DNA from: Podospora anserina
Lineage: Eukaryota
Reading direction: 5' to 3'
Length of the DNA: 64,000 nucleotides
Assembly: GCA_017654855.1 (NCBI GenBank)
Contig: CM030336.1
Coordinates: forward strand, 2,170,001 to 2,234,000
The notes under the pieces are model-generated. The model did no database searches. It was not told the origin of the DNA and saw only the letters and a program-made list of their open reading frames with translations. Positions within the stretch are counted from its first letter, which is position 1; the number at the start of each line of letters is the position of its first letter. This document shows positions 1 to 64,000 of the stretch, piece by piece. Made by a program: the position numbers and the translations under genes.

Positions 1-91
1 CTATTCCCGTCCTGATTGGTTTTACTAGCGATTGGCTGTGCGTGTCATACCCCGCACACGGTCCGCTCTGCCCGTTGGCTTAACTGTGACA
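1..91 (-). mobile_element. U3 end of a chromovirus-family LTR (truncated by window edge), same U3 type as 13739-14143
   Basis: Ends ...ttggcttaactgtgaca. The ataccccgcacacggt segment aligns with gtaccccgtgcacggt at ~14099-14114. Two GATTGG (CCAAT) boxes. Confidence 0.8.
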
Positions 92-3000
92 GTTAGTAAC
101 TTCATTAATATAATTAAAATAAATTATTTATTATATACTATCTAACTGCACCGGAATAAATTATTTAGAAGCGCCTTCAATTATAATTTCTTTCAGAGGT
201 TTTAAATAGGGGTTTATTGTATATTATATATTTATTTTAACATTGCTATAGATGAATTAAAAGCCAGTTTTCTATTATTATTATTAATTACGAAAATATT
301 TAAATAAGTAATGTTCTTACCATACTGTTGATTAAGGGATAACCTACCACTATGGAGATTAGTATTTTCGATTAGCTTTTCGGACGTATTAAGAAGCTTA
401 AAGAAAAACCTTGATAAACTAAAGATTAGATCCTCGCAGTTAACGGAGAAAAACTAAATATTAAAGTTCCTGGTAAGTATTATCGGAAATATTAGTATAA
501 AGTAAAAATATGAAATAACGATCCGGTATTTATTGGTAGGGTCGCTTTAATCTAAAGAGAAAGTAGAAGAGATAAATATTCTTAAGTTATAATATATTAA
601 AAATATATTTAAACGGTAGAATCAATAAATAAAAGATCAAAAATTAATTAATTTCGGTATAGTTAGTATATTAAGCTAAAATACTCTATAGAAAACAACT
701 TTGTAGTATAAGGACTATTTCTAACCTAAAAAGTATATAAACAATATTATTTTTAAATACTAGAATCGACAAAAATATAATTTTAAATATATTTGACATT
801 ATAAGTATAGGACCCTTAAAGGATATAATCCTATGGGAATTATAGTATAAAGACTATAATTTCATAATTGATTAGAGAAATAGTAATCATTTACAATAAA
901 AAAAGCTTTAAAAGTATTTAATTAACGGTGAAAGAGTAAAAATACATACAAAGTAAAGTATAAGATAAGTACCCTCTATAGTATTATTATAAGAAGTTTA
1001 AAACGTAATAACGTTAATAAAAATATCGGAGGTTAACAAATATATTTATTATAATGACGTAAAGAAAGGCGAGAAAAAAGCGGTACCGGTGGAATATCGA
1101 AAGTATCTAGCCTTTACGACTAAGTATTTAAAGGGATTTCTAAAGTAGGAACTAGTAAACTATAATTTTAAATTAAAAAAAGAGGTAAATTACGGCTATT
1201 TAAAGTATGCTATATTAACGATAAGTAAAGTAAAGAGTTATTGAATTTTTCAGCGAGAATTTAAGAAAAGGATATATAAAGGAGTTTATACTATCAGTAA
1301 GATACCCCGTATTTCTATACTGAAAAGAAATAGTAATTTAAGATTATCTTTAGATTACCGTTAGTTAAATAATAAAACGGTTAAGAATAAGTACCCGTTA
1401 TCGTTAATAGCCAGGCTATAGAGTTATTTAATTAGGATATAATACTTCAAATACTTAAATCTATCTATTAAATACGCTCATATATAGATTCAGGGAGGAA
1501 ATAAAAAAAATAACTTTTCGTATACTCTATAATTATTTCGAATATTTCATAATACCATTCGGGTTACGCAATATACCAATAACGCTTTAATCTCTGATTA
1601 TTTATATAATCCGGAAATACTTTGAGAAAATATTACTATATTATTTTAACGATATTCATATTTATTTACGTACTTTAAAGGAATATAAGTAGTACGTATA
1701 AAAACTACTCGATACCTTATACGGAACCGGACTTTTAATTAATGAAGAAAACCAAATTTTATATATAAAAGATAGTATACTTAGGATATTTAATAGTATT
1801 AAGGAAAATTCGAAAAGAATTTGAGAAGATTACGGTTATTAAAGATTAGCTTATACTATAATTATAAATATACGTTAAAAATTTTAAAATCTTTAAATTT
1901 TTATCAAATATTTGTTCGGGGTACGTAAAGATTATGTAGTTTTCATTTATTCAATTAACAAAGACGTAGAGTTCCTGTAAAAGTGGGAGGAAAAATATGC
2001 CTTTTAAGAATTAAAGGAAATTATTTTGAAGGATCCGGTATTTATATTATTAAACCTTAATTAACCGTTCGAGATTAAAATCAATATACCAAACTATATA
2101 ATTCGAGATTAATTAAATTAGCGAAATAATAATGGAGAATTATTTTTCGTAACTCTCTTTTCTAACAAATTAAAGGAAGTATATTAAAATTTTAATCTAT
2201 AATAAAAAGCCATTCCCTATTACTCAAATATCCGAAATGTAAAGGTTATAATTTAATAGTTATAAAATATAGGTCTATATAGATTATAAGAACTTATAAT
2301 ATTTTATTAATGGGAAGGTTTTTAATATACGATAAACGTAATAATTAAAGTTTCTTTTAAAATTTATTTTCTAAATTAATTGTAGAAAGGGTTCGGAAAA
2401 CGCCAAGGTAAATATATGTAGCCGGTAAACTGATTATTACAAAGATATATTGGAGAAATTATATTATTATTTAAAGAAATGTTAAAAGGTACTTTTAAAT
2501 ATTTATTTTAACCGTGACTGAATTATTATATAATATATTATAAGTAAATTACTTTTAATAAATATTAACGGCTATTAAATAATAATATGATGAAGTAATA
2601 TTAATAAAAAATTTTAAAACAAGAAAGTATTTACAAAGATAGTTAAGAAGCACTACAGTATACAAATTGAGCGTATATAAAGTTAGGCGATAGAACGGTA
2701 TTAATATAAAGATTTACGGATAGAAATCCAAAAAATATATAAGTATTATCAAGACTATTAAAAGATTTAATAGTATTGTAATTAATCAAATATTAAAAAT
2801 AAATTTAAGGAAATTAGTTCATTACACTATATAGAAAAAAAGGGATATAAAATATAAACCTTATAAATTACTAAAAAAAAAAAATTGATAACCGGTGTTA
2901 AATATAATAATATATTAACGGTAATCGATAGGTTCATTAAGTAAACGTATTTTTTATTATATAAAGAAATTAAATTAATAAAATAAATAGCCAATATAGT

Positions 3001-3917
3001 ATTACGGTCTATTATAATAATATATATATAATTAAAGTAATTTATTACGGACCATAATATTAAATTCGTATCGAAGTGTTAAAAAGTATTAATAACAAAG
3101 TTACGGATAATGAGTAAAGCGTTTACGGCTTATTACCTTAAAATAAATATCTAAATAAAGCGGTTTCATTAAATTATAAAATAGTATTTCCAGAATTATA
3201 TTAATTTCGAACAAAACAATTAAATGAAAATATTATTTATACTATGATTAATATATAATATCTGTTTTTATAAACTTAAAATATAAAGTAGACTTACGGT
3301 AAGGACTTAATATTAAAGTACTTAAGGTTAGAATTAAAGTAAATAGATTGTATATATTTTACTGTAAGTTTAAGCAAAAACTGGAGTTTATAAAGGAAAG
3401 GATACAGAAATATTATAATATTAAAAGCCTCGAGAGATTTTGCTTATAATGGGGAATATAGTATTCTTTTCTATATGAAAACTACATATTAAAAACCTAT
3501 TAAAAAGCTAGATTATAGGAGAGTAGGCCCATTTGAAATTAAAAGGAAGATATCGGAAATAATTTTCCAATTAAAGTTACTTAGTACGATACGTTTATAA
3601 TTATATACTTTTTCTATTTTACTTTTAAAATGCGTATTACCGGTAAGTAAAGTTAATATATAGGAATGATAAGAAACGGGAAGGAAAAATAAATTATAAA
3701 AAGGATATTAAATTTATAATTGAATAAAAAATAATTAAAATATTTAATTGGTTAATTAAAATACCCGGCTATAAATAATTCGTAGGAACTAACGGTAAAC
3801 CTTAATTACTTAGGTAAACCGAAGGATTCTACCGGTAATACCTCAACCGATTAAAACTAATATGAGTAAAAAAAATATATTAGGATTTTCAAGAAATTAA
3901 AAATCTTAATACGTTAA

Positions 3918-3988
3918 AACCTTTAAAGGGAATCGAACCCGCGCCTCCTACGTAGAAGTCGGCGTATAATGTACTATATAACGAGGTT
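3918..3988 (-). ncRNA. tRNA-like unit embedded antisense in E1
   Basis: Minus strand reads aacctcg-tt-atat-agtacatt-atac-g-ccgac-ttctac-gtagg-aggc-gcggg-ttcgatt-ccctt-taaaggtt-tt. Intact B-box GGTTCGATTCCC; homologous to 16224-16293 and 24329-24398. Confidence 0.75.
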
Positions 3989-4030
3989 AATAGGACCGAA
4001 GGAATTTGGGTATAACTAACATTACGCGGC

Positions 4031-4660
4031 TCAATTACCCTAAGAAATTAGAGGCGTACTATTAACGGTACCTTAGGTAATTAGAAAAGAAGGGCAGGCT
4101 ATATTAGGATTTAAGGAAAAGTCGGAAGGCTAATTAAGACCTAAAGAAAAATCTAGAAAGGAAAAGTTAAATGGGACGGTCACTGAGGACTCTGCTACGG
4201 GACGGTCCCGAAGAGAGATAAAAGAAATAAATTACTCTTTACGATTAACTTTTTTTAACTCTTTTATATTATTAAAACTACGAGAAATAGTATGAAATAT
4301 TTTATTAAGCTAAAGACTTTTTCACTTTTGTAAATGAGCGACTTTAATTATACAAGTAGATAATTTAGCCTTCACCCTTTTTATATTAAAATTAAAACGG
4401 TTATAATAAATAACGATTTTACAAAGGTTAAAGCTAGAGGGATCGCCGGCCTTATAAAAAGACTAATTTGAAAAATATAAAAAGAGTAGCGAATAAAATT
4501 ATTAAAGAAAAGTTCGTAAGGAAATAAACGGCGTTCATAATAGGTATAATAGGTAAATATAGTAGAAAAGTTCCGTAAAATAATATCGAATAAAATGTTA
4601 CGATAAATAGTTTTAGGATAAGTAATTTTCGAGTGTTTAAAACTCCAGTAAAAAAATATA
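4031..4660 (-). pseudogene. RIP-mutated antisense accessory ORF of E1 (Zn2Cys6-like Cys cluster plus coiled coil)
   Basis: Minus strand Y-T-Y-Y-E-R-R-L-F-P-Y-x9-Y-S-F-Y with TAT/TAC at Cys positions (C-x2-C-x6-C-x9-C-x2-C after de-RIP). C-terminus GTVNSTPLIS*GN-stop matches E2/E3. 5' end approximate; at least one frameshift. Confidence 0.65.
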
Positions 4661-4753
4661 TAGTAAAGGATAAAAGAGGAGTTAAAAATTTACCGTATTA
4701 ATAATAAAAAGGAAATTAAGCTATAGGGATTTCGGCTTACAAAAGGAGTATTA

Positions 4754-4867
4754 TATTACGGTTTAAGAGAAGTAGAAACGTTAGGACTAGTAAACCTAAG
4801 CAGGCGAATAAGCAAGGCCTATAGGGTAGAAAATAATACGGGCTAGGGGATTTAGGAAATAGATCCA
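4754..4867 (+). mobile_element. Truncated 3' LTR (U3 fragment) of E1
   Basis: Follows the polypurine tract, starts tattacgg (RIP of tgtcacgg), and is cut by the LTR at 4868. Confidence 0.7.
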
Positions 4868-5238
4868 TGTGACGAACCCCTGTACAGAACCTCTGAAAGG
4901 GATACGGGTTGAAGGTAACTTCTGACAATTGGTTCGGTGCAGCTAAACAGTGCACAATAAGATGTCTCAATATAAACACAAGATACAGTGAATACAATTG
5001 TGAATTGCATACTGCGGAACTGTCTATCTACACCAGCCAGTTCCTCCGTATATATAGACCTGTTTATCACCATTATCACCAGTGATAATGTCGATTATCA
5101 CTCGTCGTTCACCGAAGGCTGGTGATAATCGTGATTATCACCCTTGGCGCTAGTGATAATCTCACTTCCCCACTTTTCCGTTCCTAGTGGTTGGACGGGT
5201 CGCGCCCCGCGCTCCCCACTTATGTCAGGTCCGTGACA
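4868..5238 (-). mobile_element. Chromovirus-family LTR, GATA-repeat U3 type
   Basis: TGTGAC...GTGACA termini, shared R/U5 module and TATATATA box. U3 matches 19124-19262. Flanks atcca/acaaa are not a TSD. Confidence 0.92.
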
Positions 5239-8200
5239 ACAAATTACTGTTCATCTCTGTATTATTACCTTGAATCCTTAAAGAAAAAATTCTTTAATTA
5301 TAAAATAGATTTTATAAACTCAAATTGTTTTGAGATTTTACCTTTATCATATCATAATATATAAAGTAATTACTTATAAATAAAAAGTCTTTTTCTTTTA
5401 TTACTTAGGTTAATGTACGTATTTATTCGTTATTTTCGTTATGTTTCTTTATGTATTTATTATACTTACTAATGGGTCTTTAAACAGTTAACTACTAGGT
5501 ATTTTTCTTAATCGTTATTAACAAATATAAAGTAAATTTATTATAATGATTGTATTAATTAATCAATATACAGTTGGTGATTATGATCAAACTTTCCGGC
5601 TAAACTTTATAAAAATAATTGATAAATTATTTAGGAAAGCTCTATACTAACCTTTATGTTTTATCGCTTTTTTTATACAACAATTATTATTTTCTATATA
5701 TTAACTATTACATTTTATTAGGTGCCCGTTAGCTTACTATCATTTATAAATATGTCTATTCCTCAGGTAAGATCATTGTTTATTCAATATATTAAAGTAT
5801 CTTTGTTTTTATTTTTGGCAATATTTATAAAGATATATAATTATTTGGTTTTTTTTATGTTATTACTACTTTTGTAATTATATCGGTTCATTTCTTATTA
5901 CATATAATATTTATTTTTTACTATGTATAATATTTAGTAACAATGTATTTTTTTAAAACCCTATATTAATACAGTTTAGATTGTATTAAATATTATAGTA
6001 CTTGGAACCTACTTCTGCTTATATATTACTTTATTTATAGTCTATACTTATACTATAATTTTATTTACTAACCTTTCAAACTACTCTTTTATTATTTCAA
6101 TGGTTTTTTAAAGGTTTAACTTAATATTATGATACATTTATAAGTTTCGGTATTATAAAAAATATATTTAATTACTTATTTATTCACTTATAGTTGAACT
6201 AATGATAAGCTAGTAACGATATATAATTCTCTATTTGTAAGGGTAAACAGCTCTTTTAGATTGGTAGATTCTCCCGTATCAGTTTCTTTATATAAATTAT
6301 AAAGTCGAGTTTACTTTTCTTAAATATATTCTTGTGACGAACCCCTATCCAGAACTTTTCAAAGGGATACTGGTTGAAGGCACTTCTGAATAATCCTGGT
6401 TCGGTACAGCTAAACATTGTACAACAAATGGCTTTTCACAATCACAATAGCTAAGATACCACGATTGTGACTTGTATTGCATACTGCGGAACTGTCTATT
6501 TACACCAGCCAGTTCCTCCGTATACATAGACCAGTGGACCGTGGACCGTTGACTTACAGACGGTCCTCGGTCCACTCCTGATTGACCGATACTGGACCGT
6601 GGACCGTGAGCTCCGCCGCGGTCCCCGGTCTCCATCTTATTGGTCCGTTTGCCCACCTGGACCGTGAGCTCCGCTCGATCGCGCGGTCCAGTCCTGATTG
6701 GTCCCTTGTGGCCCCACTGTCTTCCAGAACCGTGACATAAAGATATCATTATAATTTTAAGGATAAAAAGGGTATAAGAATTTTTGGAAGTTTATTAGGG
6801 GGAAAAAATTTATAGGGAAAATTCAAAATTGTTGTAGTACTGGCCAGACTTGACTTTATCTTATCACTTGCTCTGCACCTAACCTGACTCACTTGCTTGG
6901 CTGGTCTGTGCTTACCTACTATACGCTTGTACGTTTAAAGCCCTACTTAGCTGGCTATAAAGCTTTCCGTTTTTTCCCTTCTTTAACTAGAATCCTATCA
7001 AAATAAGTGGTCATATTATATCTTTATATCCTCAAAACCTTACTTATAAGATTATTCTAGCTTAACCGTTATGGTTTTTAAAAACTGTTTCATTTTCTTA
7101 ATTAACAAACCGAACCGAACTAAATTAAAATTCGGGTACTCATTAATGTTATCAAATATAATTATCCAAAAAGTCGCTATTATAAACGGAAAAGTTACTA
7201 TACTAATGAAAGTATATATTTAGAGAATAATTTGGTAATAATTCACATGACGAACACCGAACCCAACTAAATTAACTATTTGTATGTATATACTTTTATG
7301 ATGAGGTTAAGGCTCTTAATTCATATATTTATTAATATATCCAATTTATTTCAGAAATCTTCTTAAGAACCTCTTTATAAATAATAAAATTATTATTAAA
7401 CTCTATTATTACTTAGAATTTATGTGGATATACAGATTATTAGATAAAGAATTATTTTTTATATTATACGCCGAAATAAAAACGAAGATATTTCTTATAT
7501 CATATTAGCTAAGGTTAATAACGTGATATTAATTATATATATCAAGCTAAATGTTATTGAGATAATTTGGAGCCAGTACTTTACCCTTTTATGAGAGAAA
7601 CTAAATAAACATGTTAATAGTAAAATTACTGTATTCATTAAGTTTTTATTATTAATAGTAAAGTTATTAATCTTTTAACATTAAACATAAAATATTAAAT
7701 TTAAAGATCTTCTGAATAACAAGATATTCAATTAATTCATTATGGAAGATTTAAAGGTTATATTTATTAAAATTTCGATTTCCATCTATACCCAGAAATC
7801 CAATATTTATAGCTTTCACAAGTATAGAAATCAAGTAAAGATATCATTATTATCTTTAAATATTCAATAGTTTAAATTATTCTATTAATTTAATAGCCTA
7901 GATTATTTTATTAAGTTAATATCTAAAGGATCCTAAAACTCTTTATTACCCCGTTAACTCCGAAAGTATTTTTTCTTCACTTTAAATAACAAAAATAATA
8001 TCCCCACGAAAACTCTTTGTTTAAATAGAAATAAATAAAGGCTACTTATAACAAATTAGTACCTGTCAAAACAGTGAATTAAATTAATTATACTGTTGAA
8101 TTAAGTTCAGTTATCAGTATTGAATCCATTTACTATAATACGCTTATTTTCTTTTCAAATATTTAATATAACTTTTTCCTTATTACGAAGAGCTTCAAAA

Positions 8201-9900
8201 ATGATACCTTACCAATATTATATATTCAAATGGTACATTATGATGCTCCCTTTAAGGGATAGTTTAGGTTAATAAAGATTACACCTAAGGTTAACGGTAT
8301 TTATGATTCGATCAACGATACTATTTATACTTTTTTGAAGAGTTACTTAGGAGGTGATACCGCGATTACTTTGGAATTATACTTACGTCATAACTACTTT
8401 AAAGAGTTAATTACTTTGGATTAATTATTAAACTATTTATAAAATAAGACTATAATTCTAATTATATTCAAAAAGGTTAAAATAAGTTTAATACTCCAAC
8501 CATAAAACCGACTAGCAATTTTTATATATTTTTGAATATTTCATATAGTTAACTACTTAATATCATCTTTTCAGAGCTTAATACAATTATAAATTACAGT
8601 ATTATCTCACTATTACCTTCATAACTACTACTATCACTACTCACTTTTATACCTATGGTATTTTTGAGAAATAAATCTATATTAATATCGATTAATATAA
8701 GTCAATACAAAATTTTTAATGGTAATTTAAATTATAATACCAGTAGCTTTAGTAGTTTTAGATGATATTGTAGCTATAGTTATTATAAAAGTAAAGGAGG
8801 TTATAGTAGTAGCGGCTAAAATAATACTAACATGGGATTAACTATAAGCAATAGGTAACTAGGCCCCTAACTTACTACTAAAGAGATAGCTAAACTAATA
8901 GCTAACGGTACCCACTTTTTACACCGATCAATTAAACTACTGGAGTACATTATGACTCGGATATTGACTAATATAGGAGCTAAAAAATTCAGCTTTATAA
9001 CTTTAAAGTTTATAGAACAACTAGTTACAAATTTCAATATTCCTTAAAATAGTAATTTTAGTTCGGTAGTAATAAAAAGGTACTTTAGTAGGTAAAAGGT
9101 AGATGTTACTATTATAGTGGATTTGTTAATGGAAAGTAAGATAAATAAACAATGAGTATTGTTAACGGTAAATATACTAATGAATATTATATTAACTATG
9201 GTTTGGAAAATAGTCGGTATCGTTTTACTTGAAATTATGGACTATCTTATATAAAGAAAATATTAAGGTAGATTAAGAGTGGACTGTAGAATTTAAAGAA
9301 GAGGCCAGAGATAATAAAACAGTAGTAAATAAAAAGCAAAGCCCCAATAAAATGATAATAGAGAGGTTAACGAGCTCTGATATACTCCTAAAGTCACTAG
9401 TATATTTAATAAATTTGAGCCTACTCTAATATCAATTTCATAATATCTTTATTGAGTTTATCATATATTTAATATAAAGTTGAATAAATATATTGATTTA
9501 TGACTTTAAAAAATAATAGCAAATTAAAGATTATTTATTATATAAGGATTATAACTTAATTAGTATCCTAGTTATTAGGGGTAGCAGTTAAAGTAATACA
9601 TTTTAATAGTTTAGTTAATAGGTATAAAAAGTGTATAACAATGGAAAAAAACGGTATTATAATAATAGTAGTAAAATGATATAAAGAGGAAAAAGGCCCG
9701 CGATAGTATTAAATTACCTACCGGTAAGTAGGTGTTAGGTGAGTTATTAGTAAGGTACTAAAAAATTTATTATAGGAGGCGTTTAGAAGGTTAAATTATA
9801 TTACTATATTACCGTAATAAGTTTATAGGCTTAACAATTACAGACTAAAACGTGATTCTTAGGTAATATACCCTTATGCCTTTTTACTAACGTCGAGTAT
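5239..9900. repeat. Unclassified RIP-degraded repeat DNA (interrupted by the LTR at 6333-6737)
   Basis: AT-rich and stop-riddled, with no motif I can assign confidently. A less mutated stretch starting tgttgtag at ~6830 may be an LTR of another family. Confidence 0.5.
6333..6737 (-). mobile_element. Chromovirus-family LTR, GGACCG-repeat U3 type
   Basis: TGTGAC...GTGACA termini and a variant R/U5 module. U3 nearly identical to the reverse complement of 22446-22650. Flanks attct/taaag are not a TSD. Confidence 0.92.
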
Positions 9901-12400
9901 TAGCGTTATAAAACAACCATTTTATTAGTCTTTCTTTGATTTTTTTAATAATTGAAAACTTTCAAATATAGTTTTATGATATAGAAAGGTATATGGATTT
10001 TAATCACTTATAATATAAAACAATGTCTTTAGTATTATAGTGTTTTCATAATTACTATCTTACTATTTTGAAATCTTTAATACGTTCTTGCTTTTTACTT
10101 TAAATAAATTATGGGTTTTGATTATACTTAATAATTTTTCTAACTTACTATAAGTCTTGGAAGCTAGTTAAATATGAATCATGATAACAACACTATATTT
10201 ATTTATCTGAATATTCTTTAGTTTTAATATTTCATGATTTACTTCTGGTAAGGTCTTATCCGTCAAAAGGAAAGAAATAATATATCTGATATACAGTTAA
10301 GCTTACCTTTGATATATTATATTTTTAGAGGTATTACATTAATAAATTATTACTGATATAATTTTAAGTTAAATTTAATGGTATTGATTATTTTCAAGAG
10401 AAACTAATGTCTAACACTTTTTAGTCTTCAATAGTTACTTAACATTATAATATCTTGGGTACCTAATTATTAGTATCTTCTAAGCTTCTTATATATCTAT
10501 TTTAAACTTATTATTTTTCATGTAGTAGGCTATGAATCTTACTCACTATTTATTATTTTGTAGTTAACATATATGATTATTCAGCTAAATTAATAGATAT
10601 TCTTTGATTATTTTATTTTTTACTTTTTATATAAAATACTATAACCTTAATACTTTATTTACAAGTGTTAACTTGAATAAAGACTAGTCTGGTATAGTCC
10701 TAATACTAGAAATATAGGTTTATTACAAACTTTTAAAGTTTAATAAATACCTCATTATAGAAGGTTTAAATAGTAATACAGCCTTTATATTTTACTTTGG
10801 TACTTTTGCATTTCATAAATTCAATATTATGGCGGTTTCTTTTCAATAAAGTGGATTTTTATGTTTTGTAAGTTAGTTTCTTCTTTAAGCTATAGTATAA
10901 AAACTTGTAAAATACTACTATATTAACATGATAATGTAGAGTATTTAGTTTTATTAGTATTCTGACCTTAATCATGACTTCATCTATTTATTTATAGCTA
11001 CTATTCCCAGGCCATAAGCTTCAAACTCTAATATCTAAATTAATATAGATTTTGAAAAAACACTTGCTCCCGCTAATAATAATGTTAGGCTTTATAAAAA
11101 GTTAAAAATTATCTTATATACTCTATATACACTTTATTTATTATATCACGTATAATAATATTATCAATATAAAGATTGAACAAGTTTTATATAGTATAAA
11201 ACATTAGCTTATGCATTATTAAATATATATAAGTACATTCTTGAAGTCTATTGACATTATTTTATAGAACTTCAAGCTTTTTAGGTTAATTTGAATTATA
11301 TAATTTAATAAAAGTTCTATATTAATAACTGGTAGAGTAAGGTATTATGAGTCAATACTATTTATTCATTAAATACATGTCTATAACTATACGTACTTTC
11401 TTTTTGGATAATCCGTTAAATAATAAATGTAGGGTGCTTATATCTTTACGTTCGTTGTATTAGATAATGGTAATCTTTTACGATATATATAGTCTCTCTT
11501 CCAATATATTTGATTTGTAGGTTTTCTTGAATTACTCTTTATTTATTTTTCATCTTCTTCAGCTTTAACTTTTACATTGAATATGAATTTCGCGCTATTC
11601 TTTTTAAATTAACTGGCTTCTTACTATATTCTTTTGAATGTATTATCTTAATATGTATATTATCCTCTTTTATTTATTTAATATCCTAATATTTTTTAAT
11701 CAAATTTGCAAAGTATTTAGTATTTTTCGATAGTAAGTATTTCAAATATGGAAACTATTACTGTATTAATTTCATTTAAACCTTTAACTTTCTCGGAATT
11801 AACTATCTTTTACCGGTTTATTTATCACGGATTTTTTTAAATAAAACCGTTTTACTCTTTACATTCAGTATAATATATTACTTGTATAGTAAAACGGTGT
11901 CCTTAAATAAATGCGTTAATTCATAGGTTATAAAAGCAAAGTTTTATTATTGACTTTATTAATTAGTTAAATAACGATATTTTACATTAATTATATAATA
12001 TATATGGTATTTTACCTATGTAGCATATACTATACAGTACGAAAGATATAAAAGAAAATAAAAGCAATGCTTTATACATTTTAGCGCTATTGCCGTATAA
12101 TAAGCTTTCGTAAAAGTATCCGGTACTCTAGTAAAAACCGGTTAGAGACGTATATAAAAAGTTTAATTACGTTATAATAACAGGCCTACGTAGTATATAT
12201 AACTATAGCGTTATATAGTAACGGTATCGGATACGTCATGGAAAACTAACCTTGGGTAGTAACATTATTACATATAAAGAAGTTAAACGAGGTAAGCTAA
12301 AGTACAAAGTCTAGCTTTTTCTTTAGCTATATAAATCCTTTAGTATGATATTTAATACTTTTTATCCTTTTTACTTTTAATAAATATAATAACGGTTTGA
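9900..12400 (-). mobile_element. Degraded Ty3/gypsy pol relic of a different family (RT-RNase H)
   Basis: Minus strand reads ctt tat att gat aat att att (LYIDNII, YIDD relic) at ~11155-11175, preceded by an MxxxFKN motif. ata gcc tac tac (IAYY, RNase H) at ~10522-10533. Boundaries approximate. Confidence 0.7.
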
Positions 12401-12445
12401 TCTTGTACTTATCAATAAAGTTTATATTCATAAGCACCTAGCTTA

Positions 12446-12695
12446 CTAGCTAGGTCTCTATATATAAAGGGCTTTTCTATAAAGCAAGGTTTTTTAAGAT
12501 TATAAATATATTGATATATTAATTCTTTAAATAACTTTTATATTTTTAAGTAAAGTTAAAAAAAATTATGATGCTGGAATATTACGAGGTTAGTGAAAAA
12601 ATCTATATTTAAATATATATATAAATATTTATAATCCGTAACTTCATTACTTTAACCCTCATGAAAAAGCCCTCTACCTATAGAGACCTAGTTAG
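12446..12695. repeat. Imperfect ~35-bp inverted repeat pair enclosing ~180 bp (possible MITE relic)
   Basis: ctagctaggtctctatatataaagggcttttctat (12446-12480) vs reverse complement of 12661-12695: 29/35 identical. Confidence 0.55.
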
Positions 12696-13738
12696 CTAGG
12701 TCTCTATTAGTAAAGAGGTTAATAGTTATTTTATTATACGTAGTATAATATTAGACCATGAAGAGGGTGAGTCTTTATAATTTTTATTATTTATAAAAAC
12801 TGTAGGATTTAATAGATTAGATATTGTTTAACTTTTTTTATAGTATTAGTTTTATTAATAAAAACGTTATTAAAGTATATTTTTTAAAAGTAAGAAAAGC
12901 GGGGTCATTCTTTATTCAAGGAGTAGAGATGAAATTTAAGTATTAATTAAACTTTAAAAAGAGCTAGGTAATTATAGCAACATATTTTAATAGGACTTTA
13001 ATTTCTTTAGTTAATTTTTAATTTTGATTAAATTAAAGATATGAAAGCCTCTCAAGGTTTTGACCTATTGAATATAATTTCTACTGTTTCCTCTATTTAA
13101 AAAATATATTCTGAATAAATTCCTTAAAATATAGCGTAGGTATTTCATTACAAATAACGTTAACAATCTTAAGTTTTTTTATATATTACAAGAAAAGAAA
13201 CTATGAATTTTAATTATTTATACTAATAAGGAATGTCTTTAAAAATAACAGAGTTTTTAACTTTATTAGTATCAATAAAGGTAGAGGTAGTAATTAATTT
13301 ATAAAGAGTAATATAGTACTTGGTAAGGGATTTAATTTATTCAGTTTAATTAGTGTTAAGTTTATGAAAAGCAATATAGTATTTAAGGTTATGAACATAT
13401 TGAGATATTTTATTCTAGAATATTATATAAATACTTCAGCAGCGAAGATTTTACTTTTATTATTTATTATATTTAATTTAATAGTAATTTCTTTTTTAGG
13501 TAAGTTTATCAAGGAACACCTTGAAGATATAAGCGGCCTTTTTACTAACGGTAATATTAATTCTTTTTAGTTTTTAGAAAGTATTAATAAAATAAATTAA
13601 TAAAAACCGGATTATTTATAATCTTTTTCAAAGGGGATATTATTATTTTAGGAGGTAAATTAATATTAAAACTGTTTATTTTTGTTTAATTTATTTAGGT
13701 AATCAATGTAGAGAAACTATTATAGGTTAATTATAACC

Positions 13739-14143
13739 TGTAACGAATCCCTATCCAGAACCTCTAAAAGAGATACTAGTCGAAGGCACTTCTGAATAAT
13801 TCTGGTTCGGTATAGCTAAATAATATATAATAAGGGCTTGTCTTAATTATAATAATTAAAATACTAACGATTATAACTGATATTATATACTACGGAACTA
13901 TTTATTTATATTAGCTGGTTTCTCCGTATATATAGACCTATTGGTTTTCTAGACTATTAACTCCCAATAATAATCCTTTGTTAAATTATTAACTTTTAGT
14001 AATGATCCCGCTTTAAATTACTACCTTTTAGCAATAATTCTATAAGTAAAGTTATTTCCCGTTTTATTTAGCTCTATTAACGATTACCTATATATATCGT
14101 ACCCCGTGCACGGTTTGTCTTACTAAATAGTTTAATTATAATA
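13739..14143 (-). mobile_element. RIP-mutated 3' LTR of a minus-strand chromovirus (probably E2)
   Basis: Starts tgtaacgaatccct and carries the shared R/U5 module. Ends like 1-91 and is followed by the reverse-complement PPT (taatactcctctttttaaa). Confidence 0.85.
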
Positions 14144-14596
14144 TAATACTCCTCTTTTTAAATTGAAGTCTCGGTAACTTAGTTTTTGAATAACTGCTCA
14201 TTTTCTATCTGTTTCTACTTATAAACAGTGTATCTGAGCCCTGTAAAATACAGGGCCTTAAAGGCAATATAATGGCTTGGATCAGCAGTGCTTAGGGACC
14301 ACGGTTGCCGGAACGGAATTCAGCCCCCTTAAAGCAATCCGAAGTCCCGGAAAGCCGAACGCTAAGGCCAGTGCCCTGCAGCGGTTAAACGGTAGCGTAA
14401 CGTGGCCTGTAACGTAGCCTGTAACTTTATTTTGGTTAGCGTATTTAGCGGGCGTTCGGGCCCGGGAACGGAGTTACTTTCGGGGAGCGAGTAGAAGATT
14501 AACGGCCTATAAAACTTCTGCCTTACACCCTATTTACTGTGATATTTCTTAGTCTGTAAGGTTTAATTAATATATTAGTTTACTATACTTATTAGT

Positions 14597-15033
14597 TATG
14601 ACGAACCCCTATATAGAACCTCTGAAAGGGATACGGGTTAAAGGTAACTTCTAATAATTAGTTCGGTATAGCTAATAGTGCATAATAAAATATTTTAATG
14701 TAAATATAAGATACCGTAAATATAATTGTGAATTGTATATTACGGAACTGTCTATTTATATTAGCTAGTTCCTTTATATATATAGACTTCTTTTCCTAAC
14801 CGTAATTCCTTTAATTAGTGTTCCGAGTATATTAATTACTTACGCTTAGCCTAATTAATATCTTAATTATATTAATTACCCCGGCCTAGCCTACTTAATC
14901 TAATTAGTATTCTAATCGCACTAATTACCGTCCCTCCCTATAATTAGCTTTCTTAAGTATTTTCCTAATTAGCCTTTACTCCTTTAGTTCTATAATTAAT
15001 CGTTATTCTCGTCTATATACTAAGGTTATAATA
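14597..15033 (-). repeat. 3' LTR of E3 (CTGATCAGTG-type U3)
   Basis: Aligns end to end with 23433-23870, differing almost only by C->T/G->A. Confidence 0.93.
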
Positions 15034-15143
15034 CGATACTCCCTCTCTTAAACTAACGTCCCGGTAGCCCCATTCCTTTTATTTTTTTTAATAATAACTT
15101 CCTTCCTTAATAAATTTTCCCTTCCCATTACTATCTTTTCGTA

Positions 15144-16181
15144 ATATTTAACCGCGTTAAGAAACCTACGCCGAAAGGCCCTTTGTTACGAATATAATGT
15201 GGATACCCGCAAAGAATAACTAATAGGAAAGAGGAGGCACGGCAGCCAATTAAGAGAAGGGAGGATGGACTAGTAAGAGGTGGATCATCCGGGACATGAA
15301 GAAATCATAAGCGATTCCCGGAAATCACTTATGATCCTTAAGAATCGGTCATGATCCGGGGAGAAACAGAATGATTTAGGCTTAGCATTAGGTCTATATA
15401 TACGGAGGAACTAGATAGCTTGTAGATGGTTCCGCAGTATACAATTTACAGTTGTATTTACGGCATTTTGTGTTTATATCGAGATATCTTATTGTGCACT
15501 GTTTAGCTGCACCGAACTAATTGTCAGAAGTACCTTCAATTAGTATCCCTTTTAGAGGTTCTGTACAGGGGTTTGTCACACCCTTCTAATACCCTTCGCC
15601 GCTAAAATCTTATTACCGCTACTTTTATTTTTAATAACGAAATCCTTCCCTATTCGTCCTGGGAAGCTCTTAATATTTTTGGTTATCGCGCTCTCGAGCG
15701 CTTTTCTAGATATAACTACTACATTAATTCTAGTCGTTCCGACTGCGACGTCCTAGGTCTTACTCCTGCTTTAATAGTCTCTCTTCGTCGCTAGAAAGAG
15801 AAACTAGACGCCGAAGAGCAAAAGGCCTATACGACTATACTATAAATTACCTCGAAGCTTTCGCGGGTAGAGACCTAGCGTCGTACTTTAGTCGCTAAGT
15901 TCCGTTATATCGCGGCCCGCGAGGAGCGGTTAATCGAGGACTTAGAACGGGAGGAAGTATAAATTGCTTTTATTATTAATCTTCCTTTAACCTTTTCTCT
16001 TAATTAGGCCTCTATAATATTAAACTAGCTCGGCTTAGACCTTCCGGATAACCTATTCTTTAACCTTCCGCTTAGTTCTAACTTTTTTATAAAGTTAATT
16101 GTTAATCCTTTCCGGAGTTCCCCGCTTCCGGCTACCCCGGACTTTTCCGGCGGTAATCCTCCTATTTTCTAGGGTAATTAA
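15144..16181 (+). pseudogene. Antisense accessory ORF of E3 (Zn2Cys6-like cluster plus coiled coil, ~210 aa), interrupted by the solo LTR 15184-15580
   Basis: After removing the solo LTR and one TSD, a single frame runs from ATA (RIP of ATG): xFNRVKKPTPKGPSNTLRR*NL...EILPYSSWEALNIFGYRALERFSRYNYYINSSRSDCDVLG...LRR*KEKLDAEEQKAY...AAREERLIEDLEREEV...PDFSGGNPPIF*GN-stop. All internal stops are TAA/TAG, consistent with RIP of CAA/CAG. Confidence 0.8.
15184..15580 (+). mobile_element. Solo LTR of the chromovirus family, TCATGATCCGG-type U3
   Basis: TGTTAC...GTCACA termini, perfect TSD ccctt/ccctt, shared R/U5 module. Confidence 0.93.
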
Positions 16182-16223
16182 CGCTTATAGTATTACTTAC
16201 GCCCGGATTTCTTTATATTTATT

Positions 16224-16293
16224 AACTTTATAGTATAGTACGTAGTATATTAATTATTACGTCGAAGGCGTAAATTCGATTTTTATCGAGGTT
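16224..16293 (+). ncRNA. tRNA-like unit embedded antisense in E3 (heavily RIP-mutated)
   Basis: 70 nt, ungapped alignment with 24329-24398, runs into a T7 tract. Confidence 0.65.
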
Positions 16294-16990
16294 TTTTTAT
16301 ATTTAAGTTATAAATACTTTTTTATAATTTAAATATAGTTCTTTTTACTTACTTAAGTTTAAATCGGTTTAAGTATTATCGGTAAAAATTTTTTAACTTA
16401 TTTAAATAATTAAAATATATTTATAATTCTTATAAGTTATTTATAACCGGGTATTTTAATTAATTAATTAAATATTTTATTTAACCTTTATTAAACCGTA
16501 AATTTAATAATTTTTTTATATTATACTTTTCTTCTTCGTTCTCCATTACTTCCTATATATTTACCTTACTTACCGGTAGTACGGGTTCCAAAAGTAAAAT
16601 ATAAAAAGTATATAACTTTAAACGTATCGTATTAGGTAATTCTAATTCGAATATCGTTTTTAAAATCTTTTTTTTTAATTTAAATAGGCTTACTTTCCTA
16701 TAGTCTAGCTTCTTACTAAGTCTTTTAATATGTAAATTACGTATAAAAAGGAATACTATATCCCTCCCCTTAAAGTAAAGTCCCTCGAGCCTTTTAATAT
16801 TATAATATTTCTATATTTTTTTCCTTATAAACTTTAGTTTTTATTTAAGCTTATTGTAGAATATATATATTTTATTTACTTTAACCCCGGCCTTAAGTAC
16901 CTTTACGTTTAATCCTTACCGTAGGTTTACTTTATATTTAAAGTTTACGAAGAACGGCGTAACTTTAGTCGTTTCTATTAGTAATATATT

Positions 16991-17624
16991 TGTTAATGTG
17001 TGGGTACTACTAAGTGCCCTACTTACTGCCCTACAGATTGATATTACAGTGGGCAGTACTGCTATAAGCAGTAATGGAACTTCCCGGCTTGGATCCCTTT
17101 AGAATATTCTTTACAAGGGACCCTTGAAGGCTTACAGGGCTACTGTGGCCTGAGGCTTAGTCAATGGATACTAGAACCTTCCAAAGTGGCTACAGGCTTA
17201 CGTAGTAAGTTGCCACAATGGTGTAATTTATAGGGCACCTTTGCTACTGAAGGTTCTATAGATTTCCATAAGTCTACACTAGACCCACCTAAGCCCACTA
17301 AATACCCAAAGTGGTATAGGGGCTTCCAGGGCCTACAGGACCCACAGTAGGCCTACGAAGGCCTATATATAGACCTCTCCTCTCTCCTGTAAAATAGTTC
17401 CTTTCTTTTTTTCCTTAAGGGCAAAAGCTTAAGGCTAAGGCCAAAGGCCAAGGCCAAGGGTAATAAAGGCAATTCTTATTCTTTATACCTCACTGTATTA
17501 CAGTGCTTTACCTTCCTTCGGCACTGCCGTCGTATCCTCCCGCTTCCGCTTGCGCACTGCTGTATTTTACAGCAACCCTGTATAGGTTCTATATTATAGG
17601 CCTATCAGGGCTTACCAGCTAACA
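16991..17624 (+). mobile_element. Solo LTR of an unrelated family (634 bp)
   Basis: TGTTA...TAACA termini, perfect TSD atatt/atatt, TATATATA at ~17364, AATAAA at ~17462. Interrupts the E3 integrase region. Confidence 0.88.
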
Positions 17625-19123
17625 ATATTATATACTAATTATACCGTAAATAATAATTTAATTTAATTATCTTACTCGAAATTAATATAAATCTATAAGT
17701 ACTATTCTATAATTTAATTAAGCTGTTCCGTTTAATCGTTTATTTAAAGGTAGTAGGCCGAAAATACTTTACTTATTACCCTTAACCTCGTTATTAACGC
17801 TCTTTAAAACTTCGAAATAAATTTAATATCGCGGTCCGTAATAAACTCTTTCGGCTATATATATATTAATATAATATACCGTAGTACTATATCCGTTAAT
17901 TACTTTACCGATTAAATCTCTTTATAAAATAAAAAATATATTTACTTTATAAGCCTATCGACTACCGTTAATATACTATCGTACTTAACGCCGGTTACCG
18001 TATTTCTTAACTTTAGTAATTTAGTAATAAAGTTTATCGTAATTAAACTCTATAGTCGTTCTACTACTAGTAGTAGCTTTAGAAATCCGTAAGGCTTATA
18101 CTTCGTAACCCTTATTTTTTCGTACGTATAGTATAACTAGATAGCTTTTTTAATATTATCCTTAATCCTTAATTAATTAAAGTATTACTTAATCTTTTCT
18201 ATAGTCTTTACGATACCTATATATCCTCTGAACTTCGATCCGTAAATTTTTATTATTAGTATCGCCTTATTACTTAGCTTTACGTATACTCGATTCTTAT
18301 ACTATAATTTTCCTTAACTATCTTTTTAAATACTTTATAGCTTTAATTCTTCCTATTACTATTATTCCGTAATATTATTACTTAACTTCCTTTAATATTT
18401 ATTAGAAATAACTTACTTACGATACATTATATAACACTTTATTTACGGCTAAAATAGATATTTAAGAGTACCGTTTAGCGTTTCCTTAAGTAATAGTAGT
18501 AACTTTTTAGGTATATCCTTATAGTAGTCGGTTCGCCGGCTAAATACGTTTACCCTAACGTTCTCCGATCCCTTTTTATAATTAATTTAAAAATTAAATT
18601 CCGAAAAAAACTTTAATTATTACGTTTACTATACGTTAAGGACTTTCGTAATAGTAAAGTATCGTAAATTCTTATAATCCGTATAGACCTATATTTTATA
18701 ATTAATATTATTAAAGTATAGCCTCTATTCCTCGAACGCTTCGATAATAGCAAGTAGCTCTTTATTATAAATTAAATAGTTTTAACGTACCCCTTTTAGC
18801 TTTTTCGAAAAGAAAACTATTAAATATAACTTTCTATCGTCGTCTCGCTATCCTAATTGTCTACCGATCGTATAGTTTAATATATCTACCTCGACCTCGA
18901 ATAGTCGATTAGGGTTTAGTAATTTAAGTACTGGGTCCTTTAAAATAACTTTTTTTAGCTCCTAAAAGGCTTATTCCTTTTCCTACCCTTACCGGAACTC
19001 CACGTCTTTTTTAGTTAAATAATTAAATAGTTACGCGATTCTTACGTATTTATAAATAAATATCCGATAGAAATTTATAAACCTTAAAAATTCCCTAACG
19101 TATATCTATAATTACGGCGTAGG

Positions 19124-19454
19124 TGTCACGGACCTAATATAAGTGGGGAGCGCGGGGCGCGACCAGTCCAACCACTAGGAACGGAAAAGTGGGGAAGTCA
19201 GATTATTACTAGCGCCAAAAGTGATAATCGATATTATCATTAGTAATAATGGTAATAAATAGGTCTATATATACGAAGGAACTAGCTAGTGTAGATAGAT
19301 AGTTCCGCAGTATGCAATTTATAATTATATTTACGGTATTTTGTGTTTATATTGAGACATTTCGTTGTGCACTATTTAGCTGCACCGAACCAATTGTCAG
19401 AAGTTACCTTTAACCCGTATCCCTTTTAGAGGTTCTGTACAGAGATTCGTCACA
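19124..19454 (+). mobile_element. Solo LTR of the chromovirus family, GATA-repeat U3 type (40 bp shorter than 4868-5238)
   Basis: TGTCAC...GTCACA termini, perfect TSD gtagg/gtagg. Confidence 0.94.
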
Positions 19455-22445
19455 GTAGGCCAGTCCTTAACTACCCCAATTTTCCTAGGTTTTATACGAA
19501 CCTTACCTAGTAATATTAAATATCCTAGATATACTATCTTTTATACGTGGAACTCGCTCTTTTCTTTATTAATTAAAAGTCCGGCTCCGTATAGCGCGTC
19601 GAGTATCTTTTATACATATCGCTTATATTTTCTCTAAAGTACGTAAGTAGATAAGAACGTTATTAAAATAATATATTATTGTTTTATCGAGGTATTTCCG
19701 GATCGTGTAGTTAACGAGAGATTGGAACGTCGCGGGCGTATTAATTAGCCTAAATAGTATTACAAGATACTTAAAATAACTATAGAATATATAAAACACT
19801 ATTTTCTATTTATCTCTTTCCTTAATCTGTATATAGGCGTACCCGATAAGTATATTTAAACGTATAAAGTATCGCGCCCTAATTAATTAACTTCGTAACC
19901 TAAATATTAACGGTAGCGGGTAATTATTTTTTATCGTTTCGTTATTTAGTTAGCGGTAGTCTATATATAGTTGTAAGCTACCGTCCTTTTTCGGTACGAA
20001 AAATACGGGGTATCCTACTAGCGATATAAACTCCTAATATATCCTCTCTTTAAATTCTTATCTAAATACTTCCGTAGCTCTTTACTTTACTTATCGTTAA
20101 TATAGTAAACCTTAAATAGCTATAGCTTAGCTCCTTCTTTTAACTTAATTTCATAGTTCTACGGTTCTTACTCTGGAAATCCCTTTAAATATTTAGCTAT
20201 AAAGGCTAAGTATCTTCGATATTTTACTAATACCGTTTTTTTCTTACTTTTCTCTACGTTATTATAATAAATATACTTATTAACCTCCGATATCTCCATT
20301 AACGTCGTTAACCTTATTTCTTCGATTTTACCGCCTATATTAATAAAATATATTATTACTTCTTAGGCTCTTTACGGTAGTACCGTAGAGGGTACTTATC
20401 CTACACTCTACTCTATACGTGCGCCTAATCTCCTATCGTTAGCTAAATACTTTTAAAGTTCCTTTAATTATAAATAACTATTATTTTTTTAATTAATATT
20501 TAGCTTATAGTTTTTATACTATAATTACCCTAGGATTATATTTTTCGAGGGTCCTATATCTATAATATTAAATATAATTAAAATTATTTTTCCTTCGACT
20601 ATAATATTTAAAAGTAATATTTTTTTATAAACCTTTTACGTCGGAAATAGTTTTTATATAACGATTTATTCCTTCTTTTTTTTCTATAGTATTTTAATCT
20701 AATATATAAACTATAACGAAATTAAATTCGTTTCTATACCTTCGTTTATTAATATTACTATTTAAATATTTTTTTAATACGTTATAACTTAAAAGTATTT
20801 ATCTTTTTTACCTTTTCTTTATATAGTAACGACTTTATTAATAAGTATTAGGTCGTTATCCTATACCTTTACTTTACGCCGATACTTCCGGAAAATACCG
20901 TTCGTAGTTTATTAAAGGTTACCGGCCCCCGCGAAGGGCCGCGAGTTATTTCTTAAGCGGTTATATTATTTAAAAGCGTCTTTCTACTCCGGATTATTTA
21001 GTAATATAAAGTCCTTTAACTATACTCGTTTAGTTTCCTTCTATTTTCCGTCTCTAACGTTCCTAGTATTTTATTGAGTATACTTTTAATAATACTTCCG
21101 TTACTTAGTTAATACCTTAAGCTCGGCGGCCTAATAGTATCGCCTAACTTTTTATTATAAATATAGCGCGTAGTCTAGGCTTAAGTACTACTATAGTACT
21201 ACCTTTTCTCCCGAGATTTTACTATTTAACGTATAGCTTTCGTCGATATACCCGAGGTAGTACCTTACCTCTTTTAGCGTAAACTAAATTACTTAAAATC
21301 TATTTTCTAATTAAATTACTTTCCTTGCTTTCTATAATAAATAATCGTTTAATTCTTTATTAATTTTATTTTATTTTATTATCGTTTTTTTAATTAGCTA
21401 TAACTTACTTTCCTTACTTACCTTACGTACCGGCTAGTAACCGTATAGCGACTTACTTTAATAATACTCTACATATCCGTATATAATACACTAGAACTAA
21501 AGTGCTTTCCGATACTCCGGATATTTAGGATAAAACTATACTATATTTCCTTTATAGGGTATATACCTTATAAATATAAATGTATCTCTTAATAACTTTA
21601 CGATCCTAATATTAACGATTTTTTTATTTTTCTAATATTTTTCCTAACTTTTATATATAAGTTTCTTAAACTATATTTATATAACGGCGATCCTATATTT
21701 ACCGTATTACTTCTTTAGTATTATTTACCGGATAAGTCCTTCCTATTACGTAACATTATTCTTTTTAGTAACCTCCGTAACGATTTCCGTAATAACTTAT
21801 ACTATTTACTTTTATAATACCTATATCTAAAAATCTCCTTCCTCGTGCTCTACCTTTAGCCTTTCCATTACTTTCTACAGCTCCTGGAACTCTATTTCTT
21901 ACGTAGCGTATTAGTTAGAGTCTTCCTCGAAGCTTACCGCTTCGATTTATTAGTACCCGATAACTACGACCTTTATAACTCTCGGTCCTTTTAATATAAT
22001 AATTATTATAATATCCTTTTTCTATCCGAGTTACTTAAGTGCCCTATAGTCCTTCTTAAAGTATCCTGTTTTACCGCAGTTAAAACATTTACGGTTATCT
22101 TTACCCTTATCCCGGCCCTACAACCTTTACTACTAAATAGCGTCGACTTCTATAGGCCTTACGTAGGTAGTCCCTAAAACGTAAGTTCCGTAAAGCCGTC
22201 TCTTTTTCTTATCGTTAGGGCAGTACGGCCCTTACACACGTATACCCTTACGCTCTCTACGGCGCTAGTATTATCGATCGTTAATACGGACTACCATTAT
22301 AATGTACTCGTCGATAGTCTCCGGTCGCTCCATTCGATATAGCTCGTCCTTAACTTTTTCCTTAAACCCGTTATAGAACAACTGCATTAACCTTTCGTCG
22401 TTAATCGCGCTGCGGAGCGCGTCCGTCCTAAACGCTATAGTGTAG

Positions 22446-22846
22446 TGTCACGGTTCTGGAAGACAGTGGGGCCACGAGGGACCAATCAGGACTGGACCGA
22501 GCGATCGAGCGGGGCTCACGGTCCGAGTGGACGGAACGGACCAATAAGATGGGGACCGGGGACCGCGGCGGGGCTCACGGTCCACGGTCCAGTATCGGCC
22601 AATCAGGAGTGGACCGAGGACCGTCTGTAAGTTAACGGTCCACGGCCCTAAGGTCTATATATACGGAGGAACTGGCTGGTGTAGATAGATAGTTCCGCAG
22701 TATGCAATGACAAGTCACAATCGTGGTATCTTAACTATTGTGATTGAGATATCTTGTTATGCACTATTTAGCTGCACCGAACTAATTGTCAGAAGTTACC
22801 TTCAACTAGTATCCCTTTCAGAGGTTCTATATAGGGGTTCGTCACA
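22446..22846 (+). mobile_element. Solo LTR of the chromovirus family, GGACCG-repeat U3 type
   Basis: TGTCAC...GTCACA termini, TSD tgtag/tatag (one RIP change), inserted in E3 gag. Confidence 0.94.
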
Positions 22847-23432
22847 TATAGTCGGCAGTAAATCGAGTCTATTTAAGGTTAGCTAGTCGCTCCTGGGCAC
22901 CCTTACCCTCGTTATATTCTCCAAATACCTCCTTAATCTTCTTCTTAAAGCCCTTATACGACTTAAAACACGTCTAGGTAACCTCCTCCCTCTCGTTATA
23001 TATATTATCGAAGTAGTCTCTTAAGATCGGCTCGAACTACGTAAATACTATATCCTTAAGCCTGGACGTAATATACACGACTTTAGATTCCTCGTCCGGG
23101 AAACGAGAAGGGTAATACCGAAAGTAAGCTTTAAGTTAGATTAAGAATCCTCCTAGCTTTCCTTTTATACCTCCGTAGCGGTCGGGTACCTTAAGTTTGG
23201 TACGTTTTTCCTCCTTACGTAAGGTACTAATCTCTTAGTGGAGTATAGCGTTTTTTTACGTAAAGGTATCGTAGGAAAGGCGTGATTTATCCTTAAGCTT
23301 TTAGATACGAGCGAGAAGCTAATCGATAGTAAGTTGGGTAAACGCCCTTACCTAAGTATTAACGTTTCCGGCTATAACGTTAATTTAATACCTTTAATTT
23401 ATCCGTAATAGAGTTAAAGTAAATATATAACG

Positions 23433-23870
23433 TATAACGAACCCCTATATAGAACTTTTAAAAGGGATACGGGTTAAAAGTAATTTTTAATAATTAGTTC
23501 GGTATAGTTAAATAGTATATAATAAGATATTTTAATGTAAATATAAAATACCGTAAATATAATTGTGAATTGTATACTACGGAACTATCTATCTATATTA
23601 GCTAGTTCCTCCGTATATATAGATTTCTTTTTTTAGCCGTGATTCCTCTGATTAGTGTCCCGAGTATACTAATTACTTACGCTTAGCCTAATTAGTGTCC
23701 TGATTACACTGATTACCCCGGCCTAGCCTGCTTAGTCTGATCAGTGCTCTGATCGCACTGATGACCGTCCTTTCCTATGATTGGCTCTCCTAGGTGTTTT
23801 CCCGATTAGCCCCTGCTCCCTTAGTTCTATAACTAATCGTTATTCTCGTCTATATACTAAGGTTGTGACA
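23433..23870 (-). repeat. 5' LTR of E3
   Basis: Pairs with 14597-15033; followed on the minus strand by the PBS and gag. Confidence 0.93.
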
Positions 23871-24051
23871 TCAGTGCCTCATAAGCCTATGTTACAGTGA
23901 TTATCTTTTATATATTACAGGGCGCCGCCTCTGCAATCCACCTTCCCTCAGTGCTCTGGCAACTGTCAAATGCTGCAGTCAAAGTCTTCTTCGCTCTCAG
24001 TGTACTGCGCCGATAGCTATTCGAGCCTATATTCTACAGGCCTTAATAGCA

Positions 24052-24288
24052 CCTAAAGGAGTTATAAAAAACTAAGCGCGAAAAGTAATATATTCGTTCC
24101 GCTTTTTTTCGGGACTATTTTGTAGTGGAGCCCTCCGTTACTATCCCTTCCGGTTTTCTTTTCTAGATTTTTCTTTAGGCTTTAACTAGCTTTCCAACCT
24201 TTCCTTATTTTTTAATATAGTTAGTACTTCCTTCTTAACCGGTTAGGGTACCGCCGGTAATACGCCTTTAATTTCTTACGGTAATTAA
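24052..24288 (+). pseudogene. C-terminal remnant of the antisense accessory ORF of E2
   Basis: Ends ggt acc gcc ggt aat acg cct tta att tct tac ggt aat taa (GTAGNTPLISYGN-stop), homologous to the E1/E3 C-termini. Aligns with the reverse complement of 4031-4270. Confidence 0.7.
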
Positions 24289-24328
24289 AGTATAATATTA
24301 ACTATATACTAGTCCCTAGGTATTTATT

Positions 24329-24398
24329 AACTTTATAATATAGTATATAGCACGCTGGTTATTATATCGGAGGCGCAGGTTCGATTCCCGTCGAGGTT
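24329..24398 (+). ncRNA. tRNA-like unit embedded antisense in E2 (best-preserved 3' half)
   Basis: aacttta-ta-atat-agtatata-gcac-g-ctggt-tattat-atcgg-aggc-gcagg-ttcgatt-cccgt-cgaggtt-tt. Forms a cloverleaf after de-RIP; B-box GGTTCGATTCCC. Confidence 0.75.
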
Positions 24399-27300
24399 TT
24401 ATATTTAATTTAGCAAATATAGTTTATAAATTTAAATATTTTAATTTTTTACTTTAATCGGTTTAAGGATTACCGGTAGAATTTTTAAATTTATTTGGGT
24501 AATAGACATTTACTATTAATTTCTCTAAGTAATCTATAGCTGGGTAATTTAAATAACGAATTAAATATTCCAATCATCTACTTTTAAAGTATAAATCTAA
24601 TATTTCTTCTATATTATACTTTTCCCTTTCGTTTTCCGCTTTTTTTCAAATATTAGCCCTACTTACAGGTGATACGGGTTTCAAACGTAAGATATAAAAA
24701 GTATATAAATATAAATATAACATATTAAATACTTTTAATTTAAATAACGTCTCTAATATTTTTCCTTTCATTTTAAACGGATTTATATTTCTATAGTCTA
24801 GCATCTTACTAAGTCTTTTAATACGTAAATTACGTATAGAAAAGAATGTTATATCCCTTTTTTTAAAGCGAGGTTCTTCGAGTTTTTTAATATTATAGTA
24901 TTTTTATATCCTTCCCCTTATAAAATCTTTTAAAAAATTTATTGTAAAGTATATATAATTTACTTACTTTAACCCTAGCCCTAAGTACCTTCATATTGGG
25001 TCCTTCCCGTAGATTTACCTTATATCCGAAATCTAAAAAGAACGACATAATACTTATTGTTTTCATTGATAATATATTGTATATTAATTGTATTATAAAT
25101 AATCAATTTAATTATTTTACCTGATATTAAGATAGTTCTGTAAGTACTATTCTACAATTTAGTGTTGTCACCAATTAAGGCTCTTTATCAGGTAAGAAGT
25201 ACGTTTATTTAATAAATTAAGTCTATTATAATTAAGCTTCATAGTAATTTTATTATTAATACGAACTCTAAAAACCTATAAAACTTGTATTTATAACTTT
25301 TATTCTTTTGTATATATAGTGTAATTGAATAGCTTCCTTAATATCGCTCTTAATCTTTAATTCTTTAAAGTAGTATTTAAATTTTCTATAGTCTTTGTAA
25401 TATTCATATACGCTCCGAACTTCGATGCGTAAATTTTTATTATTAATACGGTTTTCTTATTTAGCTTTACGCATATTCAACTTCTATACTATATTCTTTC
25501 TTAACAGTTTTTTTAAATACTTTACGGCTTTAATTTCTCTTATTAGTATTACTTTGTAATATCGTTATTTAATTTCCTTGAGAATATATATTAAAAATAC
25601 TTTGTTTACGATATATTACGTAATACCTTATTTAAAATTAAAGTAAGTACGAAGAAGTACTTTCTAACGTCTTTTTAAATAATAATAATAACTCTCTAAA
25701 TATATCATTATATTAATCGGCTCCCTGGCTAAATAGTTTTACTTTAGCGTTTTTTGAACTATGTCTATAATTAAGTTAAAATTATATTTTAAAAAAAGCT
25801 TTAATTAATGCAACTACTATACGTTAAGGACCTTCATAGAAATAAAATATCGTAAATCCTTATAATTCGTATAGACCTGTATTTCGTAATTAATATTATT
25901 AAAGTATCGCTTTTATTCTTTGAACGTTTCGATGATAACGGGTAATCTTTTATTAGATTAAGTAATTCTAACGTATTTCTTTTATCTTTTTTAAAAACAA
26001 TTTACCGGATCCTTTAAAATAACCTTTTAGCACCTAAAAACCTCCAGTTTTCCTCTTGCTCCTACCAAAACCCTACGTTTTTCTTAATTAAAGAATTAAA
26101 CAGTTACGCGATTTTTATATACTTCCGGATAAATATCTGATAGAAATTTATAAATTTGAGGAATTCTTTAAAATATATTTATAACCACGGTTTAAATTAA
26201 TTCTTAACTATCGTATTCTTCCTAGGTTGTCTCCGAATCTTAACGATATTAAATATCCTAGATATATTATTTTTATAGTCAAAACTCGTTTTTTTCTTCA
26301 TCAATTAAAAGTCCAGCTTTATATAGTAGGTTTAATTTTTCATATATATATTATTTATGTTCTTTGAAAATATATAAGTAAATAAAAATATCTTCAACAT
26401 AATATATTACTATTTTATCGAGGTACTTCCGGATTATATCATTAACAACAAATTAAAACGTTACGGGCGTGTTAATTAATCCGAATAATATTACGAAATA
26501 TTTAAAATAATTTTAGGGTATATAAATCATTATTTTTCTATTTATTTTATCTTTAATTAATATATGAGTGTACTTGATAGGTATTTAAGCATATAGACTA
26601 TTACGCTTTACTTAGTTAATTCCGTAATTTAGATATTGACGGTAGCGGATAATTATCTTCTACCGTTTTATTATTCAATTAATAATACTTAATAGATATA
26701 ATTATAAATTACAATTTTTTGCTCGGTACGAAAAATACGAGGTACTTTGCTAGCGATATGAACTCTTTGATATATCCTCCCTTTAAATTTTTGTCTAAGT
26801 ATTTCCGTAACTCCTTATTTTATTTATTATTAATGTATAGACCTTAAATAACTATGGATTAGTTCCTTTTTTTTTCTTTAATTTTATAGTCTCACGGTCC
26901 TCGCTTTAAAAATTCATTTAAATACTTAACTGTAAAGGCTAAATATCCTCGATGTTCTACCGGTACTACCTTTGTCTTAGCTTTCTTTAGGTTATTATAA
27001 TAAACGTAATTATTAATCTCCGATATTTCTACTAACGTTATTAGCCTTATTTTTCGATTTTACCGTTTATATCGATAAAGTATAATATTGCATTCTAATC
27101 TCCTTACGGTAGTACCGTAAAAAGTACTATTCTTATACTCTACTTTATATATATTTTTAGCTTTCTATCGTTAATTAAATATTTTTAAGGTTTTCTAATC
27201 GGAAGTAATTACTATTGCTTTAATCGATATTGAGATTATAATCTTTATGTTATAGTTAATTTAGAAATATAGGTTTGGAGTGTGCTATCTTTATCATATT

Positions 27301-29762
27301 GAATATAATTAAAGCTATTTTTCCTTCGACTATAATATCTAGGGATAATACTTTTTATAGACTTTTTACGTCGGATATAATCTTTATATAACGATTCATT
27401 CTTTCTTTTATACTAGTCTAGTTCAATATATAAACTCTAGCGAAATTAAATTCGTTTTTATATCTTCGTTTATTAATCTTACCGTTTAAATATCCCTCTA
27501 ATGTATTATAACCTAAAAGTATATATCTTTCTTACTTTTTCCTTTCATAATAACGATTTCGTTAATAAATATTAAATTGTTATCATAGACTTTTACTTTA
27601 CGTTAATATTCCCGATATTACTTTTCGTAATTTAATAAAAACTACTAACTTCCATAAAAGGTTATAAATTATGTTTGAAACGGTAATATTTTTTAAAAGT
27701 ATTTTTCTATTCCGCGTTATTTCATAATATAAACTTTTTTAATTACTACCGTTAAGCCTTTTTTTTCTATTCCTGGTATTTTGTCGAGCTTATCTCCGAT
27801 TATTTCTCCGTTATTTAACTGTTGTATTAAACCCAGTTATTAATTCGTAATATCGCTTAGCCTTTTCCGGTAAGTAAAGCATATATTCGGAGCTTAAGTA
27901 ATATATTAATATTACTTTTCTTTATTAAATTATACTATCTTCTTTATTGTTTGGGATTTTTTACTAGATGTAATTTTTTATATACTTAGGTATAAACTGT
28001 ATAATTTAAACGTTACCTGTTAATTTTACCGGGTCTTAGACTCTCTAAACATTTTTTGGTTTAATTCCTTATAGATTTGTTCCTATTTAACTATCGTCCT
28101 TTAACTAACCTAAACCTACTTTCTTTACTTTCTTTACGTACCGGTTAATAATTATATAGTAATCTACTTTAATAGTATTTCATATATCCGTATATGATAT
28201 ACTGAAACTAAAATACTTTTCGATATACCGGATATTCAAAATAAAACTATATTACGTTTCTCTTATAAAATATATACCATATAGGTAAATGTATTTATTT
28301 TATTCTCTTGGAGAGTTTAATATTAGCAATCTTTTTACCCTTTTAATATTTTTCTTTACTTTTATATACGAGTTTCTTTAACTGGGGCGTTCGTTGTATA
28401 ATTACGGCTTGATATTAGTAAATTTATTTTTTAGTACCGTTTATTGAATAGGTCTTTCCTATTATATAAAATCGTTAGTTTTATAACCTTTAGAGTAATT
28501 TCCGTAATAATTTGTATGAATTAATCCTATAACGCCTATATTAAAATCTCTTTCTTTATACTCCGCCTTTAGCCTTTTTATTACTTTCAATAGCCCCTAA
28601 AACTTTACTTCTTCTTATTTGGTATACTAATAAGGAGTTTCCTCGAAATTTACTAGCTTATTTTTTAATACTTAATAACTATGATTTTTATAACCTTCGA
28701 TCCTTTTAATATAAAATTATTATAACGACCTCTTCTTTTTATCCGAATCGTTTAAATACCCTATAATTATTTTTCAAAGATTTCACTTTACTATAATTAA
28801 AATACTTAAAATTATCCGTACTTTAACTTTGGCTTTATAGCTTTTATTACTATGTAGCGTCGACCTTTGAAGCTCCCGTATATATAATACCGGAATAGTT
28901 AGTATTAAAGTATTATAATTTATATTTATCGTTAAAGCGGTTATGCCTATAGTAACCCCCGGTTATTACCTTTTTTTCCCCGTAGAACATTCAAATTACC
29001 GATCGTCGATTCGTATAGCTACAGTAATATATTTATCCATATTATTAAGCCTCGAGTTTTTATCTAATTTATCCTTTGCTTTTTCTTTAAAACCGTTATA
29101 AAAGACTTCTATTAACCCCTTATAGTTAATAATATTACGTAAATCATTGATTTTAAAAAAAGCTGCGTAATTTATTATTAAATACGTTTAACGTAAGTTT
29201 ACGAATCTCCTTTATATATGCCTTATTTCAACGTACTTGGTAAATACTTCCTTAAGCTTAGTTTTGTAAGTTTAGTAACTGTTAAAATATTATACGGTAA
29301 AATCCTTCTAACTCTCGGTTTTTTTTTATAATTATTAAAAATAGGTTCGAAGTACATAAAAGTTTGATTTTTAAGTTTAATCGCCGCAAAACTTACTTTT
29401 GATTTTTCGGTAATAACCTAATTTAAATACTAGCGAAAAGTTTTAAATTAAGTTAAAACCCCTTTAGGCTTTACTTTTGTCTCTTTATAGTATTCCGCTA
29501 CCGGAAATTCAATCCTTGATTTAAATACGGTCGAGATAGCGATAATCTAATTCCTAGTTTAGTAAGTTTTACCTTTAAATTTTTTAATATGTTTAATAAG
29601 CCATTAAAGCGAAATGATTTCAAGATTTATAGCTATAATATAAGGTCTCTCGTTATTTAAACCAAGTAGGACGCTTCTTATTTAAACGTTTCTAGGTTAG
29701 GCTATAGTAGTAAAAAAAAGCTTTCAAAATATTTATAATACAGCTAAAATAAATATAAAGCG

Positions 29763-29875
29763 TATAATAAGCCCCTACTTACAACCTCTAAAAGAAATAC
29801 TAATCGAAGATACTTTTAAATGATCCTACTTTGGTATAGCTAAGTAATATAAATAATAAGTAGTCTTAGTAATAA
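29763..29875 (-). repeat. U5 remnant of the E2 5' LTR
   Basis: tataataagcccct...aacctctaaaagaaatactaatcgaagatacttttaaatgatcct aligns with the shared U5; the adjacent PBS/leader matches 23400-23432. Confidence 0.75.
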
Positions 29876-32800
29876 TATCTTTTAATATTTTATGCCCTTG
29901 ATATAATATACTGTATTTTATTAATCAAAATTATAATTTCAGAGACAAAACCTATCAAACTTTATAAATTAATCCTCCGTATTGAACGGAAACCTTTATT
30001 ATTAATAATACCTTTATATATTTATTTAATATCAATTCCTACTCAACAATCAGCAATTCGAACGTATACCTTTAAAATCCTGAATATTTATTATAATTTA
30101 ATAAATAAGTATAGTTTAAAAAACAGAATGTTAGATTAAAAAAAGGACATGAACCAAAAAAAAGATAAGATATTATTAAACCTACTTTGATTTCAAAGTA
30201 ATACAAAATATCTTTTATGCATTAAGAGTAAGATTAATTAATACAATAATCATTAAGTATGTACTAATTCCTGGTTAAATTCAAAACCTTTCAAGTTAGA
30301 ATTAGTCCCGAGGAGAGTTTAATATCCCCTATTAAAAGTCTGTAATCTTTAAAACTAGACGAGGTATTTATGACCGGTCCTGAAAATAAGTAAACTCTAT
30401 TAAATTAAAGGATTATAAATCGGTATACTATTTCAAAATTAAAAAATCTTAAGTTCTATTTTTATAAACTAAAAAAGTGAAAAATAAAATTATTTTAATA
30501 ATTCTAATATTAAAGTAGGTCCTTACAAGGCTTAACAATAAACCCCAGGTAAAAATTATCTATTATAAATCTAAGTGAATAATAAACTAAATACCTTTAG
30601 ATTTCTACTCAATATGATGTTTCTTATTTACTATACGTTACTTTTAAACTTGTTATTACTACGTAAAAGCTGATTAAGAAAATATACCTTTAAAATATAA
30701 AGTCAGGCCAATAGTTATAAGTTTCTAAAATAACAAGAACATATATTCTATAAAAGCTTTTATTTTAACTTTAATTTTATTTTTGAAATATATAGTATCA
30801 ATTATAATACCTTTGTTAAAATACACAAGCACAATAGTTTTATAGGTGCCTTTTTTACAATTGAAAAAAAATTTTCTAGTTAAGTATAACCGAGGGCTAT
30901 TATGAATTCTCTCATTAAGCTTACGAAATTATTAAAAATAAAAAGTAAAGATTTAAAATCTAGAGAAAATGAAATATGTCGTTTAGAAAGCCTTTATAAA
31001 ATTTAAAATAAGGTTGTAAGTTTTAAACACGTAAATATACTAAATCACAAAAAAAAAGTTTTAGAATACTAATTTCGACTTTAATATATTTTTATAATGT
31101 TAAAGGAACCCTTTATAGTAATTGACGTAAGTAATTATTTATTAATGAGCCCTAGTAAAGCATATATTGATAGGTGTAAAGGGAAGTTAAAAAAGGTTTA
31201 TTCAAAATAGAGGGCCTACTATTTTTTAACGTTACAATAATGCGGGACAAGTATTACACAGCCTTATAAGCAAGTTAAGCCAACCATATATATAAAAAGC
31301 CAAAACCTTTATGTTGCAAAATAATGCGGAAATATTAGTTTTATTATAATTTAGAAAATAGTTTAATTTAAGAACCCTCAACGCAAATGATACTACAGGG
31401 AGTTTGTATTAAAACTATATTAAAAATGATTAATTATATAATACCGTTCAATGCTTTATATTAAACTTACCATATTTTTTACTATATATAACTTTACTAA
31501 ATATATATACATTCATACTAAAATAAACCTAAAGGTTATTTAAAATTTAGTAAAATATATTAAAAAAATTAATAAAGTAAATATTTATTTTAACGTTAGT
31601 CTTATTGGTAAGGATATTTATAACGATAGGTTTAGGATACCTAAAACATTTACCGATTTGGATTGTCCTAAGGACCTTAAAAACTTTAAAATTATTTAAA
31701 AGTTTTTCATTAGAAAGAATTAATAGGCCTGCAAATTAAAGATTAAAATAGGCCTTTACCATAATATTTTCTATTATAAAAGCTATAATAAACCTGTTTA
31801 TAAGAACTTTTCAAGAGGTTTTATAGGTTAAAAAGGTCTTAAATATAAAGAACTTAACTTAAGATTTATAATACTTACTTACATATATAGTAGTGATATA
31901 GGCTCTGTATTTACTACCTATAGCTTAACGCTTTATAACTGTATTAAATATACCTTAAGAAAATATATAATCAAATAATAAATATTAAACACTTATTTAT
32001 TAAACAAATACCTACTAATAACCTTATTAGAGTTTTAGTAGGTTAAAATCTTAAAGAGTTTATAAAATAATAGGCCTTATAAAAAATCCTAAAGAAACGA
32101 TTAAAAGGAATTTTAAATTGCTTTCAAATCCTTATCTCTAAATATTACATATATTTGTAGTTTAAAGTAACTACTTAATACTACATTATAAACTTTAATA
32201 CTTTTTATTTTTCTTATAATAATCAATTTATGAACTAAGTTTTACTTTTCTTTAAAAAGTAAATTTAAAGCTAAACTATTTTACATAATATGTTAATAAA
32301 CAACATTAAAAATAGGTCCCTACAAGGCCTGCCTTATAGCAGGTTACTACTATAGTACTACAGAGTTTTAATTACGAAAGAAGTATCAAAAATATTCAAA
32401 ATATTTAATAAAACAGTTGCCTGGCATTTACTTAGTACTCTATAAAGTTTCTACCTAATAATACTAACTATATTAAATCTTTATTTTTAATACTATAATT
32501 AATTTAAATAACCTAAATTTTATATTTAAACTAATAAACTTTATAAATACTATATAGCATCTATAACCAAGTAAATCTATAACATCCGAACTTATCGGAG
32601 CCCAGTAAAATAATTTATACTATTTTATATAGCCGTAAGTATCTTTAATAAAACATAATTAAATCGTCGATTTTTAAACCGAACCTTAGCTTAGTAACCC
32701 GCTATAATATATAAGGCCGGATAAAACCCTTGGGGAATATAGAATTATAGTCGAGAACGAACCTTATAATAAAGTATTAAGTTAAAATATAAAAGGTTAT

Positions 32801-34685
32801 TATAAAATTTATAAAAGTTTACCCATAATACTTTTTTTCTATATCACTCCAAGCGTTATAACTTTAGTATACCCAGTAGTAAACTATAAGTATTGTGCAA
32901 ACTATTTCCGCTACACCGTAGGTACTATAAGTATTTACCGTTATAGGGCCCTTAGGTCTGTATATGTAATATAATATTTAATAAATATATTTATTAATAA
33001 GTTAATGATATGAACGTTGAATTAATATAATTAAACAGATGTCGGGTATTAACTTTGTGAGTTTGTTTTTTTAGGGGGGAGGGGATTTCTTAAACTTTAT
33101 AAAAAATATAAGTAATCTGATTTATAAAATTTATTATTAGAATTATTATTAATATAGCGCTTAATTTAATAATAATATAAAAATTCAAAATCTTTCGTAG
33201 TTTAATACTTATATATTGATATTTATCTATATTTTTAAGCTATACGTTCCTATATAAAGAACATATTACTATATAAATCTTCGAGATTTAATGTTAAAAA
33301 AAGGTTTAATAGTAATATAAAATTTTTATTAGGGAAAATAGGGTTTATTGTATAATAAAGAAATTATAAATATAATTATTAATATAATTATAAAAATAAT
33401 TATAATACTAAGATTACTATATATATAGGTCTAATTAGGGTGTGAGATTTAGTTATTACTAAGCTAGTCTTTAAAGCAGTGGTAGAACAGTAAATAGATT
33501 ATATATACTATAAAATATAAACTAAGAATAAACCTAGAAAAAGTATTACTATACTATAGTTTAAACTACTGCATTGATTATAGTATATTTAATATTGTAC
33601 ATTTTCTCAAATATGAATGTCTCGCAATTTTATAAAAAAAAGATTGGTGATATAAATAATACTAGTATGTTTAACTATAGTCACTTAAATATTAATACCA
33701 ATATTTAGAAAAATAATAATAAAAATTAAATATAATAGTCTCTTAAATACTATTACTATAATTCTAATAAAGTCCACTAACTTATTAAATAGTACTATAA
33801 AAGGTTTTTCTTTTATAACACAATCAATAGTATATTGAATATAATAGTAAATGTATTAATATTTAAAAGCCTGATAATGATAATTACTATAGAGAACCCA
33901 TTTATTATCATTTAGATTTAAAAAGTGGGATACTTCAAAACTGTAACAGAAATAGATATATAGTGTTTTTTAGAAGAAGAAAAGTATTAATGAATATAAT
34001 TATAAAAACTTTATTCATAAAATAATTCAATATAAATTTAATAGTAAGGGTAGCTATAATACTATTTAGGGATAAAATTCATGTTATATCATAAACTCTC
34101 ATTATAGTGTAGAAAGTTTAAAAAAACTAAGGAAACTACTAAACCGCCTATTAACTCTATTAATAAAGCTTATATCAAAGCCATTAATTTAATAACGCTA
34201 GTTAATATCAACTTAAGAAAGGTACTGAATAGGGCATATATTACTAATATTAAAATACATTTAGTATAGTTACTACTATAATTAGTTAAGTACAATAACT
34301 ATTAAAACGGGCATGAATTAAAAAGAAAATCTGTTAAAATAAGTAAATATATATTAAACTTATGCATAATTAATATATATAATTATTAGATATTTTTAAC
34401 TAAATATAACTATATTATTAAGTTTTAAAATAAACTCTAATTTATTTATTTATTATAATATGTAAAGCTTTATAACGCTTTTACAGGGAATATAATAATA
34501 ATTAAGTATAATTTTACTATAAGGTATTACATTAAAATTATAAAAAGCTATTATCAGAAATATAGAGGGTTATTTACTCTTATACGTAGTGTATAATAGT
34601 GCCTTTTTTGTGCTATATACTTTCTAATACTTTTTTTAAAAAATTAATAATAGTTTTAAGTTTTATTTATAATTGTATTCTATAC
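29876..34685. repeat. Unclassified RIP-degraded repeat DNA
   Basis: AT-rich with no ORFs; no diagnostic motif identified with confidence. Confidence 0.55.
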
Positions 34686-35127
34686 TGTGACGAACCCCTG
34701 TACAGAACCTCTGAAAGGGATACGGGTTGAAGGTAACTTCTGACAATTGGTTCGGTGCAGCTAGACAGTGCACAACAAGATGTCTCAATGTAAACACAAG
34801 ATACCGTGAATACAACTGTGGATTGCATACTGCGGAACTGTCTATCTACACCAGCCAGTTCCTCCGTATATATAGATCCTGGGGCCCTGAGGTGCTCGCC
34901 CTGCTACGGCCCCGATTACCCATAACACATTGCATCCTGCAAAGTGCTCGTCGTGCTATGCCTCTGATCACTCGTAGCATCTTGCATCCTGCAGAGTGCT
35001 CGTGTGTCTTGGCGCCATAGCGCTTTCGTCCAGCCCTGATTGGCTGTCTCCTGACTTCTCTAATGATTGGCTAGGGACGTCCTGCGCCCCACATGTGGCG
35101 CGGCCTGCTGTTGGGTTAACTGTGACA
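34686..35127 (-). mobile_element. Solo LTR of the chromovirus family, least mutated copy, at the AT/GC boundary
   Basis: TGTGAC...GTGACA termini, perfect TSD tatac/tatac, shared R/U5 module. U3 has a TTGCATCCTGCA(A/G)AGTGCTCGT direct repeat and two GATTGG boxes. Confidence 0.95.
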
Positions 35128-35268
35128 TATACCTATTTTTAGTTAAGGGCTAATTTTAAACATCACTACATTACTATTGAAGCAATATAAAAAATTCATG
35201 ATTGTCTACCATTGCTAGGTTTCTAGTTTATGAGTTGGGAGGTACCTAATACTGTAGCAGACTTGAAG

Positions 35269-38200
35269 TTATATTCCACCGTCTGTTTCCGTTGGCAGCT
35301 CGCGGATCCTCTCAATAGCAGCAAGCTCAACTGGTGGGCCCATAAATTCCCTCATCGCACAGTATGATGAGGACCCAGATAATAACCCAGATGTATCAGG
35401 GCATGCGAAATTTGCCTGTTAAAAATCGACAATCTCAGCTCATTTCTCTCCACGCCATAAGGTGGTATTGTTACTTACCCTCCCTGTCATGGGTATCTTT
35501 TTAATCCAGCCCGTAGCTCTCGCCGAATCAGCCCAGGCCACCAGAACATTTTCCTCGTCCGCTATGGTCACAAATGACATGGCGAACGATTCACTTTTTG
35601 CTGTAAGCTCCTTCGAGATAGCTACTCTTCTGATATCGATGGGGCTGGAATTCAAGTTGGACACTTCAAAAACGTAACCTCTGTCGTAAATCATGACCAG
35701 CTCCCGGCCTGAGGGGGAGAAAGCAGCACACTGAATTCTGGTTCCTAGTTTGGTGGATTTACCAGACCCGTCAACTTTAATCTCACTCCTCTGTCCGTCC
35801 TGCGGCTGTATTAAAATAGGAGTACCGGATTGGGTCCAAGTCGTAATACAAACCAACGTTTCCTCGCCATCCGATCCAGGTCGAAATATGGCCGCGGACA
35901 AACCGTTGTCCTCTGATTCGTGAAGTGGGATTAAATACCGGCAGGCTGCCAGCTCTTGGAATTCGTGAAATGGGAATCGCCAAGAAAATATCTGCACTAG
36001 CCCCGTTTTCGAACTTCTTGTGCTCGCTAGAAGTGTGAACCCATCCTGAGAAAATGCCAGGGTGTCGACTGACGGACATCCCCTGCAATCCCGGTGCGAT
36101 GATGCATGTAGACGGTCTTCTCGCGGTTGCTCTGATGTTTTTGCCTTGAAGAAACGCACAGTGGCATTCTCAAAACCAACCACCACATAGTTTTCCTCTC
36201 GGTCAATCGCTAATGCTTTTGCCCATAATGTGGATGGGATGCGGTACTCTATAACTGAGACGGTAGGTTGCACGAGATTCACAATACGCAGCTGCAAAAA
36301 GTCGTCAGACTGCGTCGAAAATGGAGAAAGATGGTAATGCAAACCGTAAGTTTCTGATCTCTTGTTCCAATAACATATGCTAAATGAGTCCTGGCGACGG
36401 CTGCCAGGATACAAGTGCTCTCTGGCTGAATGGCCCGCATCATGGTGGGAGGGGAAGTGGCAACATCCCACACATGTATGAGCAGCTGGGTCCAAAATAG
36501 AGCGAGGGTAGAGCTTTGCGAGAGAGTAACATTGATATTCTTCGACGATTTCCCTCTCCCTTGATGTTTCTGGATGACAAAGGGGAGTCAGAGTGATTTC
36601 CTCGAGCTTTTGGGCTTCAAGCGTAGTCGAAGACAAGGAACTCGAGTCTGCTATTACGCCAGCAGGTGGTTTTTTGCTAGTTGTAAACTTCGGCCTCCAT
36701 TTCGACTTTCCTTTCTGCGCCGACGTTACCACGGGGACAGATCTCGGGGTGCTTATGGATGAAGCCTCATCTGTGTTATGCTGCAGCCGTTTAAATATAG
36801 GCGAGTCGTGGGAGAAGGTGGGCCGATCTGTTAGCAAGGCTGGATCAAGCTTGTTATGATGGTCCGAAAGTGTGCTTCTGTTGTCTGCTTGTGATTGTTG
36901 ATGACGTAGCGGTAATGGGCTTTGGGAGTGATTGGGGCTTTGAGGCGACAGAAGCCCAGTATACAGAGAGCCAATGGGATCTATGGATACAGGGCTGGAA
37001 AGGACCATCTTTGGTAGGTGCGAAGAGCCATAGGCTTCGTGTCCGCCCAATTTCCCAGCTCCTATACCGAGTGTATTGCCGTATTCTAGTGACGTGAAGC
37101 CGCTCGTCTGTGGCTTGGGCGGCCGTAGTAGAAATTGTGTGGGTAAATGACGTTCCAGGCTGACGGTGTCAGCATCAAGACGGAGTGGTTCCAGTAGTTC
37201 CCAAGTCTGCCGTACTGTTGATATCTCCCGTGCAATGGTGATGGCTTCTCCGCAGTGTATGCATCTTGCTTTGGGTGGAAGCTGTCTAACAACATGACCA
37301 TGTTCGGTGGGCTTGCAGAGGAAAGCGATTAGCCACCTTGGAAGAGGAGATGGGTTCGCGACCTAGGAAAAAATGAGAAGTAAGACTCACAGTATTGATG
37401 TCCGTTGGCTTCAACTGAGATGCACCTATGATGTGACATTCCGGGCAAATCACAGAGTACAGACCAGGCCGCTGATTCGGCATGAACTGCCCACTGGGAT
37501 TGTCCTGAAGAGCAATGTTTCTGACAACCTGAGACATGTTATGGACCGTCTCCCGGTCACTGACGCGGTGAATAGCCTGACGGGCTACAAGCCTCGCGAA
37601 TAGAGCATCCAATGCATCCAGTTCGAATTCCTCGACACAGATCCCTGCGGTGTCTTGATGAGATAGGTCCAGGGTGTCGGGTAAGACTATACGAGAAATA
37701 GTGCTCAGTGTTGCAACCATCTCCACCCGGGAGAATTGGGGGGGGATACGTAAGGCATCGAGCGCACTCAGAACCGCATTTCTGGAATGCGCCAGGGCTG
37801 GCTCGAGACGCAGTTCTCGAGTCTCCTTGTTGGCAGCATATTGGATTGAGGCGGCAACTACGAATTGCGACACGTCTCGTAATGCTAGATATTTTACAAG
37901 CCAGTCTCCAGGGTAGCCTGCTGGCACAATGTCGGCGATAGCAGCGGGCTGAAGACAGGGGGGAACGGAGACTACGAGACAACATTCGGGTTAGCGATGA
38001 CGGACCATGAAGTGCGAGGTAGTATAAAGGTTGGTCCCCCTACCAGCTGCGATGCCAAATTTGGTAGTCCGGATGCCAATGCAGGGGGAAGACCCAAGCT
38101 GTCAGGGTCAAGGTGGAGCTGGGTAGTGATCTCCTTGCAAGCCGCGAGTGGAAACGAGTTCGGGCCAGGAAAGCTATCGAAAACCTGCTCCAAGAGACCG

Positions 38201-38754
38201 TGAATGCGAGCAAAACGCTCACGGCGGTCTCGAGATCGCTGGATCGCTGGGGGTTTGGGGTGAAGTCTATCGAGGGACGGTTAGTCACCTGGTCGCCGAA
38301 GGTCACCAGCTTTCGGAAGAATTGTGAATATGGGGCGAGCGTACGTCAGGACGCGAAGGCTGGACAAAAGAAAACCGGCCAGATATCTCTCTCGCAGCAA
38401 ACGGTTCTCCCAGATGGTCTCGCGACTCTCATTGATGGTTTGAAGAACAAACTCAACGGACCGCAGAGCCACCTCCCAGCTGACGAGAAAACCCAGATAC
38501 CAAGCGGTGTGGACATTGACGACGGGGAGGGTCAGCCGGTGGATATCGAATATAGATTTGAGCTGTGAGAGCAAAGTGATCACCAGTTGCTGGTACGTAT
38601 CCCGGTCGGAAGCGTCTGCGTACATCCTTTCCAAAGAGAAGCATCCAAGCAGCTCCAAGACGATGTCATCTACATCACTCCGGAGGACCAATGCCCTCCA
38701 GACATTCGTTAGCCGCAACAATAACGACGAGGGCATTGTACTAGCCATAGTCAT
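35269..38754 (-). CDS. Large multi-exon fungal protein with a C-terminal WD40-like beta-propeller; apparent frameshift(s), possible pseudogene
   Basis: ORFs 38281-38754, 37972-38193, 37286-37927, 35440-37050 and 36279-36473 join through GT-AG introns. WD-like segments (VVVGFENATVRFF, VDTLAFSQDG, IQCAAFSPSG). Last exon ANFACPD...TDGGI-stop. A frame change without an intron occurs at ~36580. Confidence 0.7.
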
Positions 38755-40264
38755 GCGACACCGGGCTTTTGGAGATAATATGCCGGGGACGGAGGGCAGG
38801 TAAGGCGAAGGGGATGGCGGTGCCTCTCACGAGGTACGCGCGGGGGCTGCGGGGAGGGCACCGCCGCTTCGCACTTCTCAGATGCCTTCCCCAGCTGATT
38901 ACCGATGATTAAGCCTAATCTTGTTTCGATTGGGCTGTTTTCGCTCTTCATCTGTATGTCAACATCTCCAAGAGGAGTTGGTCCTGAAGTGCACAATGAG
39001 TCGGAAGGACAGGGTAGATTCGGGACAGAAATTGGGAAATGATAGGCAGTTGAGAAAGGGGGGAGGGGTAGGACGAGTCTGTACCCGGCCACCAAAGCGA
39101 AGCTAAGGACTAGGTTTACGGCTTTGGTGGGAGGGGGTGGAATACCATCTGAGCAATGCCGTGGTCCCCTCCATTGGCTTGGGGTTGGCCGGGCAGGGTG
39201 CACAGGAACAAGAAGCACGAGGGGGTGAAGGTCTGTGGAATATAAGTGGCTGGGCTCGCAACCACATCTCACGGTGGTGCACAAAGTGAACATATACGAT
39301 GCGAGCCCGGAACAGTTGTCGGGAGAAGCTACCACTCGCCGTATTAATGAAGGGTTGCAAAAGGAGCCATGTGTGATGTTTGGTTCATCTGTGGCCATTG
39401 TGCGAGTCCCTCTGAGTCGGCTCCAGACCTGCGGTTCAATATGGGGCAGCTTGGGATCTCGAGGGACCCAGTCAATCAGGTTGCCACAGCCAAATAGAGA
39501 GTTACACTAGGTGTGGAGACATGGGACAGTTGAGACTTGGCATGCAGATCAAAAGAACGCTAGCACTGGCAGGGGTTAAGTTTCCTCTGGTGTGGCTTGC
39601 TGCTTGCATCTACATTTCACCGTTGAAGGTATCGTGCCACTTCTGGTCACCCACATCTGAACCCACATGCCGGATAGCGACCTTGTTCAGCTTCTGAGTG
39701 GTTGCCATGGCCTACATCTCGACCGCCTGTCGTATTCCGTATTAGATGCCGCTGCTGTACCTCGACACCTCCTATACATGATACAGACCAATGGCCGTCA
39801 TGTCTTAGCTGGCCATGCCTTTTACTGTGCAAGGAAGCACGAAGAACCATCGTCGGAGACGGCTACCAACCTGAAGAAGTAAGAAAGGGCTATTATTGCC
39901 CCGATGTGTTCGCTGGCCACCCATGATACACTGCGGGCAAATATGAGCTGAACCCGGCAATTATAGAATGTTGCATGATTGCCGTGCTGGGTTTGTTTGC
40001 TCCTGCCCTGATTCGTTCGTATTTTTAACCCCATGATTATAATGCAGCACCCAACACGCTTTGCCATACTCCACACCACTTGGAATCCCAGTTTGCTGAA
40101 GGAGCAAATGTATAATAACCATTAGTATCCCATCAGTCACCAGCCCTGCCAGGTGTTGGAAACATGGTGGTATCCAGGACAAGCAACGATTTGATCACGT
40201 CCTGATTCCACTTACCAGAACGTTCGACAACTTACTCAGTCTAGTAGACCGATTTGTTTTCAGG

Positions 40265-43239
40265 ATGATTCCTGGCGAATCTGTGTCCTGGTCGGGTCAA
40301 CCTGCCACGGACTACGAAAAGCCAGAGGCATTGGACCCTCAAATCTTCACAGGGGGCCCTCAGCTGGATGGCGAAGCCACTCTACATGGCTACGAGGACC
40401 CGAGCCCTCCCGGGGACACCAAAAAATTTCGTGCAGAGAGCTTATGGTATGTTGGGAGGGAGAATTTCTGTCCTTTTTCATGCCTGTTAATTGACACTTG
40501 AGGTTTCATAAGGCGAGTATTGGACGAGAGACATATAAACGTAAGATCCCCGGACATGGACACGGCCGAGTATCGCCGCCATATCAAATAACTAGATGTT
40601 ACGGATCTAGATGATCGCATTCTCTGGGTGGGTTATTGCCTGTGCTTCTTTGCACCCGAATACCGGACTAACCAAGGCTTCTGAGTGGTAGCACAATAGG
40701 CAATGGTATGTGCCCTATTTCTCAACAGAATAGGTGTTGAGGACTTATTAATCGCTGGCATAGGACTTTTTTTAGGAAGTGGGAGATCACTTGCGAGCGC
40801 GGGTCCTGGCGGTGCAGTTCTCTGTTACATACTCATGGGAACAGGTAAGATGTTTGATTGTTACCAGCACTTCAACCCGATGGCATGAAGCTAATTCATA
40901 CACAACCATTTAGTCATTGCCTCAGTGATAAGCTGTCTCGTCAGTTCAGAATTACCATTTATTTTGTGTCATTTGTCCCGACCTACTGACCGTGACGTCC
41001 CACAGGGTAAAAATGACTGCGTTGATGTCGGTCAACGCCCCTGTCATGGAATTTCCCCGCCGTTTCATGAGTCGTGGTGTAGGATTTGCTGTTGGGTGGG
41101 TCTATTGGTTGGTATTTCATGATTCACAGTGAATATGCCACTGTAAAGGCTTGTCCCATACCCTGACAACTCCGTGTCCAAACAGGTTTGCATACGCTGT
41201 GCTGGCTGGTGAGCAGCTAGTGGCAGTATCGAATGCCATCAATTCCGTTATGATGACGGAATAACTTCTCTCAATTGGGAGGTGGGTCAGAGGGTTGATA
41301 ATGCCGTGTGGATATCCGTGTTTTTGATTCTGGTCATATTGTTCAATATGTTTCCAGTCCGAGTAAGTATGACCTGTCGGAAACTCTAGCAGACCCATGC
41401 TAATGCTGCCATTCAAGGTGTTTGGGGAATTGGAATACATTTTCGGCTGTTTCAAGCTCATGTTTATCATATTACTGATCATGGTGGGTGCAGCTTCTGG
41501 TGTCTTGGATTATCACCATTCCTTTGTCTCCGTGTTACTCATATTGGTGATGACTAGATGATGTGTTTTCTATCTATTGTTCAGCGTCAGTTTACACCTT
41601 CCACTACCCCATTTGTTCCGGCCTGCCAGCTACTTACATTACGTCGTCGAAGCTCGAGGGGAAGCCTACTATCATGAACCTCTTGGCACTCGATGTGAGT
41701 TCTGATACACCAACGGGACAGGGCATGGCTGACGACCCACACAGATGGGAATCATCCTTACTCGTTTTTCAACCTCGTGTACAACGCCAAGGACGAGAAT
41801 CTGAAAGTCGAGCATTCCATTGAAGGGTCACTGGGAACTCTTCTAGGTGTCTGGTAAGCACGATACTCAGCTGTCGTGATTGGCCGTTGACGTAGCTAGG
41901 ACTCCGCGCATAGGACAACATTCACGAGTGTCATGTCCTCTTATATCGGCATGGATATCGTCGCAGCTACAGCGGCAGAGAGCCGAGCATTGAGTGACGT
42001 CGAGAGCATGAAAATGGCCGCTCGCAAAATCAACCTTCGTGTCATTACGTTGTATTCGCTGGCCATGCTCCCCGCATCGTTTGTTGTCCCCATGGACCAC
42101 CCTTTCATCAATGGCCACAGTACCTCGGTCGGTGCACGCTCCATTTTCATTATCGCCGTCGTGGAGGCTGGCATGCCCAAAGTTGCCCACTTTTTCAACG
42201 CAGTCTTTGTCTTCTCGGCCTTCACTTGCGGTATTAACTCTATGTATATCGCGACGAGGGTTTTGCATACCCTGGCTCTTCGCGGTCAGACCGGCCCTGA
42301 GTTTATTACGAGACGTCTTCGCCAGTGTCGATCTGGGGTGCCATCATGATGGTCGCTTACATGGGCCGTGAAGGCTCAGTTGGGGCAGTAAGTACTGCTG
42401 CCCTTCTTAGTGGACATCTGCTGATTTATAATGCCACAATTAGAGACTTGACGAGCTAGCCAACAACTGCACTGTATCCTGTAAGTCCCTCTTCCCTATC
42501 TCACCATGCATGCTTTGAAACCCGAGTGAGACCGACTGGCTAATGAAACATGCACAGGTCTCGTGTAAGTGAAAGCTATATTTACCGGATTTCTTTCTAG
42601 ATTCTGGGTCAGCCTTTTGAGAAAAACGCCAGGGTACTGATGAATGTGTCTAGTGTTTATGCCTCCATATGTGCAACCTATCTGTACTTTTTCCGGACGT
42701 GAGTCTTCCACAAGTTAAATTTCTGAGCCATTTGCAGCTCTGACATCTCACCTCTAGACTTGAAGATGCCCAAATATACGGCAATACGTCTGAGTCGCAG
42801 GCAGCGAGCTATGATCGAGACAACCCTCGGTATCCATACAAGTCCCACGGGCAATGGCTCAAAGCTTGCTATGGTTTAGTTGCTTGTGTCGTTCTTATCC
42901 TCTTCAACGGCGTAGGCGCCTTTATTGAGCCCTTGAGCATTCGCAAGTTCATTGCTGCTTATATTAGTGTAAGTGCTCGAGCTCAGGCGGATTGCCAACG
43001 CAGCGCATGATACTGACCAGTCACAGCTTCCGGTGTTCATTTTACTCATCTTGTGTTATAATATCCGTAAACACGGGTTCCGGTTTAGGGATTGGTGGAC
43101 AGACAAGTCGGGCGACTTGAGCCAGACCGTGCAGGCTTCAAGCCATACGCGGAAGGGAAGGCTCGAGTTCCCTGACAGTGGCATCACAGGACACAACTGG
43201 CAAGTCTTTGTTCATTGGGTCTGGGTATGGTGGAAGTAA
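40265..43239 (+). CDS. Amino-acid permease (APC/YAT family), many introns; apparent frameshifting deletion near 42345
   Basis: Motifs GIGLFLGSGRSLASAGPGGAVLCY, VFGELEYIFGCFKL, SYIGMDIVAATAAE, HFFNAVFVFSAFTCGINSMYIATRVL and YPYKSHGQWLKA. Confidence 0.85.
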
Positions 43240-44065
43240 AGTGGATATAGCTAAACAGCAACGCTGCACCTCTTAACTTTGTGGAGATGAAAGTACTGAA
43301 GTATTATGGCGAAGCTATTGTGTATAGTTGTATTACGGGGGCTTGGGAGAATCTGCCCCGTTGCTAGTTAGCTGCTTGTCGTATCAATCTCATGCCCCGG
43401 CACACTCGTGCAAGAAAATTCAAGGTGGTTATCGAATCAAAGGCCCGACAAAATAATCAAGAATAGCTTAGGGGTCATTGAACATTCATCATGTTGCTAT
43501 ACTCGAGGCCTATATTCTATTTCTATACCGCCTGTAACTAGGTAACAAAGTTCCTCCAAACTGTTGTTATCTCCGTTTCCTGTCCATAACGTACCGGGAA
43601 AGATATTGATATATATAGAGATCGTTTGTTTTGTCTGAAAAACTGAAAGAAACACTTCAAAGTCACCACATGTCATTGGTGAAACAGAGCTTTGGTTTGA
43701 ATCAATTAGAGGCCAACGATATGGTCACAGACAAAACTAAACACTCGTTTTGATGCTATGATTCTACCGTTCTCATATACACAGTGTAGGCATACAACCA
43801 AAAGCACTGCCATATTATACACATATACACACGCCTTGTCCCATTGTCAAACCAAACCCACGACTTATACCGACAGATCAGGACAGCCCAGAGGTACACA
43901 CGTAGGAGCAGGCATTGCCAGTTGCAAAAAATGCCCATATCTAATTGGAAACGCCCCATGATGCACCATGCCAGTGAAAAAGGCCCTTTGATAATTTACA
44001 TTATACATACGCATTCAACCCGGAAAAGACAAGTGAATGACGCTACCCCTGCAAGTGATACTCAT

Positions 44066-45556
44066 CTACAAAAGCATCTTACGGGGATCCTCAATGTACT
44101 CCTTTACCTTGACCAAGAACTGCACGGCCTCTCTGCCGTCAAGAAGACGATGGTCATAGGTAAGTGCCAGGTACATCATGGGACGGATCTCAATCTTGCC
44201 ATTGACGACAACTGGGCGCTCCTTAGTGGCATGAAGACCAAGCACGGCGCTTTGGGGAAGGTTGATGATGGGGGTGCCCATGAGGGAACCGAAGACACCA
44301 CCGTTGCTGATGGTGAAGGTGCCGCCAGCCATGTCCTCAATAGTGAGCTTGCCGTCGCGAGCCTGTTAAAAGGGTTTCCATGTTAGGGTCTGAGACTTGC
44401 AGAGCTTTTTTGCAAATGGTGACTTTAGACGTACCTTCTTGCCCAGCTCAGCGATGGACCTCTCGATGCCAACAAGATCCATAGCCTCAGCGTTGCGGAC
44501 AACAGGGGTAACGAGACCCTTCTCAGTAGCAACAGCAACGCTGATGTCGACGTAGTCCCTGTAGACGATGGTATCACCGCCATTGGGACCTTCAATCGAG
44601 GCGTTGACGGCAGGAATATCGCGCATGGCAAGTACGGCAGCACGCGAGAAAGCGCTCATGAAGCCAAGCTTGACACCAGTCTTCTTGAGAACCTCCTCCT
44701 TATACTTGTTGCGGAATTCCATCAGAGCTGACATGTCGACCTCGTTGAATGTGGTCAGGGAAGCGGCGGTGTTTTGAGACTGCTTCAAGCGCTCGGCAAT
44801 GCGAAGACGCATCCGGTTCATCTTGACCTGTTGGGCTTCAGTCAGCAAAAGGGCACGCTTAGCTGGCAGTGTGATTGTGCAAGTATAATCGTACCCTCTT
44901 CTCCTCGCGGTTGCCCAGAGTGGCGGGCTTCTCAGGGGCGGCCGCTGGAGCGGGCTTGCTCTTGGGTTCTGGTGTCTCCTGTTTAGGGGGGGGAGGGGCA
45001 GAGGCAGCAGGCTTGCTCTCCTCCTGCTTGGGCTCGGGAGCCTTCTCAGGCTCGGCCTTCTTTTCGGGAGCCGATTCCTTGGGCTCAGCGGCAGGCTTGT
45101 CGCCCGACGGCGCACCTCCAAGCTCGATACGCACGAGATCCTGGCCAACAACGACGGTATCCTCCTCGTTGGCGAGGAACTCCTTGATGACACCGGCCTC
45201 AGGAGCATTGACAGCAACATCAATCTGTTGCGTTACGACACATCAGTTAGACCGGAAGCAAGTGACACAAAAGGACTTCGCGGAAGAGTCCTGATGGGCT
45301 GGGCTATGCGTACCTTGTCGGTCTCAATGGTCGCAATCTCCTCATCCTGCTCAACAAAGTCACCAACTGACTTGTTCCACTGCTTCAGAGTACCCTCGCT
45401 GATCGACTCGGCCATTTGCGGCACCTTGACGATCTTGTCGGCATATGTCCGCACATGTTGGAACTGCAGGGGCAGTTGTCGCAGGGCTGTATTGTTGTTG
45501 TAGAGCGCAAATTTGGGAGCAGCGCGAGCCGCAAGGCGGAGACCTCTGTACACCAT
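44066..45556 (-). CDS. KGD2: Mitochondrial dihydrolipoamide succinyltransferase (2-oxoglutarate dehydrogenase E2)
   Basis: Lipoyl domain [14 protein letters not shown]...IETDK, catalytic domain [17 protein letters not shown]...[12 protein letters not shown], three GT-AG introns. Confidence 0.97.
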
Positions 45557-46545
45557 ATTGTCGACGTGCGTATGCTAGGACGAGTATGCGGTTGTTTACT
45601 GCGGGAATTCGTAGATCGGGTGCAGCACGAGCCTGGGTTCGGCAGAGAGACGCGGGAGGTTCGAGTCAACAGCTTTTTTGGCTGGGAAAGAGCGCAAGGC
45701 AGGGTGAGGTCACAAACAAAAGATGCCGCGTAAAGACCGCACTGGGCAACCAAATGATGAATTTGACCTTGTGCGCTGCGATGGGTTGGTCGAGACGTTG
45801 AAGGAGGAGTCTTGAGAGCGAGGAGTGATGTGTAGGCAAGAGGTTGAATTGCGCCGTTGAGACAGGAGGTTGCTTTCCGAAATCCAGGTTGGAAAAAACT
45901 AGCTACGGCGTCCAGTTGGCAGACTCACAATCCTTGCACGAAGCACACAGCTGGGAGCGGTGCCACGGCGCTGCCGGCGCATCACGGCTAACATATTGCA
46001 CGGCCTCCACTCGCCAACCGTCTGGTGACCTCAACTTGCAGCAGCTTTGGCGTGGCGGCCAAAGTACTCACCGGGGCCGCACGGGTCTCTCTGGGCTCGG
46101 CAATATGGAACGGAACGTCAGCGCCTTGGGACTCAAACGTCGTTGGCTAGGTAGGCTGTCTGACAGTCGGGAGCCCCACTGACCGGTGCTTGGGCGGTTG
46201 CAGCTTAATCCGCTCCGGCAGCCCATCTCGCGGGTTCGGGTTGGAGAAGCAGCAGCGAGCCACCGTCACCCACGATGAGACTGTGGCCTGAGGCAGAAAC
46301 ACCTTGCAGCTTGGCAGCAAGCTCCCTCCAATCCACTTTGTCATTTGAGCTCAAACCCGACGACCTCATATCCACGTCCGCGACCCTCGTCCACACCCTG
46401 CTATTGGACCTGGGACTAACGCTGCTTGATCTTTTGAATCTGCTTTCTGGGCCTTGACGCTCAGCACGGCGGTTGAGGCGCCGAACACACTGCAACCCAG
46501 ATTGACCGAGGTTTCCGACGTCACGATCCCGCAAAGCTGCCCATT

Positions 46546-47120
46546 ATGTCCTCCCGGATGGCGGCCTTGTCAGTTATATCCCCACATCTTCACCATACCA
46601 TGTCCCAGGTCGTCCACTGACATCATCTTCTAGGTCGCTTTATCGCCGCTCTTTGAAGCTCGCGCTCGACTGGTCGGTACACCGTGATGTCTGGCGCGGC
46701 CAGGCGCTCTACATCCGCTCCCTGTTTGAGAAGAACCGGGCTGTCACCGACCCTAGACTACAGCGTGTACGCTTTCAATCCGACGACCCTTGATGCCGAA
46801 GACAGGAGATATGGCAACTGACAAGAAGGTTCACGAACATGTACAGGCGCTGTTGAAAGAGACAGAGAAGTTGTTGGAGAAGTGGAAGCACCCCGACCCT
46901 TATATCCCCCCAACGGCCCCCGGAGGTATGCCCCACACAACCTTTATAACCTATTGATGCAAGATATACTGACAATATTCCACAGGATCCAAGTACGAGA
47001 GAAACTTGCAAGTCCCCAACCTCGACCGTGAGTCTGCAGCACTCCCTATCATTCTCAATGTGCAAGTCGCCTGGCTGACATATGTTTTCGTGTGCAGCTC
47101 CCCCGCCGCTCAAGTTCTGA
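46546..47120 (+). CDS. NADH:ubiquinone oxidoreductase B22 subunit (NDUFB9-like, LYR family), spliced
   Basis: Exons give MSSRMAALSLYRRSLKLALDWSVHRDVWRGQALYIRSLFEKNR...KWKHPDPYIPPTAPGGSKYERNL...PPPLKF-stop. Four GT-AG introns; missed by the ORF track. Confidence 0.9.
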
Positions 47121-47630
47121 TCCAACATTGGCAATGGAGATGGAATGTACATAAGGTTAGACGAGGAGACTGGAGTGGAGAACAGACACATGCCATGGGC
47201 GACGTCGAATGCAAAGTGGTTGCCTCCAACCTGTAGCTTCCAGATGGGCGTATCTTGACAAAAGCTTAGTTTCGTGCTGAGCATTCACCTGACATCATTG
47301 ACCGGTGCAGAAAGATCTCGAGATCCAGCGACACCACACCTCAACAGCGGATGGTTTTTCCGGCCTAGCCTGAGACGCTCGTAGCTTCACCACTGTAATG
47401 CAGGACAACCCAGAACCGATACAGCAGGACAATGGCAAAATAAAATGATGATCTTTAGAAGGTATTCTCATTCGTGCCCATCCATGACCATGCCCATCAT
47501 GGAATTAATGTACAACCCGCAAACGCGATAAAAAGCAACCGTTGACCCTAGACCGTGACCCCAATATCATGAACCCAACGTGCCGACCGAAAAATGAAAG
47601 CAGAAAAGACGACAAAATTCCACAACCCAT

Positions 47631-48242
<612 letters not shown>

Positions 48243-50739
48243 TTTGATAGAGTTGAGTGGGTGGAAAAGTTGAGAAAAAGTTGGTGTAGTTGGGCAAGGA
48301 CGAGAGACTCAAAGGTCTGGATGAGTTGGTTGATGGTAGAGCGGAAGTTTGCTGATGGAAAATGTAATGGATGGGAGAAGCAGAGTGCTGGTGGGGGATG
48401 TGTGAGTTAAGTAGTTTTCGCGTAGAGCGCCAGATCACGGATCACCCGCGCCTTTCACAGTGTTGATCGGGGCCAATGGGGCTAGTCCCAAAACAGGGCG
48501 TGGCAGCTGGTGTGGCACCCCAGGCTGCAAGGGTAAAAAAATCGGGCAGAACAACCACAAAGCCGGCAATTGGGTGGTTGCAGCGCAGCGACCAGCAAAA
48601 ACTGAATCAGGCTGCCCACAAAAAAAGGGCCACAGACCAGGATCGCTTGTCTCGATTTTGACGTTCCTGATTGTACAAATATCGCGCCATCCCCCGACCG
48701 CGTTCTGTCGCGCATCCTAACTGACTGCACTCCATGGTCCCTTTTTTTCTTCTCTCCTGCTACTGCGCGTCTTCGAAAAATGAAAAAACAGGGGCCATCC
48801 TCTGATTCGACACCGGCAAAATCAGAGCAATCACAACAATGCACAGCACTCGCAACCACAACCACCCTGCCCTCTTTGGTCATGGAGCTTGGCTGACTGA
48901 TTTACTCAGATCACTTGGACTCATCTGACCGCTCTGCCCCAGGCCGCCTCGACCCTCGACCCCCAGTACCTGAAGTTTATTGCAACTCAGTCTGGTCTCC
49001 CAGTCGACCTGACTTTGCAATCTGGGACAACTCATACTTGTCCACTTGGTTCTGGTTGGCTCTTGTCGTTCCTGTTGTTTGTTTGGCTTTTTGTGCCATT
49101 TTTGTCCATCAAAATTGACCGAGCGTGTGGGTTTCGCTCATCCGAGCCTTTTTTTTTTATAGGACTCTCTGGTCTGTCTACCTTGTGTGTTGAAGCATGG
49201 TTCATTCTGGAATGGACTGGTTGGGTTTGCTTGGCATGTTGGGTTTTTTTTGGTCAACCCAGGCTGACAAGTCCATCATGAGTTATCCTTGGACTGGGCA
49301 GATGTATGCTCTTTTTACGTCCTCAAGGAGGTACAGTACTGGTATAAACTCGCATTTTAGGTCGATTTGACCTGGACTCTTTAAGATTGGGGCTTGGTTT
49401 TTGGGTTCAGGGAACCTGAAGGGTCCAAAAAGGCTGCTTGACCCTTTTTGAACACAGGTAGGTGCTCTTGGAGCCTCATACACATTCACATGTGGGTTTT
49501 CGTGCCATATTGGGTCAGGATTGGGCCCAAAAGTAGATATAGCCTCACCAGTCAAGCTTTTGCCCCATGATACCCCAGATCCCCCAGATCTCCGGATCGT
49601 GTGAAACCCCATCCGGGCAGGGCATCCGCTCTCTCGGGCCGAGCTGCGTGACAGATCTAGAACCCTTCAGGCTCGTCTTCTCTCCCATGCGGCCCTTCCC
49701 GCAGCTGCCAACACTGGGTCAAAGTCCATCTGCATCCGCAATTGTCATGTGTCATCAGGGTGAGAGTGGCTCTTCCCCAGGTCTTGGAAGCGAACGGAGA
49801 TGGCAGTTGAGCAGGACAGAGCCAATCAAGGCCGGCCTCGGATGGCATGGAGTTCTGTAAGGCTGGAGGGTGTTGACACACACCTAAGTGTGCCTGCTAA
49901 AGCAGCTCCCCTGAGGAGCCGAGGAGGCTCCATCAGTCCATCCCATGTGTCACTGTGTCAATGTATCAGGGCATAATCCACCTAGCTTTCACATCTCTAT
50001 CCTTGGTGGAACGCCGGACACGTTCTCCGTCGATTATCATGGAATACACAGGCAGATTTACACATCCCAGGAGAACCAAGGTGAACGGACCCTGATTCCT
50101 GGCCGCTGTGGCCGGGATTCTGAGAGTCGAGGTTTAGTGGAGAGGCAGATACAGAAAGAACGAAAGAGAGAAAGAAACCCGAACGACACGCCGGGTTGCG
50201 AATGGCTGGCGCATGAGCTGTCGTCGAGGCTTACATCAGGCCTGGCCCGCCTTGCACCACAACTGAGATTCCACGACCAAGTTCCGACAGGGTTGCCCTG
50301 CTGGGCGGGGCCCTGATTTCCCAGCAAAGCTCGAGAAAAAAATACCAGCCGCAGATCTGGAGTGTGCATTATTATTTCTGGTCGGGTGCTGCTATGCCCC
50401 ATTCGGAGCCTCAGGAGCGTGTTGTGGCGCTTGGACCACCGCGTCACCTTGCAACTTTGGACTGGGGCTGCCTTCCTTTGTGCCTTATTTTTTTGCCAAA
50501 TCAAGCGGCATGTCCCCACCTTTCGGCGCGGTACTCAAATCAATCAGTCAATCAGCACCACGGCACTCGCATGTCGCGTCAGCTACAAAAGGCCCATCCC
50601 CCCTCGCCGGCTGCATTTCTTCCTCCATCAACCAACTCTCCCACAAACTCTTCCACGCCCATCAAATCGCCAGATCCATCCAGAACTTCGGTTCACTTCG
50701 TCTTACTTACCCAACAACCCATCTTAAAAAAACGCCAAA

Positions 50740-51307
<568 letters not shown>

Positions 51308-51802
51308 GTGGTTCGATGATCTTGTCTTTTCTCTCTTTTTTTCTTTCTCAATAGGGCATAGGATTTGCTTTGGCATTTGGGAGTCATGATGAGGCTTGCG
51401 CCAGGGCACACAATCCTTGGGGTCTCTTAATGCAACGCGTCACGGATGGTCTGCTTTTTATGGGGGCAATGTTTTTTTATCGGTCAATTACGGGGTTTTT
51501 GCGGTTGTACACTACATACCTTGATATCAGGGTTTCGGGCGAAATGAAATCGTGCATATGAACAAACCCACCTGGTCTCCATCGGTAAATGTGACGATCG
51601 GTACTCTCTTGTTTGCACTTCTACCTCTCCATGTCTAGTTTCGTATTGGTCTATTGGAAATAATAGAACTCAACATCCAGACATCGCGGCACAGATAACT
51701 AAGACACGAACATGTTACGTATTTGGGACCTACATAATCCCTTTTGGACTATTCATGATGATGGTTTACGAAAAAAAAAAATCTCAAAACTCCCAACACA
51801 CA

Positions 51803-54043
51803 TCATGTACGACCAAGGCCAGCCTTCGACTTCTTGACGACCTGAGCGACGGGCTCCAAGATCCCCTTGTTCTCCAAGGCTCCCAAAGCCATGCCTTTGC
51901 TCCAGCCCATCTTCTCCAACATCGCGCGACCTTTATTTTCCTGGCCCAACTCAGGGGCAGAGGCGCCAACCACCTCTCCTTCTCGAAGTACCAGGGCTTT
52001 TACGCTCACATGTGCACTTCCTCTGAATCCATCCCGGGGAGTGTCGCCCCGTGGACCAGCTACGTCAGCACGGGGGAAGTACTTGCGCCCCACCCGGCGG
52101 GCGGCACCATCTACCTGGCGTGTCGCTTCTGTGATCTGGTGCGGTTTGAATGTGATGGTCCGCTTGCTCCGGTAGAGAACCGGCCGGCGTGTTGTGCCCT
52201 TTCCGGTAGACTGGGACTTGACATTGAATTTCAAGGCAAGCTGGTGGAGGACCATACGCCCATGTTTGTCGAGCGGGGGGAATTCGAGACTGTGTCACCG
52301 AGTTAGCCAACGTTTGTTCTAGCTCCGATGCCTCAAATGCCTTACCGCTCATCCGAGCTGATCAGAAAAGCCACCAACTCAGTTTTGAAGTCTTCCAGTC
52401 TAAGGCCCACTGGATACTTGACGCGCAAATCGTCGGGGCTGGCGTTCTTGTCAAGAAGACCCTGACCACGTAATGACTCACGGGCAAGCTTGCGCTCTTT
52501 CTTTCGTTCCCGATCGCGTGACCAATCCAACTTCAGTTTTGCCTCGATTTCAGAATCCGAAATGTTGAAGTTGGGTGGTTGTTTGGAGCGTCGCTTGCGG
52601 GGTACTGGCACAGTCCAGTCGGCAAGATCCAGATCATCAAATGCATCAGCAACGGAGCTGGCATTCGCAGATTTGGCGAACGATGAGGGTGTTGCCCTTT
52701 TCTGGCCTCCCTTCTTCGCCCCTCGCTTGCTTACTCCGAAAGACTCGGGTATCAAAACAAGCTCATCGCTCCCCAACCCAAGCTCTTCCTGCTTGGCAAG
52801 AAGTCGTGCAAGCCCCTCGTCATCCATATCGGCGTCCATATCGTCGTCTTCATCTGCCTCATCGTTCTCATCCCCGTCATCTTCGTCGGCATCACTAAGA
52901 CCAGAACCACTAGACTCAGCTTGTTGTTCGTCGCCTGACAAATCTTCAACCACTGGCATGTCATTCTCGTCACCGGAGCCGAGGTTGAGAGCGAAATTGT
53001 CACCCCCAAGATCCCGACGGTTGTTGAATGAACGTAGCTGGTCTGAAATAAAGTCATCCTCTGGGTTGGCACTCATGTTGGCGATATAATCTGCCAGAAT
53101 GGCGTCCTCTTCATCATCTTCGTCGGTTTTGGGAATCTTGGAAGCTTTTGAACGGCTGCGCTGGCGTCCTGCTCGTTTTTCGCGGGCTACAGGAATCACT
53201 TCGGGATCATCACGGAGGCTCGTTTCCTCTGCAGCTGTAGGTTTGGTCTTATCACCGGTCGGAGTTATGGCGGTTGTGGTATTGGTAGCAACGCCGTTAC
53301 GAACCACAAAGTTGCTTTGCGGAACTGTTTTGGCGTTACCTGCACGGCCTCTGAAGAGGATAACTTCCTCGCTGGAATCAGATTCGGCCAATGATGGCTT
53401 CCGGATGGGAACCAGGGGTGGCGGATGGACAGCACGGTGTTTGTCTCGGATAGCTTTATCTCCGCTAACGTCGAAGAAAAAGAGGTCTTGTGCCTGTTCT
53501 TGGGGAGTCTCGCTGGAGGGGTTGTCTTGAGACGTCGAGTTGGAAAGAACCATCTTGCCCTTGGCCGCTGAATCTAGCTCAACGAGAGTCGTCTTCTCTA
53601 TGACAGCCTCCGCGGATACGTTGAGGTTGACGTCTACGGTAGTGATGTCCATGTCGTCGGCCTTGCTCTCTGTAGCCTCGCCAGGGGGAACTTTGTCTTG
53701 CTCGATATCTTCAAGAAGTTTTAAAGGCTCGCTGTATCCAGCACTAACAAACGATACAGGCTTTTGTCGAAGTTTCACCGTACCGGAGGTCCAGGCTGAG
53801 TCAAGGTGGTGGGACTGAGTGTTCCTAACCTCATCCTTCAAAGAGAAGTCTGTTGGCGTTAGATGAGCTAAGTCCTGCAACCAAGCCAGGGCGGAATCTG
53901 GAAATCGTACCATTTGAGTGCGCGACACTCTGGAAAAACGTCGTTGAGGAAAAGGAACTGACATGGCCCTGGACTCCGGGGGTAGATCGAAGGTGAGCAG
54001 CGTTGGGGACTGCATATGGCCGCTTTCCCCTCTTTGGCGGCAT
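51803..54043 (-). CDS. SQS1-like R3H and G-patch domain protein
   Basis: Acidic low-complexity middle (EEVILFRGR, DAILADYIAN), R3H-like LHQLALKFNVKSQSTGKG, G-patch NKGRAMLEKMGWSKGMALG; introns. Confidence 0.85.
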
Positions 54044-54951
54044 AGTCGTCAAAAATATAAATCCTATCGTTTGAAGAAGCGGGAGAAGGGGATTCCGAAT
54101 TCAGCGAAAACCGGCAGGTAGTGCAATGCCGAATATTTTATGCGGACAACTCTGGTAGTAGAATGAATAAGCTGCGGTGGCGTAGACGAAATACCAGGGG
54201 TCGAAGTCGGTTCTTGGCGTGTTTTCTGGAAGTTTGGAACGAAAGTCCAAAGAGAGTAAAAATCTCCCAGCTTATCCAGTCACACGCCTTCCAGATAAAC
54301 TTGTGGCCTGGCAAGCGATGTCTGGGGATGGAGCAGTGCTGCCGTTGCCTCAGTGGCAGGAGGATGTCATGAAAGTCTAGCTTTGTATTACTCTTGGCAC
54401 GCAAAGAAGGTACACTGTTGGAATTGGGGGGTTAGGGTAACCGTAGACTGACCCAAAGGGCTTGGCGGTCGCCGGGTGTGCACTCGGCAGGCAGCCTTCG
54501 CCACAGCTGGCATCTGGTCGTTGTGGAGACCCCCGCGACTCATATGACATACCTCCCTCATGAGCTTGTCCTACCTCTCACCTCTCAAGATCAACCCAGC
54601 TTTCTTCCTTCCAGCCTTCTGGCCGTTCCAAAGTCAAATATTGCCGTGCTGCTCCCTGTGGTGCTCCGTCCCATATCGTTTCTTTCGCCAACTTCATCTG
54701 TTCTTTGCCTTTGGGCCATTGCTAGAGCTATCTTATCTCCTGCGCAGTGACACTGCATGCCCTTCTTTGTTAGCTCGCGCTACGGTGTAGCTGGTGTCCT
54801 CAAGAAGCTCACAGGATCCATCCGATCAGGAGGACAGGGCTTCTAGCAGGCCGGCATTAACTTCCACCTTGTTTTTGAACCACATTGAAAATTACTGCCG
54901 CGACCGTATTCTTTTCCGCTTCTCTGCTTTGTTATAGCTTCACCAAATCCG

Positions 54952-56657
54952 ATGAAGTCGACGCGCTCAGGCAGCAACAACTGGCAATCGGCCGTCTCGG
55001 GAACATCACCCAAGATCGCGACTGCGATGGAGGCAGCGATATCCGCCGGGGCCGAGGTCAGCCGTGTAGGCCGACGCATCTTGCAGAGAATCTGGGACCC
55101 AGAGCCTACCAATGATCGAAGCAACAATGAACCAGTGTGGTGTTTGGGTTGCTCATATCTCCTCGATACAAAAGAATACGGCACACCCCCTACGCTCACC
55201 ACCAGCACACCACCCGCAGATGCCACTCTTACCGCTATAGTACCCGAGCCTGGGGCAGGCGTGGAATCGGAGCCACGAAGAGCCACAGAGAAGGCGGGAG
55301 TGCCGGTGAATACATCGAATGCAAAAGCAGTTGCCCCAATCCCCGTTGCGGCTAGTGGTCAGCACCAGCTACAAGTGCCCGAAACACCTCCTCTCTCCGT
55401 TGCCAGCAGTTTTGATTCAGCTCTTGCGTACGAAGAGCCCGGTCAAGATGGCGGCTGGCCCCCGGCCTTTCTCGATGATTTCGAGTCCCGCATATGGATG
55501 ACATATCGTACCGGATTCGAAGTAATTCCTCGCTCGACCGACCCGAAAGCGGCCGCAGCCTTGTCCTTCACCATGCGATTCAAGACTTCTTTCGGGGACC
55601 AGACCGGCTTTTCATCAGATACGGGCTGGGGATGCATGATCAGGTCTGGGCAGAGCTTGTTGGCCAATGCAATGTTGATCAGCCGTGCAGGACGTGGTAA
55701 GGAATCTCCGGCCATGCTTGCTATTGTGTGTGTGAACTGTTGCTGATTTCGTCTCTCTTGTGCAGCTTGGAGACGAACGACGAACCCTGACATCGAACGC
55801 GAAATCGTGTGCCTATTCGCAGATGATCCTCGTGCTCCATATTCCATACAGAACTTTGTCAACCATGGTGCAGCTGCTTGTGGAAAGTACCCTGGAGAGT
55901 GGTTTGGCCCATCTGCGACGGCACGGTGCATCCAGTACGTGACCCTTCTCTGGATGGAAACTTGGCTCTAACAAACAACAGGGCTCTGGCCAAGAAGCAC
56001 GATAGCTCCCTGAGAGTCTACCTGACACGAGATCTTCCTGAAGTATACGAAGACAACTTCATGTCAACCGCGAACCCTGACGGCAACCACTTTCACCCGA
56101 CATTAATTCTGGTATCTACGAGGCTGGGGATTGACAAGATCAACCCAATCTACCATGAAGCGCTCATATCTACCTTACAATTGCCACAAGCCATTGGTAT
56201 TGCTGGGTAAGCAAGTCCTGATGCACCTTGCATATTCATGTTCTTTAGCCTCCGTCTAACACACTCCAGCGGACGCCCGTCATCATCCCACTACTTCATC
56301 GGTGCTCAGGGGCAATGGCTCTTTTACCTCGATCCCCATCACCCACGGCCAGCGCTTCCTTATCGAGAGAATCCGAACGACTATACCATAGAAGAATTGG
56401 ACTCCTGCCACACCCGACGATTGCGGCATCTCCACGTAGAAGACATGGACCCTAGCATGCTCATTGGCTTTCTCATCAAGGATGAGGATGATTGGGATCT
56501 GTGGAAGAGCTCTGTCAAGCATGTTCAGGGCAAGGCCATCATCAATGTCTCGCCTCATGACCCGGAGCACGGGATGGGTTTCGGTCGAGCTGGAGCGATT
56601 GATGAGGTGGAGACACTGAGTGACGAGGACGACACAGATACGGTGCTTGATTTATGA
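54952..56657 (+). CDS. ATG4: Autophagy cysteine protease Atg4
   Basis: SDTGWGCMIRSGQSLLANA (catalytic Cys), GKYPGEWFGPS, GRPSSSHYFIG, YLDPH; three introns. The start could alternatively be the MEAAISAG ATG. Confidence 0.96.
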
Positions 56658-56854
56658 CTTGTTTGAAGGTAATATTTTGGGATATGGCAACAAGTAGTTC
56701 TGGGGAAAGGGGCGTTGCCAACGCCGTGGTGTGCATGCCCAGCTTAGGGGTCTCTCAACAAAACCTTCTTCCCGCTATGATGTTTGAGAATCGAGGACAC
56801 TCTGCTCGATTAGATGATGCACAGCACTAGCTGATACACGCACCGGTATGGTGA

Positions 56855-58634
56855 TTATTTCTTTCTCTTCTGTTTTCCAGATTTACCAGGCGTGGCAGAG
56901 ACCGGAGCTGCATGGTTGAGTTCTTTGATGTGTTCGAAGAGCTTGTTCTTGCTTGGGAATGCCTCTTTACATACCACACATTGTAGCTGAAGCCCAGCAG
57001 TCAGCATCGAATATCATTATTGAGCTTTGCAATACACAGAAACCTACCGAATCCTGGATTTGTGACTCTGCCTGCCGAGCTGCTTTCTTTTCTCGCTTCA
57101 GTTTCGCCTTACCAACCTTTTTACCTGGCGCCGGTTCGCTGAGTGTGAGGTTGGCAACGCTCGCAGCTGTAGAATCTGCCAAGTCTCCGCTATCGTCTGC
57201 TTGTGGCTGTGACACCTTCTTGGTGGCTCCTGCCCCGTTGACAATGCGCTCTTCCACCGTGGAACGTGGTGCATACTCGTCATCTTCTGGACTCGACGAT
57301 GATTGTGTGCTCTGTTCTTGATCATCATCCTGCTCGACGGGCCCTTGCTTTTCTTCTCCGATCCTCCCGTCCTCAGAGGCCAGCGGTGCTGTGTTGGTCA
57401 TGTCCCTCTCTCTCTGGATGACTTGGGCGTCCTGCTCTGGCTGTGGAGACTGCGGCGTAGATGCCCCTGGTGAATCTTGAGGATTTAGATCGAAGTGCAT
57501 GTTTTCCTTTCTCATCTGTCTTTTCAACTGCTGTACTGCCTTGATATGTTTCTTGCTCTTTTCGTGAGCCTCGAACTGTTTCTCACTCCTAAACGTCTTG
57601 TTGCACACCACGCATTCGATCTCCTCAACCTCGGACTCTTCTTCCGACATGGAAAACTCGCCCTCGTAGTCTTGGCGTTCTTTCGGCTGCGCCCAGTCTG
57701 GCACCACGTACTCGGCCATCTTTTCCTGGTGCGCTGCTCGCGACCGGGCCGCCTGGGCTGCCGCGGAATTGCGAAGGACCTGCTGCCGTTCCGCCTCAGA
57801 CTGTGTGTTGGGAACATAACGGGGATCTCTTTTCTTGACAAACGCAACCAAAGAGAGGACCGCATCGTTGAATTCTCTGATGCCCTCATCGCGGAGCTTC
57901 TTGTTCTCCTTTTCCATCAAGCGACGGATCCTCCTGTCTGGTGCGTGCGCAAGATGGTGCACATCCTTCCACTGAAAGGATTTCCTCGTCGAGAAGCTTG
58001 ACCACACATTATAAAAAGACTTGCCCACGGTGTTGTAGTCGTCTTCCGCTTTGCCAAATGGTGGGTAGTGTGTGGGGGTGGTTCCGTCCCACTCGCAGGC
58101 TGCAGCTTCTTCTGCGGCAAGCTGTTCGAAGAAGACGTTCAATATCCCAAAGAAACCACGCGGGCTGTCATCCATCGGTACGCTGGAATTGAATCGACTC
58201 ATCAGTGCAAAGACAGCATTCGCCGAGGTGTGATTGCCGGGGTCCTGTCCGCCAGGCACACCCCCAGCCACTTCGTCATCACCCCTGAGGATAGCATCTC
58301 GATGCGAATCGTACCAAGCTCGTTCCTGGGGGTCCGATAGTATTTCGTATGCTGTTTGTAGCTCGGCAAACTTCCGCGTCGCGTTCTCGGTATCGTGGTA
58401 GTTGCGATCGGGATGCAGCTCCAACGCCTTTTTCTTGTAGGCCCTCCGAATTCTACATCCAAAAGGCCTCAAAGTCAGACTACATTCATCTTGTACGGGA
58501 GCAGGGAGTCTCTCTCACTCTTCGTCCGGCACCTGACGATCAACCCCTAGAACTTCATAATAGCATGTTTTCTGCTGGGTGACGGTGGTGGCCGCCTGAC
58601 TGGCACCCCGAGGTGTGGATTGGTCAGCTCCCAT
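56855..58634 (-). CDS. DnaJ-domain protein with C2H2 zinc fingers (Jjj1/DNAJC21-like)
   Basis: MGADQS...KTCYYEVLG, J-domain with HPD, CVVCNKTFRSEKQFEAHEKSKKH, terminal exon CVVCKEAFPSKNKLFEHIKELNH. Confidence 0.92.
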
Positions 58635-59455
58635 TCGTATAATAAAGGGTGTTTTGATAGTTGGGTGCTCAGGGTTCTACACGTCCGCTGAAGAAAGTGA
58701 TAACGAATCAAGAAGCATTTGCATGTTTCCATGCTCCTGGGAAGTAGGGGTCCGAGGGTCCTTCCAGAGACGCTTATGCTTGTCATGCTGCCAACATTTT
58801 AGTGGGGCCATGGCGGGGGCGGGGCTACTGTTGGAAATCTTGATGGAGACCATTCTGGTGGGCTGACCCATCACCACAAACCTACAGGGCCAAATGACGA
58901 CGAAATCCCGATTGGGAAAAGTGGCATGTGTCTCAATGCCCACCACAAAATAAGCGGTGCATCTAGACTTTTCACGGATACATGGCGAGGTCGGACGAGC
59001 GTTGAGGGGTTCAGGGTTCAGGGTTGTTTACGGGTTGAGAAAGGAGAGATGAACACGCTCGATTCCGTTTGATTCCTTCTTTTCGCTAGCTTGAACGCTC
59101 CGAACGTTTGGCCGCTGCTCAAAGGCGCCATTACAAACCTCTTGCTTGACAGACTGCAACCGCCACCCATTTTGTCACGTTAACCGTGGGGAATTGGCTA
59201 GGAGGGAGGCCAAGCAGCCACTACCAGGTGTCCTATCCTTGGCTTCCGCGCTTTGGCTGGGTCTGGCCGTCTGTCACCTCGTCTTGAACCACCTTCACCG
59301 AGAAGCAACATTACCTATAAATCCCCTCCCGCCCCATCTTGACCCGCGACTGCAAATTCGGCACCCTGAGAAGCATATCGAGCGCCTTGTCCCGCCATGC
59401 ACATGCCATCCTCGCAGTTACATTTTAAGCCAGCCAGGTCAGTGGTAACTTTACG

Positions 59456-61039
59456 ATGAAATTCGGCCACGCCTTCAAGGAGGCCTTGGAGGCTGAGACC
59501 TATCCAAGACACTGGGTAGACAAGGCGGTTCCCTATCGTCAGCTCAAAAAGATCCTTGGTAAGGTGCGGGAGGAGCTGATAAACAATGGCTACGATCCGG
59601 ACACGTTACAAAAGCTGGTAGCTGAGCGAAACGCCGAATACCGCCTAGAGTCGGACGACTCCCAGCTCCTGAGACCCAAACTGGTTGTGCGTCCAGCCAC
59701 TACAAGTGCTCAACCTCTGGATCAGAAAACAGAAGTCGACTCGCTGCCAGAATCACCAGTATCTCTATCTCCCACCTCTTCCGCCAGCACAGAACCTGGA
59801 CCATCGGCCTTGACACATGACTCTGCGCTCCCGTGTAGCCATCGCCAGCAACAAACCAGTGACGGCGAGTGGGTGGACGTCCCGTTGGATGCCGATGCTC
59901 GCTTTTTCAGTGTCCTCCAGCAGGATGTCAATGAGTTGGATACTCTCCAGGACAAGGAGCGGGTTGCCATGATCGAAAACATCCACGTGATTGGAAACGA
60001 GATCGCACAAGTAGCCAGACCGCGAAAACCAGTCATCGACTTCTCCCGGTCAGATCTGTATCGCTGGCGCGAGATTCTGGACCTCTACCTCTCGGCCGAG
60101 GTCTTCTTCTCCACCAACGAGGTTTCCGGCGGTGCTCGCAGTAGCGACAGAGCTCGCAAGCAACTCGTCTGGTTCCAAGAAGAGGTGGGCAAGCGCCAGC
60201 TGCCGCAGAAGTTCAAGATCAAGTCCAGCGCCGTCGCCTTCCAACACTTCCTCTCGTTGAATGCCACGCTGCTGCAGAACTTGCAGTTCCAGGAACTGAA
60301 TCAGACGGCCATAACAAAAATAATCAAAAGTAGGCTCTCGGAATGCTCAGGGTGCCACTCGTCCCATCTTCAAGCTGTCCACTAGACTAACCCGCTCCCC
60401 CTTTTGCTGTAGAATTCGACAAGAGAACGTCCCTGGGGGTGAAAAAGACTTTTCCAAAAGTCATGAACTCGGCACACTTCATCTCTGAGACCATATCCAA
60501 GGACATCTGCGCCCAGCTGTCTCGAGACGTCATCAGCCTTGTCCCACAAGTCGTGGATTACACGTGCATTGTCTGTAAGTGACGCATATGTTGTGCAGCC
60601 TAGCGGGTGGGCTGTGTCTCGGTGCTGAGGCCAGGAGAGAACCAATGTAATGTCTTCGATACTGACCTCCCTCTCTCTATCTCACACAGGCCTCTCCATA
60701 TGTTGGCTGCCCATCCGACTGGACTGCGACCATCTGTTTTGCATCCGGTGCATGATCAAGATGCAAAACAGGCAAAAGCGCTTCTGCCCGCTATGTCGAG
60801 CCGATGTGATTCAACGGGCCAACGAAAGTATGTTGTCTCTTTCAATCCCGCTGTTTCATGAATCCTGGTCGCTAACCTTCCACACAGCACATATCGATAT
60901 GGAGCTCGTTCGATACTTGGAAAGGTGGTTTCCAAAGGAGACCAAGGAGAAGCAGAGGAACAACGAGGACGAGCGGCGAAAGGAGCTCCTGGGCGATTTG
61001 TACGTGGAAGGTGCACAGCCGCCGTGTATCGTGATGTGA
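59456..61039 (+). CDS. SPX domain plus RING finger protein (putative E3 ligase)
   Basis: MKFGHAF start, YRQLKK and NQTAITKIIK/FDKRT SPX motifs. RING CIVC..PIRLDCDHLFCIRC...CPLCR across introns. Ends with a CaaX-like CIVM. Confidence 0.9.
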
Positions 61040-61211
61040 TCCCTGTGCAAGGGAAGCAAAAAAGGAAGGGATAATTTACCTAATGGAAGTTGTACATAAA
61101 GTCAGACACAGTGATACCTCAGCAGGAGTTTTGAGCGAATTAGGTATGGTAGCATTACGGGGGCTTTGGTTGATGTTGCTTTCAAATTCTATGCGTTCTA
61201 CACGGAACTGC

Positions 61212-63189
61212 CTATTGCGAGCCGTGCTCTGCTACATGCAATGCAGCTTCAAACACCTTTACAATATCAGCAGTGTCCTCCAACCCGACGCTGATGCGGA
61301 TCAGATCAGGGTCAACACCAAATTGCGACGCCCATTCCAACTCTTGATAGTGAGCCAAAAGCACATAGGGGGATGTCAACGTGAAGTTGGTTCCCAGGCT
61401 TGGCCCCTTGGCTGTGTCAACAGCATCATAAAATGCAACAGCCTGCTCCTTGCGGTGGAACACGACCGAGATCAACCCGCCGTACCCTCCACCAGGAACC
61501 TTGCAGGCTTCGTAGTTGGCGCTGGACTCGTTATCACGCGGGTAAAAGACCGCCTTGATGAGCTTGTTCTCACGAAACACATCACAGATGGCCTCAGCGT
61601 TGGCGTTGATCCGTTCAATCCGAGACGCAAAGTCCCGGCTATTTCGCTCCATGAACATGACATCCTCGGGCCAGTATGTGTCCTCGTACCCCGTGCGGGC
61701 AAAGTCTTTTAACGCAGAGTAGTATCGACTGTTTGGGTTAAAGATGGCACTGCCTCCCATGACGTTGCAGTCACCCGAGAAGATCTTGGTCAAGCTAGAG
61801 ACGACGATATCGGCGAAGGGGAGAACGTTGATGTTGGCAAAGGTCCCGATTGTTTCGTCCACCACGACGGCAAAGTCGTACTTGTCGGCCATCTCGCGGA
61901 TGCGGGCAAGATTGGGGCAAGTGAGGAGCGGATTGCCCGGGAATTCACAAAAGAGCCCCAGGAAGCGCTCGCCTGCTTTCAGCCGAGCTTCGAGGTCGTC
62001 AAGGTCGGCCTCGGACGCATTGCCGTAGAAGACGCATCCAGGGCCAAACTTCTCAAGAATCTTGAGGGTGTCAACATAAGGGAACCCGAAGTTGACCGAC
62101 TTGAGACCTCCACGCGCTCCAAGAAGGGCACGGTGAGCGTTAAAGATGGCGTTCATGCCGGCTGGGAAAAGATAGATGTCATCCTCGCGGAGGTTGACAA
62201 CACCACGGGTATTGGATTCCATCTCCTTTTCGGGCACCGGGCTAGCTGTTAGTTCACGATCGCTTCTGAGCGCCCCGGCAATTCGCCGTTTGATGGCCGA
62301 TTTGGCGGGCTCAACAAAAGAAACATCCAGGTTCCGACCGAAGCGCTCCTCCAAGAATCGCGACGTCTCCTCTCTGTCAGGGACGGTTGTTGACGTTTGG
62401 GATGTGGTTGATGGCTTTCCTGCGTCGAGAGAGCCCCCTCGTTGGTAACGCTTTGGTCCTCTGCATGGCTTTGGGCTCATGGGCGCGGCCGTGTTCTTGG
62501 GGGGTTCATCCACACGCAACAGACCATCCTTGAAGAGACTGTGACAGAACTCTGCCCTGCGGCTAGAGACACCATCGCCCGTGTGCTGCCAATACTGCTT
62601 CAGAAAACTGAAACCCTCGGGAGAGCAGATGACGGCCGAGATAGAGGGAGATAGCCCACGAAGAGCCTTGGACTGCGGGTTTGCCGGGTCAAGAACCAGA
62701 TGCAGAACTTCAAGAGATGACACGATGGCAGGAGGAGCGCGTAATTTGACAAAGCTCACACACCGGGCAGCAACCTGACGAGTTGGGAACAGAAAAGCAA
62801 CCAGCCCTTTCCGCCCAGTTTTCTCCAGAATGTCTTTGGCAAAAGCTTGGATGCTCCTGTGGATGAAAAAGCTGGAGAATAGATTGCCGTTTTAGTATCA
62901 TGGCACATGATCAAGACCTTTGAAAATGAATGGTGCGAGCAGAAAAGATGAAGCAAGTGACATACCGAGGATAACCAGTGGTCATACTGCCAACAACCCA
63001 GTCCTCTCCTTCTTCATAACCAACATTTGCTCTCCACGTTGGTAGTGACACGCTCACCGCCTAAGCAATCATCGAGATGTTGTGGTTAGCCACCAAGACC
63101 GAACATGTTTAAACAGTAAGAGTGACCATAAAGTTGCTTACATGCTCCGTGTGCGGCGGGATAGACTCGCCGAGGTTGAAGGCGGGCAT
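61212..63189 (-). CDS. Cystathionine gamma-synthase (Str2/met-7-like, PLP-dependent)
   Basis: [16 protein letters not shown] / [18 protein letters not shown] / FFIH..., [20 protein letters not shown] (PLP lysine), [12 protein letters not shown]. Confidence 0.93.
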
Positions 63190-64000
63190 TGTATCTCAAG
63201 AAGCGTAGAGTCACAGTTTTGACTCGGTTGTTGCGCTCCTAACTTTGCAATCTCTCTGTCCTCGGCTTCGACAGCACGCAGAGCGTGATAAGATAGCGTC
63301 TGTTATGAGGTGGTGTACGCCGAAATCAGCGAGAGATTCCCCAAGTTTCTAGACAAGAGAGGAAATGGTCGAGCTCGATTGGTGGTACGGATACTGTCAA
63401 GGGGGATGGTACACTAAAACGGTCCAAGGTAGAGATGTGTGGTGGGTGCAGAGTGGATGGGTGTACCCACGTTTCCGACGTCCAGAATTGACCAATTATG
63501 AACTTTATTTTATACTAATGGAATGTTCCTGGTCCCTGTATCCGGTCCATCGTCTTAACTATGCCGCCACGAACTGCGTGGGATGGCGTGGGTTGGACTA
63601 TCAAAGCGAACAGTTGCACATTGCATTCCGAGTATCGGAGGCAAAAAACGGAGTCATTTTTTCTACCGGCTTCCTGATTTCTTGGATGTGTCTACATGCC
63701 TTACGGGTAACCAGCTTGTATCCCTCTTCCCTCCCGCCGCTACCAGCGAAACACATGGCATTCAACATCAAACAAGAGCAGAAAGAAGCACTGTCTGGTG
63801 CCGCTATGTCAGTGGGCAGTGACCAAGTGTGCTTGCCATGCCAAATGGTGTCAATGAAGCTTTGTGGACAGCGACCCCCACCTTTCCGGAACGTGCCCCA
63901 CTCTTGCTACCTACACCTCAATCCTCCCAGTCATCGAAGGACACAAGGATTGGCAGAGGACTAGAAGTGAGAGAGAGTCTCAATAGAAGACACTTTAGCA

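Follow-up and report, generated by a model that had tools for sequence, protein, structure and literature searches.

The gypsy family crapaud, with GenBank EU697463.1 as its reference, is the closest described system for the LTRs analysed here. Its "unique LTRs" were already noted by Vogan et al. (preprint, 2020), and the portion of Westerberg et al. (2024, Mob DNA 15:1, PMC10787394) available to us distinguishes 14 U3-defined subfamilies (Crapaud_LTR1-14) among 1305 LTRs, which diverge "preceding the TATA-box". According to the same portion, crapaud LTRs measure 339-443 bp, start with TG (or RIPed TA) and are accompanied by target-site duplications, and the elements encode GAG and RT/RN/IN/chromodomain (Fig. 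2A legend). LTR and internal-region trees disagree, 7 of 150 full copies carry disparate LTRs, and recombinant "rogue" copies are described; the LTRs of grenouille, the other abundant gypsy family, are not divided in this way (supplementary figure 9 legend).

The window, a 64-kb stretch of Podospora anserina DNA, contains a family that looks like crapaud, an assignment made solely by matching properties (host group, class, LTR length, and a conserved 3′ half next to a variable U3). Three ORFs in its gene-rich half (chromosome 5) fell, by exact protein look-ups, into 90%-identity clusters with PODANS_5_5420 and PODANS_5_5450, and the same clusters include orthologues from six other Podospora species, among them P. 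comata, P. pseudoanserina, P. pseudocomata, P. pseudopauciseta and P. bellae-mahoneyi. Judged from its sequence, the element is probably Ty3/gypsy, since RNase H is followed by integrase SH3 in the typical Ty3/gypsy order. Pfam searches of the element designated E3 returned RT_RNaseH_2 (1.1e-19) and RT_RNaseH (3.5e-16), with an RNase H score of 70.8 bits, above the cut-off, and SH3_Tf2-1 at 1.1e-4 and 22.7 bits, short of the required 30. Motifs of RT and a chromodomain were recognized by eye only, with no Pfam match, in a read-through translation that has 88 stops in 1181 codons, and no GAG was recognized. The Pfam scan covered one frame per segment; 19455-22445 gave no match, though an RT-like motif is visible there.

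Nine LTR copies and three cut-off pieces in the window have in common a block of ~190 bp that runs from TCTATATATA to GTCACA and occurs in two forms, alpha and beta. The LTRs are 331-442 bp long, the 331-bp copy carrying a 40-bp deletion, and have the ends TGTCAC...GTCACA; 5-bp target-site duplications were found at five of seven testable insertions (solo LTRs E, F, G and I and the E3 pair, not LTRs A or B). At the left edge, 1..91 (minus strand) is the outer end of a type 1 U3 whose LTR continues beyond the window start. It begins TGTCACAGTTAAG, has two CCAAT boxes and matches the U3 of LTR C (z 12.8 in the ACGT alphabet, 7.4 in purine/pyrimidine, 0 of 200 shuffles). Its insertion cut the 5′ LTR of element E1, which is reduced to part of a beta-form R/U5 (92..214, plus strand). 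The E1 internal region (215..4753, plus) is RIP-degraded, shorter than those of elements E3 and E4 and about 69-78% identical to them, and terminates in a polypurine tract (...AAAAGGAGTATTATAT). The E1 3′ LTR starts with a type 2 U3 fragment (4754..4867, plus; TATTACGG..., RIPed TGTCACGG) that is interrupted at 4867/4868.

LTR A (4868..5238, minus; 371 bp) combines a type 3 U3 (5060-5238), in which GTGATAA (GATA-like) units occur seven times in both orientations, with an alpha core (4868-5059). LTR B (6333..6737, minus; 405 bp) has a type 4 U3 (6532-6737) made of ~58-bp units repeated roughly three times, with nine CGGTCC words and CCAAT boxes (0 of 200 shuffles), and a beta core. Neither is flanked by a target-site duplication. 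That A and B might be disparate LTRs of one element was considered and rejected, as they have no common duplication and no conserved polypurine tract precedes A; the intervening 5239-6332 gave only non-colinear matches, of about 60% identity, to crapaud internal regions. In the 7 kb of RIPed DNA at 6738-13738, no Pfam family was detected in six read-through frames.

The remainder of the nest consists of E3 inserted within E4. LTR C (13739..14143, minus; 405 bp; type 1 U3, beta core), heavily RIPed with a GC content of 0.29, follows a polypurine tract and forms the 3′ LTR of the outer element E4, whose internal region (23871..29764, minus, continuing at 14144-14596) is colinear with that of E3 at 71-75% identity and whose 5′ LTR persists as a beta-form R/U5 remnant (approximately 29765..29900, minus). 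E3 is bounded by type 5 LTRs, D at the 3′ end (14597..15033, minus; 437 bp) and H at the 5′ end (23433..23870, minus; 438 bp), the latter with a 40-bp unit present 2.2 times, ATCAG-like words and one CCAAT box; the pair is 86% identical over 432 bp and flanked by ACTGA/ACTAA. The RIP-broken Ty3/gypsy internal region between them (15034..23432, minus) comprises RNase H together with putative RT, integrase SH3 and a chromodomain-like tail. It also houses a solo LTR of another family and three nested solo LTRs on the plus strand: E (15184..15580; 397 bp; type 6 U3, alpha core; duplication CCCTT), F (19124..19454; 331 bp; type 3 U3 with the 40-bp deletion; GTAGG) and G (22446..22846; 401 bp; type 4 U3, mosaic core; TGTAG/TATAG). 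Solo LTR I (34686..35127, minus; 442 bp; alpha core; GTATA) has a type 7 U3 with a 52-bp tandem duplication (0 of 200 shuffles) and two CCAAT boxes. This copy is the least RIPed (GC 0.52) and marks the margin of the AT-rich block, with the first gene some 300 bp away.

The original prediction described a ~190-bp core shared by the LTRs, with similarity lost a few bases upstream of it, and both descriptions held. The 23-mer GTCTATATATACGGAGGAACTGG occurs at 8 sites with up to 3 mismatches (expected 0 in 100 shuffles) and the end motif GGGGTTCGTCACA at 9 sites with up to 2 mismatches (0.49 expected), all of them at the LTRs that had been listed and far above shuffles. To locate the upstream edge, ungapped identity was computed over 33 between-type pairs of the nine copies. 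From -60 to -11 it was 0.16-0.28 (ACGT) and 0.41-0.56 (purine/pyrimidine), which is chance; from -10 to -1 it was 0.36-0.47; and from position 0, the T of TCTATATATA, it was 1.00, so that the rise from chance to identity takes about 3-10 bases. We use "TATA box", "R" and "U5" purely as labels of position.

Four layers can be told apart in these LTRs. All types keep a short outer end, TGTCAC(G/A), which we infer to be the end recognized by integrase, and the next 25-70 bases are common to some pairs of types. A type-specific body of 100-200 bp follows, directly upstream of the TATA box. The third layer, a 55-bp block with a palindrome inside, begins with TCTATATATA and hardly varies, and the fourth is the rest of R/U5, in its two forms. 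The stem-loop in the 55-bp block folded better than shuffles in all four copies tested, modestly so (z -1.6 to -4.7), covariation being unreadable with RIP. Metagenome scans with two core patterns gave 0 matches each.

Seven U3 types are present within the window, as had been proposed, and their bodies do not align with one another apart from short outer stretches (types 1/7 and 3/4). U3 local alignments were made after removal of the first 10 bases and scored against shuffles in both the ACGT and the purine/pyrimidine alphabets; the latter is blind to RIP, since RIP consists of transitions only. Within-type pairs reached z = 13-95 (ACGT) and 7-27 (purine/pyrimidine), whereas between-type alignments were mostly no better than shuffles in either alphabet. 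The exceptions were LTR I against the 1-91 fragment (types 7 and 1; purine/pyrimidine z 4.0, 0 of 200 shuffles), C against I (types 1 and 7; z 3.1, 1 of 200) and a few between-type pairs with common CCAATCAGG-like words (z 2.6-3.8). Types 1 and 7 had been said to share only the outer end; the sharing is real, but it extends as a colinear alignment over about the first 70 bases. Types 3 and 4 have 20 of their first 26 bases in common, as read by eye.

Each of types 3 and 4 recurs at two separate sites, as claimed (A and F, B and G; target-site duplications at F and G, none at A and B). The occurrence of one type at separate sites with separate duplications supports the view that the U3 types are propagating lineages. 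Turnover of U3, another claim that held, takes the form of wholesale replacement of the body as opposed to gradual divergence, since the cores of A and I are distinguished by 6 of 191 aligned columns (96.4% identity by BLAST) while their U3s are at chance identity (z 0.5).

Two further claims did not stand. The module described as single and constant exists in two forms, alpha and beta, which differ by indels and transversions. The TATA box, proposed as a recombination breakpoint, is unsupported in that role because the sole visible recombinant, G, crosses over ~97 bases downstream of it; a better reading of the sharp edge at the TATA box is that functional constraint ends there. The core of G is a mosaic, beta up to about +97 after the TATA box and alpha from there to the end. 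At diagnostic columns it agrees with B at four of the first five (one ambiguous), up to +86, and beyond that point at 17 of 18 with the alpha form. The mosaic is a single copy, and its middle block, poorly aligned by MAFFT, was realigned by eye; it gives an initial idea of the point at which modules become joined by strand-transfer recombination.

In four of the five full-length U3 types, the body consists of tandem units or motif arrays peculiar to that type. Direct self-matches exceeded all 200 shuffles in types 3, 4, 5 and 7, and TRF reported a 59-bp unit x2.5 in G (score 151) and a 40-bp unit x2.2 in H (score 95). The seven GTGATAA of type 3 and the nine CGGTCC of type 4 were each reached by 0 of 300 shuffles, and the 40 bp that F lacks relative to A correspond to two GATA-like units. 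In types 4, 5, 6 and 7, CCAAT boxes recur 112-193 bp upstream, all oriented alike. Tandem build-up is not universal, since the type 6 U3 has no significant internal repeat (35 of 200 shuffles reach the observed score) and none was found in the type 2 fragment (157 of 200) or the type 1 piece. The motif arrays are in part the tandem units themselves and are thus not independent evidence of factor binding.

These observations suggest a mechanism in which core promoter, R and U5 would be under selection to maintain transcription start, strand transfer and integration, leaving the upstream activating part free to be rebuilt by tandem duplication, deletion or non-homologous replacement. Finished U3 versions might then pass between lineages, either when reverse transcription of co-packaged RNAs switches templates in R or through gene conversion, and each successful version would found one subfamily. 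Disagreement between U3 and internal-region phylogenies, a check put forward in the original prediction, is reported for crapaud in the available portion of PMC10787394. For the reading as a whole, crapaud LTRs in a RIP-mutated nest with this four-layer anatomy and with U3s rebuilt and reshuffled in this way, we estimate a probability of about 0.9. Different U3 arrays probably recruit different transcription factors; that they diversify expression conditions, as the original prediction inferred, is a hypothesis. A stronger version, that each subfamily U3 is a purpose-built enhancer, a one-word tandem array on a CCAAT/TATA chassis that is wired to different host regulators and spread by strand-transfer recombination, is put forward tentatively and is less likely than not; GATA-like GTGATAA (type 3), CGGTCC (type 4) and ATCAG-like words (type 5) may be the binding words. 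If it is true, subfamilies would be tied to different life-cycle or nutritional states and would arise by amplification of a seed motif beside the TATA box before moving to other R/U5 and pol backgrounds, and R would begin at the crossover seen ~97 bases beyond the TATA box.

Several alternatives bear on how the U3 differences arose. Were the types homologous, their apparent unrelatedness could be due to RIP and poor alignment: the whole block is RIPed (GC 0.22-0.40), and C, D and F are visibly C-to-T/G-to-A versions of their type mates. However, most between-type pairs stay at shuffle level in the purine/pyrimidine alphabet in which within-type pairs reach z 7-27, and RIP has barely touched the U3s of A, B, G and I (GC 0.51-0.64). 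RIP-blind alignment of the types, as the original prediction had recommended, reached significance in the outer part of types 1 and 7 and nowhere else. The divergence is therefore not a RIP artefact, and we regard the chance of such hidden homology as close to negligible. RIP might instead have acted as the selective agent, favouring U3 diversification because shorter homology lets subfamilies escape it. This was the starting hypothesis of Westerberg et al., in the portion of PMC10787394 available to us, and a secondary element of the original prediction, and it is very improbable here. Between copies with different U3s, about 190 bp of LTR and >6 kb of internal sequence remain in common, and all full copies in the window are heavily RIPed whatever their type. 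For crapaud, the available portion of PMC10787394 rejects it, RIP load being equal whether or not subfamilies co-occur with relatives, and the idea that shorter homology between subfamilies matters is thus unsupported.

The complete lack of similarity between types beside near-identical cores would also be expected if U3 bodies had been captured from host promoters or from LTRs of other families by non-homologous template switching, giving inter-family chimeras. Reverse transcriptases are known to switch templates. Within the 64-kb window, however, no U3 body matches anything else, and CCAAT boxes and 25-70 outer bases remain common to pairs of types, indicating descent from one ancestral U3 whose proximal part was rebuilt; capture is unlikely. 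More weight, while still doubtful, attaches to neutral differences, in which the upstream part is unconstrained and chance versions from an old burst hitch-hike with active copies, with no regulatory effect. Westerberg et al. themselves raise the possibility that "subfamilies evolved by chance" (PMC10787394, available portion), most copies are dead and RIPed, and repeat architecture is absent from type 6 and from the type 1 and type 2 fragments. The significant homotypic arrays and tandem units directly upstream of the TATA box in four of five full-length types argue against neutrality, as does the recurrence of CCAAT boxes in one orientation, 112-193 bp upstream, in types 4-7; both are suggestive, not proof.

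The pattern of variable U3 and constant core in the window is real, but it is a rediscovery of a published crapaud feature, since the unique LTRs, the 14 U3 subfamilies, the disagreement between trees and the rejection of RIP escape are already in print. It carries little weight as a discovery, and the window illustrates well the functional question left by those authors, whether the various U3s act as distinct enhancers. Concrete, mutable candidates for that question are the GATA-like array, the CGGTCC array and the CCAAT boxes, and Podospora is a tractable model fungus for reporter work on them. Small additions are the tandem and motif architecture of U3, the two module forms with mosaic G, and the shared outer U3 ends of types 1/7 and 3/4; in the available portion of PMC10787394 we found no mention of a make-up of U3 from tandem units or motif arrays, of two R/U5 forms or of an outer U3 shared by pairs of types.

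A dependence of expression condition on U3 type, which would be hypothetical in crapaud, is backed by experiments in the Tnt1 superfamily of Ty1/copia elements in Solanaceae (Tnt1A/B/C, Retrolyc1A/B and Retrosol). As in crapaud, Tnt1 subfamilies differ mainly in U3, with coding and other LTR parts similar, which the authors call a "modular evolutionary pattern"; relationships in the RNase H network track the host and those in U3 the subfamily, and U3 diversification was proposed as a means of propagation (Manetti et al. 2007, BMC Evol Biol 7:34, PMC1838419, in the portion available). Tnt1 is a plant copia element without RIP, whereas the element in the window is a fungal gypsy, and their sequences are unrelated. 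Ty1/Ty2 hybrid LTRs of S. cerevisiae likewise join promoter parts of two lineages by recombination, but they involve only two parental types, in yeast, and have a known effect on expression (cited in PMC10787394, available portion). Between the window and crapaud there is no difference in kind. They are alike in host group and probable class, in having LTRs of one length range with a conserved 3′ half and a U3 that varies as far as the TATA box, and also in several independently propagating types, signs of recombination between types, and RIP that is heavy in full copies and lighter in solo LTRs.

The AT-rich first 35.4 kb of the window (GC 0.21–0.42 per 2 kb, with approximately 0.47–0.55 in the remainder) was mapped as a nest of elements by self-comparison of the window and inspection; U3, R and U5 are used as positional labels only. 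The outer element, E4, runs on the minus strand from its 3′ LTR (C, 13739–14143; U3 type 1) to a 5′ LTR remnant near 29765–29900. It is split by E3 (14597–23870, minus strand), which is bounded by LTRs D (14597) and H (23433), both of type 5, has the target-site duplication ACTGA/ACTAA, and contains three plus-strand solo LTRs: E (15184, type 6, duplication CCCTT), F (19124, type 3, GTAGG) and G (22446, type 4, TGTAG/TATAG). In E1, a third element on the plus strand (92 to ∼4867), the 5′ LTR is truncated and the 3′ LTR breaks off after 114 bases; the latter supplies the type 2 U3 (4754–4867). LTRs A (4868–5238, type 3) and B (6333–6737, type 4) lack target-site duplications, and the AT-rich block has a solo LTR, I (34686–35127, type 7, GTATA), at its edge. 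LTR lengths range from 331 to 442 bp.

When the E3 internal region was translated by read-through, with X for stops, it matched RT_RNaseH_2 (1.1e-19), RT_RNaseH (3.5e-16) and, below threshold, a Tf2-type integrase SH3 domain; an RT motif and a tail resembling a chromodomain were seen by eye only. With 88 stops in 1181 codons, E3 is, judging from these matches, a Ty3/gypsy element broken by RIP, the transition-only process that mutates the nest. A GC-richer insertion of ∼633 bp (16992–17624, plus strand) lies within its integrase region. Its ends (TGTTA...TAACA), the TATATATAG inside and a 5-bp duplication of the target site (ATATT) suggest a solo LTR from a different retrotransposon family; it also contains short tandem repeats of the AAGGCCA type. 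The E1 internal region (215–4753, plus strand) is ∼4.5 kb long, versus ∼6.6 kb in E3 with nested LTRs removed, and seems to be missing roughly 1.9 kb near its 5′ end. Within 4868–6737, the 1.1 kb separating A and B is not recognisably crapaud, the published Podospora gypsy family; this, together with the missing target-site duplications, suggests that the region was rearranged, or ectopically recombined, after insertion. The seven kb between B and C (6738–13738) are heavily RIPed (GC ∼0.22–0.30), and neither a Pfam family in six read-through frames nor a match to crapaud copies in the window self-comparison was found there.

The original prediction described one constant module joined to different U3s, with a sharp edge at the TATA box. 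Its 23-mer was found at 8 sites when ≤3 mismatches were allowed (expectation, none), and the LTR end motif at 9 (expectation, 0.49). To locate the edge, all nine LTR copies were anchored on the T of TCTATATATA and the 33 pairs of unlike U3 type were compared without gaps. ACGT identity was 0.16–0.28 from −60 to −11 (0.41–0.56 as purine/pyrimidine), 0.36–0.47 from −10 to −1 (0.61–0.74), 1.00 from 0 to +4 (1.00), and 0.65–0.96 from +5 to +54 (0.85–1.00). The three positions preceding the anchor are mostly purines. The edge is thus real, with identity at chance level beyond 10 bases upstream and complete at the anchor.

Because RIP produces transitions only, a purine/pyrimidine alphabet allows a RIP-proof comparison of the U3s. 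Local alignments in this alphabet, with the first 10 bases of each U3 dropped, gave z values of 7–27 for same-type pairs, while between-type pairs were mostly no better than shuffles. In addition, GC content is 0.51–0.64 in the U3s of A, B, G and I, which are therefore hardly RIPed. The types accordingly stay distinct once RIP is discounted, as the original prediction required; the exception is the outer ∼70 bases of types 1 and 7, which can be aligned colinearly (z 4.0; 0 of 200 shuffles). Every type starts with TGTCAC or a RIPed version of it, and 20 of the first 26 bases of types 3 and 4 are identical, as judged by eye.

Downstream of the edge, the expectation of a single module did not hold. 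The core consists of a nearly invariant 55-bp block, a stretch of ∼40 bp and a U5 part, and the latter two occur in two forms that differ by indels and transversions: alpha (A, D, E, F, H and I) and beta (B, C and the R/U5 remnants at 92–214 and ∼29765–29900). Copy G combines a type 4 U3 and a beta middle block with alpha sequence from about +97 onward. With the middle block realigned by eye, it agrees with B at 4 of the 5 first diagnostic columns and then with alpha at 17 of 18. By this switch, G is a recombinant between core forms, with its crossover well downstream of the TATA box, which argues against the TATA box as the breakpoint of recombination. The sharp edge is better explained by constraint ending there than by a recombination hot spot. 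On this reading, transcription would start downstream of the 55-bp block, possibly around +97. Between A (type 3) and I (type 7), only 6 of 191 core columns differ while the U3s are unrelated, which point substitution could not bring about; the U3 body must have been replaced.

The 55-bp block that starts with the TATA box (34822–34876, minus strand) is the best-conserved part of the LTR and recurs in every copy; transversions are absent from eight of the nine copies and number 2 in E. The block is an imperfect palindrome (GGAACTG...CAGTTCC, flanked by TATAC...GTATG) and folds modestly better than shuffles in all four copies examined (z −1.6 to −4.7).

Sequence in the type-specific U3 bodies is non-random: direct self-matches scored above every one of 200 shuffles for types 3, 4, 5 and 7, at offsets of 71/40, 58–59, 40 and 52 bases, respectively. 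Type 6 gave no significant self-match (35 of 200 shuffles reached its score), nor did the fragments of types 1 and 2. TRF reported a 59-bp unit ×2.5 in G and a 40-bp unit ×2.2 in H, and F lacks 40 bp relative to A, corresponding to two units. GTGATAA occurs seven times in type 3, in both orientations, and CGGTCC nine times in type 4 (0 of 300 shuffles reached either count). Types 4, 5, 6 and 7 carry CCAAT boxes in one orientation, 112–193 bases upstream of the TATA box; the type 3 U3 has none. As candidate readings, we take the GATAA words to be GATA-factor sites, the CGG-containing words zinc-cluster sites, and CCAAT the site of the CCAAT complex.

Three ORFs of the gene-rich half clustered by exact look-up with PODANS_5_5420 (SQS1), PODANS_5_5450 and the orthologues of these proteins from six sister species, which places the window in the Podospora anserina complex, chromosome 5. 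All properties tested in the window fit crapaud, an identity judged by matching properties; metagenome scans with the core patterns gave no match. The crapaud nest (1–35400) covers at least 35 kb and extends past the window start. According to the available part of a preprint (10.64898/2025.12.02.690432), crapaud is enriched in the 44–90-kb centromeric regions of these species; the nest, which adjoins genes 5_5330–5_5450, may lie at the border of a centromere or form a different repeat-rich island.

A variable U3 on a constant core has been described before, in a named family. Variation of crapaud LTRs is already in print (Vogan et al.; Westerberg et al. 2024, PMC10787394). As the available text of the latter reports, 1305 crapaud LTRs from seven genomes, retrieved with the conserved 3′ half as query, defined 14 subfamilies with LTRs of 339–443 bp; 7 of 150 full copies carry disparate LTRs, and recombinant “rogue” copies occur. 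The internal-region tree groups by species and not by LTR subfamily, and includes a cluster bearing a ∼1.1 kb deletion. Template switching between co-packaged RNAs was proposed as the route of recombination, and selection on promoter/enhancer function, or chance, as the cause of the split. Grenouille, the other abundant gypsy family, forms a single LTR cluster (supplementary legend). The original interpretation, that U3 exchange diversifies expression and shortens homology between subfamilies, largely coincides with this published hypothesis; its RIP-related part falls, since Westerberg et al. rejected their own hypothesis of the split as RIP escape. The same available text yielded no description of the tandem and motif architecture of the U3s. 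The main interest beyond known facts lies in the concrete U3 motif candidates and the mosaic copy G, and is otherwise low. The modular pattern of these LTRs has also long been known from the Tnt1 superfamily of Solanaceae, as the available part of PMC1838419 describes.

Follow-up and report, generated by a model that had tools for sequence, protein, structure and literature searches.

We found that the interval 15034-16300 of the window (the whole 64,000-nucleotide stretch of Podospora anserina DNA analyzed here; contig CM030336.1, positions 2,170,001 to 2,234,000) is probably the accessory region at the 3' end of a crapaud-type chromovirus inactivated by RIP. The region holds an antisense gene for a Zn2Cys6-type protein and an inserted tRNA-derived unit. 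The antisense frame (aORF) is a genuine, conserved gene that is widespread in the clade and under purifying selection.

The interval lies between the 3' LTR and pol of a chromovirus

The interval corresponds to the stretch between the true 3' LTR and the pol stop codon of a RIP-inactivated chromovirus, E3. Two further copies, E1 and E2, were present in the window, and every copy is dead, with its genes reduced to pseudogenes. The parts of E3 that define the element were as follows.

14597-15033, minus strand: true 3' LTR of E3 (86.3% identity over 432 nt to the 5' LTR at 23433-23864)
15034-15049, minus strand: polypurine tract, reading ..AAGAGAGGGAGTATCG, then the LTR start
15034-15143, plus strand: gap of 110 nt between the LTR and the accessory gene start, a putative 5' UTR and/or promoter site
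16349-16540, minus strand: end of pol with the chromodomain and the stop codon (16351-16349), translation ..EEEKYNIKKLLNLRFNKG..NFYR.YLNRFKLK stop
23433-23873, minus strand: 5' LTR of E3, with gag next to it at 23204

On the minus strand, Pfam detected RT_RNaseH_2 (2.7e-19), RT_RNaseH (6.7e-16) and SH3_Tf2-1 (2.1e-4) in this order. E3 thus has the pol order of Ty3/gypsy chromoviruses (RT - RNase H - integrase, with a C-terminal chromodomain), the chromodomain being recognized by eye in the translation rather than scored by Pfam. The pol C-termini of relatives mapped to 16349-16540 (minus strand), and the proteins closest to E3 pol possess PF00078, PF17919, PF00665, PF24626 and PF00385. Further, direct LTRs with TG..CA ends, a polypurine tract and a 5-bp TSD (CCCTT, flanking a nested solo LTR) were found, as in Ty3/gypsy LTR elements. 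The motif GAGAGG.G.ATCG followed by TGTCAC at the polypurine tract was shared with the relatives L004, L001, L011, L013 and L009, and the counterpart of the 110-nt gap in L004 was approximately 134 nt long.

E3 spans 9277 nt, and approximately 7.3 kb when four nested inserts are removed. The crapaud element of Podospora is described as approximately 7.3 kb overall, encoding GAG and RT-RN-IN-CD, with an LTR of approximately 400 nt in which the 5' half (U3, before the TATA) varies among subfamilies and the 3' half is conserved (PMC10787394). The same LTR pattern, a conserved half of 190 nt and a variable half, was present in the window. The orientation of the E3 3' LTR was consistent with that of the L004 LTR and with the crapaud description (PMC10787394). 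When read on the minus strand, this LTR shows a variable U3, a TATA and then a conserved R/U5. The best named homologue of the accessory gene came from Podospora pseudopauciseta. E3 therefore fits crapaud as published, an assignment made from the description rather than from a comparison with the reference sequence.

E2 adjoins E3's own 5' LTR, so that E2 and E3 lie in tandem. The intervals 15034-15580 and 22446-22846 were also considered as the LTRs of E3. Both were ruled out as such and are nested solo LTRs, because gag homology continues across 22446-22846, the match to the L004 LTR is inverted and a TSD is present.

The pol genes of E1, E2 and E3 were 90-93% alike once transitions were ignored. 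The order and spacing shared by the three copies, which the earlier note had regarded as conserved despite divergence, are real as a layout and therefore mostly a matter of inheritance within one family. The meaningful conservation is that seen in distant relatives, not among the copies in the window.

The antisense accessory gene is conserved in relatives

Remnants of aORF were located in all three copies.

15144-15183, plus strand: first part of the E3 aORF, codons 1-13 plus base 1 of codon 14, start codon ATA (RIPed ATG)
15184-15580, plus strand: solo LTR nested in the E3 aORF, in the orientation opposite to E3, TSD CCCTT at 15179-15183 and 15581-15585
15586-16181, plus strand: aORF codons 14-211 and stop in E3, Zn2Cys6-type domain and coiled-coil remnants, tail ..GGNPPIF(Q)GN
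4031-4750, minus strand: remains of the E1 aORF after heavy RIP, with ..STPLIS(stop)GN-stop as the C-terminal codons
24054-24288, plus strand: truncated 3' remnant of aORF in E2, last ~78 codons, ending ..NTPLISYGN-stop

The aORF of E3 comprises 211 codons on the plus strand (15144-15183 and 15586-16181) and was split after codon 13 by the solo LTR, beyond which the frame continues. The conserved 190-nt half of the insert is located at 15390-15580. The damage consists of the ATG-to-ATA change at the start, eight internal stops and changes in five of the six Cys codons; the 3' end reads ...PPIF(TAG)GN-TAA, with the stop at 16179-16181. Residues 3-13 of the protein P0077 matched 15150-15182 (91%), and its residues 13-211 matched 15582-16178 with 58% over 199 residues (E 7e-62). 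In E1 the whole aORF region is kept and was detectable only by a purine/pyrimidine alignment to E3, which scored 166.5 versus 120.8 +/- 9.6 for shuffles. In E2 the homology stops at 24054. A Pfam search with eight translated frames of the raw cassette returned no families.

The cassette order given in the earlier note (3' LTR, gap, ORF, spacer, tRNA-like unit, oligo-T) was thus recovered at or near the positions it named, in E3 with a gap of 110 nt, a spacer of 42 nt and T7. As for the claim that all three copies carry the cassette, the units and their order are present, and the frame itself is truncated in E2, heavily RIPed in E1 and split in E3. The nested solo LTR, as well as a hairpin and T-run described below, had not been mentioned.

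We searched with the E3 aORF translated so that TAA and TAG were read as Q and TGA as W. phmmer yielded eight matches among 1.84 billion (1.84e9) proteins, the best at 2.2e-39; named homologues came from Podospora pseudopauciseta, Triangularia and Chaetomidium, and the host range of aORF lies within Sordariales. Among the metagenome relatives, 11 loci contained at least 700 nt downstream of pol and were testable by tblastn; aORF was found antisense directly behind pol in nine of these. The frame was uninterrupted, at 172-216 codons, in L001, L004, L005, L008, L011 and L013. Between L001 and L004, synonymous differences affected 81 of 111 sites and non-synonymous differences 61 of 357 (dN/dS 0.07), and three further pairs gave a dN/dS of 0.18-0.28. 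Neither of two results that would have spoken against a gene, namely the lack of an open antisense frame in unmutated relatives and a dN/dS near 1, was therefore obtained. The expected co-occurrence of the whole cassette in the family was borne out for aORF (9/11), not for the tRNA-like unit (1/11). Further, the statement that canonical fungal chromoviruses carry only gag-pol is not supported in that form, given these nine loci and the gene brtn reported for Boty. Among the sequencing runs listed as holding the stretch, none is on record as RNA. Three runs presumed to be RNA showed no coverage, a result that weighs neither for nor against expression.

The predicted aORF protein has a Zn2Cys6-type domain and a long pairing helix

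In an alignment of the aORF family (20 sequences), M33, C36, C39, C47, C56 and C59 were invariant and C67 was conserved in at least 90%. The Cys spacing (x2, x6-7, x7-9, x2, x6-7) is the six-Cys pattern of Zn2Cys6 domains, for which we used C-x2-C-x6-C-x5-12-C-x2-C-x6-8-C (PF00172). Pfam Zn_clus matched six of nine isolated N-domains at E<=10 (best 3.1e-5). On full-length aORF proteins Zn_clus stayed below the cut-off, with a single match at E 0.97 (10 bits versus 21), and no activation-domain family was matched. The term that best suits the family is a divergent Zn2Cys6-type domain.

The AF2 model had a mean pLDDT of 78.6, reaching ~98 in a 65-residue helix (74-138) that follows the N-domain. 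The N-domain model used for fold comparison had a pLDDT of only 66.5. When it was compared with 48,161 chains, all six with Z>=2 were Zn2Cys6 domains (HAP1 2.9, Leu3 2.7, 1cld 2.6, GAL4 2.6, Pho7 2.3 and PPR1 2.2), with 33-46 residues aligned at an rmsd of 1.7-4.2; in absolute terms these Z scores (2.2-2.9) are low. In Foldseek, all four rows for the N-domain were HAP1 (TM 0.47-0.60), and the cluster-then-coiled-coil order of Gal4/Hap1 appeared in six of eight weak rows, the E-values for the aORF models being 4.6-10. A PDB sequence search with the whole family gave only coiled-coil noise, long helices filled the results of the whole-model fold search, and the N-domain profile gave weak PDB rows for Cep3, RSC30 and AlcR (E 0.9-7.8). 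The ESM Atlas returned unnamed Ascomycota clusters (scores 0.92-0.93, 62-122 members) with weak TM values.

The predicted dimer had an ipSAE of 0.57, compared with 0.20 for the best of three controls. The ipSAE mark was reached by 21 of 30 proteins whose solved structure is a pair of one chain versus 0 of 23 whose solved structure is a single chain (eukaryotes, 17/29 versus 0/30), and a coiled coil may pass in such a prediction through its likeness to solved structures. At least 93% of contacts agreed between runs, with a partner pLDDT of at least 81. The contacts clustered at i+j near 198, that is, the predicted pairing is antiparallel. The coiled coils of Gal4 and Hap1 are parallel. Taken together, the models show a predicted protein of ~211 residues with a basic N-tail, a Zn2Cys6-type cluster, a long pairing helix and a disordered tail, in agreement with the earlier description of a Zn-cluster/coiled-coil ORF.

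A tRNA-derived unit and a hairpin follow aORF

The features between aORF and the end of pol, and their counterparts in E1 and E2, were as follows.

16224-16293, plus strand: tRNA-like unit of E3, RIPed, 70 nt, followed by T7, with a 42-nt spacer after the aORF stop
3918-3988, minus strand: tRNA-like unit of E1, aligned with the E2 and E3 units
24329-24399, plus strand: tRNA-like unit of E2, less RIPed than the other two units, matching positions 1-71 of 71 of the Rfam tRNA model
16297-16338, plus strand: hairpin of E3 with an 18-bp stem (-13.7 kcal/mol, z -6.5, 0 of 200 shuffles as good), then T5 at 16342-16346
3877-3912, minus strand: hairpin of E1 (z -2.96, 2 of 200 shuffles folding equally well), then T8
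16135-16185, minus strand: relic of a second chromodomain C-terminal coding end in E3 (NYPRK.EDYRRK), antisense under the aORF C-terminus
24221-24292: chromodomain-end relic in E2, clearer than in E3, YFNYRKKLKAYYRRYPNR
4024-4104: chromodomain-end relic in E1, clearer than in E3

The three units align column by column and lie on the same strand as aORF, 42 nt after its stop in E3 and 40-42 nt after it in E1 and E2. A perfect B-box, GGTTCGATTCC, was found in the E1 and E2 units. In the de-RIP consensus, ARAGORN called a 71-nt tRNA-like gene with a 4-base 'anticodon'. On the raw sequence it called no genes in the window, including the three units. The raw E2 unit matched the Rfam tRNA model (RF00005) with 16 bits (E 0.53; gathering threshold 29), whereas E1 gave no match and a scan of window positions 1-35500 returned none. 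The unit is missed in raw scans owing to RIP and appears only in a small-stretch scan or in the de-RIP consensus.

Among the 11 testable metagenome relatives, the unit was detected in L004 and absent from the other ten. L004 holds two units, inside aORF between its body and the conserved C-terminal motif, and these look like a disruptive insertion into aORF. The unit at 2236-2307 of L004 scored 51.2 bits against the Rfam tRNA model (E 4.6e-8), with one loop position missing and the A and B boxes intact. Its anticodon loop has 6 nt, from which ARAGORN gave a 2-base anticodon, and neither L004 nor the de-RIP consensus possesses a seven-nucleotide loop with a readable anticodon. A pattern scan of the metagenome for the de-RIPed T-arm/acceptor gave no matches. 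The ARAGORN call, the E2 match and the L004 score support the claim in the earlier note that the unit is tRNA-derived.

A hairpin and T-run followed the unit in L004 and in two of the three window copies; the hairpin of E2 was no better than shuffles. The L004 hairpins had z scores of -5.9 (unit 2) and -3.9 (unit 1). In three of four cases, folding on the tRNA-like strand gave the hairpin an additional stability of 4-5 kcal/mol (in E3, the opposite strand gave -8.7 kcal/mol). A consensus hairpin was obtained across the three window copies, in which 'compensatory' pairs prove little because RIP hits both arms of a palindrome alike. The four hairpin arms of L004, allowing up to four substitutions, had no other match in 18 loci. 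The spacer before the unit contained no A-rich or triple-helix-like tract.

To judge from the sequences, the tRNA-derived unit was evidently inserted between pol and aORF in the crapaud lineage, with the former overlap of the two genes duplicated and both genes kept whole. Compared with a tRNA-derived SINE, the unit has the head and a short body with the hairpin, and the flanking repeat is the duplicated gene overlap, not a short TSD.

We also considered the unit as the primer for the element's own reverse transcription. This was rejected, as the sequence after the LTR (CGTTGCTAACTCC.. in L004) is not complementary to the 3' end of the unit. A degenerate pattern search for primer complementarity was uninformative (53 matches versus 40.5 expected). 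The post-LTR sequence pairs with the LTR stretch just after the TATA, and this pairing covaries between L004 and L011. This is self-priming of the Tf1-like kind, of which PMC2864245 gives a general account.

Possible roles of aORF and the tRNA-like unit

In live elements, a dimer of the aORF protein would bind DNA and tune the element's own transcription. Its expression could start, much as that of HBZ in HTLV-1, from an antisense promoter in the 110-nt stretch next to the polypurine tract and/or in the U3 of the 3' LTR. The unit, with its intact-looking Pol III boxes, a non-canonical anticodon loop and the hairpin and T-run behind it, would be or have been a Pol III transcription unit yielding a tRNA-like-hairpin RNA; it may also be simply a tolerated passenger. 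In crapaud, LTR subfamily and internal region show little association (PMC10787394), and this uncoupling speaks against the possibility, raised in the earlier note, of a match between the protein and the U3 of its own element. A bolder form of the proposal strikes us as quite improbable. Here the clade would encode its own sequence-specific Zn2Cys6 factor, made from a 3' LTR antisense message and switching the element's promoters. Crapaud and L004 would add a Pol III gene for a tRNA-like-hairpin RNA, cut by tRNA-processing enzymes and Dicer into small RNAs, and the retrotransposon would thereby carry a microRNA-like gene for self-limitation or against host silencing.

The conserved C-terminal motif of aORF, ..GSSGGTPEASRGS, is the antisense reading of the chromodomain end, ..CPEKLQEFHQRNPD, and pol and aORF overlap tail to tail at their 3' ends in most of the relatives. 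Conservation of the frame could thus be a by-product of the overlapping end of pol, or the frame a gene-caller artefact. However, the overlap with pol is confined to the final 40-60 codons and includes neither the Cys cluster nor the helix, which show invariant residues and a dN far below dS, and long frames are open in six loci; this reading is close to refuted. If aORF is a gene, its product might serve another step than transcription, such as the targeting of integration, the handling of nucleic acids or the counteraction of host silencing. The predicted antiparallel dimer, which differs from classical Zn2Cys6 activators, and the lack of an activation-domain match would agree with this, as would the chromodomain with which the element is already equipped for targeting. 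Yet the structural relatives obtained for the N-domain are all Zn2Cys6 proteins that bind DNA sequence-specifically, and the order of cluster and coiled coil is that of Gal4/Hap1, and we consider such a role unlikely.

The unit could be a neutral passenger beside a real aORF, that is, a SINE-like insertion or captured pre-tRNA, fixed in one lineage owing to its landing at the only dispensable spot and passed on to every copy. Its presence in one of 11 relatives, its position splitting aORF in L004 and the defective anticodon loop in both lineages suggest this, and the agreement among the window copies, 90-93% alike besides transitions, reflects descent. On the other hand, the layout of tRNA-like head, long hairpin and T-run recurs in the two L004 units and in crapaud with unrelated hairpin sequences, the tRNA-like strand is the one favoured by G.U pairs, a score of 51 bits and intact A and B boxes persist in the L004 unit, and the crapaud insertion came with a duplication that kept both genes whole. 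We give the passenger a chance somewhat short of even. The earlier note proposed that the unit ends or insulates the antisense transcript. RNase P cleaves MALAT1 at the 5' end of the tRNA-like mascRNA, and the unit might likewise end the antisense mRNA, or insulate it as a TFIIIC-bound barrier between convergent genes. The position of the unit 40-42 nt past the aORF stop on the same strand and the perfect B-box in E1 and E2 are consistent with such a function, and a preprint reports an enrichment of crapaud in centromeric regions, in which a barrier could be of importance. On the other side, ten of the 11 relatives express, or would express, aORF without the unit, cleavage in L004 would leave a message without a stop codon, the spacer carries no A-rich or triple-helix-like tract and the genomic RNA must read through the unit. 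A terminator or insulator is distinctly unlikely, and we retain the proposal of an aORF regulator beside a present or former Pol III unit.

Comparison with known systems

The crapaud study draws the element with gag and pol only, and its main text does not contain 'antisense', 'tRNA' or 'zinc'; its supplements may map the element in more detail (PMC10787394). In the literature, we found no description of a tRNA-like/hairpin module in an LTR retrotransposon, of an antisense Zn2Cys6 gene in an LTR retrotransposon or of a tRNA-like unit in a chromovirus. An antisense accessory gene is known as a kind from brtn, and the layout with a tRNA-shaped unit is barely described. The function of additional antisense ORFs in LTR retrotransposons is not known according to the relevant part of a 2020 review (PMC7264820); one of them can now be assigned to a predicted fold, a Zn2Cys6-type cluster with a dimerizing helix. 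The transposon that carries this gene is the most abundant one in a model fungus that is tractable, and the gene provides a handle on the diversification of the crapaud U3 into 14 subfamilies, as each U3 can be probed with a putative DNA binder encoded by the element. Among the descriptions that we found, the tRNA-like-hairpin-T-run module would be the first case of a Pol III-type unit in an autonomous LTR retrotransposon that lies within the body of the element.

The aORF protein resembles Gal4, Hap1, Leu3 and Ppr1 (1d66, 3coq, 1hwt, 2hap, 2er8, 1pyi) in its C-x2-C-x6-7-C-x7-9-C-x2-C-x6-7-C pattern, small fold and coiled coil directly after it. It differs from them in that whole proteins score below the Pfam cut-off, a long regulatory domain is lacking, the ~65-residue helix is predicted to pair antiparallel and the gene belongs to a mobile element. 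HBZ of HTLV-1 is a nuclear factor that dimerizes through a coiled coil; its gene lies in antisense at the 3' end and is expressed from the 3' LTR. HBZ is, however, a bZIP protein of a vertebrate retrovirus, whereas aORF encodes a fungal Zn2Cys6-type cluster and its transcription from the LTR is only inferred.

Boty carries the antisense gene brtn (2011, Virology 417:248; cited in PMC8365987, PMC7264820, PMC4227169 and PMC5987419), which like aORF is an extra gene, runs antisense in the space separating pol from the 3' LTR and belongs to an ascomycete chromodomain Ty3/gypsy element. The likeness is one of position and orientation rather than of compared sequences, and the passages on brtn in these articles mention neither a Zn-cluster fold nor a tRNA-like unit. 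The aORF family (17 matches) included no Botrytis protein, and a search with the N-terminal piece of L007 also returned none. The plant elements Grande1, RIRE2, Retand and PvRetro13 likewise possess additional ORFs that run antisense and are located between pol and the 3' LTR, with position, orientation and a conservation comparable to other element proteins as in aORF (PMC7264820). They belong to different Ty3/gypsy lineages, and the passages concerned do not mention a zinc-cluster domain (PMC7264820). The parallel is drawn from position, orientation and degree of conservation.

For the unit, Cassandra, Helenus and Ajax ('TRIMp3') are LTR retrotransposons with 5S- or tRNA-derived Pol III promoters, for which SINE insertion was suggested as the origin (Kojima 2024, PMC10886601). 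They share with the unit a sequence that stems from the gene of a small RNA, with Pol III boxes, inside an LTR retrotransposon; theirs is part of the LTRs, in sense orientation, the elements being short and non-autonomous, and the cases in fungi come from Basidiomycota (PMC10886601). The crapaud unit is antisense, has a hairpin after it and is placed in the internal region of an ascomycete chromovirus that is autonomous; it does not belong to TRIMp3. The TMERs of murine gammaherpesvirus 68 consist of a tRNA-like head with A/B boxes, a ~20-bp stem and a T-run, and their expression and processing have been shown. The crapaud and L004 units share this layout and, unlike TMERs, are known from sequence alone, their host being a retroelement rather than a herpesvirus.

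Structure of the repeat nest and of the E3 element

Over its first 35 kb the window was AT-rich (GC 0.19-0.46; the remainder was near 0.5), and this part consisted of a nest of RIP-mutated LTR-retrotransposon copies. Differences between the copies were chiefly C/T and G/A, and the pol ends were 90-93% alike once transitions were ignored. When the minus strand of 15581-22849, within the copy E3, was compared with Pfam, RT_RNaseH_2 (2.7e-19), RT_RNaseH and the Tf2-type SH3 domain of integrase were detected, and a chromodomain was readable in the translation after these matches. The nearest proteins were fungal gag-pol proteins with a chromodomain (56-57% identity), one of them from Chaetomium. 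Judged from these similarities, the family is a Ty3/gypsy chromovirus. The nest ended abruptly at ~35140, where RIPed AT-rich repeats met gene-like sequence of normal GC content; the last solo LTR before this border had few mutations (34686-35137).

Components of E3 and its nested inserts (window positions)
14597-15033: 3' LTR, 86.3% identical to the 5' LTR over 432 nt
15144, plus strand: start of the accessory frame (ATA, a RIPed ATG), 110 nt past the LTR
15184-15580: nested solo LTR, in the accessory gene
16948-17620: nested insert of 673 nt with higher GC, breaking integrase relative to the copy E1
19124-19454: nested solo LTR, in pol
22446-22846: nested solo LTR, in gag
23433-23873: 5' LTR, partner of 14597-15033

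The gag homology of E3 ran from 23204 to 22848 and was picked up again from 22444 to 22034; the interval between is therefore a nested solo LTR. E3 spanned 9277 nt, or ~7.3 kb after subtraction of the four nested inserts, and a crapaud copy is given as ~7.3 kb, of which both LTRs together make up 800 nt, in PMC10787394. On the element sense strand, each E3 LTR had a TATA box between a variable first half and a second half whose 190 nt are conserved, in the same orientation as the LTR of the un-RIPed relative L004, a metagenome locus. This layout agreed exactly with the published description of crapaud, from the Podospora anserina complex, in whose LTR a variable U3 half precedes the TATA box and the 3' half is conserved (PMC10787394). 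As the earlier note had implied, 15034 is the base that adjoins the 3' LTR on its inner side.

Two further solo LTRs of the family lay at 6333-6737 and at the nest border. These and the nested solo LTRs had the conserved 190-nt half in common, and their variable halves were unrelated. Each variable LTR half had its own short repeated motif, such as GGACCG/CGGTCC in 6333-6737 and GTGATAAT/ATTATCAC in 4868-5270. E3 and the third copy, E2, were arranged in tandem and shared the single LTR 23433-23873; the 180 nt between this LTR and the truncated E2 cassette (23874-24053) were GC-richer and unrelated to E1 or E3.

An antisense accessory gene conserved in relatives

The accessory gene of E3 lies antisense to gag-pol, between the 3' LTR and the end of pol. 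Its frame was interrupted after codon 13 by the solo LTR 15184-15580, which is in the opposite orientation and has the target duplication CCCTT, was picked up at 15586 and ended with a TAA at 16179-16181. Both pieces matched P0077, a 211-aa accessory protein of Triangularia (residues 3-13, 91%; residues 13-211, 58%, E 7e-62). The frame contained 8 internal stops, and 5 of its 6 cysteine codons had mutated, most of them having become Tyr, the change expected from RIP. The E3 copy of the gene is dead. The corresponding stretch of E1 was complete and was detectable only with a purine/pyrimidine alphabet (166.5 vs 120.8 +/- 9.6 for shuffles), and the E2 gene was truncated, with homology stopping at 24054.

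When the E3 translation was compared exhaustively with 1.84 billion representative proteins by phmmer, 8 matched (2.2e-39, 2.2e-21, 7.1e-11 and five weaker). A profile of the family gave 17 matches, and those with names were hypothetical proteins of Podospora pseudopauciseta, Triangularia verruculosa, T. setosa and Chaetomidium leptoderma. Metagenome contigs searched by pol yielded 18 loci, 11 of which extended at least 700 nt beyond the pol end and formed the testable set. In 9 of these 11, the family was located by tblastn immediately after pol and antisense to it; in the other two, L003 and L006, the elements were mutated, and their short antisense frames resembled the family by eye only. 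The frame was unbroken (172-216 codons) in L001, L004, L005, L008, L011 and L013, and was divided into two in L007, L009 and L012. Between L001 and L004, differences were found at 81/111 synonymous and 61/357 non-synonymous sites (dN/dS 0.07), and three more distant pairs, in which dS was saturated, gave 0.18-0.28. The earlier note had named three outcomes that would speak against its antisense ORF, namely no open frame in unmutated relatives, absence of the cassette from most family members and a dN/dS near 1; instead, six loci had open frames, most of the testable loci carried the ORF and all dN/dS values were low. The gene is therefore under selection. In L004 (2318-2785), two of the six cysteine positions held Tyr, and P0084, a near-identical protein from another contig, retained both cysteines; thus L004 is a slightly decayed copy.

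Fold and predicted pairing of the accessory protein

In an alignment of 20 members, an invariant Met-x2-Cys opened a domain of six cysteines (spacing x2, x6-7, x7-9, x2, x6-7), followed by Cys-Asp-Val-x-Gly and a heptad-rich stretch. Whole accessory proteins matched no Pfam family at the cut-off, and isolated N-domains matched Zn_clus in 6 of 9 cases (best 3.1e-5). AlphaFold2 on the family alignment (pLDDT 78.6) gave a single helix at 74-138 (~98) and a disordered tail. A fold search with the whole model returned coiled coils only, and 6 of 8 weak Foldseek rows were HAP1 or GAL4 DNA-binding fragments. When the N-domain was modelled alone (pLDDT 66.5), all four Foldseek rows were HAP1 (TM 0.47-0.60), and when 48,161 chains were searched with the aligner alone, six reached Z>=2, each of them a Zn2Cys6 domain. 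The small Z values are expected for a domain of only 45 residues, and the weight lies on how specific the matches are. We take the fold of the protein as shown.

Two copies of residues 28-145 were predicted to pair (ipSAE 0.57; best of three controls 0.20) in an antiparallel manner, with contacts at i+j near 198, runs that agreed in at least 93% of contacts and pLDDT of at least 81. The mark used was reached by 21/30 proteins solved as pairs of one chain vs 0/23 solved as single chains (17/29 vs 0/30 for eukaryotes), and a coiled coil may pass because it resembles solved coiled coils. For this Zn-cluster/coiled-coil protein we infer a promoter, a DNA target and a regulatory role. The proposal in the earlier note that the protein is matched to its own U3 is opposed by published evidence, from the crapaud study (PMC10787394).

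Overlap with pol and a duplicated chromodomain end

The 3' ends of the accessory frame and pol overlapped by 116 nt in L005, 182 nt in L008 and L011, and 137 nt in L013. Read on the opposite strand, the bases for the conserved chromodomain end (..CPEKLQEFHQRNPD) give the conserved last motif of the accessory protein (..GSSGGTPEASRGS). In these four loci, the same bases encoded the conserved C-terminal helix of the chromodomain on one strand and the accessory C-terminal motif on the other. In the window family, the two genes did not overlap, and a decayed second chromodomain end lay under the accessory C-terminus (YFNYRKKLKAYYRRYPNR in E2, NYPKKLEAYY.RY in E1, NYPRK.EDYRRK in E3). Aligned with the true pol end in purines and pyrimidines, it beat 300/300 shuffles in E1, 295/300 in E3 and 279/300 in E2. 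Thus, the tRNA-like module entered the overlap, and an accompanying duplication preserved both genes in full. The overlap and the duplicated end also account for the conserved C-terminus to which the earlier note had pointed.

The tRNA-like unit, hairpin and T-run

tRNA-like units and hairpins
3918-3988, minus strand: tRNA-like unit of E1; hairpin after it, z -3.0
16224-16293, plus strand: tRNA-like unit of E3; hairpin after it of 18 bp, z -6.5
24329-24399, plus strand: tRNA-like unit of E2
L004: hairpin of 21 bp, then T9, z -5.9
L004: hairpin of 20 bp, then T5 and T10, z -3.9

The three window units aligned without gaps and had a 7-bp acceptor stem and a T-arm, with a perfect GGTTCGATTCC in E1 and E2. 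ARAGORN called their de-RIP consensus with a 4-base anticodon; an alternative drawing has a 6-nt loop. Among the 18 loci, such units were found only in L004, which had two. One (2236-2307) scored 51.2 bits against Rfam tRNA with one loop position missing, and in the other (~1975-2090) the boxes were canonical and the anticodon arm contained a long insertion. Both separate the body of the accessory gene from its C-terminal motif, a site that differs from that of the crapaud lineage. P0084, from an independent ENA contig, ended in a translated L004 unit, which rules out an artefact of one contig. In a DNA sequencing run of the window's organism, the unit was covered by up to 6 contigs with at least 80% likeness vs 2-4 over the accessory gene; T>C and A>G differences were numerous, as expected for copies less affected by RIP. 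In one contig, the T-run at 16290 was joined to another T-arm (..GGTTCGACTCCTAT..), which resembled the second L004 unit; by this sequence, some family copies may carry another tRNA-like variant.

Each unit was followed on the same strand by a long hairpin and then a T-run, a layout resembling the Pol III tRNA-like/hairpin units of a murine herpesvirus. The E2 hairpin folded no better than shuffles, and no targets of the L004 hairpin arms were found in the 18 loci. The nine "compensated" pairs of the consensus hairpin predicted for the three window copies are weak evidence because RIP changes both arms of a palindrome alike. The two L004 hairpins, with three G.U pairs each, and the E3 hairpin were more stable by 4-5 kcal/mol when folded from the tRNA-like strand rather than the pol strand. 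The tRNA-like/hairpin module is a genuine addition that recurs and is confined to certain lineages. We put the chance that it is a mere passenger at a little under even, and the chance that it has a function slightly lower.

Priming of reverse transcription

We rejected the tRNA-like unit as a primer: the sequence after the 5' LTR (CGTTGCTAACTCC-like in the relatives and the window) lacked TGG and was not complementary to the unit. Nine bases after the 5' LTR paired with an LTR stretch ~30 nt past the TATA box.

Self-pairing regions
L004: 3150-3345
L011: 1700-1850
Window: 23380-23445 and 29700-29775

The LTR stretch was AGTTAGCAA in L004 and AGTAAACAA in L011, and each fitted its own post-LTR sequence. 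This covariation suggests Tf1-like self-priming in this chromovirus clade; Tf1-type self-priming has been described in general terms (PMC2864245).

Comparison with known elements

Overall, the antisense ORF and tRNA-like unit beside a variable-U3 LTR were confirmed as the earlier note had observed them, and the observation was extended. Literature searches for an antisense gene combined with a tRNA-like unit in LTR retrotransposons found nothing relevant. The words "antisense", "tRNA" and "zinc" were absent from the main texts of the crapaud study (PMC10787394) and a 2025 preprint, and a figure legend of the former gives gag and pol only. In plants, extra genes that lie antisense between pol and the 3' LTR have been described (PMC7264820), and a fungal example is brtn of Boty, as cited in PMC8365987, PMC7264820, PMC4227169 and PMC5987419. 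Our gene is likened to brtn by position and orientation rather than by sequence. Small-RNA-derived Pol III promoters occur in the LTRs of Cassandra, Helenus and Ajax (PMC10886601) and are not known from the interior of any autonomous element. Those three elements are non-autonomous and carry the Pol III sequence in their LTRs, whereas here the tRNA-like unit lies in the body of an autonomous element.

Follow-up and report, generated by a model that had tools for sequence, protein, structure and literature searches.

Within the 64,000-nucleotide stretch of the Podospora anserina genome analysed here (assembly GCA_017654855.1, contig CM030336.1, positions 2,170,001 to 2,234,000; hereafter the window), an earlier note, drawn up from the letters alone, had proposed a hidden frame antisense to the pol gene of a RIPed retrotransposon and encoding a Zn(II)2Cys6-like cluster followed by a coiled coil. 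This locus raises the question of whether such a frame is a gene of the element, and of what kind of protein its intact counterparts would encode.

The antisense frame, its homologues and its damage by RIP

On the plus strand, positions 15144-15183 together with 15586-16181 make up a 212-codon frame antisense to pol (Table 1). The bounds originally proposed for it proved correct: position 15144 opens an ATA codon aligned to the start of P0009, a 211-aa Triangularia homologue, and position 16181 closes a TAA. The change from ATG to the present ATA is RIP-compatible, and the first 13 codons, IFNRVKKPTPKGP, align with the P0009 N-terminus, MSNRVKKSTPKGP. A solo LTR, of which the final ~190 bp match nine further LTR copies in the window, splits codon 14 and is flanked on either side by the 5-bp target duplication CCCTT (15179-15183 and 15581-15585). 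As had been claimed, the frame is continuous once the insertion is removed: the LTR and one duplication amount to 402 nt (3 x 134), and therefore the frame runs on across the insertion, as any frame would.

Table 1. Positions in the window of the antisense gene, its parts, its host element and its other copies
Feature	Position	Strand	Remarks
Antisense gene tail only, element B	24145..24260	+	DNA alignment; 5' two thirds replaced
Antisense gene copy in element E1	4034..4548	-	heavily RIPed, frameshifted; family HMM E 0.046 over 4387-4034
3' LTR of element A	14597..15033	-	86% identical to copy B LTR at 23433-23864
Polypurine-tract-like AAGAGAGGGAG	15039..15049	-	few bases upstream of 3' LTR
Antisense gene codons 1-13, basic N-terminal arm	15144..15183	+	reads IFNRVKKPTPKGP
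Solo LTR, related LTR subfamily	15184..15580	+	TGTTACG...GTCACA ends, TG..CA
Antisense gene codons 14-212	15586..16181	+	8 internal RIP stops; TAA stop at 16179-16181
Six-Cys cluster remnant (Y, W, Y, Y, Y, C)	15651..15746	+	codons TAT TGG TAT TAT TAC TGC
Long helix / coiled coil	15765..15959	+	P0009 residues 74-138; AF2 helix
Pro/Ser-rich tail	15960..16178	+	low-confidence in model; overlaps pol 3' end in intact relatives
pol integrase C-terminus and chromodomain start, element A	16436..16882	-	tblastn with L002 pol fragment, E 3.7e-19

Specifically, the series Y-x2-W-x7-Y-x8-Y-x2-Y-x7-C, reported at 15651-15746, reads exactly so in the plus frame from 15651. A pattern of Tyr, Trp and Cys could also have arisen by chance in the RIPed, AT-rich and non-coding DNA of the element's 3' untranslated part, and the motif count alone is compatible with this explanation: where 0.30 occurrences of a loose [YCW] version without stops were expected, one was seen in all six frames of the 35-kb RIPed block, and 24 of 100 simulations produced one or more. 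Pfam is empty here as well, since no family was matched at E up to 10 by seven stop-masked translations (frames or copies) of the region, and nothing was found on the plus frames of 15001-23004. The frame is accepted as real because of homology, not because of the motif count. A HMMER search of 1.84 billion representatives, using the stop-masked window translation (P0001) as query, returned six matches, the best of them (P0003) at E 2.2e-36; they include proteins of Podospora and Triangularia that are natural and free of such mutations. Natural proteins matching the frame at E 2e-36 with the six Cys in place, together with a RIP-compatibility far above that of shuffled controls, refute a chance origin, to which we give virtually no credit. 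The sense-strand reading, in which the pol frame would pass through the region with many stops, was likewise dropped because the plus frame has strong homologues.

A profile search enlarged the family to 14 proteins, with hosts that include Podospora, Triangularia, Achaetomium and Gaeumannomyces, and the family HMM matches the window gene at E 4e-33. The cysteines expected by the earlier note at the six positions are present in all 15 natural sequences, arranged as C-x2-C-x6/7-C-x8/9-C-x2-C-x7-C and followed by a long helix. They are invariant even though the family sequences average only 30% identity; besides them, G71, L87, R107 and Q111 are invariant in the 15 sequences. The gene product is a protein of ~211 aa composed of a basic N-terminal arm, the six-Cys module, a helix of ~65 residues and a Pro/Ser-rich tail. 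UniRef labels P0003 as a Zn(2)-C6 fungal-type domain protein. The database members are mostly "hypothetical proteins" on contigs of 1-3 kb.

The comparison of the window translation with P0009 gave 125 identical positions and 86 mismatches, 67 of which, including all eight internal stops, are RIP-compatible; in the control, 1000 shuffles gave 18.5 such mismatches on average and never more than 33. In the 15586..16181 part, 179 of the 197 codons are RIP-compatible with P0009. The earlier idea that TAT and TAC are RIP products of Cys codons agrees with these data for four of the five lost Cys, which are G-to-A products; the fifth is the Trp, and its TGG codon confirms the non-RIP change that had been postulated for it. 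In the window copy, the start codon and four of the six Cys have been lost to RIP, which also introduced eight stops.

In conclusion, the antisense frame is very probably a real gene of a transposable element. Our reading of the locus at 15144-16181, to which we assign a probability of about three in four, is that it is a RIP-mutated, dead copy of the third gene of the element, placed backwards between pol and the 3' LTR and coding for a small transcription-factor-like protein with six Cys and a coiled coil.

Traces of the antisense gene are found in three copies in the window: in full in element A, in E1 at E 0.046, and in B as the tail only. The minus strand does carry the E1 pattern reported before, Y-x2-Y-x6-Y-x9-Y-x2-Y, starting at 4548, a site that agrees with the expected place of the cluster. 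In this case, extrapolation of the coil match predicts Cys1 and Cys5 at 4549 and 4480, and Tyr codons were found at 4548 and 4479; moreover, 15 of 19 tail codons of E1 are RIP-compatible. For element B, RIP-compatibility is at noise level outside the tail. A tRNA-like motif, GGTTCGATTCC, which in elements E1 and B directly follows the chromodomain on its 3' side, was rejected as a candidate: ARAGORN called 0 genes and Rfam gave 0 matches, and the motif count is at chance (12 found, 12.4 expected).

Element context, intact relatives and selection

The element carrying the frame is a Sordariomycete Ty3/gypsy chromovirus. The minus frame of the window pol contains RT_RNaseH_2 (Pfam, E 3e-19) and SH3_Tf2-1, and the element displays the features of a chromovirus, namely RT-RNase H, integrase and chromodomain on one strand, TG..CA LTRs, a 5-bp duplication and a polypurine tract. 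The chromodomain is seen through alignment to the pol of an intact relative, L002; Pfam Chromo had no match on the RIPed window copy itself.

A metagenome scan with the family alignment yielded 593 pattern matches, none of which was confirmed, and a scan with P0020 led to two loci, L001 and L002, each on a metagenome contig. In L001 the gene occupies 230-838 (+) and pol 672-1226 (-), with an overlap of 167 nt; in L002 the gene occupies 218-883 (+) and pol 818-1621 (-), with an overlap of 66 nt. Both pol fragments match SH3_Tf2-1 and Chromo (E 1e-17 to 1e-21), and in both loci a polypurine tract and the LTR start TGTTAYGAACC lie ~100 nt upstream of the gene ATG. In P0004 and P0015 the frame is extended upstream, without a shift, by a stretch MPPLQ.. 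that corresponds in L001 to the complement of the polypurine tract. The proposed linkage of the homologues to LTR elements is therefore found in both loci for which DNA context is available, where the gene is antisense to the end of pol and overlaps it. In the window element, in L001 and in L002 the gene lies on the strand opposite to pol, in the part of the element that separates pol from the 3' LTR, which is the layout of the aORF-3R class of antisense additional ORFs; the DNA context of the gene is drawn from the window element and these two relatives. Because the ATG lies ~100 nt from the LTR edge, transcription may start from an antisense promoter in or beside the U3 end of the 3' LTR. 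Contigs of four sequencing runs presumed to be RNA gave no match to 15586-16400 at 80% likeness, and no RNA data set is listed as containing this part; neither result bears on expression.

Between L001 and L002, the differences at codon positions 1, 2 and 3 number 45, 35 and 92, respectively, over 144 non-overlapping codons, and 49 of the 89 identical residues are encoded by different codons. Because of this distribution over the codon positions, we conclude from the sequence comparison that the antisense frame is under purifying selection in intact elements. The same data bear on the idea that the antisense transcript is what matters, for instance as a source of dsRNA, the open frame being incidental or an artefact of gene prediction. 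Regulation mediated by dsRNA is among the possible roles of antisense additional ORFs (aORFs) named in the available part of PMC7264820, and the labelling of most database members, on their short contigs, as hypothetical would suit it. Against it stand the third-position excess and the 49 synonymous codon changes, the invariance of the Cys at a mean identity of only 30%, and a frame that stays open for 202-221 codons at the two intact loci, so that we consider this explanation highly improbable.

The antisense gene is 53% identical between L001 and L002, and the integrase/chromodomain end of pol 57%. The suggestion that the antisense protein diverges more than pol appears to hold between the RIPed copies of the window; it fails in the sole intact pair. 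These figures also concern the possibility that one element lineage transduced a fragment of a host zinc-cluster gene, which would then not be a standing gene of the element. Its spacing and fold do resemble the DNA-binding end of fungal host factors. On the other hand, position and orientation are common to the window element and to two elements whose protein is only ~30-33% identical to P0009, and the gene is as conserved as the C-terminus of pol in the L001/L002 pair; no longer protein (546-2000 aa), and hence no longer host protein, was matched in the profile search, which is weak evidence. A transduction of this kind has in our opinion very little chance of being correct; the gene could have originated by an ancient capture.

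Predicted fold and dimer

Gal4-type clusters follow the scheme C-x2-C-x6-C-x5-12-C-x2-C-x6-8-C, and the loop between Cys2 and Cys3 holds DNA-contacting Lys/Arg residues, which contact CGG. The assignment of the present module to this type is tentative. The six Cys and a near-canonical spacing are in its favour; however, the first loop has the exact Gal4-type x6 spacing in four of the 15 members and is x7 in the other 11, the window lineage included, and the Cys2-Cys3 loop is not basic, its net charge being zero or negative in 14 of the 15 members. Likewise, the 21-bit gathering cut-off of Pfam Zn_clus (PF00172) was reached by none of the 15, with weak matches in six of them (best E 0.084). When the PDB sequences were searched with the profile, helical or coiled-coil noise was all that came back up to an E of 10, with no zinc-cluster chain.

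In the AF2 model, two short helices (37-41 and 57-62) begin at the two C-x2-C pairs and are followed by the helix 74-138. The pLDDT is 71-77 for the cluster helices, with a 16-row alignment, above 90 for the helix 74-138, and below 50 from residue 147 onwards; the model suggests that the Pro/Ser-rich tail is probably disordered. Zn2Cys6 DNA-binding domains account for 12 of the 19 matches listed by Foldseek, none of the listed matches having an E below 1. Superposition gave an rmsd of 2.0 A over 40 residues with Hap1 (VIA Z 3.1) and of 1.5 A over 33 of 33 residues with Lac9 (VIA Z 2.5), and the atlas structure matches, mostly zinc-cluster factors, have TM values of 0.56-0.74, below the bar of the tool. 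The six-Cys module probably has a zinc-cluster fold, and the protein is Zn2Cys6-like, not a proven member.

The helix that follows the cluster in Gal4, Put3 and Ppr1 is a parallel coiled coil through which these factors dimerise. The homodimer model of the present protein scored 0.58, against 0.07 for the best of three controls, and passes the mark used for dimers. In microbes this mark is reached by 21 of 30 one-chain pairs and by 0 of 23 proteins solved as single chains. In eukaryotes 17 of 29 pairs reach it, but only 1 of the 7 pairs for which no relative had been solved earlier, and 0 of 30 single chains. The dimer runs agree in at least 96% of contacts, with a partner pLDDT of at least 81. 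All of the 25 least-error contacts have residue-number sums of 194-203, which in the model points to an antiparallel pairing with the clusters at opposite ends, unlike Gal4. The modelled interface brings residues 34-41 and 66-72 together with 121-129, and the cluster touches the end of the partner's helix.

These features leave room for a second interpretation, in which the protein does not act by binding DNA and its six-Cys module serves as a structural zinc knot through which it contacts other proteins. Such a protein could be an adaptor for the integrase, chromodomain or Gag of the element, or a decoy pairing with host zinc-cluster factors via its helix. The absence of a basic first loop in nearly all members, the antiparallel modelled dimer in which one chain's cluster contacts the other's helix end, and the subthreshold Zn_clus matches all fit this interpretation, which is nevertheless at odds with an N-terminal arm that, in each of the 10 members possessing it, is basic (+3 to +10), with the conserved Arg retained in loop 3, and with nearest solved folds that are all DNA-binding domains. 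We regard it as rather unlikely.

Proposed function and comparison with known systems

The reading that we tentatively favour, with less than even confidence, is that of a DNA-binding regulator of the element. The six Cys would hold two zinc ions, and the helix would form the predicted homodimer; by analogy, the protein may act in the nucleus and regulate the element's own transcription or integration, through binding to LTR DNA or to a host factor, as HBZ does for HTLV-1. The earlier proposal of a transcription-factor-like protein encoded by a transposable element is upheld by homologues and element linkage as far as the gene is concerned, and its transcription-factor part is kept as a proposal. 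A more specific version, in which the protein recognises specific sequences in the variable U3 half of the LTR of its element, and co-evolution of its DNA-reading surface with U3 drives crapaud-like elements apart into LTR subfamilies, seems to us improbable. If true, it would describe a transposon with a private transcription factor, a fungal counterpart of retroviral antisense regulators.

We infer that the host element belongs to the crapaud family of Podospora. According to the accessible part of PMC10787394, crapaud of the Podospora anserina complex is also a heavily RIPed gypsy element with a chromodomain, and its LTRs have a common 3' half and a differing U3 half, like the ten LTR copies in the window. 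It differs in that the element diagram of that paper, a recent description of the main LTR family of Podospora, shows two ORFs only, and the main text, to which this statement is limited, uses the words "antisense" and "zinc" 0 times. The paper also reports putatively active copies.

Boty brtn makes antisense genes in fungal gypsy elements already known; brtn of Boty-like elements was reportedly treated by Zhao et al. 2011 (Virology 417:248). In the portions of the papers available to us, brtn appears as an antisense gene carried by the Boty-like gypsy elements of Botrytis cinerea (PMC8365987, PMC7264820, PMC4227169), and PMC7264820 (Figure 1I and text) groups it with the aORFs that lie between pol and the 3' LTR, the position also of the window gene. 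Both are extra antisense genes in a chromodomain-bearing fungal Ty3/gypsy element. The two may differ: no Botrytis- or Sclerotinia-named protein occurs among the 6 and 14 family matches, and the portions of the literature consulted mention no domain of brtn. No description of a retrotransposon-encoded zinc-cluster protein was found among the papers listed in our literature search or in the portions of PMC10787394 consulted, and the present protein family and its fold appear to be undescribed.

Antisense aORFs of plant elements, as presented in the accessible part of PMC7264820, resemble the window gene in position, in orientation and in being present in most copies. Some of their products are found in the nucleus, and they are suspected of having a regulatory role, but in that account none of the antisense aORFs has a known function or a clearly similar counterpart among other proteins (PMC7264820). 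They belong to non-chromovirus lineages, whereas the window family belongs to a chromovirus and, unlike them, has a recognisable six-Cys zinc-cluster-like module and a predicted dimerising helix. The family thereby gives an antisense retrotransposon gene a recognisable architecture (basic arm, zinc-cluster-like module, predicted dimerising helix) and a record of purifying selection. Since Podospora is a genetically tractable model, the role of retrotransposon antisense genes becomes directly testable. In addition, some genes of transposons figure in the annotations of RIP-prone fungi as if they were host genes, under labels such as "hypothetical" or "Zn(2)-C6" protein.

With the fungal Zn(II)2Cys6 factors (Gal4, Put3, Hap1, Lac9, Pho7, Leu3, AlcR) the family has in common the near-canonical six-Cys spacing, a predicted fold whose superposition, extending to all of the small domain, gives an rmsd of 1.5-2.0 A, the helix after the cluster and the restriction to fungi. 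Unlike these factors, its members are of ~200 aa, devoid of a regulatory or activation domain and encoded by a transposon; they miss the Pfam threshold, have an x7 first loop in 11 of 15 cases, and are modelled as antiparallel dimers.

HBZ of HTLV-1, a bZIP factor, is encoded antisense, with transcription from the 3' LTR, and its function is established. The two proteins differ in fold, HBZ being a bZIP, and in host kingdom, and are without homology, the function of the present one being put forward by analogy. What they would share is small size, dimerisation, a likeness to transcription factors and a gene on the minus strand of a retroelement, beside its 3' LTR.

A conserved six-cysteine gene and its RIP-damaged copy

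The antisense gene of element A, which is damaged by RIP and lies on the strand opposite to pol, was translated by reading its frame through the stops as X and searched with HMMER against 1.84 billion representative proteins. Six proteins matched, the best of them (E 2.2e-36) being 51% identical across 178 residues, and a profile built from the natural matches gave 14 proteins. Named sources are Podospora pseudopauciseta, P. australis, Triangularia verruculosa, T. setosa, Achaetomium macrosporum and Gaeumannomyces avenae, while the remaining profile-search proteins come mostly from contigs of 1-3 kb. In the 15 natural sequences compared, including two translated metagenome loci (L001 and L002), cysteine occupies all six positions predicted by the earlier note (15 of 15), spaced as C-x2-C-x6/7-C-x8/9-C-x2-C-x7-C; after the last of them come CDV.G and then a long, charged helix. 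The reality of the gene is decided by these homologues and not by a motif count. Specifically, the plus frame through 15651 does read Y-x2-W-x7-Y-x8-Y-x2-Y-x7-C, as had been described, and this pattern, taken alone, could have arisen by chance: for a loose version free of stops, 0.30 occurrences are expected in the AT-rich block, and 24 of 100 simulations contained one or more.

The 211-aa T. verruculosa protein has the N-terminus MSNRVKKSTPKGP, and the window reads IFNRVKKPTPKGP at 15144-15182, directly before a solo LTR beyond which the alignment resumes. Since this alignment spans both sides of the LTR, the start, the interruption and the end at 16181 had all been placed correctly. The solo LTR is flanked by a 5-bp duplication, CCCTT; excising it together with one duplication takes out 402 nt and therefore leaves the frame continuous across the site.

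Over the 212 codons, 125 positions are identical to the Triangularia protein and 86 are mismatched. C-to-T or G-to-A changes alone, starting from a codon for the residue of the homologue, account for 67 of the mismatches, among them the start codon, which now reads ATA, and each of the 8 internal stops; 1000 shuffles averaged 18.5 and never exceeded 33. Within the motif, four cysteines became tyrosine through G-to-A, the second became tryptophan through a non-RIP change and the sixth is intact, which agrees with the RIP origin proposed from the sequence. The window copy of the gene is dead.

Copy E1 is far more decayed: the match of the family HMM to its coil and tail, at 4387-4034, is weak (E 0.046), and the tyrosine pattern noticed there starts at 4548, 1 base off the first cysteine position predicted from the HMM coordinates. 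Copy B retains the tail of the gene only. In B, a stretch of about 230 bp, richer in GC and little RIPed, has taken the place of the polypurine tract and of the 5' two thirds of the gene; its minus strand ends in ...CACTGTAACA, resembling an LTR end. In the DNA alignment of the window copies (columns 629-647), A carries, relative to E1 and B, 19 extra bases in the tail, at a place of possible overlap between the antisense gene and pol; the extra bases put both strands out of frame.

Position within the retrotransposon and selection

The window opens with 35 kb of AT-rich DNA (GC 0.19-0.40 per kb), a block made up of nested LTR retrotransposon copies; beyond it, GC is 0.44-0.57 and ordinary genes are found, encoding a DUF7099 protein, a 2-oxoacid dehydrogenase acyltransferase, an Atg4-type C54 peptidase, a zuotin-like C2H2 protein, an SPX protein and a Cys/Met PLP enzyme. 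Self-comparison showed that one internal sequence is present three times. The ten LTR copies have their last ~190 bp in common (73-90% identity), with the other half divergent. LTR subfamilies of crapaud likewise have the 3' half in common and a diversified U3, according to the passages on its LTRs (PMC10787394), and because of this matching pattern we think that the window element is crapaud or near kin.

Features of the window, and of the two metagenome contigs
Feature	Coordinates	Strand	Remarks
Antisense gene	15144-15183, 15586-16181	+	212 codons
Copy A	about 15033-22150	-	self-comparison
Copy B	23433 to about 28900	-	self-comparison
Copy E1	about 477-4868	+	self-comparison
3' LTR of A	15033-14597	-	purine tract precedes
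LTR copies, first five	14597-15033, 15184-15580, 19124-19454, 22446-22846, 23433-23864
LTR copies, other five	4868-5238, 6333-6737, 13739-13943, 34686-34876, 109-214
Solo LTR in antisense gene	15184-15580
Second solo LTR, in pol of A	19118-19465
Extra bases in A	about 16100-16120
Region specific to A	16991-17620		GC 0.38
Replacement in B	23871-24100		~230 bp
T-arm-like word, E1	3929-3939	-
T-arm-like word, B	24378-24388	+
Genes of GC-rich half	35440-62480
L001 gene	230-838	+	202 aa
L001 pol	672-1226	-	3' ends overlap 167 nt
L002 gene	218-883	+	221 aa
L002 pol	818-1621	-	3' ends overlap 66 nt

Stop-masked six-frame translations of copy A gave RT_RNaseH_2 (E 3.1e-19), RT_RNaseH and a Tf2-type integrase SH3 domain in a single minus frame, and no domain match in the plus frames. 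In addition, the integrase-chromodomain end of an intact relative's pol aligns to 16882-16436 (-) with E 3.7e-19. From the strand of these domains and the position of the 3' LTR, it follows that the antisense gene sits past the end of pol and before the 3' LTR, and is read from the other strand.

Several other features accompany these copies. About 630 bp in the integrase region of A, with GC above its surroundings, are absent from B and E1, and the second solo LTR inside pol of A has the same orientation as that in the antisense gene. The LTR at 4868-5238, downstream of E1, is oriented opposite to E1 and is therefore not its own 3' LTR, rather another insertion or truncation point. A conserved tRNA T-arm-like word, GGTTCGATTCC, lies directly 3' of the chromodomain in E1 and B; as a tRNA motif it was rejected, with no match from ARAGORN or Rfam and a word frequency at chance level.

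The layout of pol, antisense gene and 3' LTR seen in element A was also found in L001 and L002, both unmutated. Their minus ORFs, which reach past the contig ends, contain SH3_Tf2-1 and Chromo domains (E 1e-17 to 1e-21), and ~100 nt upstream of each ATG a purine tract leads into TGTTAYGAACC, with which an LTR begins. The spacing in the window is alike (LTR edge 15033, gene start 15144). The expected linkage of homologues to LTR elements was thus found at both loci, antisense beside a chromodomain pol end and an LTR. Two further homologues, P0004 and P0015, have an in-frame upstream extension, MPPLQ..., and because the same stretch in L001 is the complement of the purine tract, this hints that they are located at the same element position. 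Gene models beginning ahead of the conserved MSNRV start (L001 33-527 (+), P0004 and P0015) cross this polypurine-tract complement (..PPLQ..), and such N-terminal extensions are probably annotation artefacts.

Comparison of L001 with L002 over 144 aligned codons outside the overlap gave differences of 45/35/92 at positions 1/2/3, and different codons at 49 of 89 identical residues. Within the pol overlap, the counts are flat (36/34/35). The third-position excess and the 49 synonymous changes therefore indicate, at the level of codon comparison, that the antisense frame is under purifying selection as a protein. The suggestion that it diverges more than pol was not upheld in this one intact pair, because identity is 53% for the antisense gene and 57% for the integrase-chromodomain end of pol.

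Predicted fold and dimer of the antisense protein

AlphaFold2 modelling of the Triangularia homologue from a 16-row alignment (mean pLDDT 69) predicted two short helices, each beginning at a C-x2-C pair (pLDDT 71-77), a helix at 74-138 above pLDDT 90 and a low-confidence tail. Foldseek against the PDB returned zero rows at E <= 0.001; Zn2Cys6 DNA-binding domains (Put3, Pho7, Lac9, Leu3, Hap1, Gal4, AlcR) make up 12 of the 19 rows listed. In VIA-align superpositions, the rmsd was 2.0 A across 40 residues for Hap1 (Z 3.1) and 1.5 A across 33/33 for Lac9 (Z 2.5). These Z scores are low because the domain is so small, and scores of this size can reflect common arrangements. A structure search of the ESM Atlas pointed in the Zn2Cys6 direction too, but below its own bar, and the UniRef name of one homologue, P0003, is Zn(2)-C6 fungal-type domain protein. 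No member reached the Pfam Zn_clus cut-off, with weak matches in 6 of 15 (best E 0.084), and a PDB sequence profile search gave no zinc-cluster chains.

Two copies of residues 30-150 of the same homologue gave a dimer score of 0.58 versus 0.07 for the best of 3 controls, with contact agreement between runs of at least 96% and partner pLDDT of at least 81. The benchmark mark was attained by 21/30 microbial proteins solved as same-chain pairs and 0/23 single chains, and by 17/29 eukaryotic pairs and 0/30 single chains, falling to only 1/7 among eukaryotic proteins without an older solved relative. The model supports, rather than shows, homodimer pairing. Residue-number sums are 194-203 for all 25 least-error contacts, so the predicted pairing is antiparallel, centred near residue 98-100, whereas the Gal4 coil is parallel.

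In Gal4-type factors, loop 1 carries DNA-contacting basic residues. Here 11 of 15 members have x7 in this first loop, and 14 of 15 give it a net charge of zero or below; every one of the 10 members with an N-terminal arm has its basic charge there instead (+3 to +10). Together with the Pfam and PDB sequence profile results, these loop features count against placing the family among the Gal4-type Zn2Cys6 proteins, so that it is best called Zn2Cys6-like. As the loop is non-basic and the dimer model antiparallel, the possibility that the protein binds other proteins only must be taken seriously as an alternative to a DNA-binding role.

An antisense gene of a chromovirus lineage

In conclusion, our data show that a chromovirus lineage possesses an antisense gene as a standing part of the element, maintained by selection, and that the product of this gene combines a six-Cys module with a long helix. 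The proposed reading as a TE-encoded, transcription-factor-like protein is supported overall, and the observation behind it is confirmed. In such a scenario, transcription of the gene would start on the U3 side of the 3' LTR, and its product would bind two zinc ions, pair as a homodimer, as modelled, and, in the nucleus, influence the expression or integration of its own element by way of LTR DNA or a partner from the host.

In the recent study of Podospora's main gypsy family, crapaud, the element is drawn with two ORFs and the main text does not contain the word antisense (PMC10787394). No description of a retrotransposon-encoded zinc-cluster protein was found in the literature searched, the crapaud passages included. 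Genes placed antisense in the interval from pol to the 3' LTR, to none of which the review on them (PMC7264820) ascribes a known similarity or function, are already known from plants and, as brtn, from the Boty element of Botrytis (PMC7264820, PMC8365987, PMC4227169).

Follow-up and report, generated by a model that had tools for sequence, protein, structure and literature searches.

Sequences resembling tRNA genes are not rare within LTR elements, where they are mostly unable to encode a working tRNA, as set out in the account of Kojima (2024; PMC10886601). TRIMp3 comprises the tRNA-like Helenus, which is present in fungi, and the 5S-like Cassandra and Ajax (PMC10886601). In these small non-autonomous elements, the LTR-borne tRNA- or 5S-derived piece probably acts as the promoter of the element. 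Among the LTR retrotransposons of the Podospora anserina species complex, crapaud has been described with an LTR of ~400 bp, conserved in its 3′ half and variable in its 5′ half, with GAG together with RT, RNase H, integrase and chromodomain, and with full copies that are heavily RIPped (Westerberg et al., 2024; PMC10787394). The seven Podospora genomes of that study comprise 150 full copies, some of them un-RIPped and putatively active. The main text of that paper does not contain the terms "tRNA", "primer binding", "polypurine" or "antisense", and crapaud is not mentioned in the sections of Espagne (2008; PMC2441463) covered here. The literature searches found no description of such a unit within an autonomous chromovirus, crapaud included. 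For P. anserina, 361 tRNA genes have been reported.

In this work, a stretch of 64 kb (the window, meaning the whole DNA that was analysed) was found to contain three homologous units of 71 nt, which align over 71–75 columns and lie where the preliminary description of this DNA had placed them. They are named here after the element copies A, B and C that carry them:

3918–3988, minus strand: tRNA-derived unit of copy A (covariance model 90.7 bits, alignments and pair table)
16224–16294, plus strand: tRNA-derived unit of copy B (Rfam tRNA 24.8 bits, E 0.002, model positions 1–71; covariance model 91.8 bits)
24329–24399, plus strand: tRNA-derived unit of copy C (Rfam tRNA 16.0 bits, model positions 1–71; covariance model 94.4 bits)

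A covariance model built from the three units and searched against the 64-kb window with filters off returned exactly these three matches (94.4, 91.8 and 90.7 bits), the runner-up scoring 17.1 bits with an E value of 0.1. Each internal element copy thus holds one unit (3/3), and this search found none elsewhere in the window and none in any of its LTR copies; a location of the unit inside the LTR is ruled out, as the model finds units in internal sequence only. The unit of copy A retains its 5′ acceptor strand and B box, has the loop ttctac, and bears one inserted base and two stem-breaking transversions; that of copy B is the AT-richest of the three, with a RIP-mutated B box, the loop tattac and T7 after the unit; and that of copy C has the best-preserved 3′ half, an intact B box and the loop tattat.

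The units are carried by a Ty3/gypsy chromovirus, degraded by RIP and spanning ~7 kb plus nested inserts, in a Podosporaceae fungus; for a gene of this host, the closest named species are Apiosordaria backusii (92%) and Triangularia verruculosa (91%). The parts of the three element copies are the following:

121–221, plus strand: 5′ LTR remnant of copy A, with the primer-binding region from 222
475–3870, plus strand: pol region of copy A, RIP-degraded, identified by inverted homology to copies B and C and opposite to both in orientation
3989–4279, plus strand: 3′ untranslated stretch of copy A, identified by alignment with copy C
14592–14596, no strand: left target-site duplication of copy B, TTAGT, matching TCAGT save for one C-to-T change at CpA
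14597–15033, minus strand: 3′ LTR of copy B, 437 nt, pairing with 23433–23870
16340–22432, minus strand: gag-pol region of copy B, RIP-degraded, identified by Pfam domains and homology
23433–23870, minus strand: 5′ LTR of copy B, 438 nt, pairing with 14597–15033, with the internal region of copy C to its right
23871–23875, no strand: right target-site duplication of copy B, TCAGT, pairing with 14592–14596
24038–24328, minus strand: 3′ untranslated stretch of copy C, purine-rich, from the unit to the 3′ LTR, aligning with 3989–4290 of copy A
24440–29157 (ends approximate), minus strand: gag-pol region of copy C, RIP-degraded, identified by transition-collapsed homology to copy B (90–94.5%)
29763–29871, minus strand: 5′ LTR remnant of copy C, conserved U5-side part only, with the primer-binding region from 29762 downwards

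Pfam was searched on the minus-strand translation with X at stops, and copy B gave RT_RNaseH_2 (7.6e-20), RT_RNaseH (2.6e-16) and SH3_Tf2-1 (8e-05). The strand opposite to the unit in this copy reads RNase H, then the Tf2-type integrase SH3 and then, by eye, a chromodomain-like tail that stops ~45 nt from the unit; RT and GAG were undetected by Pfam in copy B, which fits RIP damage, and a nested solo LTR (19124–19457) and an extra segment of ~670 nt (16954–17623) break up its gag-pol region. In copy C, pol is read towards the left and stops ~40–45 nt from the 3′ end of the unit, an open frame on the minus strand (24646–24903) carries an integrase-tail sequence resembling that of copy B, and the 3′ LTR starts ~160–290 nt from the unit. 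The same Pfam search (X at stops) of copy C and of the intervals 6739–13738 and 29900–34680 found no families. A two-letter BLAST of these two intervals against copies A, B and C produced thousands of scattered, non-colinear short matches, which are noise of the reduced alphabet.

The LTRs share a module of ~195 nt, common to at least nine LTR copies, that passes into one of three continuations (371, 408 and 437–438 nt), as expected of crapaud LTRs. The element is accordingly like crapaud in its ~400-bp LTR architecture, its conserved and variable halves, its heavy RIP and its host family, a match to the published description.

The claim of the preliminary description that the unit folds as a cloverleaf is borne out by pairing and by gene prediction. 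In the cloverleaf register, 81% of the 63 pair cells of the raw copies are standard pairs, and shifting the 3′ partners by 1–3 columns lowers this share to 36.5–50.8%. A consensus was restored by choosing C in preference to T, and G in preference to A, in each column where at least one copy retains C or G. Run on it with its defaults, ARAGORN predicts a tRNA of 71 nt whose type it leaves undetermined and whose anticodon loop is abnormal; on ~1 kb of restored flanking consensus the unit is the sole call, and column-shuffled restored consensuses gave a call in 0 of 1000 cases. Among the raw copies, the Rfam model RF00005 matches copy B (24.8 bits, E 0.002 for 151 nt searched) and copy C (16.0 bits, E 0.53), both over model positions 1–71, and finds no tRNA match in copy A. 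All raw copies score below the gathering score of 29 bits, as expected of RIP-mutated copies, and neither ARAGORN nor Rfam at the gathering threshold found a tRNA in the raw window.

The details of the fold required some revision of the earlier account. In the consensus given there, the Gs at positions 9 and 12 are absent from every copy, so that the D stem has three of its four pairs. The D arm, which we take to resemble that of the Val/Gln/Glu/Gly tRNA type, had been called A-box-like, and it does match box A in part, but not the full consensus; box B, GGTTCGATTCC, is an exact 11-mer in two of the three copies (A and C), just as had been reported. The 3′ ends had been given as T4–T7: T7 occurs in copy B only, and the T4 of copies A and C includes two Ts that are the last bases of the acceptor stem. 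The anticodon loop, as noted before, has 6 nt in all three copies (ttctac, tattac and tattat) versus the canonical 7 nt, and since ARAGORN fits it only as abnormal, the unit is a tRNA derivative and not a working tRNA gene; the earlier opinion that it is unlikely to decode agrees with a loop too short for normal decoding.

Chance resemblance, in which an AT-rich RIP relic would mimic a cloverleaf, could draw on the raw scores, which are all under the Rfam gathering score with copy A lacking a tRNA match, and on the folding energy of the restored unit, which is not below that of shuffles (z −0.37). However, the full-length model matches in two of the three copies, the exact 11-mer of the B box, the ARAGORN call at this spot alone in ~1 kb of restored consensus with none in 1000 shuffles, and the drop from 81% pairing in register to at most 50.8% when slid all argue against it, and we regard this explanation as scarcely credible. 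In metagenome scans, the unmutated form of the 3′ half of the unit had no match; one match to the RIP-site-degenerate form (n = 1, L001), which lacks a tRNA-like flank and is not called by ARAGORN, was taken as chance.

The unit is located in the 3′ untranslated region, ~45 nt beyond the end of pol and before the 3′ LTR, and is antisense to pol; its aligned position is identical in all three copies, with homologous flanks on both sides. With transitions collapsed, the three internal copies are 88–94.5% identical, that is, they differ by 6–12% beyond RIP-type transitions. The LTR pair of copy B has 86% identity, or 99.3% with transitions collapsed, and a 5-bp target duplication of its own marks copy B as a separate insertion. 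The 88–94.5% among the copies versus the 99.3% of this LTR pair, together with that target duplication, indicates inheritance and not local duplication, and because the copies have diverged by 6–12% beyond RIP while copy B was inserted independently, the unit is older than their divergence. We hold with high confidence that the unit is tRNA-derived and was inherited with the element.

tRNA-derived SINEs exist in fungi, and nothing else speaks for independent insertions of such a dispersed SINE into each element copy. The unit is like a tRNA-derived SINE in having a tRNA-derived head, an internal Pol III promoter and lost decoding; it differs in that it has no body or tail, is not independently dispersed in the window, and moves only with the LTR element. 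The tail of pol, ~45 nt past the unit, leaves no space for a SINE body, and the model finds no further unit in the rest of the 64-kb window. The common aligned position with homologous flanks in 3/3 copies contradicts separate insertion within the window and upholds the earlier view of a fixed position and not a SINE for each copy, so that this explanation has a practically negligible probability.

Constraint on the unit was measured as transversions plus gaps, using windows of the same size across the element. Those at least as conserved as the unit numbered 141 of 494 for the B–C comparison, 137 of 352 for A–C and 292 of 360 for A–B; the non-RIP divergence of the unit is thus ordinary for the element, in a comparison whose power is low and whose divergence may be mostly post-death. 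Between copies B and C, the unit has no transversion in 74 columns versus 21 in the adjoining 150, a contrast that is gone in the element-wide comparison. The changes in paired stems are RIP transitions on both strands and give no evidence of selection. The sequence tests of these three RIP-mutated copies thus show no sign of a function of the unit. Among the sequencing runs listed for the region of copy C, 20 entries from five studies contain it as DNA and none as RNA, which speaks neither for nor against transcription.

These results bear on the readings in which the unit has a selected role, and none of them supports the roles suggested in the preliminary description, namely a TFIIIC/Pol III boundary, an RNase P/Z signal ending an antisense RNA, and a small tRNA mimic. 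It has been found in yeast work that tRNA genes act as heterochromatin barriers. A selected Pol III/TFIIIC module could work in the same manner, with the B box recruiting TFIIIC (and Pol III) in new copies and forming a barrier or nucleosome-positioning site that delays the spread of heterochromatin; the B box that is exact in two of the three copies despite heavy RIP, the same position in all copies, and the chromodomain-like integrase tail of the element, which would direct it to heterochromatin, are consistent with such a module. However, the conservation of the unit is not above the element average, box A agrees with the consensus only in part, copies A and C are followed by no more than T4, two bases of which belong to the acceptor stem, and all copies in the window are heterochromatin-like RIP relics, and we consider the module unlikely.

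A tRNA-like fold inside a Pol II transcript is known from mascRNA at the 3′ end of MALAT1. By analogy, the unit could be a processing signal of an antisense transcript, where RNase P and RNase Z would cleave, just short of pol, an RNA that begins within the 3′ LTR or farther out, and would thereby limit dsRNA and RNA silencing. The unit is indeed in the tRNA sense on the antisense strand and lies at the boundary of pol (~45 nt), and it would share with mascRNA the embedded tRNA-like fold. Against the processing signal, the stretch from the LTR to the unit measures only ~160–290 nt, extra conservation is absent, and Pol II is not halted by cleavage alone, which makes it improbable. A selected working part of the autonomous chromovirus, being either a putative Pol III/TFIIIC site or an RNase P/Z site at the end of pol that would shield the element from heterochromatin or RNA silencing, is likewise decidedly unlikely in our judgement.

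In Ty3, one part of the bipartite primer-binding site lies towards the 3′ end of the RNA, where it pairs with a tRNA. In the present element, the complement of the unit was compared with the 45 nt that follow the 5′ LTR, and in none of the three copies does their longest match exceed chance, being reached by 224 of 500 shuffles for copy A, 220 of 500 for copy B and 54 of 500 for copy C. These chance-level matches rule out both an element-encoded primer tRNA and a Ty3-like bipartite primer-binding site, the test of primer-site complementarity being negative here, in difference from Ty3. Read-through of a tRNA primer in plus-strand synthesis is also ruled out, as it predicts an antisense tRNA copy right after the 5′ LTR and not after pol. 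The same test bears on an anti-tRNA site in the genomic RNA, at which a cellular tRNA would be bound, either to link the two genome ends through a second primer-binding site or to be packaged. The genomic RNA does carry, near its 3′ end, the complement of a whole tRNA-like sequence, but the region after the 5′ LTR is without above-chance complementarity to the 3′ end of the unit in 3/3 copies, and the missing loop base would produce a bulge in the duplex with the parent tRNA; such a site is highly improbable.

Based on these findings, we propose that the unit is an ancestral captured tRNA pseudogene that has been passively carried, a reading which, including the capture, a passenger status taken as the default, and the reason for the orientation, we consider on balance probable. 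First, a tRNA gene or pseudogene could have entered the 3′ untranslated region of an ancestral crapaud-like Ty3/gypsy chromovirus, and would thereafter have been copied along with the element. The antisense orientation may be the only one that an LTR element tolerates: a sense-oriented tRNA fold in the genomic RNA would invite cuts by RNase P and RNase Z, and such cuts would sever the 3′ LTR sequences that are required for reverse transcription, whereas the antisense orientation would be tolerated because the genomic RNA is spared from the tRNA-processing enzymes. When intact, the unit would have possessed a tRNA-type internal promoter, consisting of the B box and a partial A box, and could have bound TFIIIC, with Pol III producing a tRNA-like RNA of ~75 nt, which would be without decoding ability owing to the 6-nt anticodon loop. 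In the window, RIP has destroyed all three copies of the unit together with the rest of the element. Speaking against a passenger, the cloverleaf and the exact 11-nt B box are recoverable despite 6–12% non-RIP divergence, and a neutral passenger might have decayed further; the exact shared position ~45 nt after pol is also compatible with a selected role.

The significance of the unit would depend on which of these readings holds. If intact copies retain it, the unit could serve as a lineage marker, would give rise to spurious tRNA predictions when genomes of Podospora are annotated, and would offer a simple test of whether Pol III/TFIIIC sites or tRNA-type processing are used against silencing. 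If it is a passenger only, it would show which orientation of a tRNA insert is tolerable to an LTR element. If a selected self-protection module were true, the element would be the first known autonomous LTR retrotransposon whose own Pol III-type module serves protection and not the transcription of the element, and the beneficiary would be the most abundant retrotransposon of Podospora.

In conclusion, TRIMp3, as in Helenus and Cassandra, is the closest known kind to the element reported here, from which it differs in position, orientation and autonomy. Both are LTR retrotransposons with the sequence of a small Pol III gene that mostly yields no working RNA, and box A and box B are described as conserved in TRIMp3 (PMC10886601). 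In the published account, however, the TRIMp3 sequence resides in the LTRs of short non-autonomous elements (311–1263 bp) and is oriented to drive their own transcription (PMC10886601), whereas the unit resides, one per element and antisense, in the internal 3′ untranslated region of a ~7-kb autonomous chromovirus. Because of this antisense orientation, the unit, unlike the TRIMp3 sequence, cannot produce the RNA of the element. Membership in TRIMp3/Helenus is ruled out, as the host has RNase H and integrase domains and a length of ~7 kb, and its units are internal and antisense. Although it resembles TRIMp3 in carrying a small Pol III gene sequence, the present case is set apart by a tRNA-derived piece that forms a fixed part of an autonomous element, right after pol and on the other strand.

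The three 71-nt units, one in each of the retrotransposon's internal copies A, B and C, are real and were well described in the preliminary description: they lie where it placed them, they align with one another over their whole length, and their derivation from a tRNA is borne out by Rfam tRNA model matches in copies B and C, by an ARAGORN call on the restored consensus and by cloverleaf pairing. In the raw window, ARAGORN found no tRNA and no Rfam match reached gathering scores. Over short stretches and with lax filters, the Rfam tRNA model matched copy B (16224-16294; model positions 1-71, 24.8 bits, E 0.002) and copy C (24329-24399; model positions 1-71, 16.0 bits, E 0.53), with no match in copy A. 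A consensus was then restored by giving C precedence over T, and G over A, in every column where at least one copy retains the C or G. From it ARAGORN called a tRNA (71 nt, type undetermined) whose anticodon loop was abnormal. No other call arose in the restored flanks (about 1 kb of consensus), and none of 1000 column-shuffled consensuses gave a call. Standard pairs fill 81% of the 63 pair cells of the cloverleaf register in the raw copies, against 36.5-50.8% after a shift of the 3′ partners by 1-3 columns. The folding energy was not below that of shuffles (z -0.37); that of tRNAs usually is no lower either.

The claimed loss of decoding holds, since the anticodon loop of every copy has 6 nt; two of the three copies retain an exact B box (GGTTCGATTCC). 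Some details required correction. Two G's restored by eye in the earlier consensus occur in no copy, and the D stem is therefore paired at 3/4; of the reported T runs, T4 is indeed present after copies A and C, but the last two acceptor bases had been counted in. Nor does stem covariation serve as a sign of selection, since the pairs changed on both sides went from G-C to A-T, namely RIP (repeat-induced point mutation) on both strands.

Self-comparison, also in a transition-merging alphabet, resolved one host element with three internal copies.

Copies of the host element
475-4279, sense on the plus strand, internal copy A
about 16117-22432, sense on the minus strand, internal copy B
about 24039-29157, sense on the minus strand, internal copy C
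14597-23870, complete insertion of copy B, with LTRs of 437 and 438 nt and a 5-bp target duplication

A Pfam search on the translation, with X at stops, identified on the minus strand of copy B, in order, RT_RNaseH_2 (7.6e-20), RT_RNaseH (2.6e-16) and a Tf2-type integrase SH3 domain (8e-05), followed by a chromodomain-like tail whose end lies about 45 nt short of the unit; in copy C no Pfam family was detected. This domain order and the tail end place the unit antisense to pol, directly past the pol end, in the 3′ untranslated region. Beyond the unit, a purine-rich stretch runs up to the 3′ LTR; it is alignable throughout between A and C, where that LTR starts about 160-290 nt from the unit, and in copy B it is split by an insertion nested there, about 1 kb long and containing a 193-nt inverted LTR fragment (15389-15581). 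Copy B also carries an inverted solo LTR nested in pol (19124-19457; about 334-371 nt, 81% identical to 4868-5238) and about 670 nt in the integrase region (16954-17623) missing from copies A and C.

A module of about 195 nt at the U5 end is common to the LTRs (371, 408 and 437-438 nt), which diverge over their other half. Crapaud, which outnumbers all other retrotransposons in the Podospora anserina complex, is described as having LTRs of about 400 bp with a variable 5′ half and as coding for GAG, RT, RNase H, integrase and a chromodomain (PMC10787394). Public Podospora genomes contain unmutated crapaud copies. The host element has the same LTR architecture, a likeness to the published description rather than to a reference sequence, and we accordingly call it crapaud-like. 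A second LTR subtype is present as two direct copies (6333-6738 and from 13739) spaced 7406 nt apart, and in the 7 kb of very AT-rich sequence between them no Pfam family, A/B/C homology or tRNA-like unit was detected; 6333-14145 is either a different element with the common LTR module or an unrelated LTR pair.

The close matches of a cystathionine gamma-synthase ORF, listed below, place the host among the Sordariales, in the Podospora family, for which RIP is well known. The first 36 kb are AT-rich (G+C 0.21-0.42), and the gene-rich rest (36000-64000; G+C about 0.52) is apparently without RIP effects. At the start of the window (1-100) there is a G+C-rich segment of 88 nt; it has a second copy at 14056-14143 (95% identity after merging transitions) and a related piece at 35050-35129.

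Open reading frames in the gene-rich half
56967-58514, minus strand, long ORF, DnaJ/zinc-finger-like protein (named by eye only)
59429-60385, plus strand, long ORF, SPX-like N-terminus (named by eye only)
61212-62891, minus strand, cystathionine gamma-synthase ORF, 92% identical to Apiosordaria backusii and 91% to Triangularia verruculosa

That the unit is fixed within the element, rather than inserted separately as a SINE in each copy, is supported by a covariance model built on the units, which found only those three (94.4, 91.8 and 90.7 bits) in the whole window without filters, the next best match reaching 17.1 bits (E 0.1); hence no unit lies in any LTR or in the other degraded repeats of the window. 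With transitions merged, the internal copies are mutually 88-94.5% identical, whereas the two LTRs of copy B, 86% identical as they stand, reach 99.3%, which rejects recent local duplication of the copies. Copy B is a clean example of post-insertion RIP extending into the flanking target duplication, as TTAGT and TCAGT differ by one C-to-T change at CpA (CpA-to-TpA). The divergence among copies relative to the LTR pair of B, together with B's own target duplication, indicates that the ancestor shared by these lineages already carried the unit. Between the 5′ LTR of copy B and the internal region of copy C, a G+C-rich stretch that looks almost RIP-free (23876-24037) is probably the low-copy variable half of the copy C 3′ LTR, the insertion target of copy B.

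Taken together, origin, fixity and loss of decoding are supported as originally interpreted, and the evidence supports an insert that derives from a tRNA gene and has become a fixed part of the 3′ untranslated region in a crapaud-like chromovirus. No encoded CCA is visible, and the unit has the size of a tRNA with no body attached; both observations favour capture of a tRNA gene or pseudogene over a SINE. A primer read-through product is ruled out, since it would be expected next to the 5′ LTR. Metagenome scans for unmutated relatives gave 0 matches and 1 chance match, the latter to the RIP-degenerate pattern (L001 2204-2231), with neither tRNA-like flanks nor an ARAGORN call. Among the sequencing runs listed as containing this part of the window none is an RNA run, which speaks neither for nor against expression.

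Measured as transversions plus gaps, the conservation of the unit is ordinary for the element: same-size windows at least as conserved numbered 141/494 for B-C, 137/352 for A-C and 292/360 for A-B. In the A-C pair the unit is not better conserved than the neighbouring untranslated stretch (0.147 vs 0.085); only for the B-C pair does the unit carry 0 transversions, vs 21 in the next 150 columns. We lean towards a passive passenger. From its boxes, the unit, while intact, probably bound TFIIIC, and Pol III may have made from it a tRNA-like RNA unable to decode; a TFIIIC/Pol III role in chromatin, which the B box would suit and the ordinary conservation does not favour, is nevertheless unlikely. 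Its orientation would present the tRNA-like fold in antisense RNA, and a processing site there, equally without distinctive conservation, is more doubtful still. The antisense orientation, we infer, is the one that persists, because a sense unit in the genomic RNA would be a substrate of RNase P and RNase Z and be cut upstream of the 3′ LTR sequences. Complementarity to the unit in the 45 nt past the 5′ LTR end is at chance (equalled or exceeded in 224, 220 and 54 of 500 shuffles for A, B and C), and a self-encoded primer or Ty3-like second primer site is apparently absent from the three copies; a tRNA-binding role in the genomic RNA, where the unit does lie in antisense, seems the most improbable of these functions.

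The main text of the crapaud paper mentions no tRNA, primer-binding site, polypurine tract or antisense (PMC10787394), passages of the P. anserina genome paper do not link tRNA-like sequences to retrotransposons (PMC2441463), and searches of the literature turned up no account of a unit of this kind in any autonomous chromovirus. The closest known systems are Helenus, Ajax and Cassandra, together named 'TRIMp3'. They are non-autonomous LTR elements of small size, and the tRNA- or 5S-derived sequences within their LTRs have kept boxes A and B; these sequences mostly yield no working RNA and are thought to be the element's Pol III promoter, and tRNA-like pieces occur in not a few Repbase LTRs (Kojima 2024, PMC10886601). 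Judged by that account, the crapaud-like element holds the same kind of ingredient but departs from TRIMp3 in three defining features, being itself autonomous and having the unit in an internal position and in antisense.
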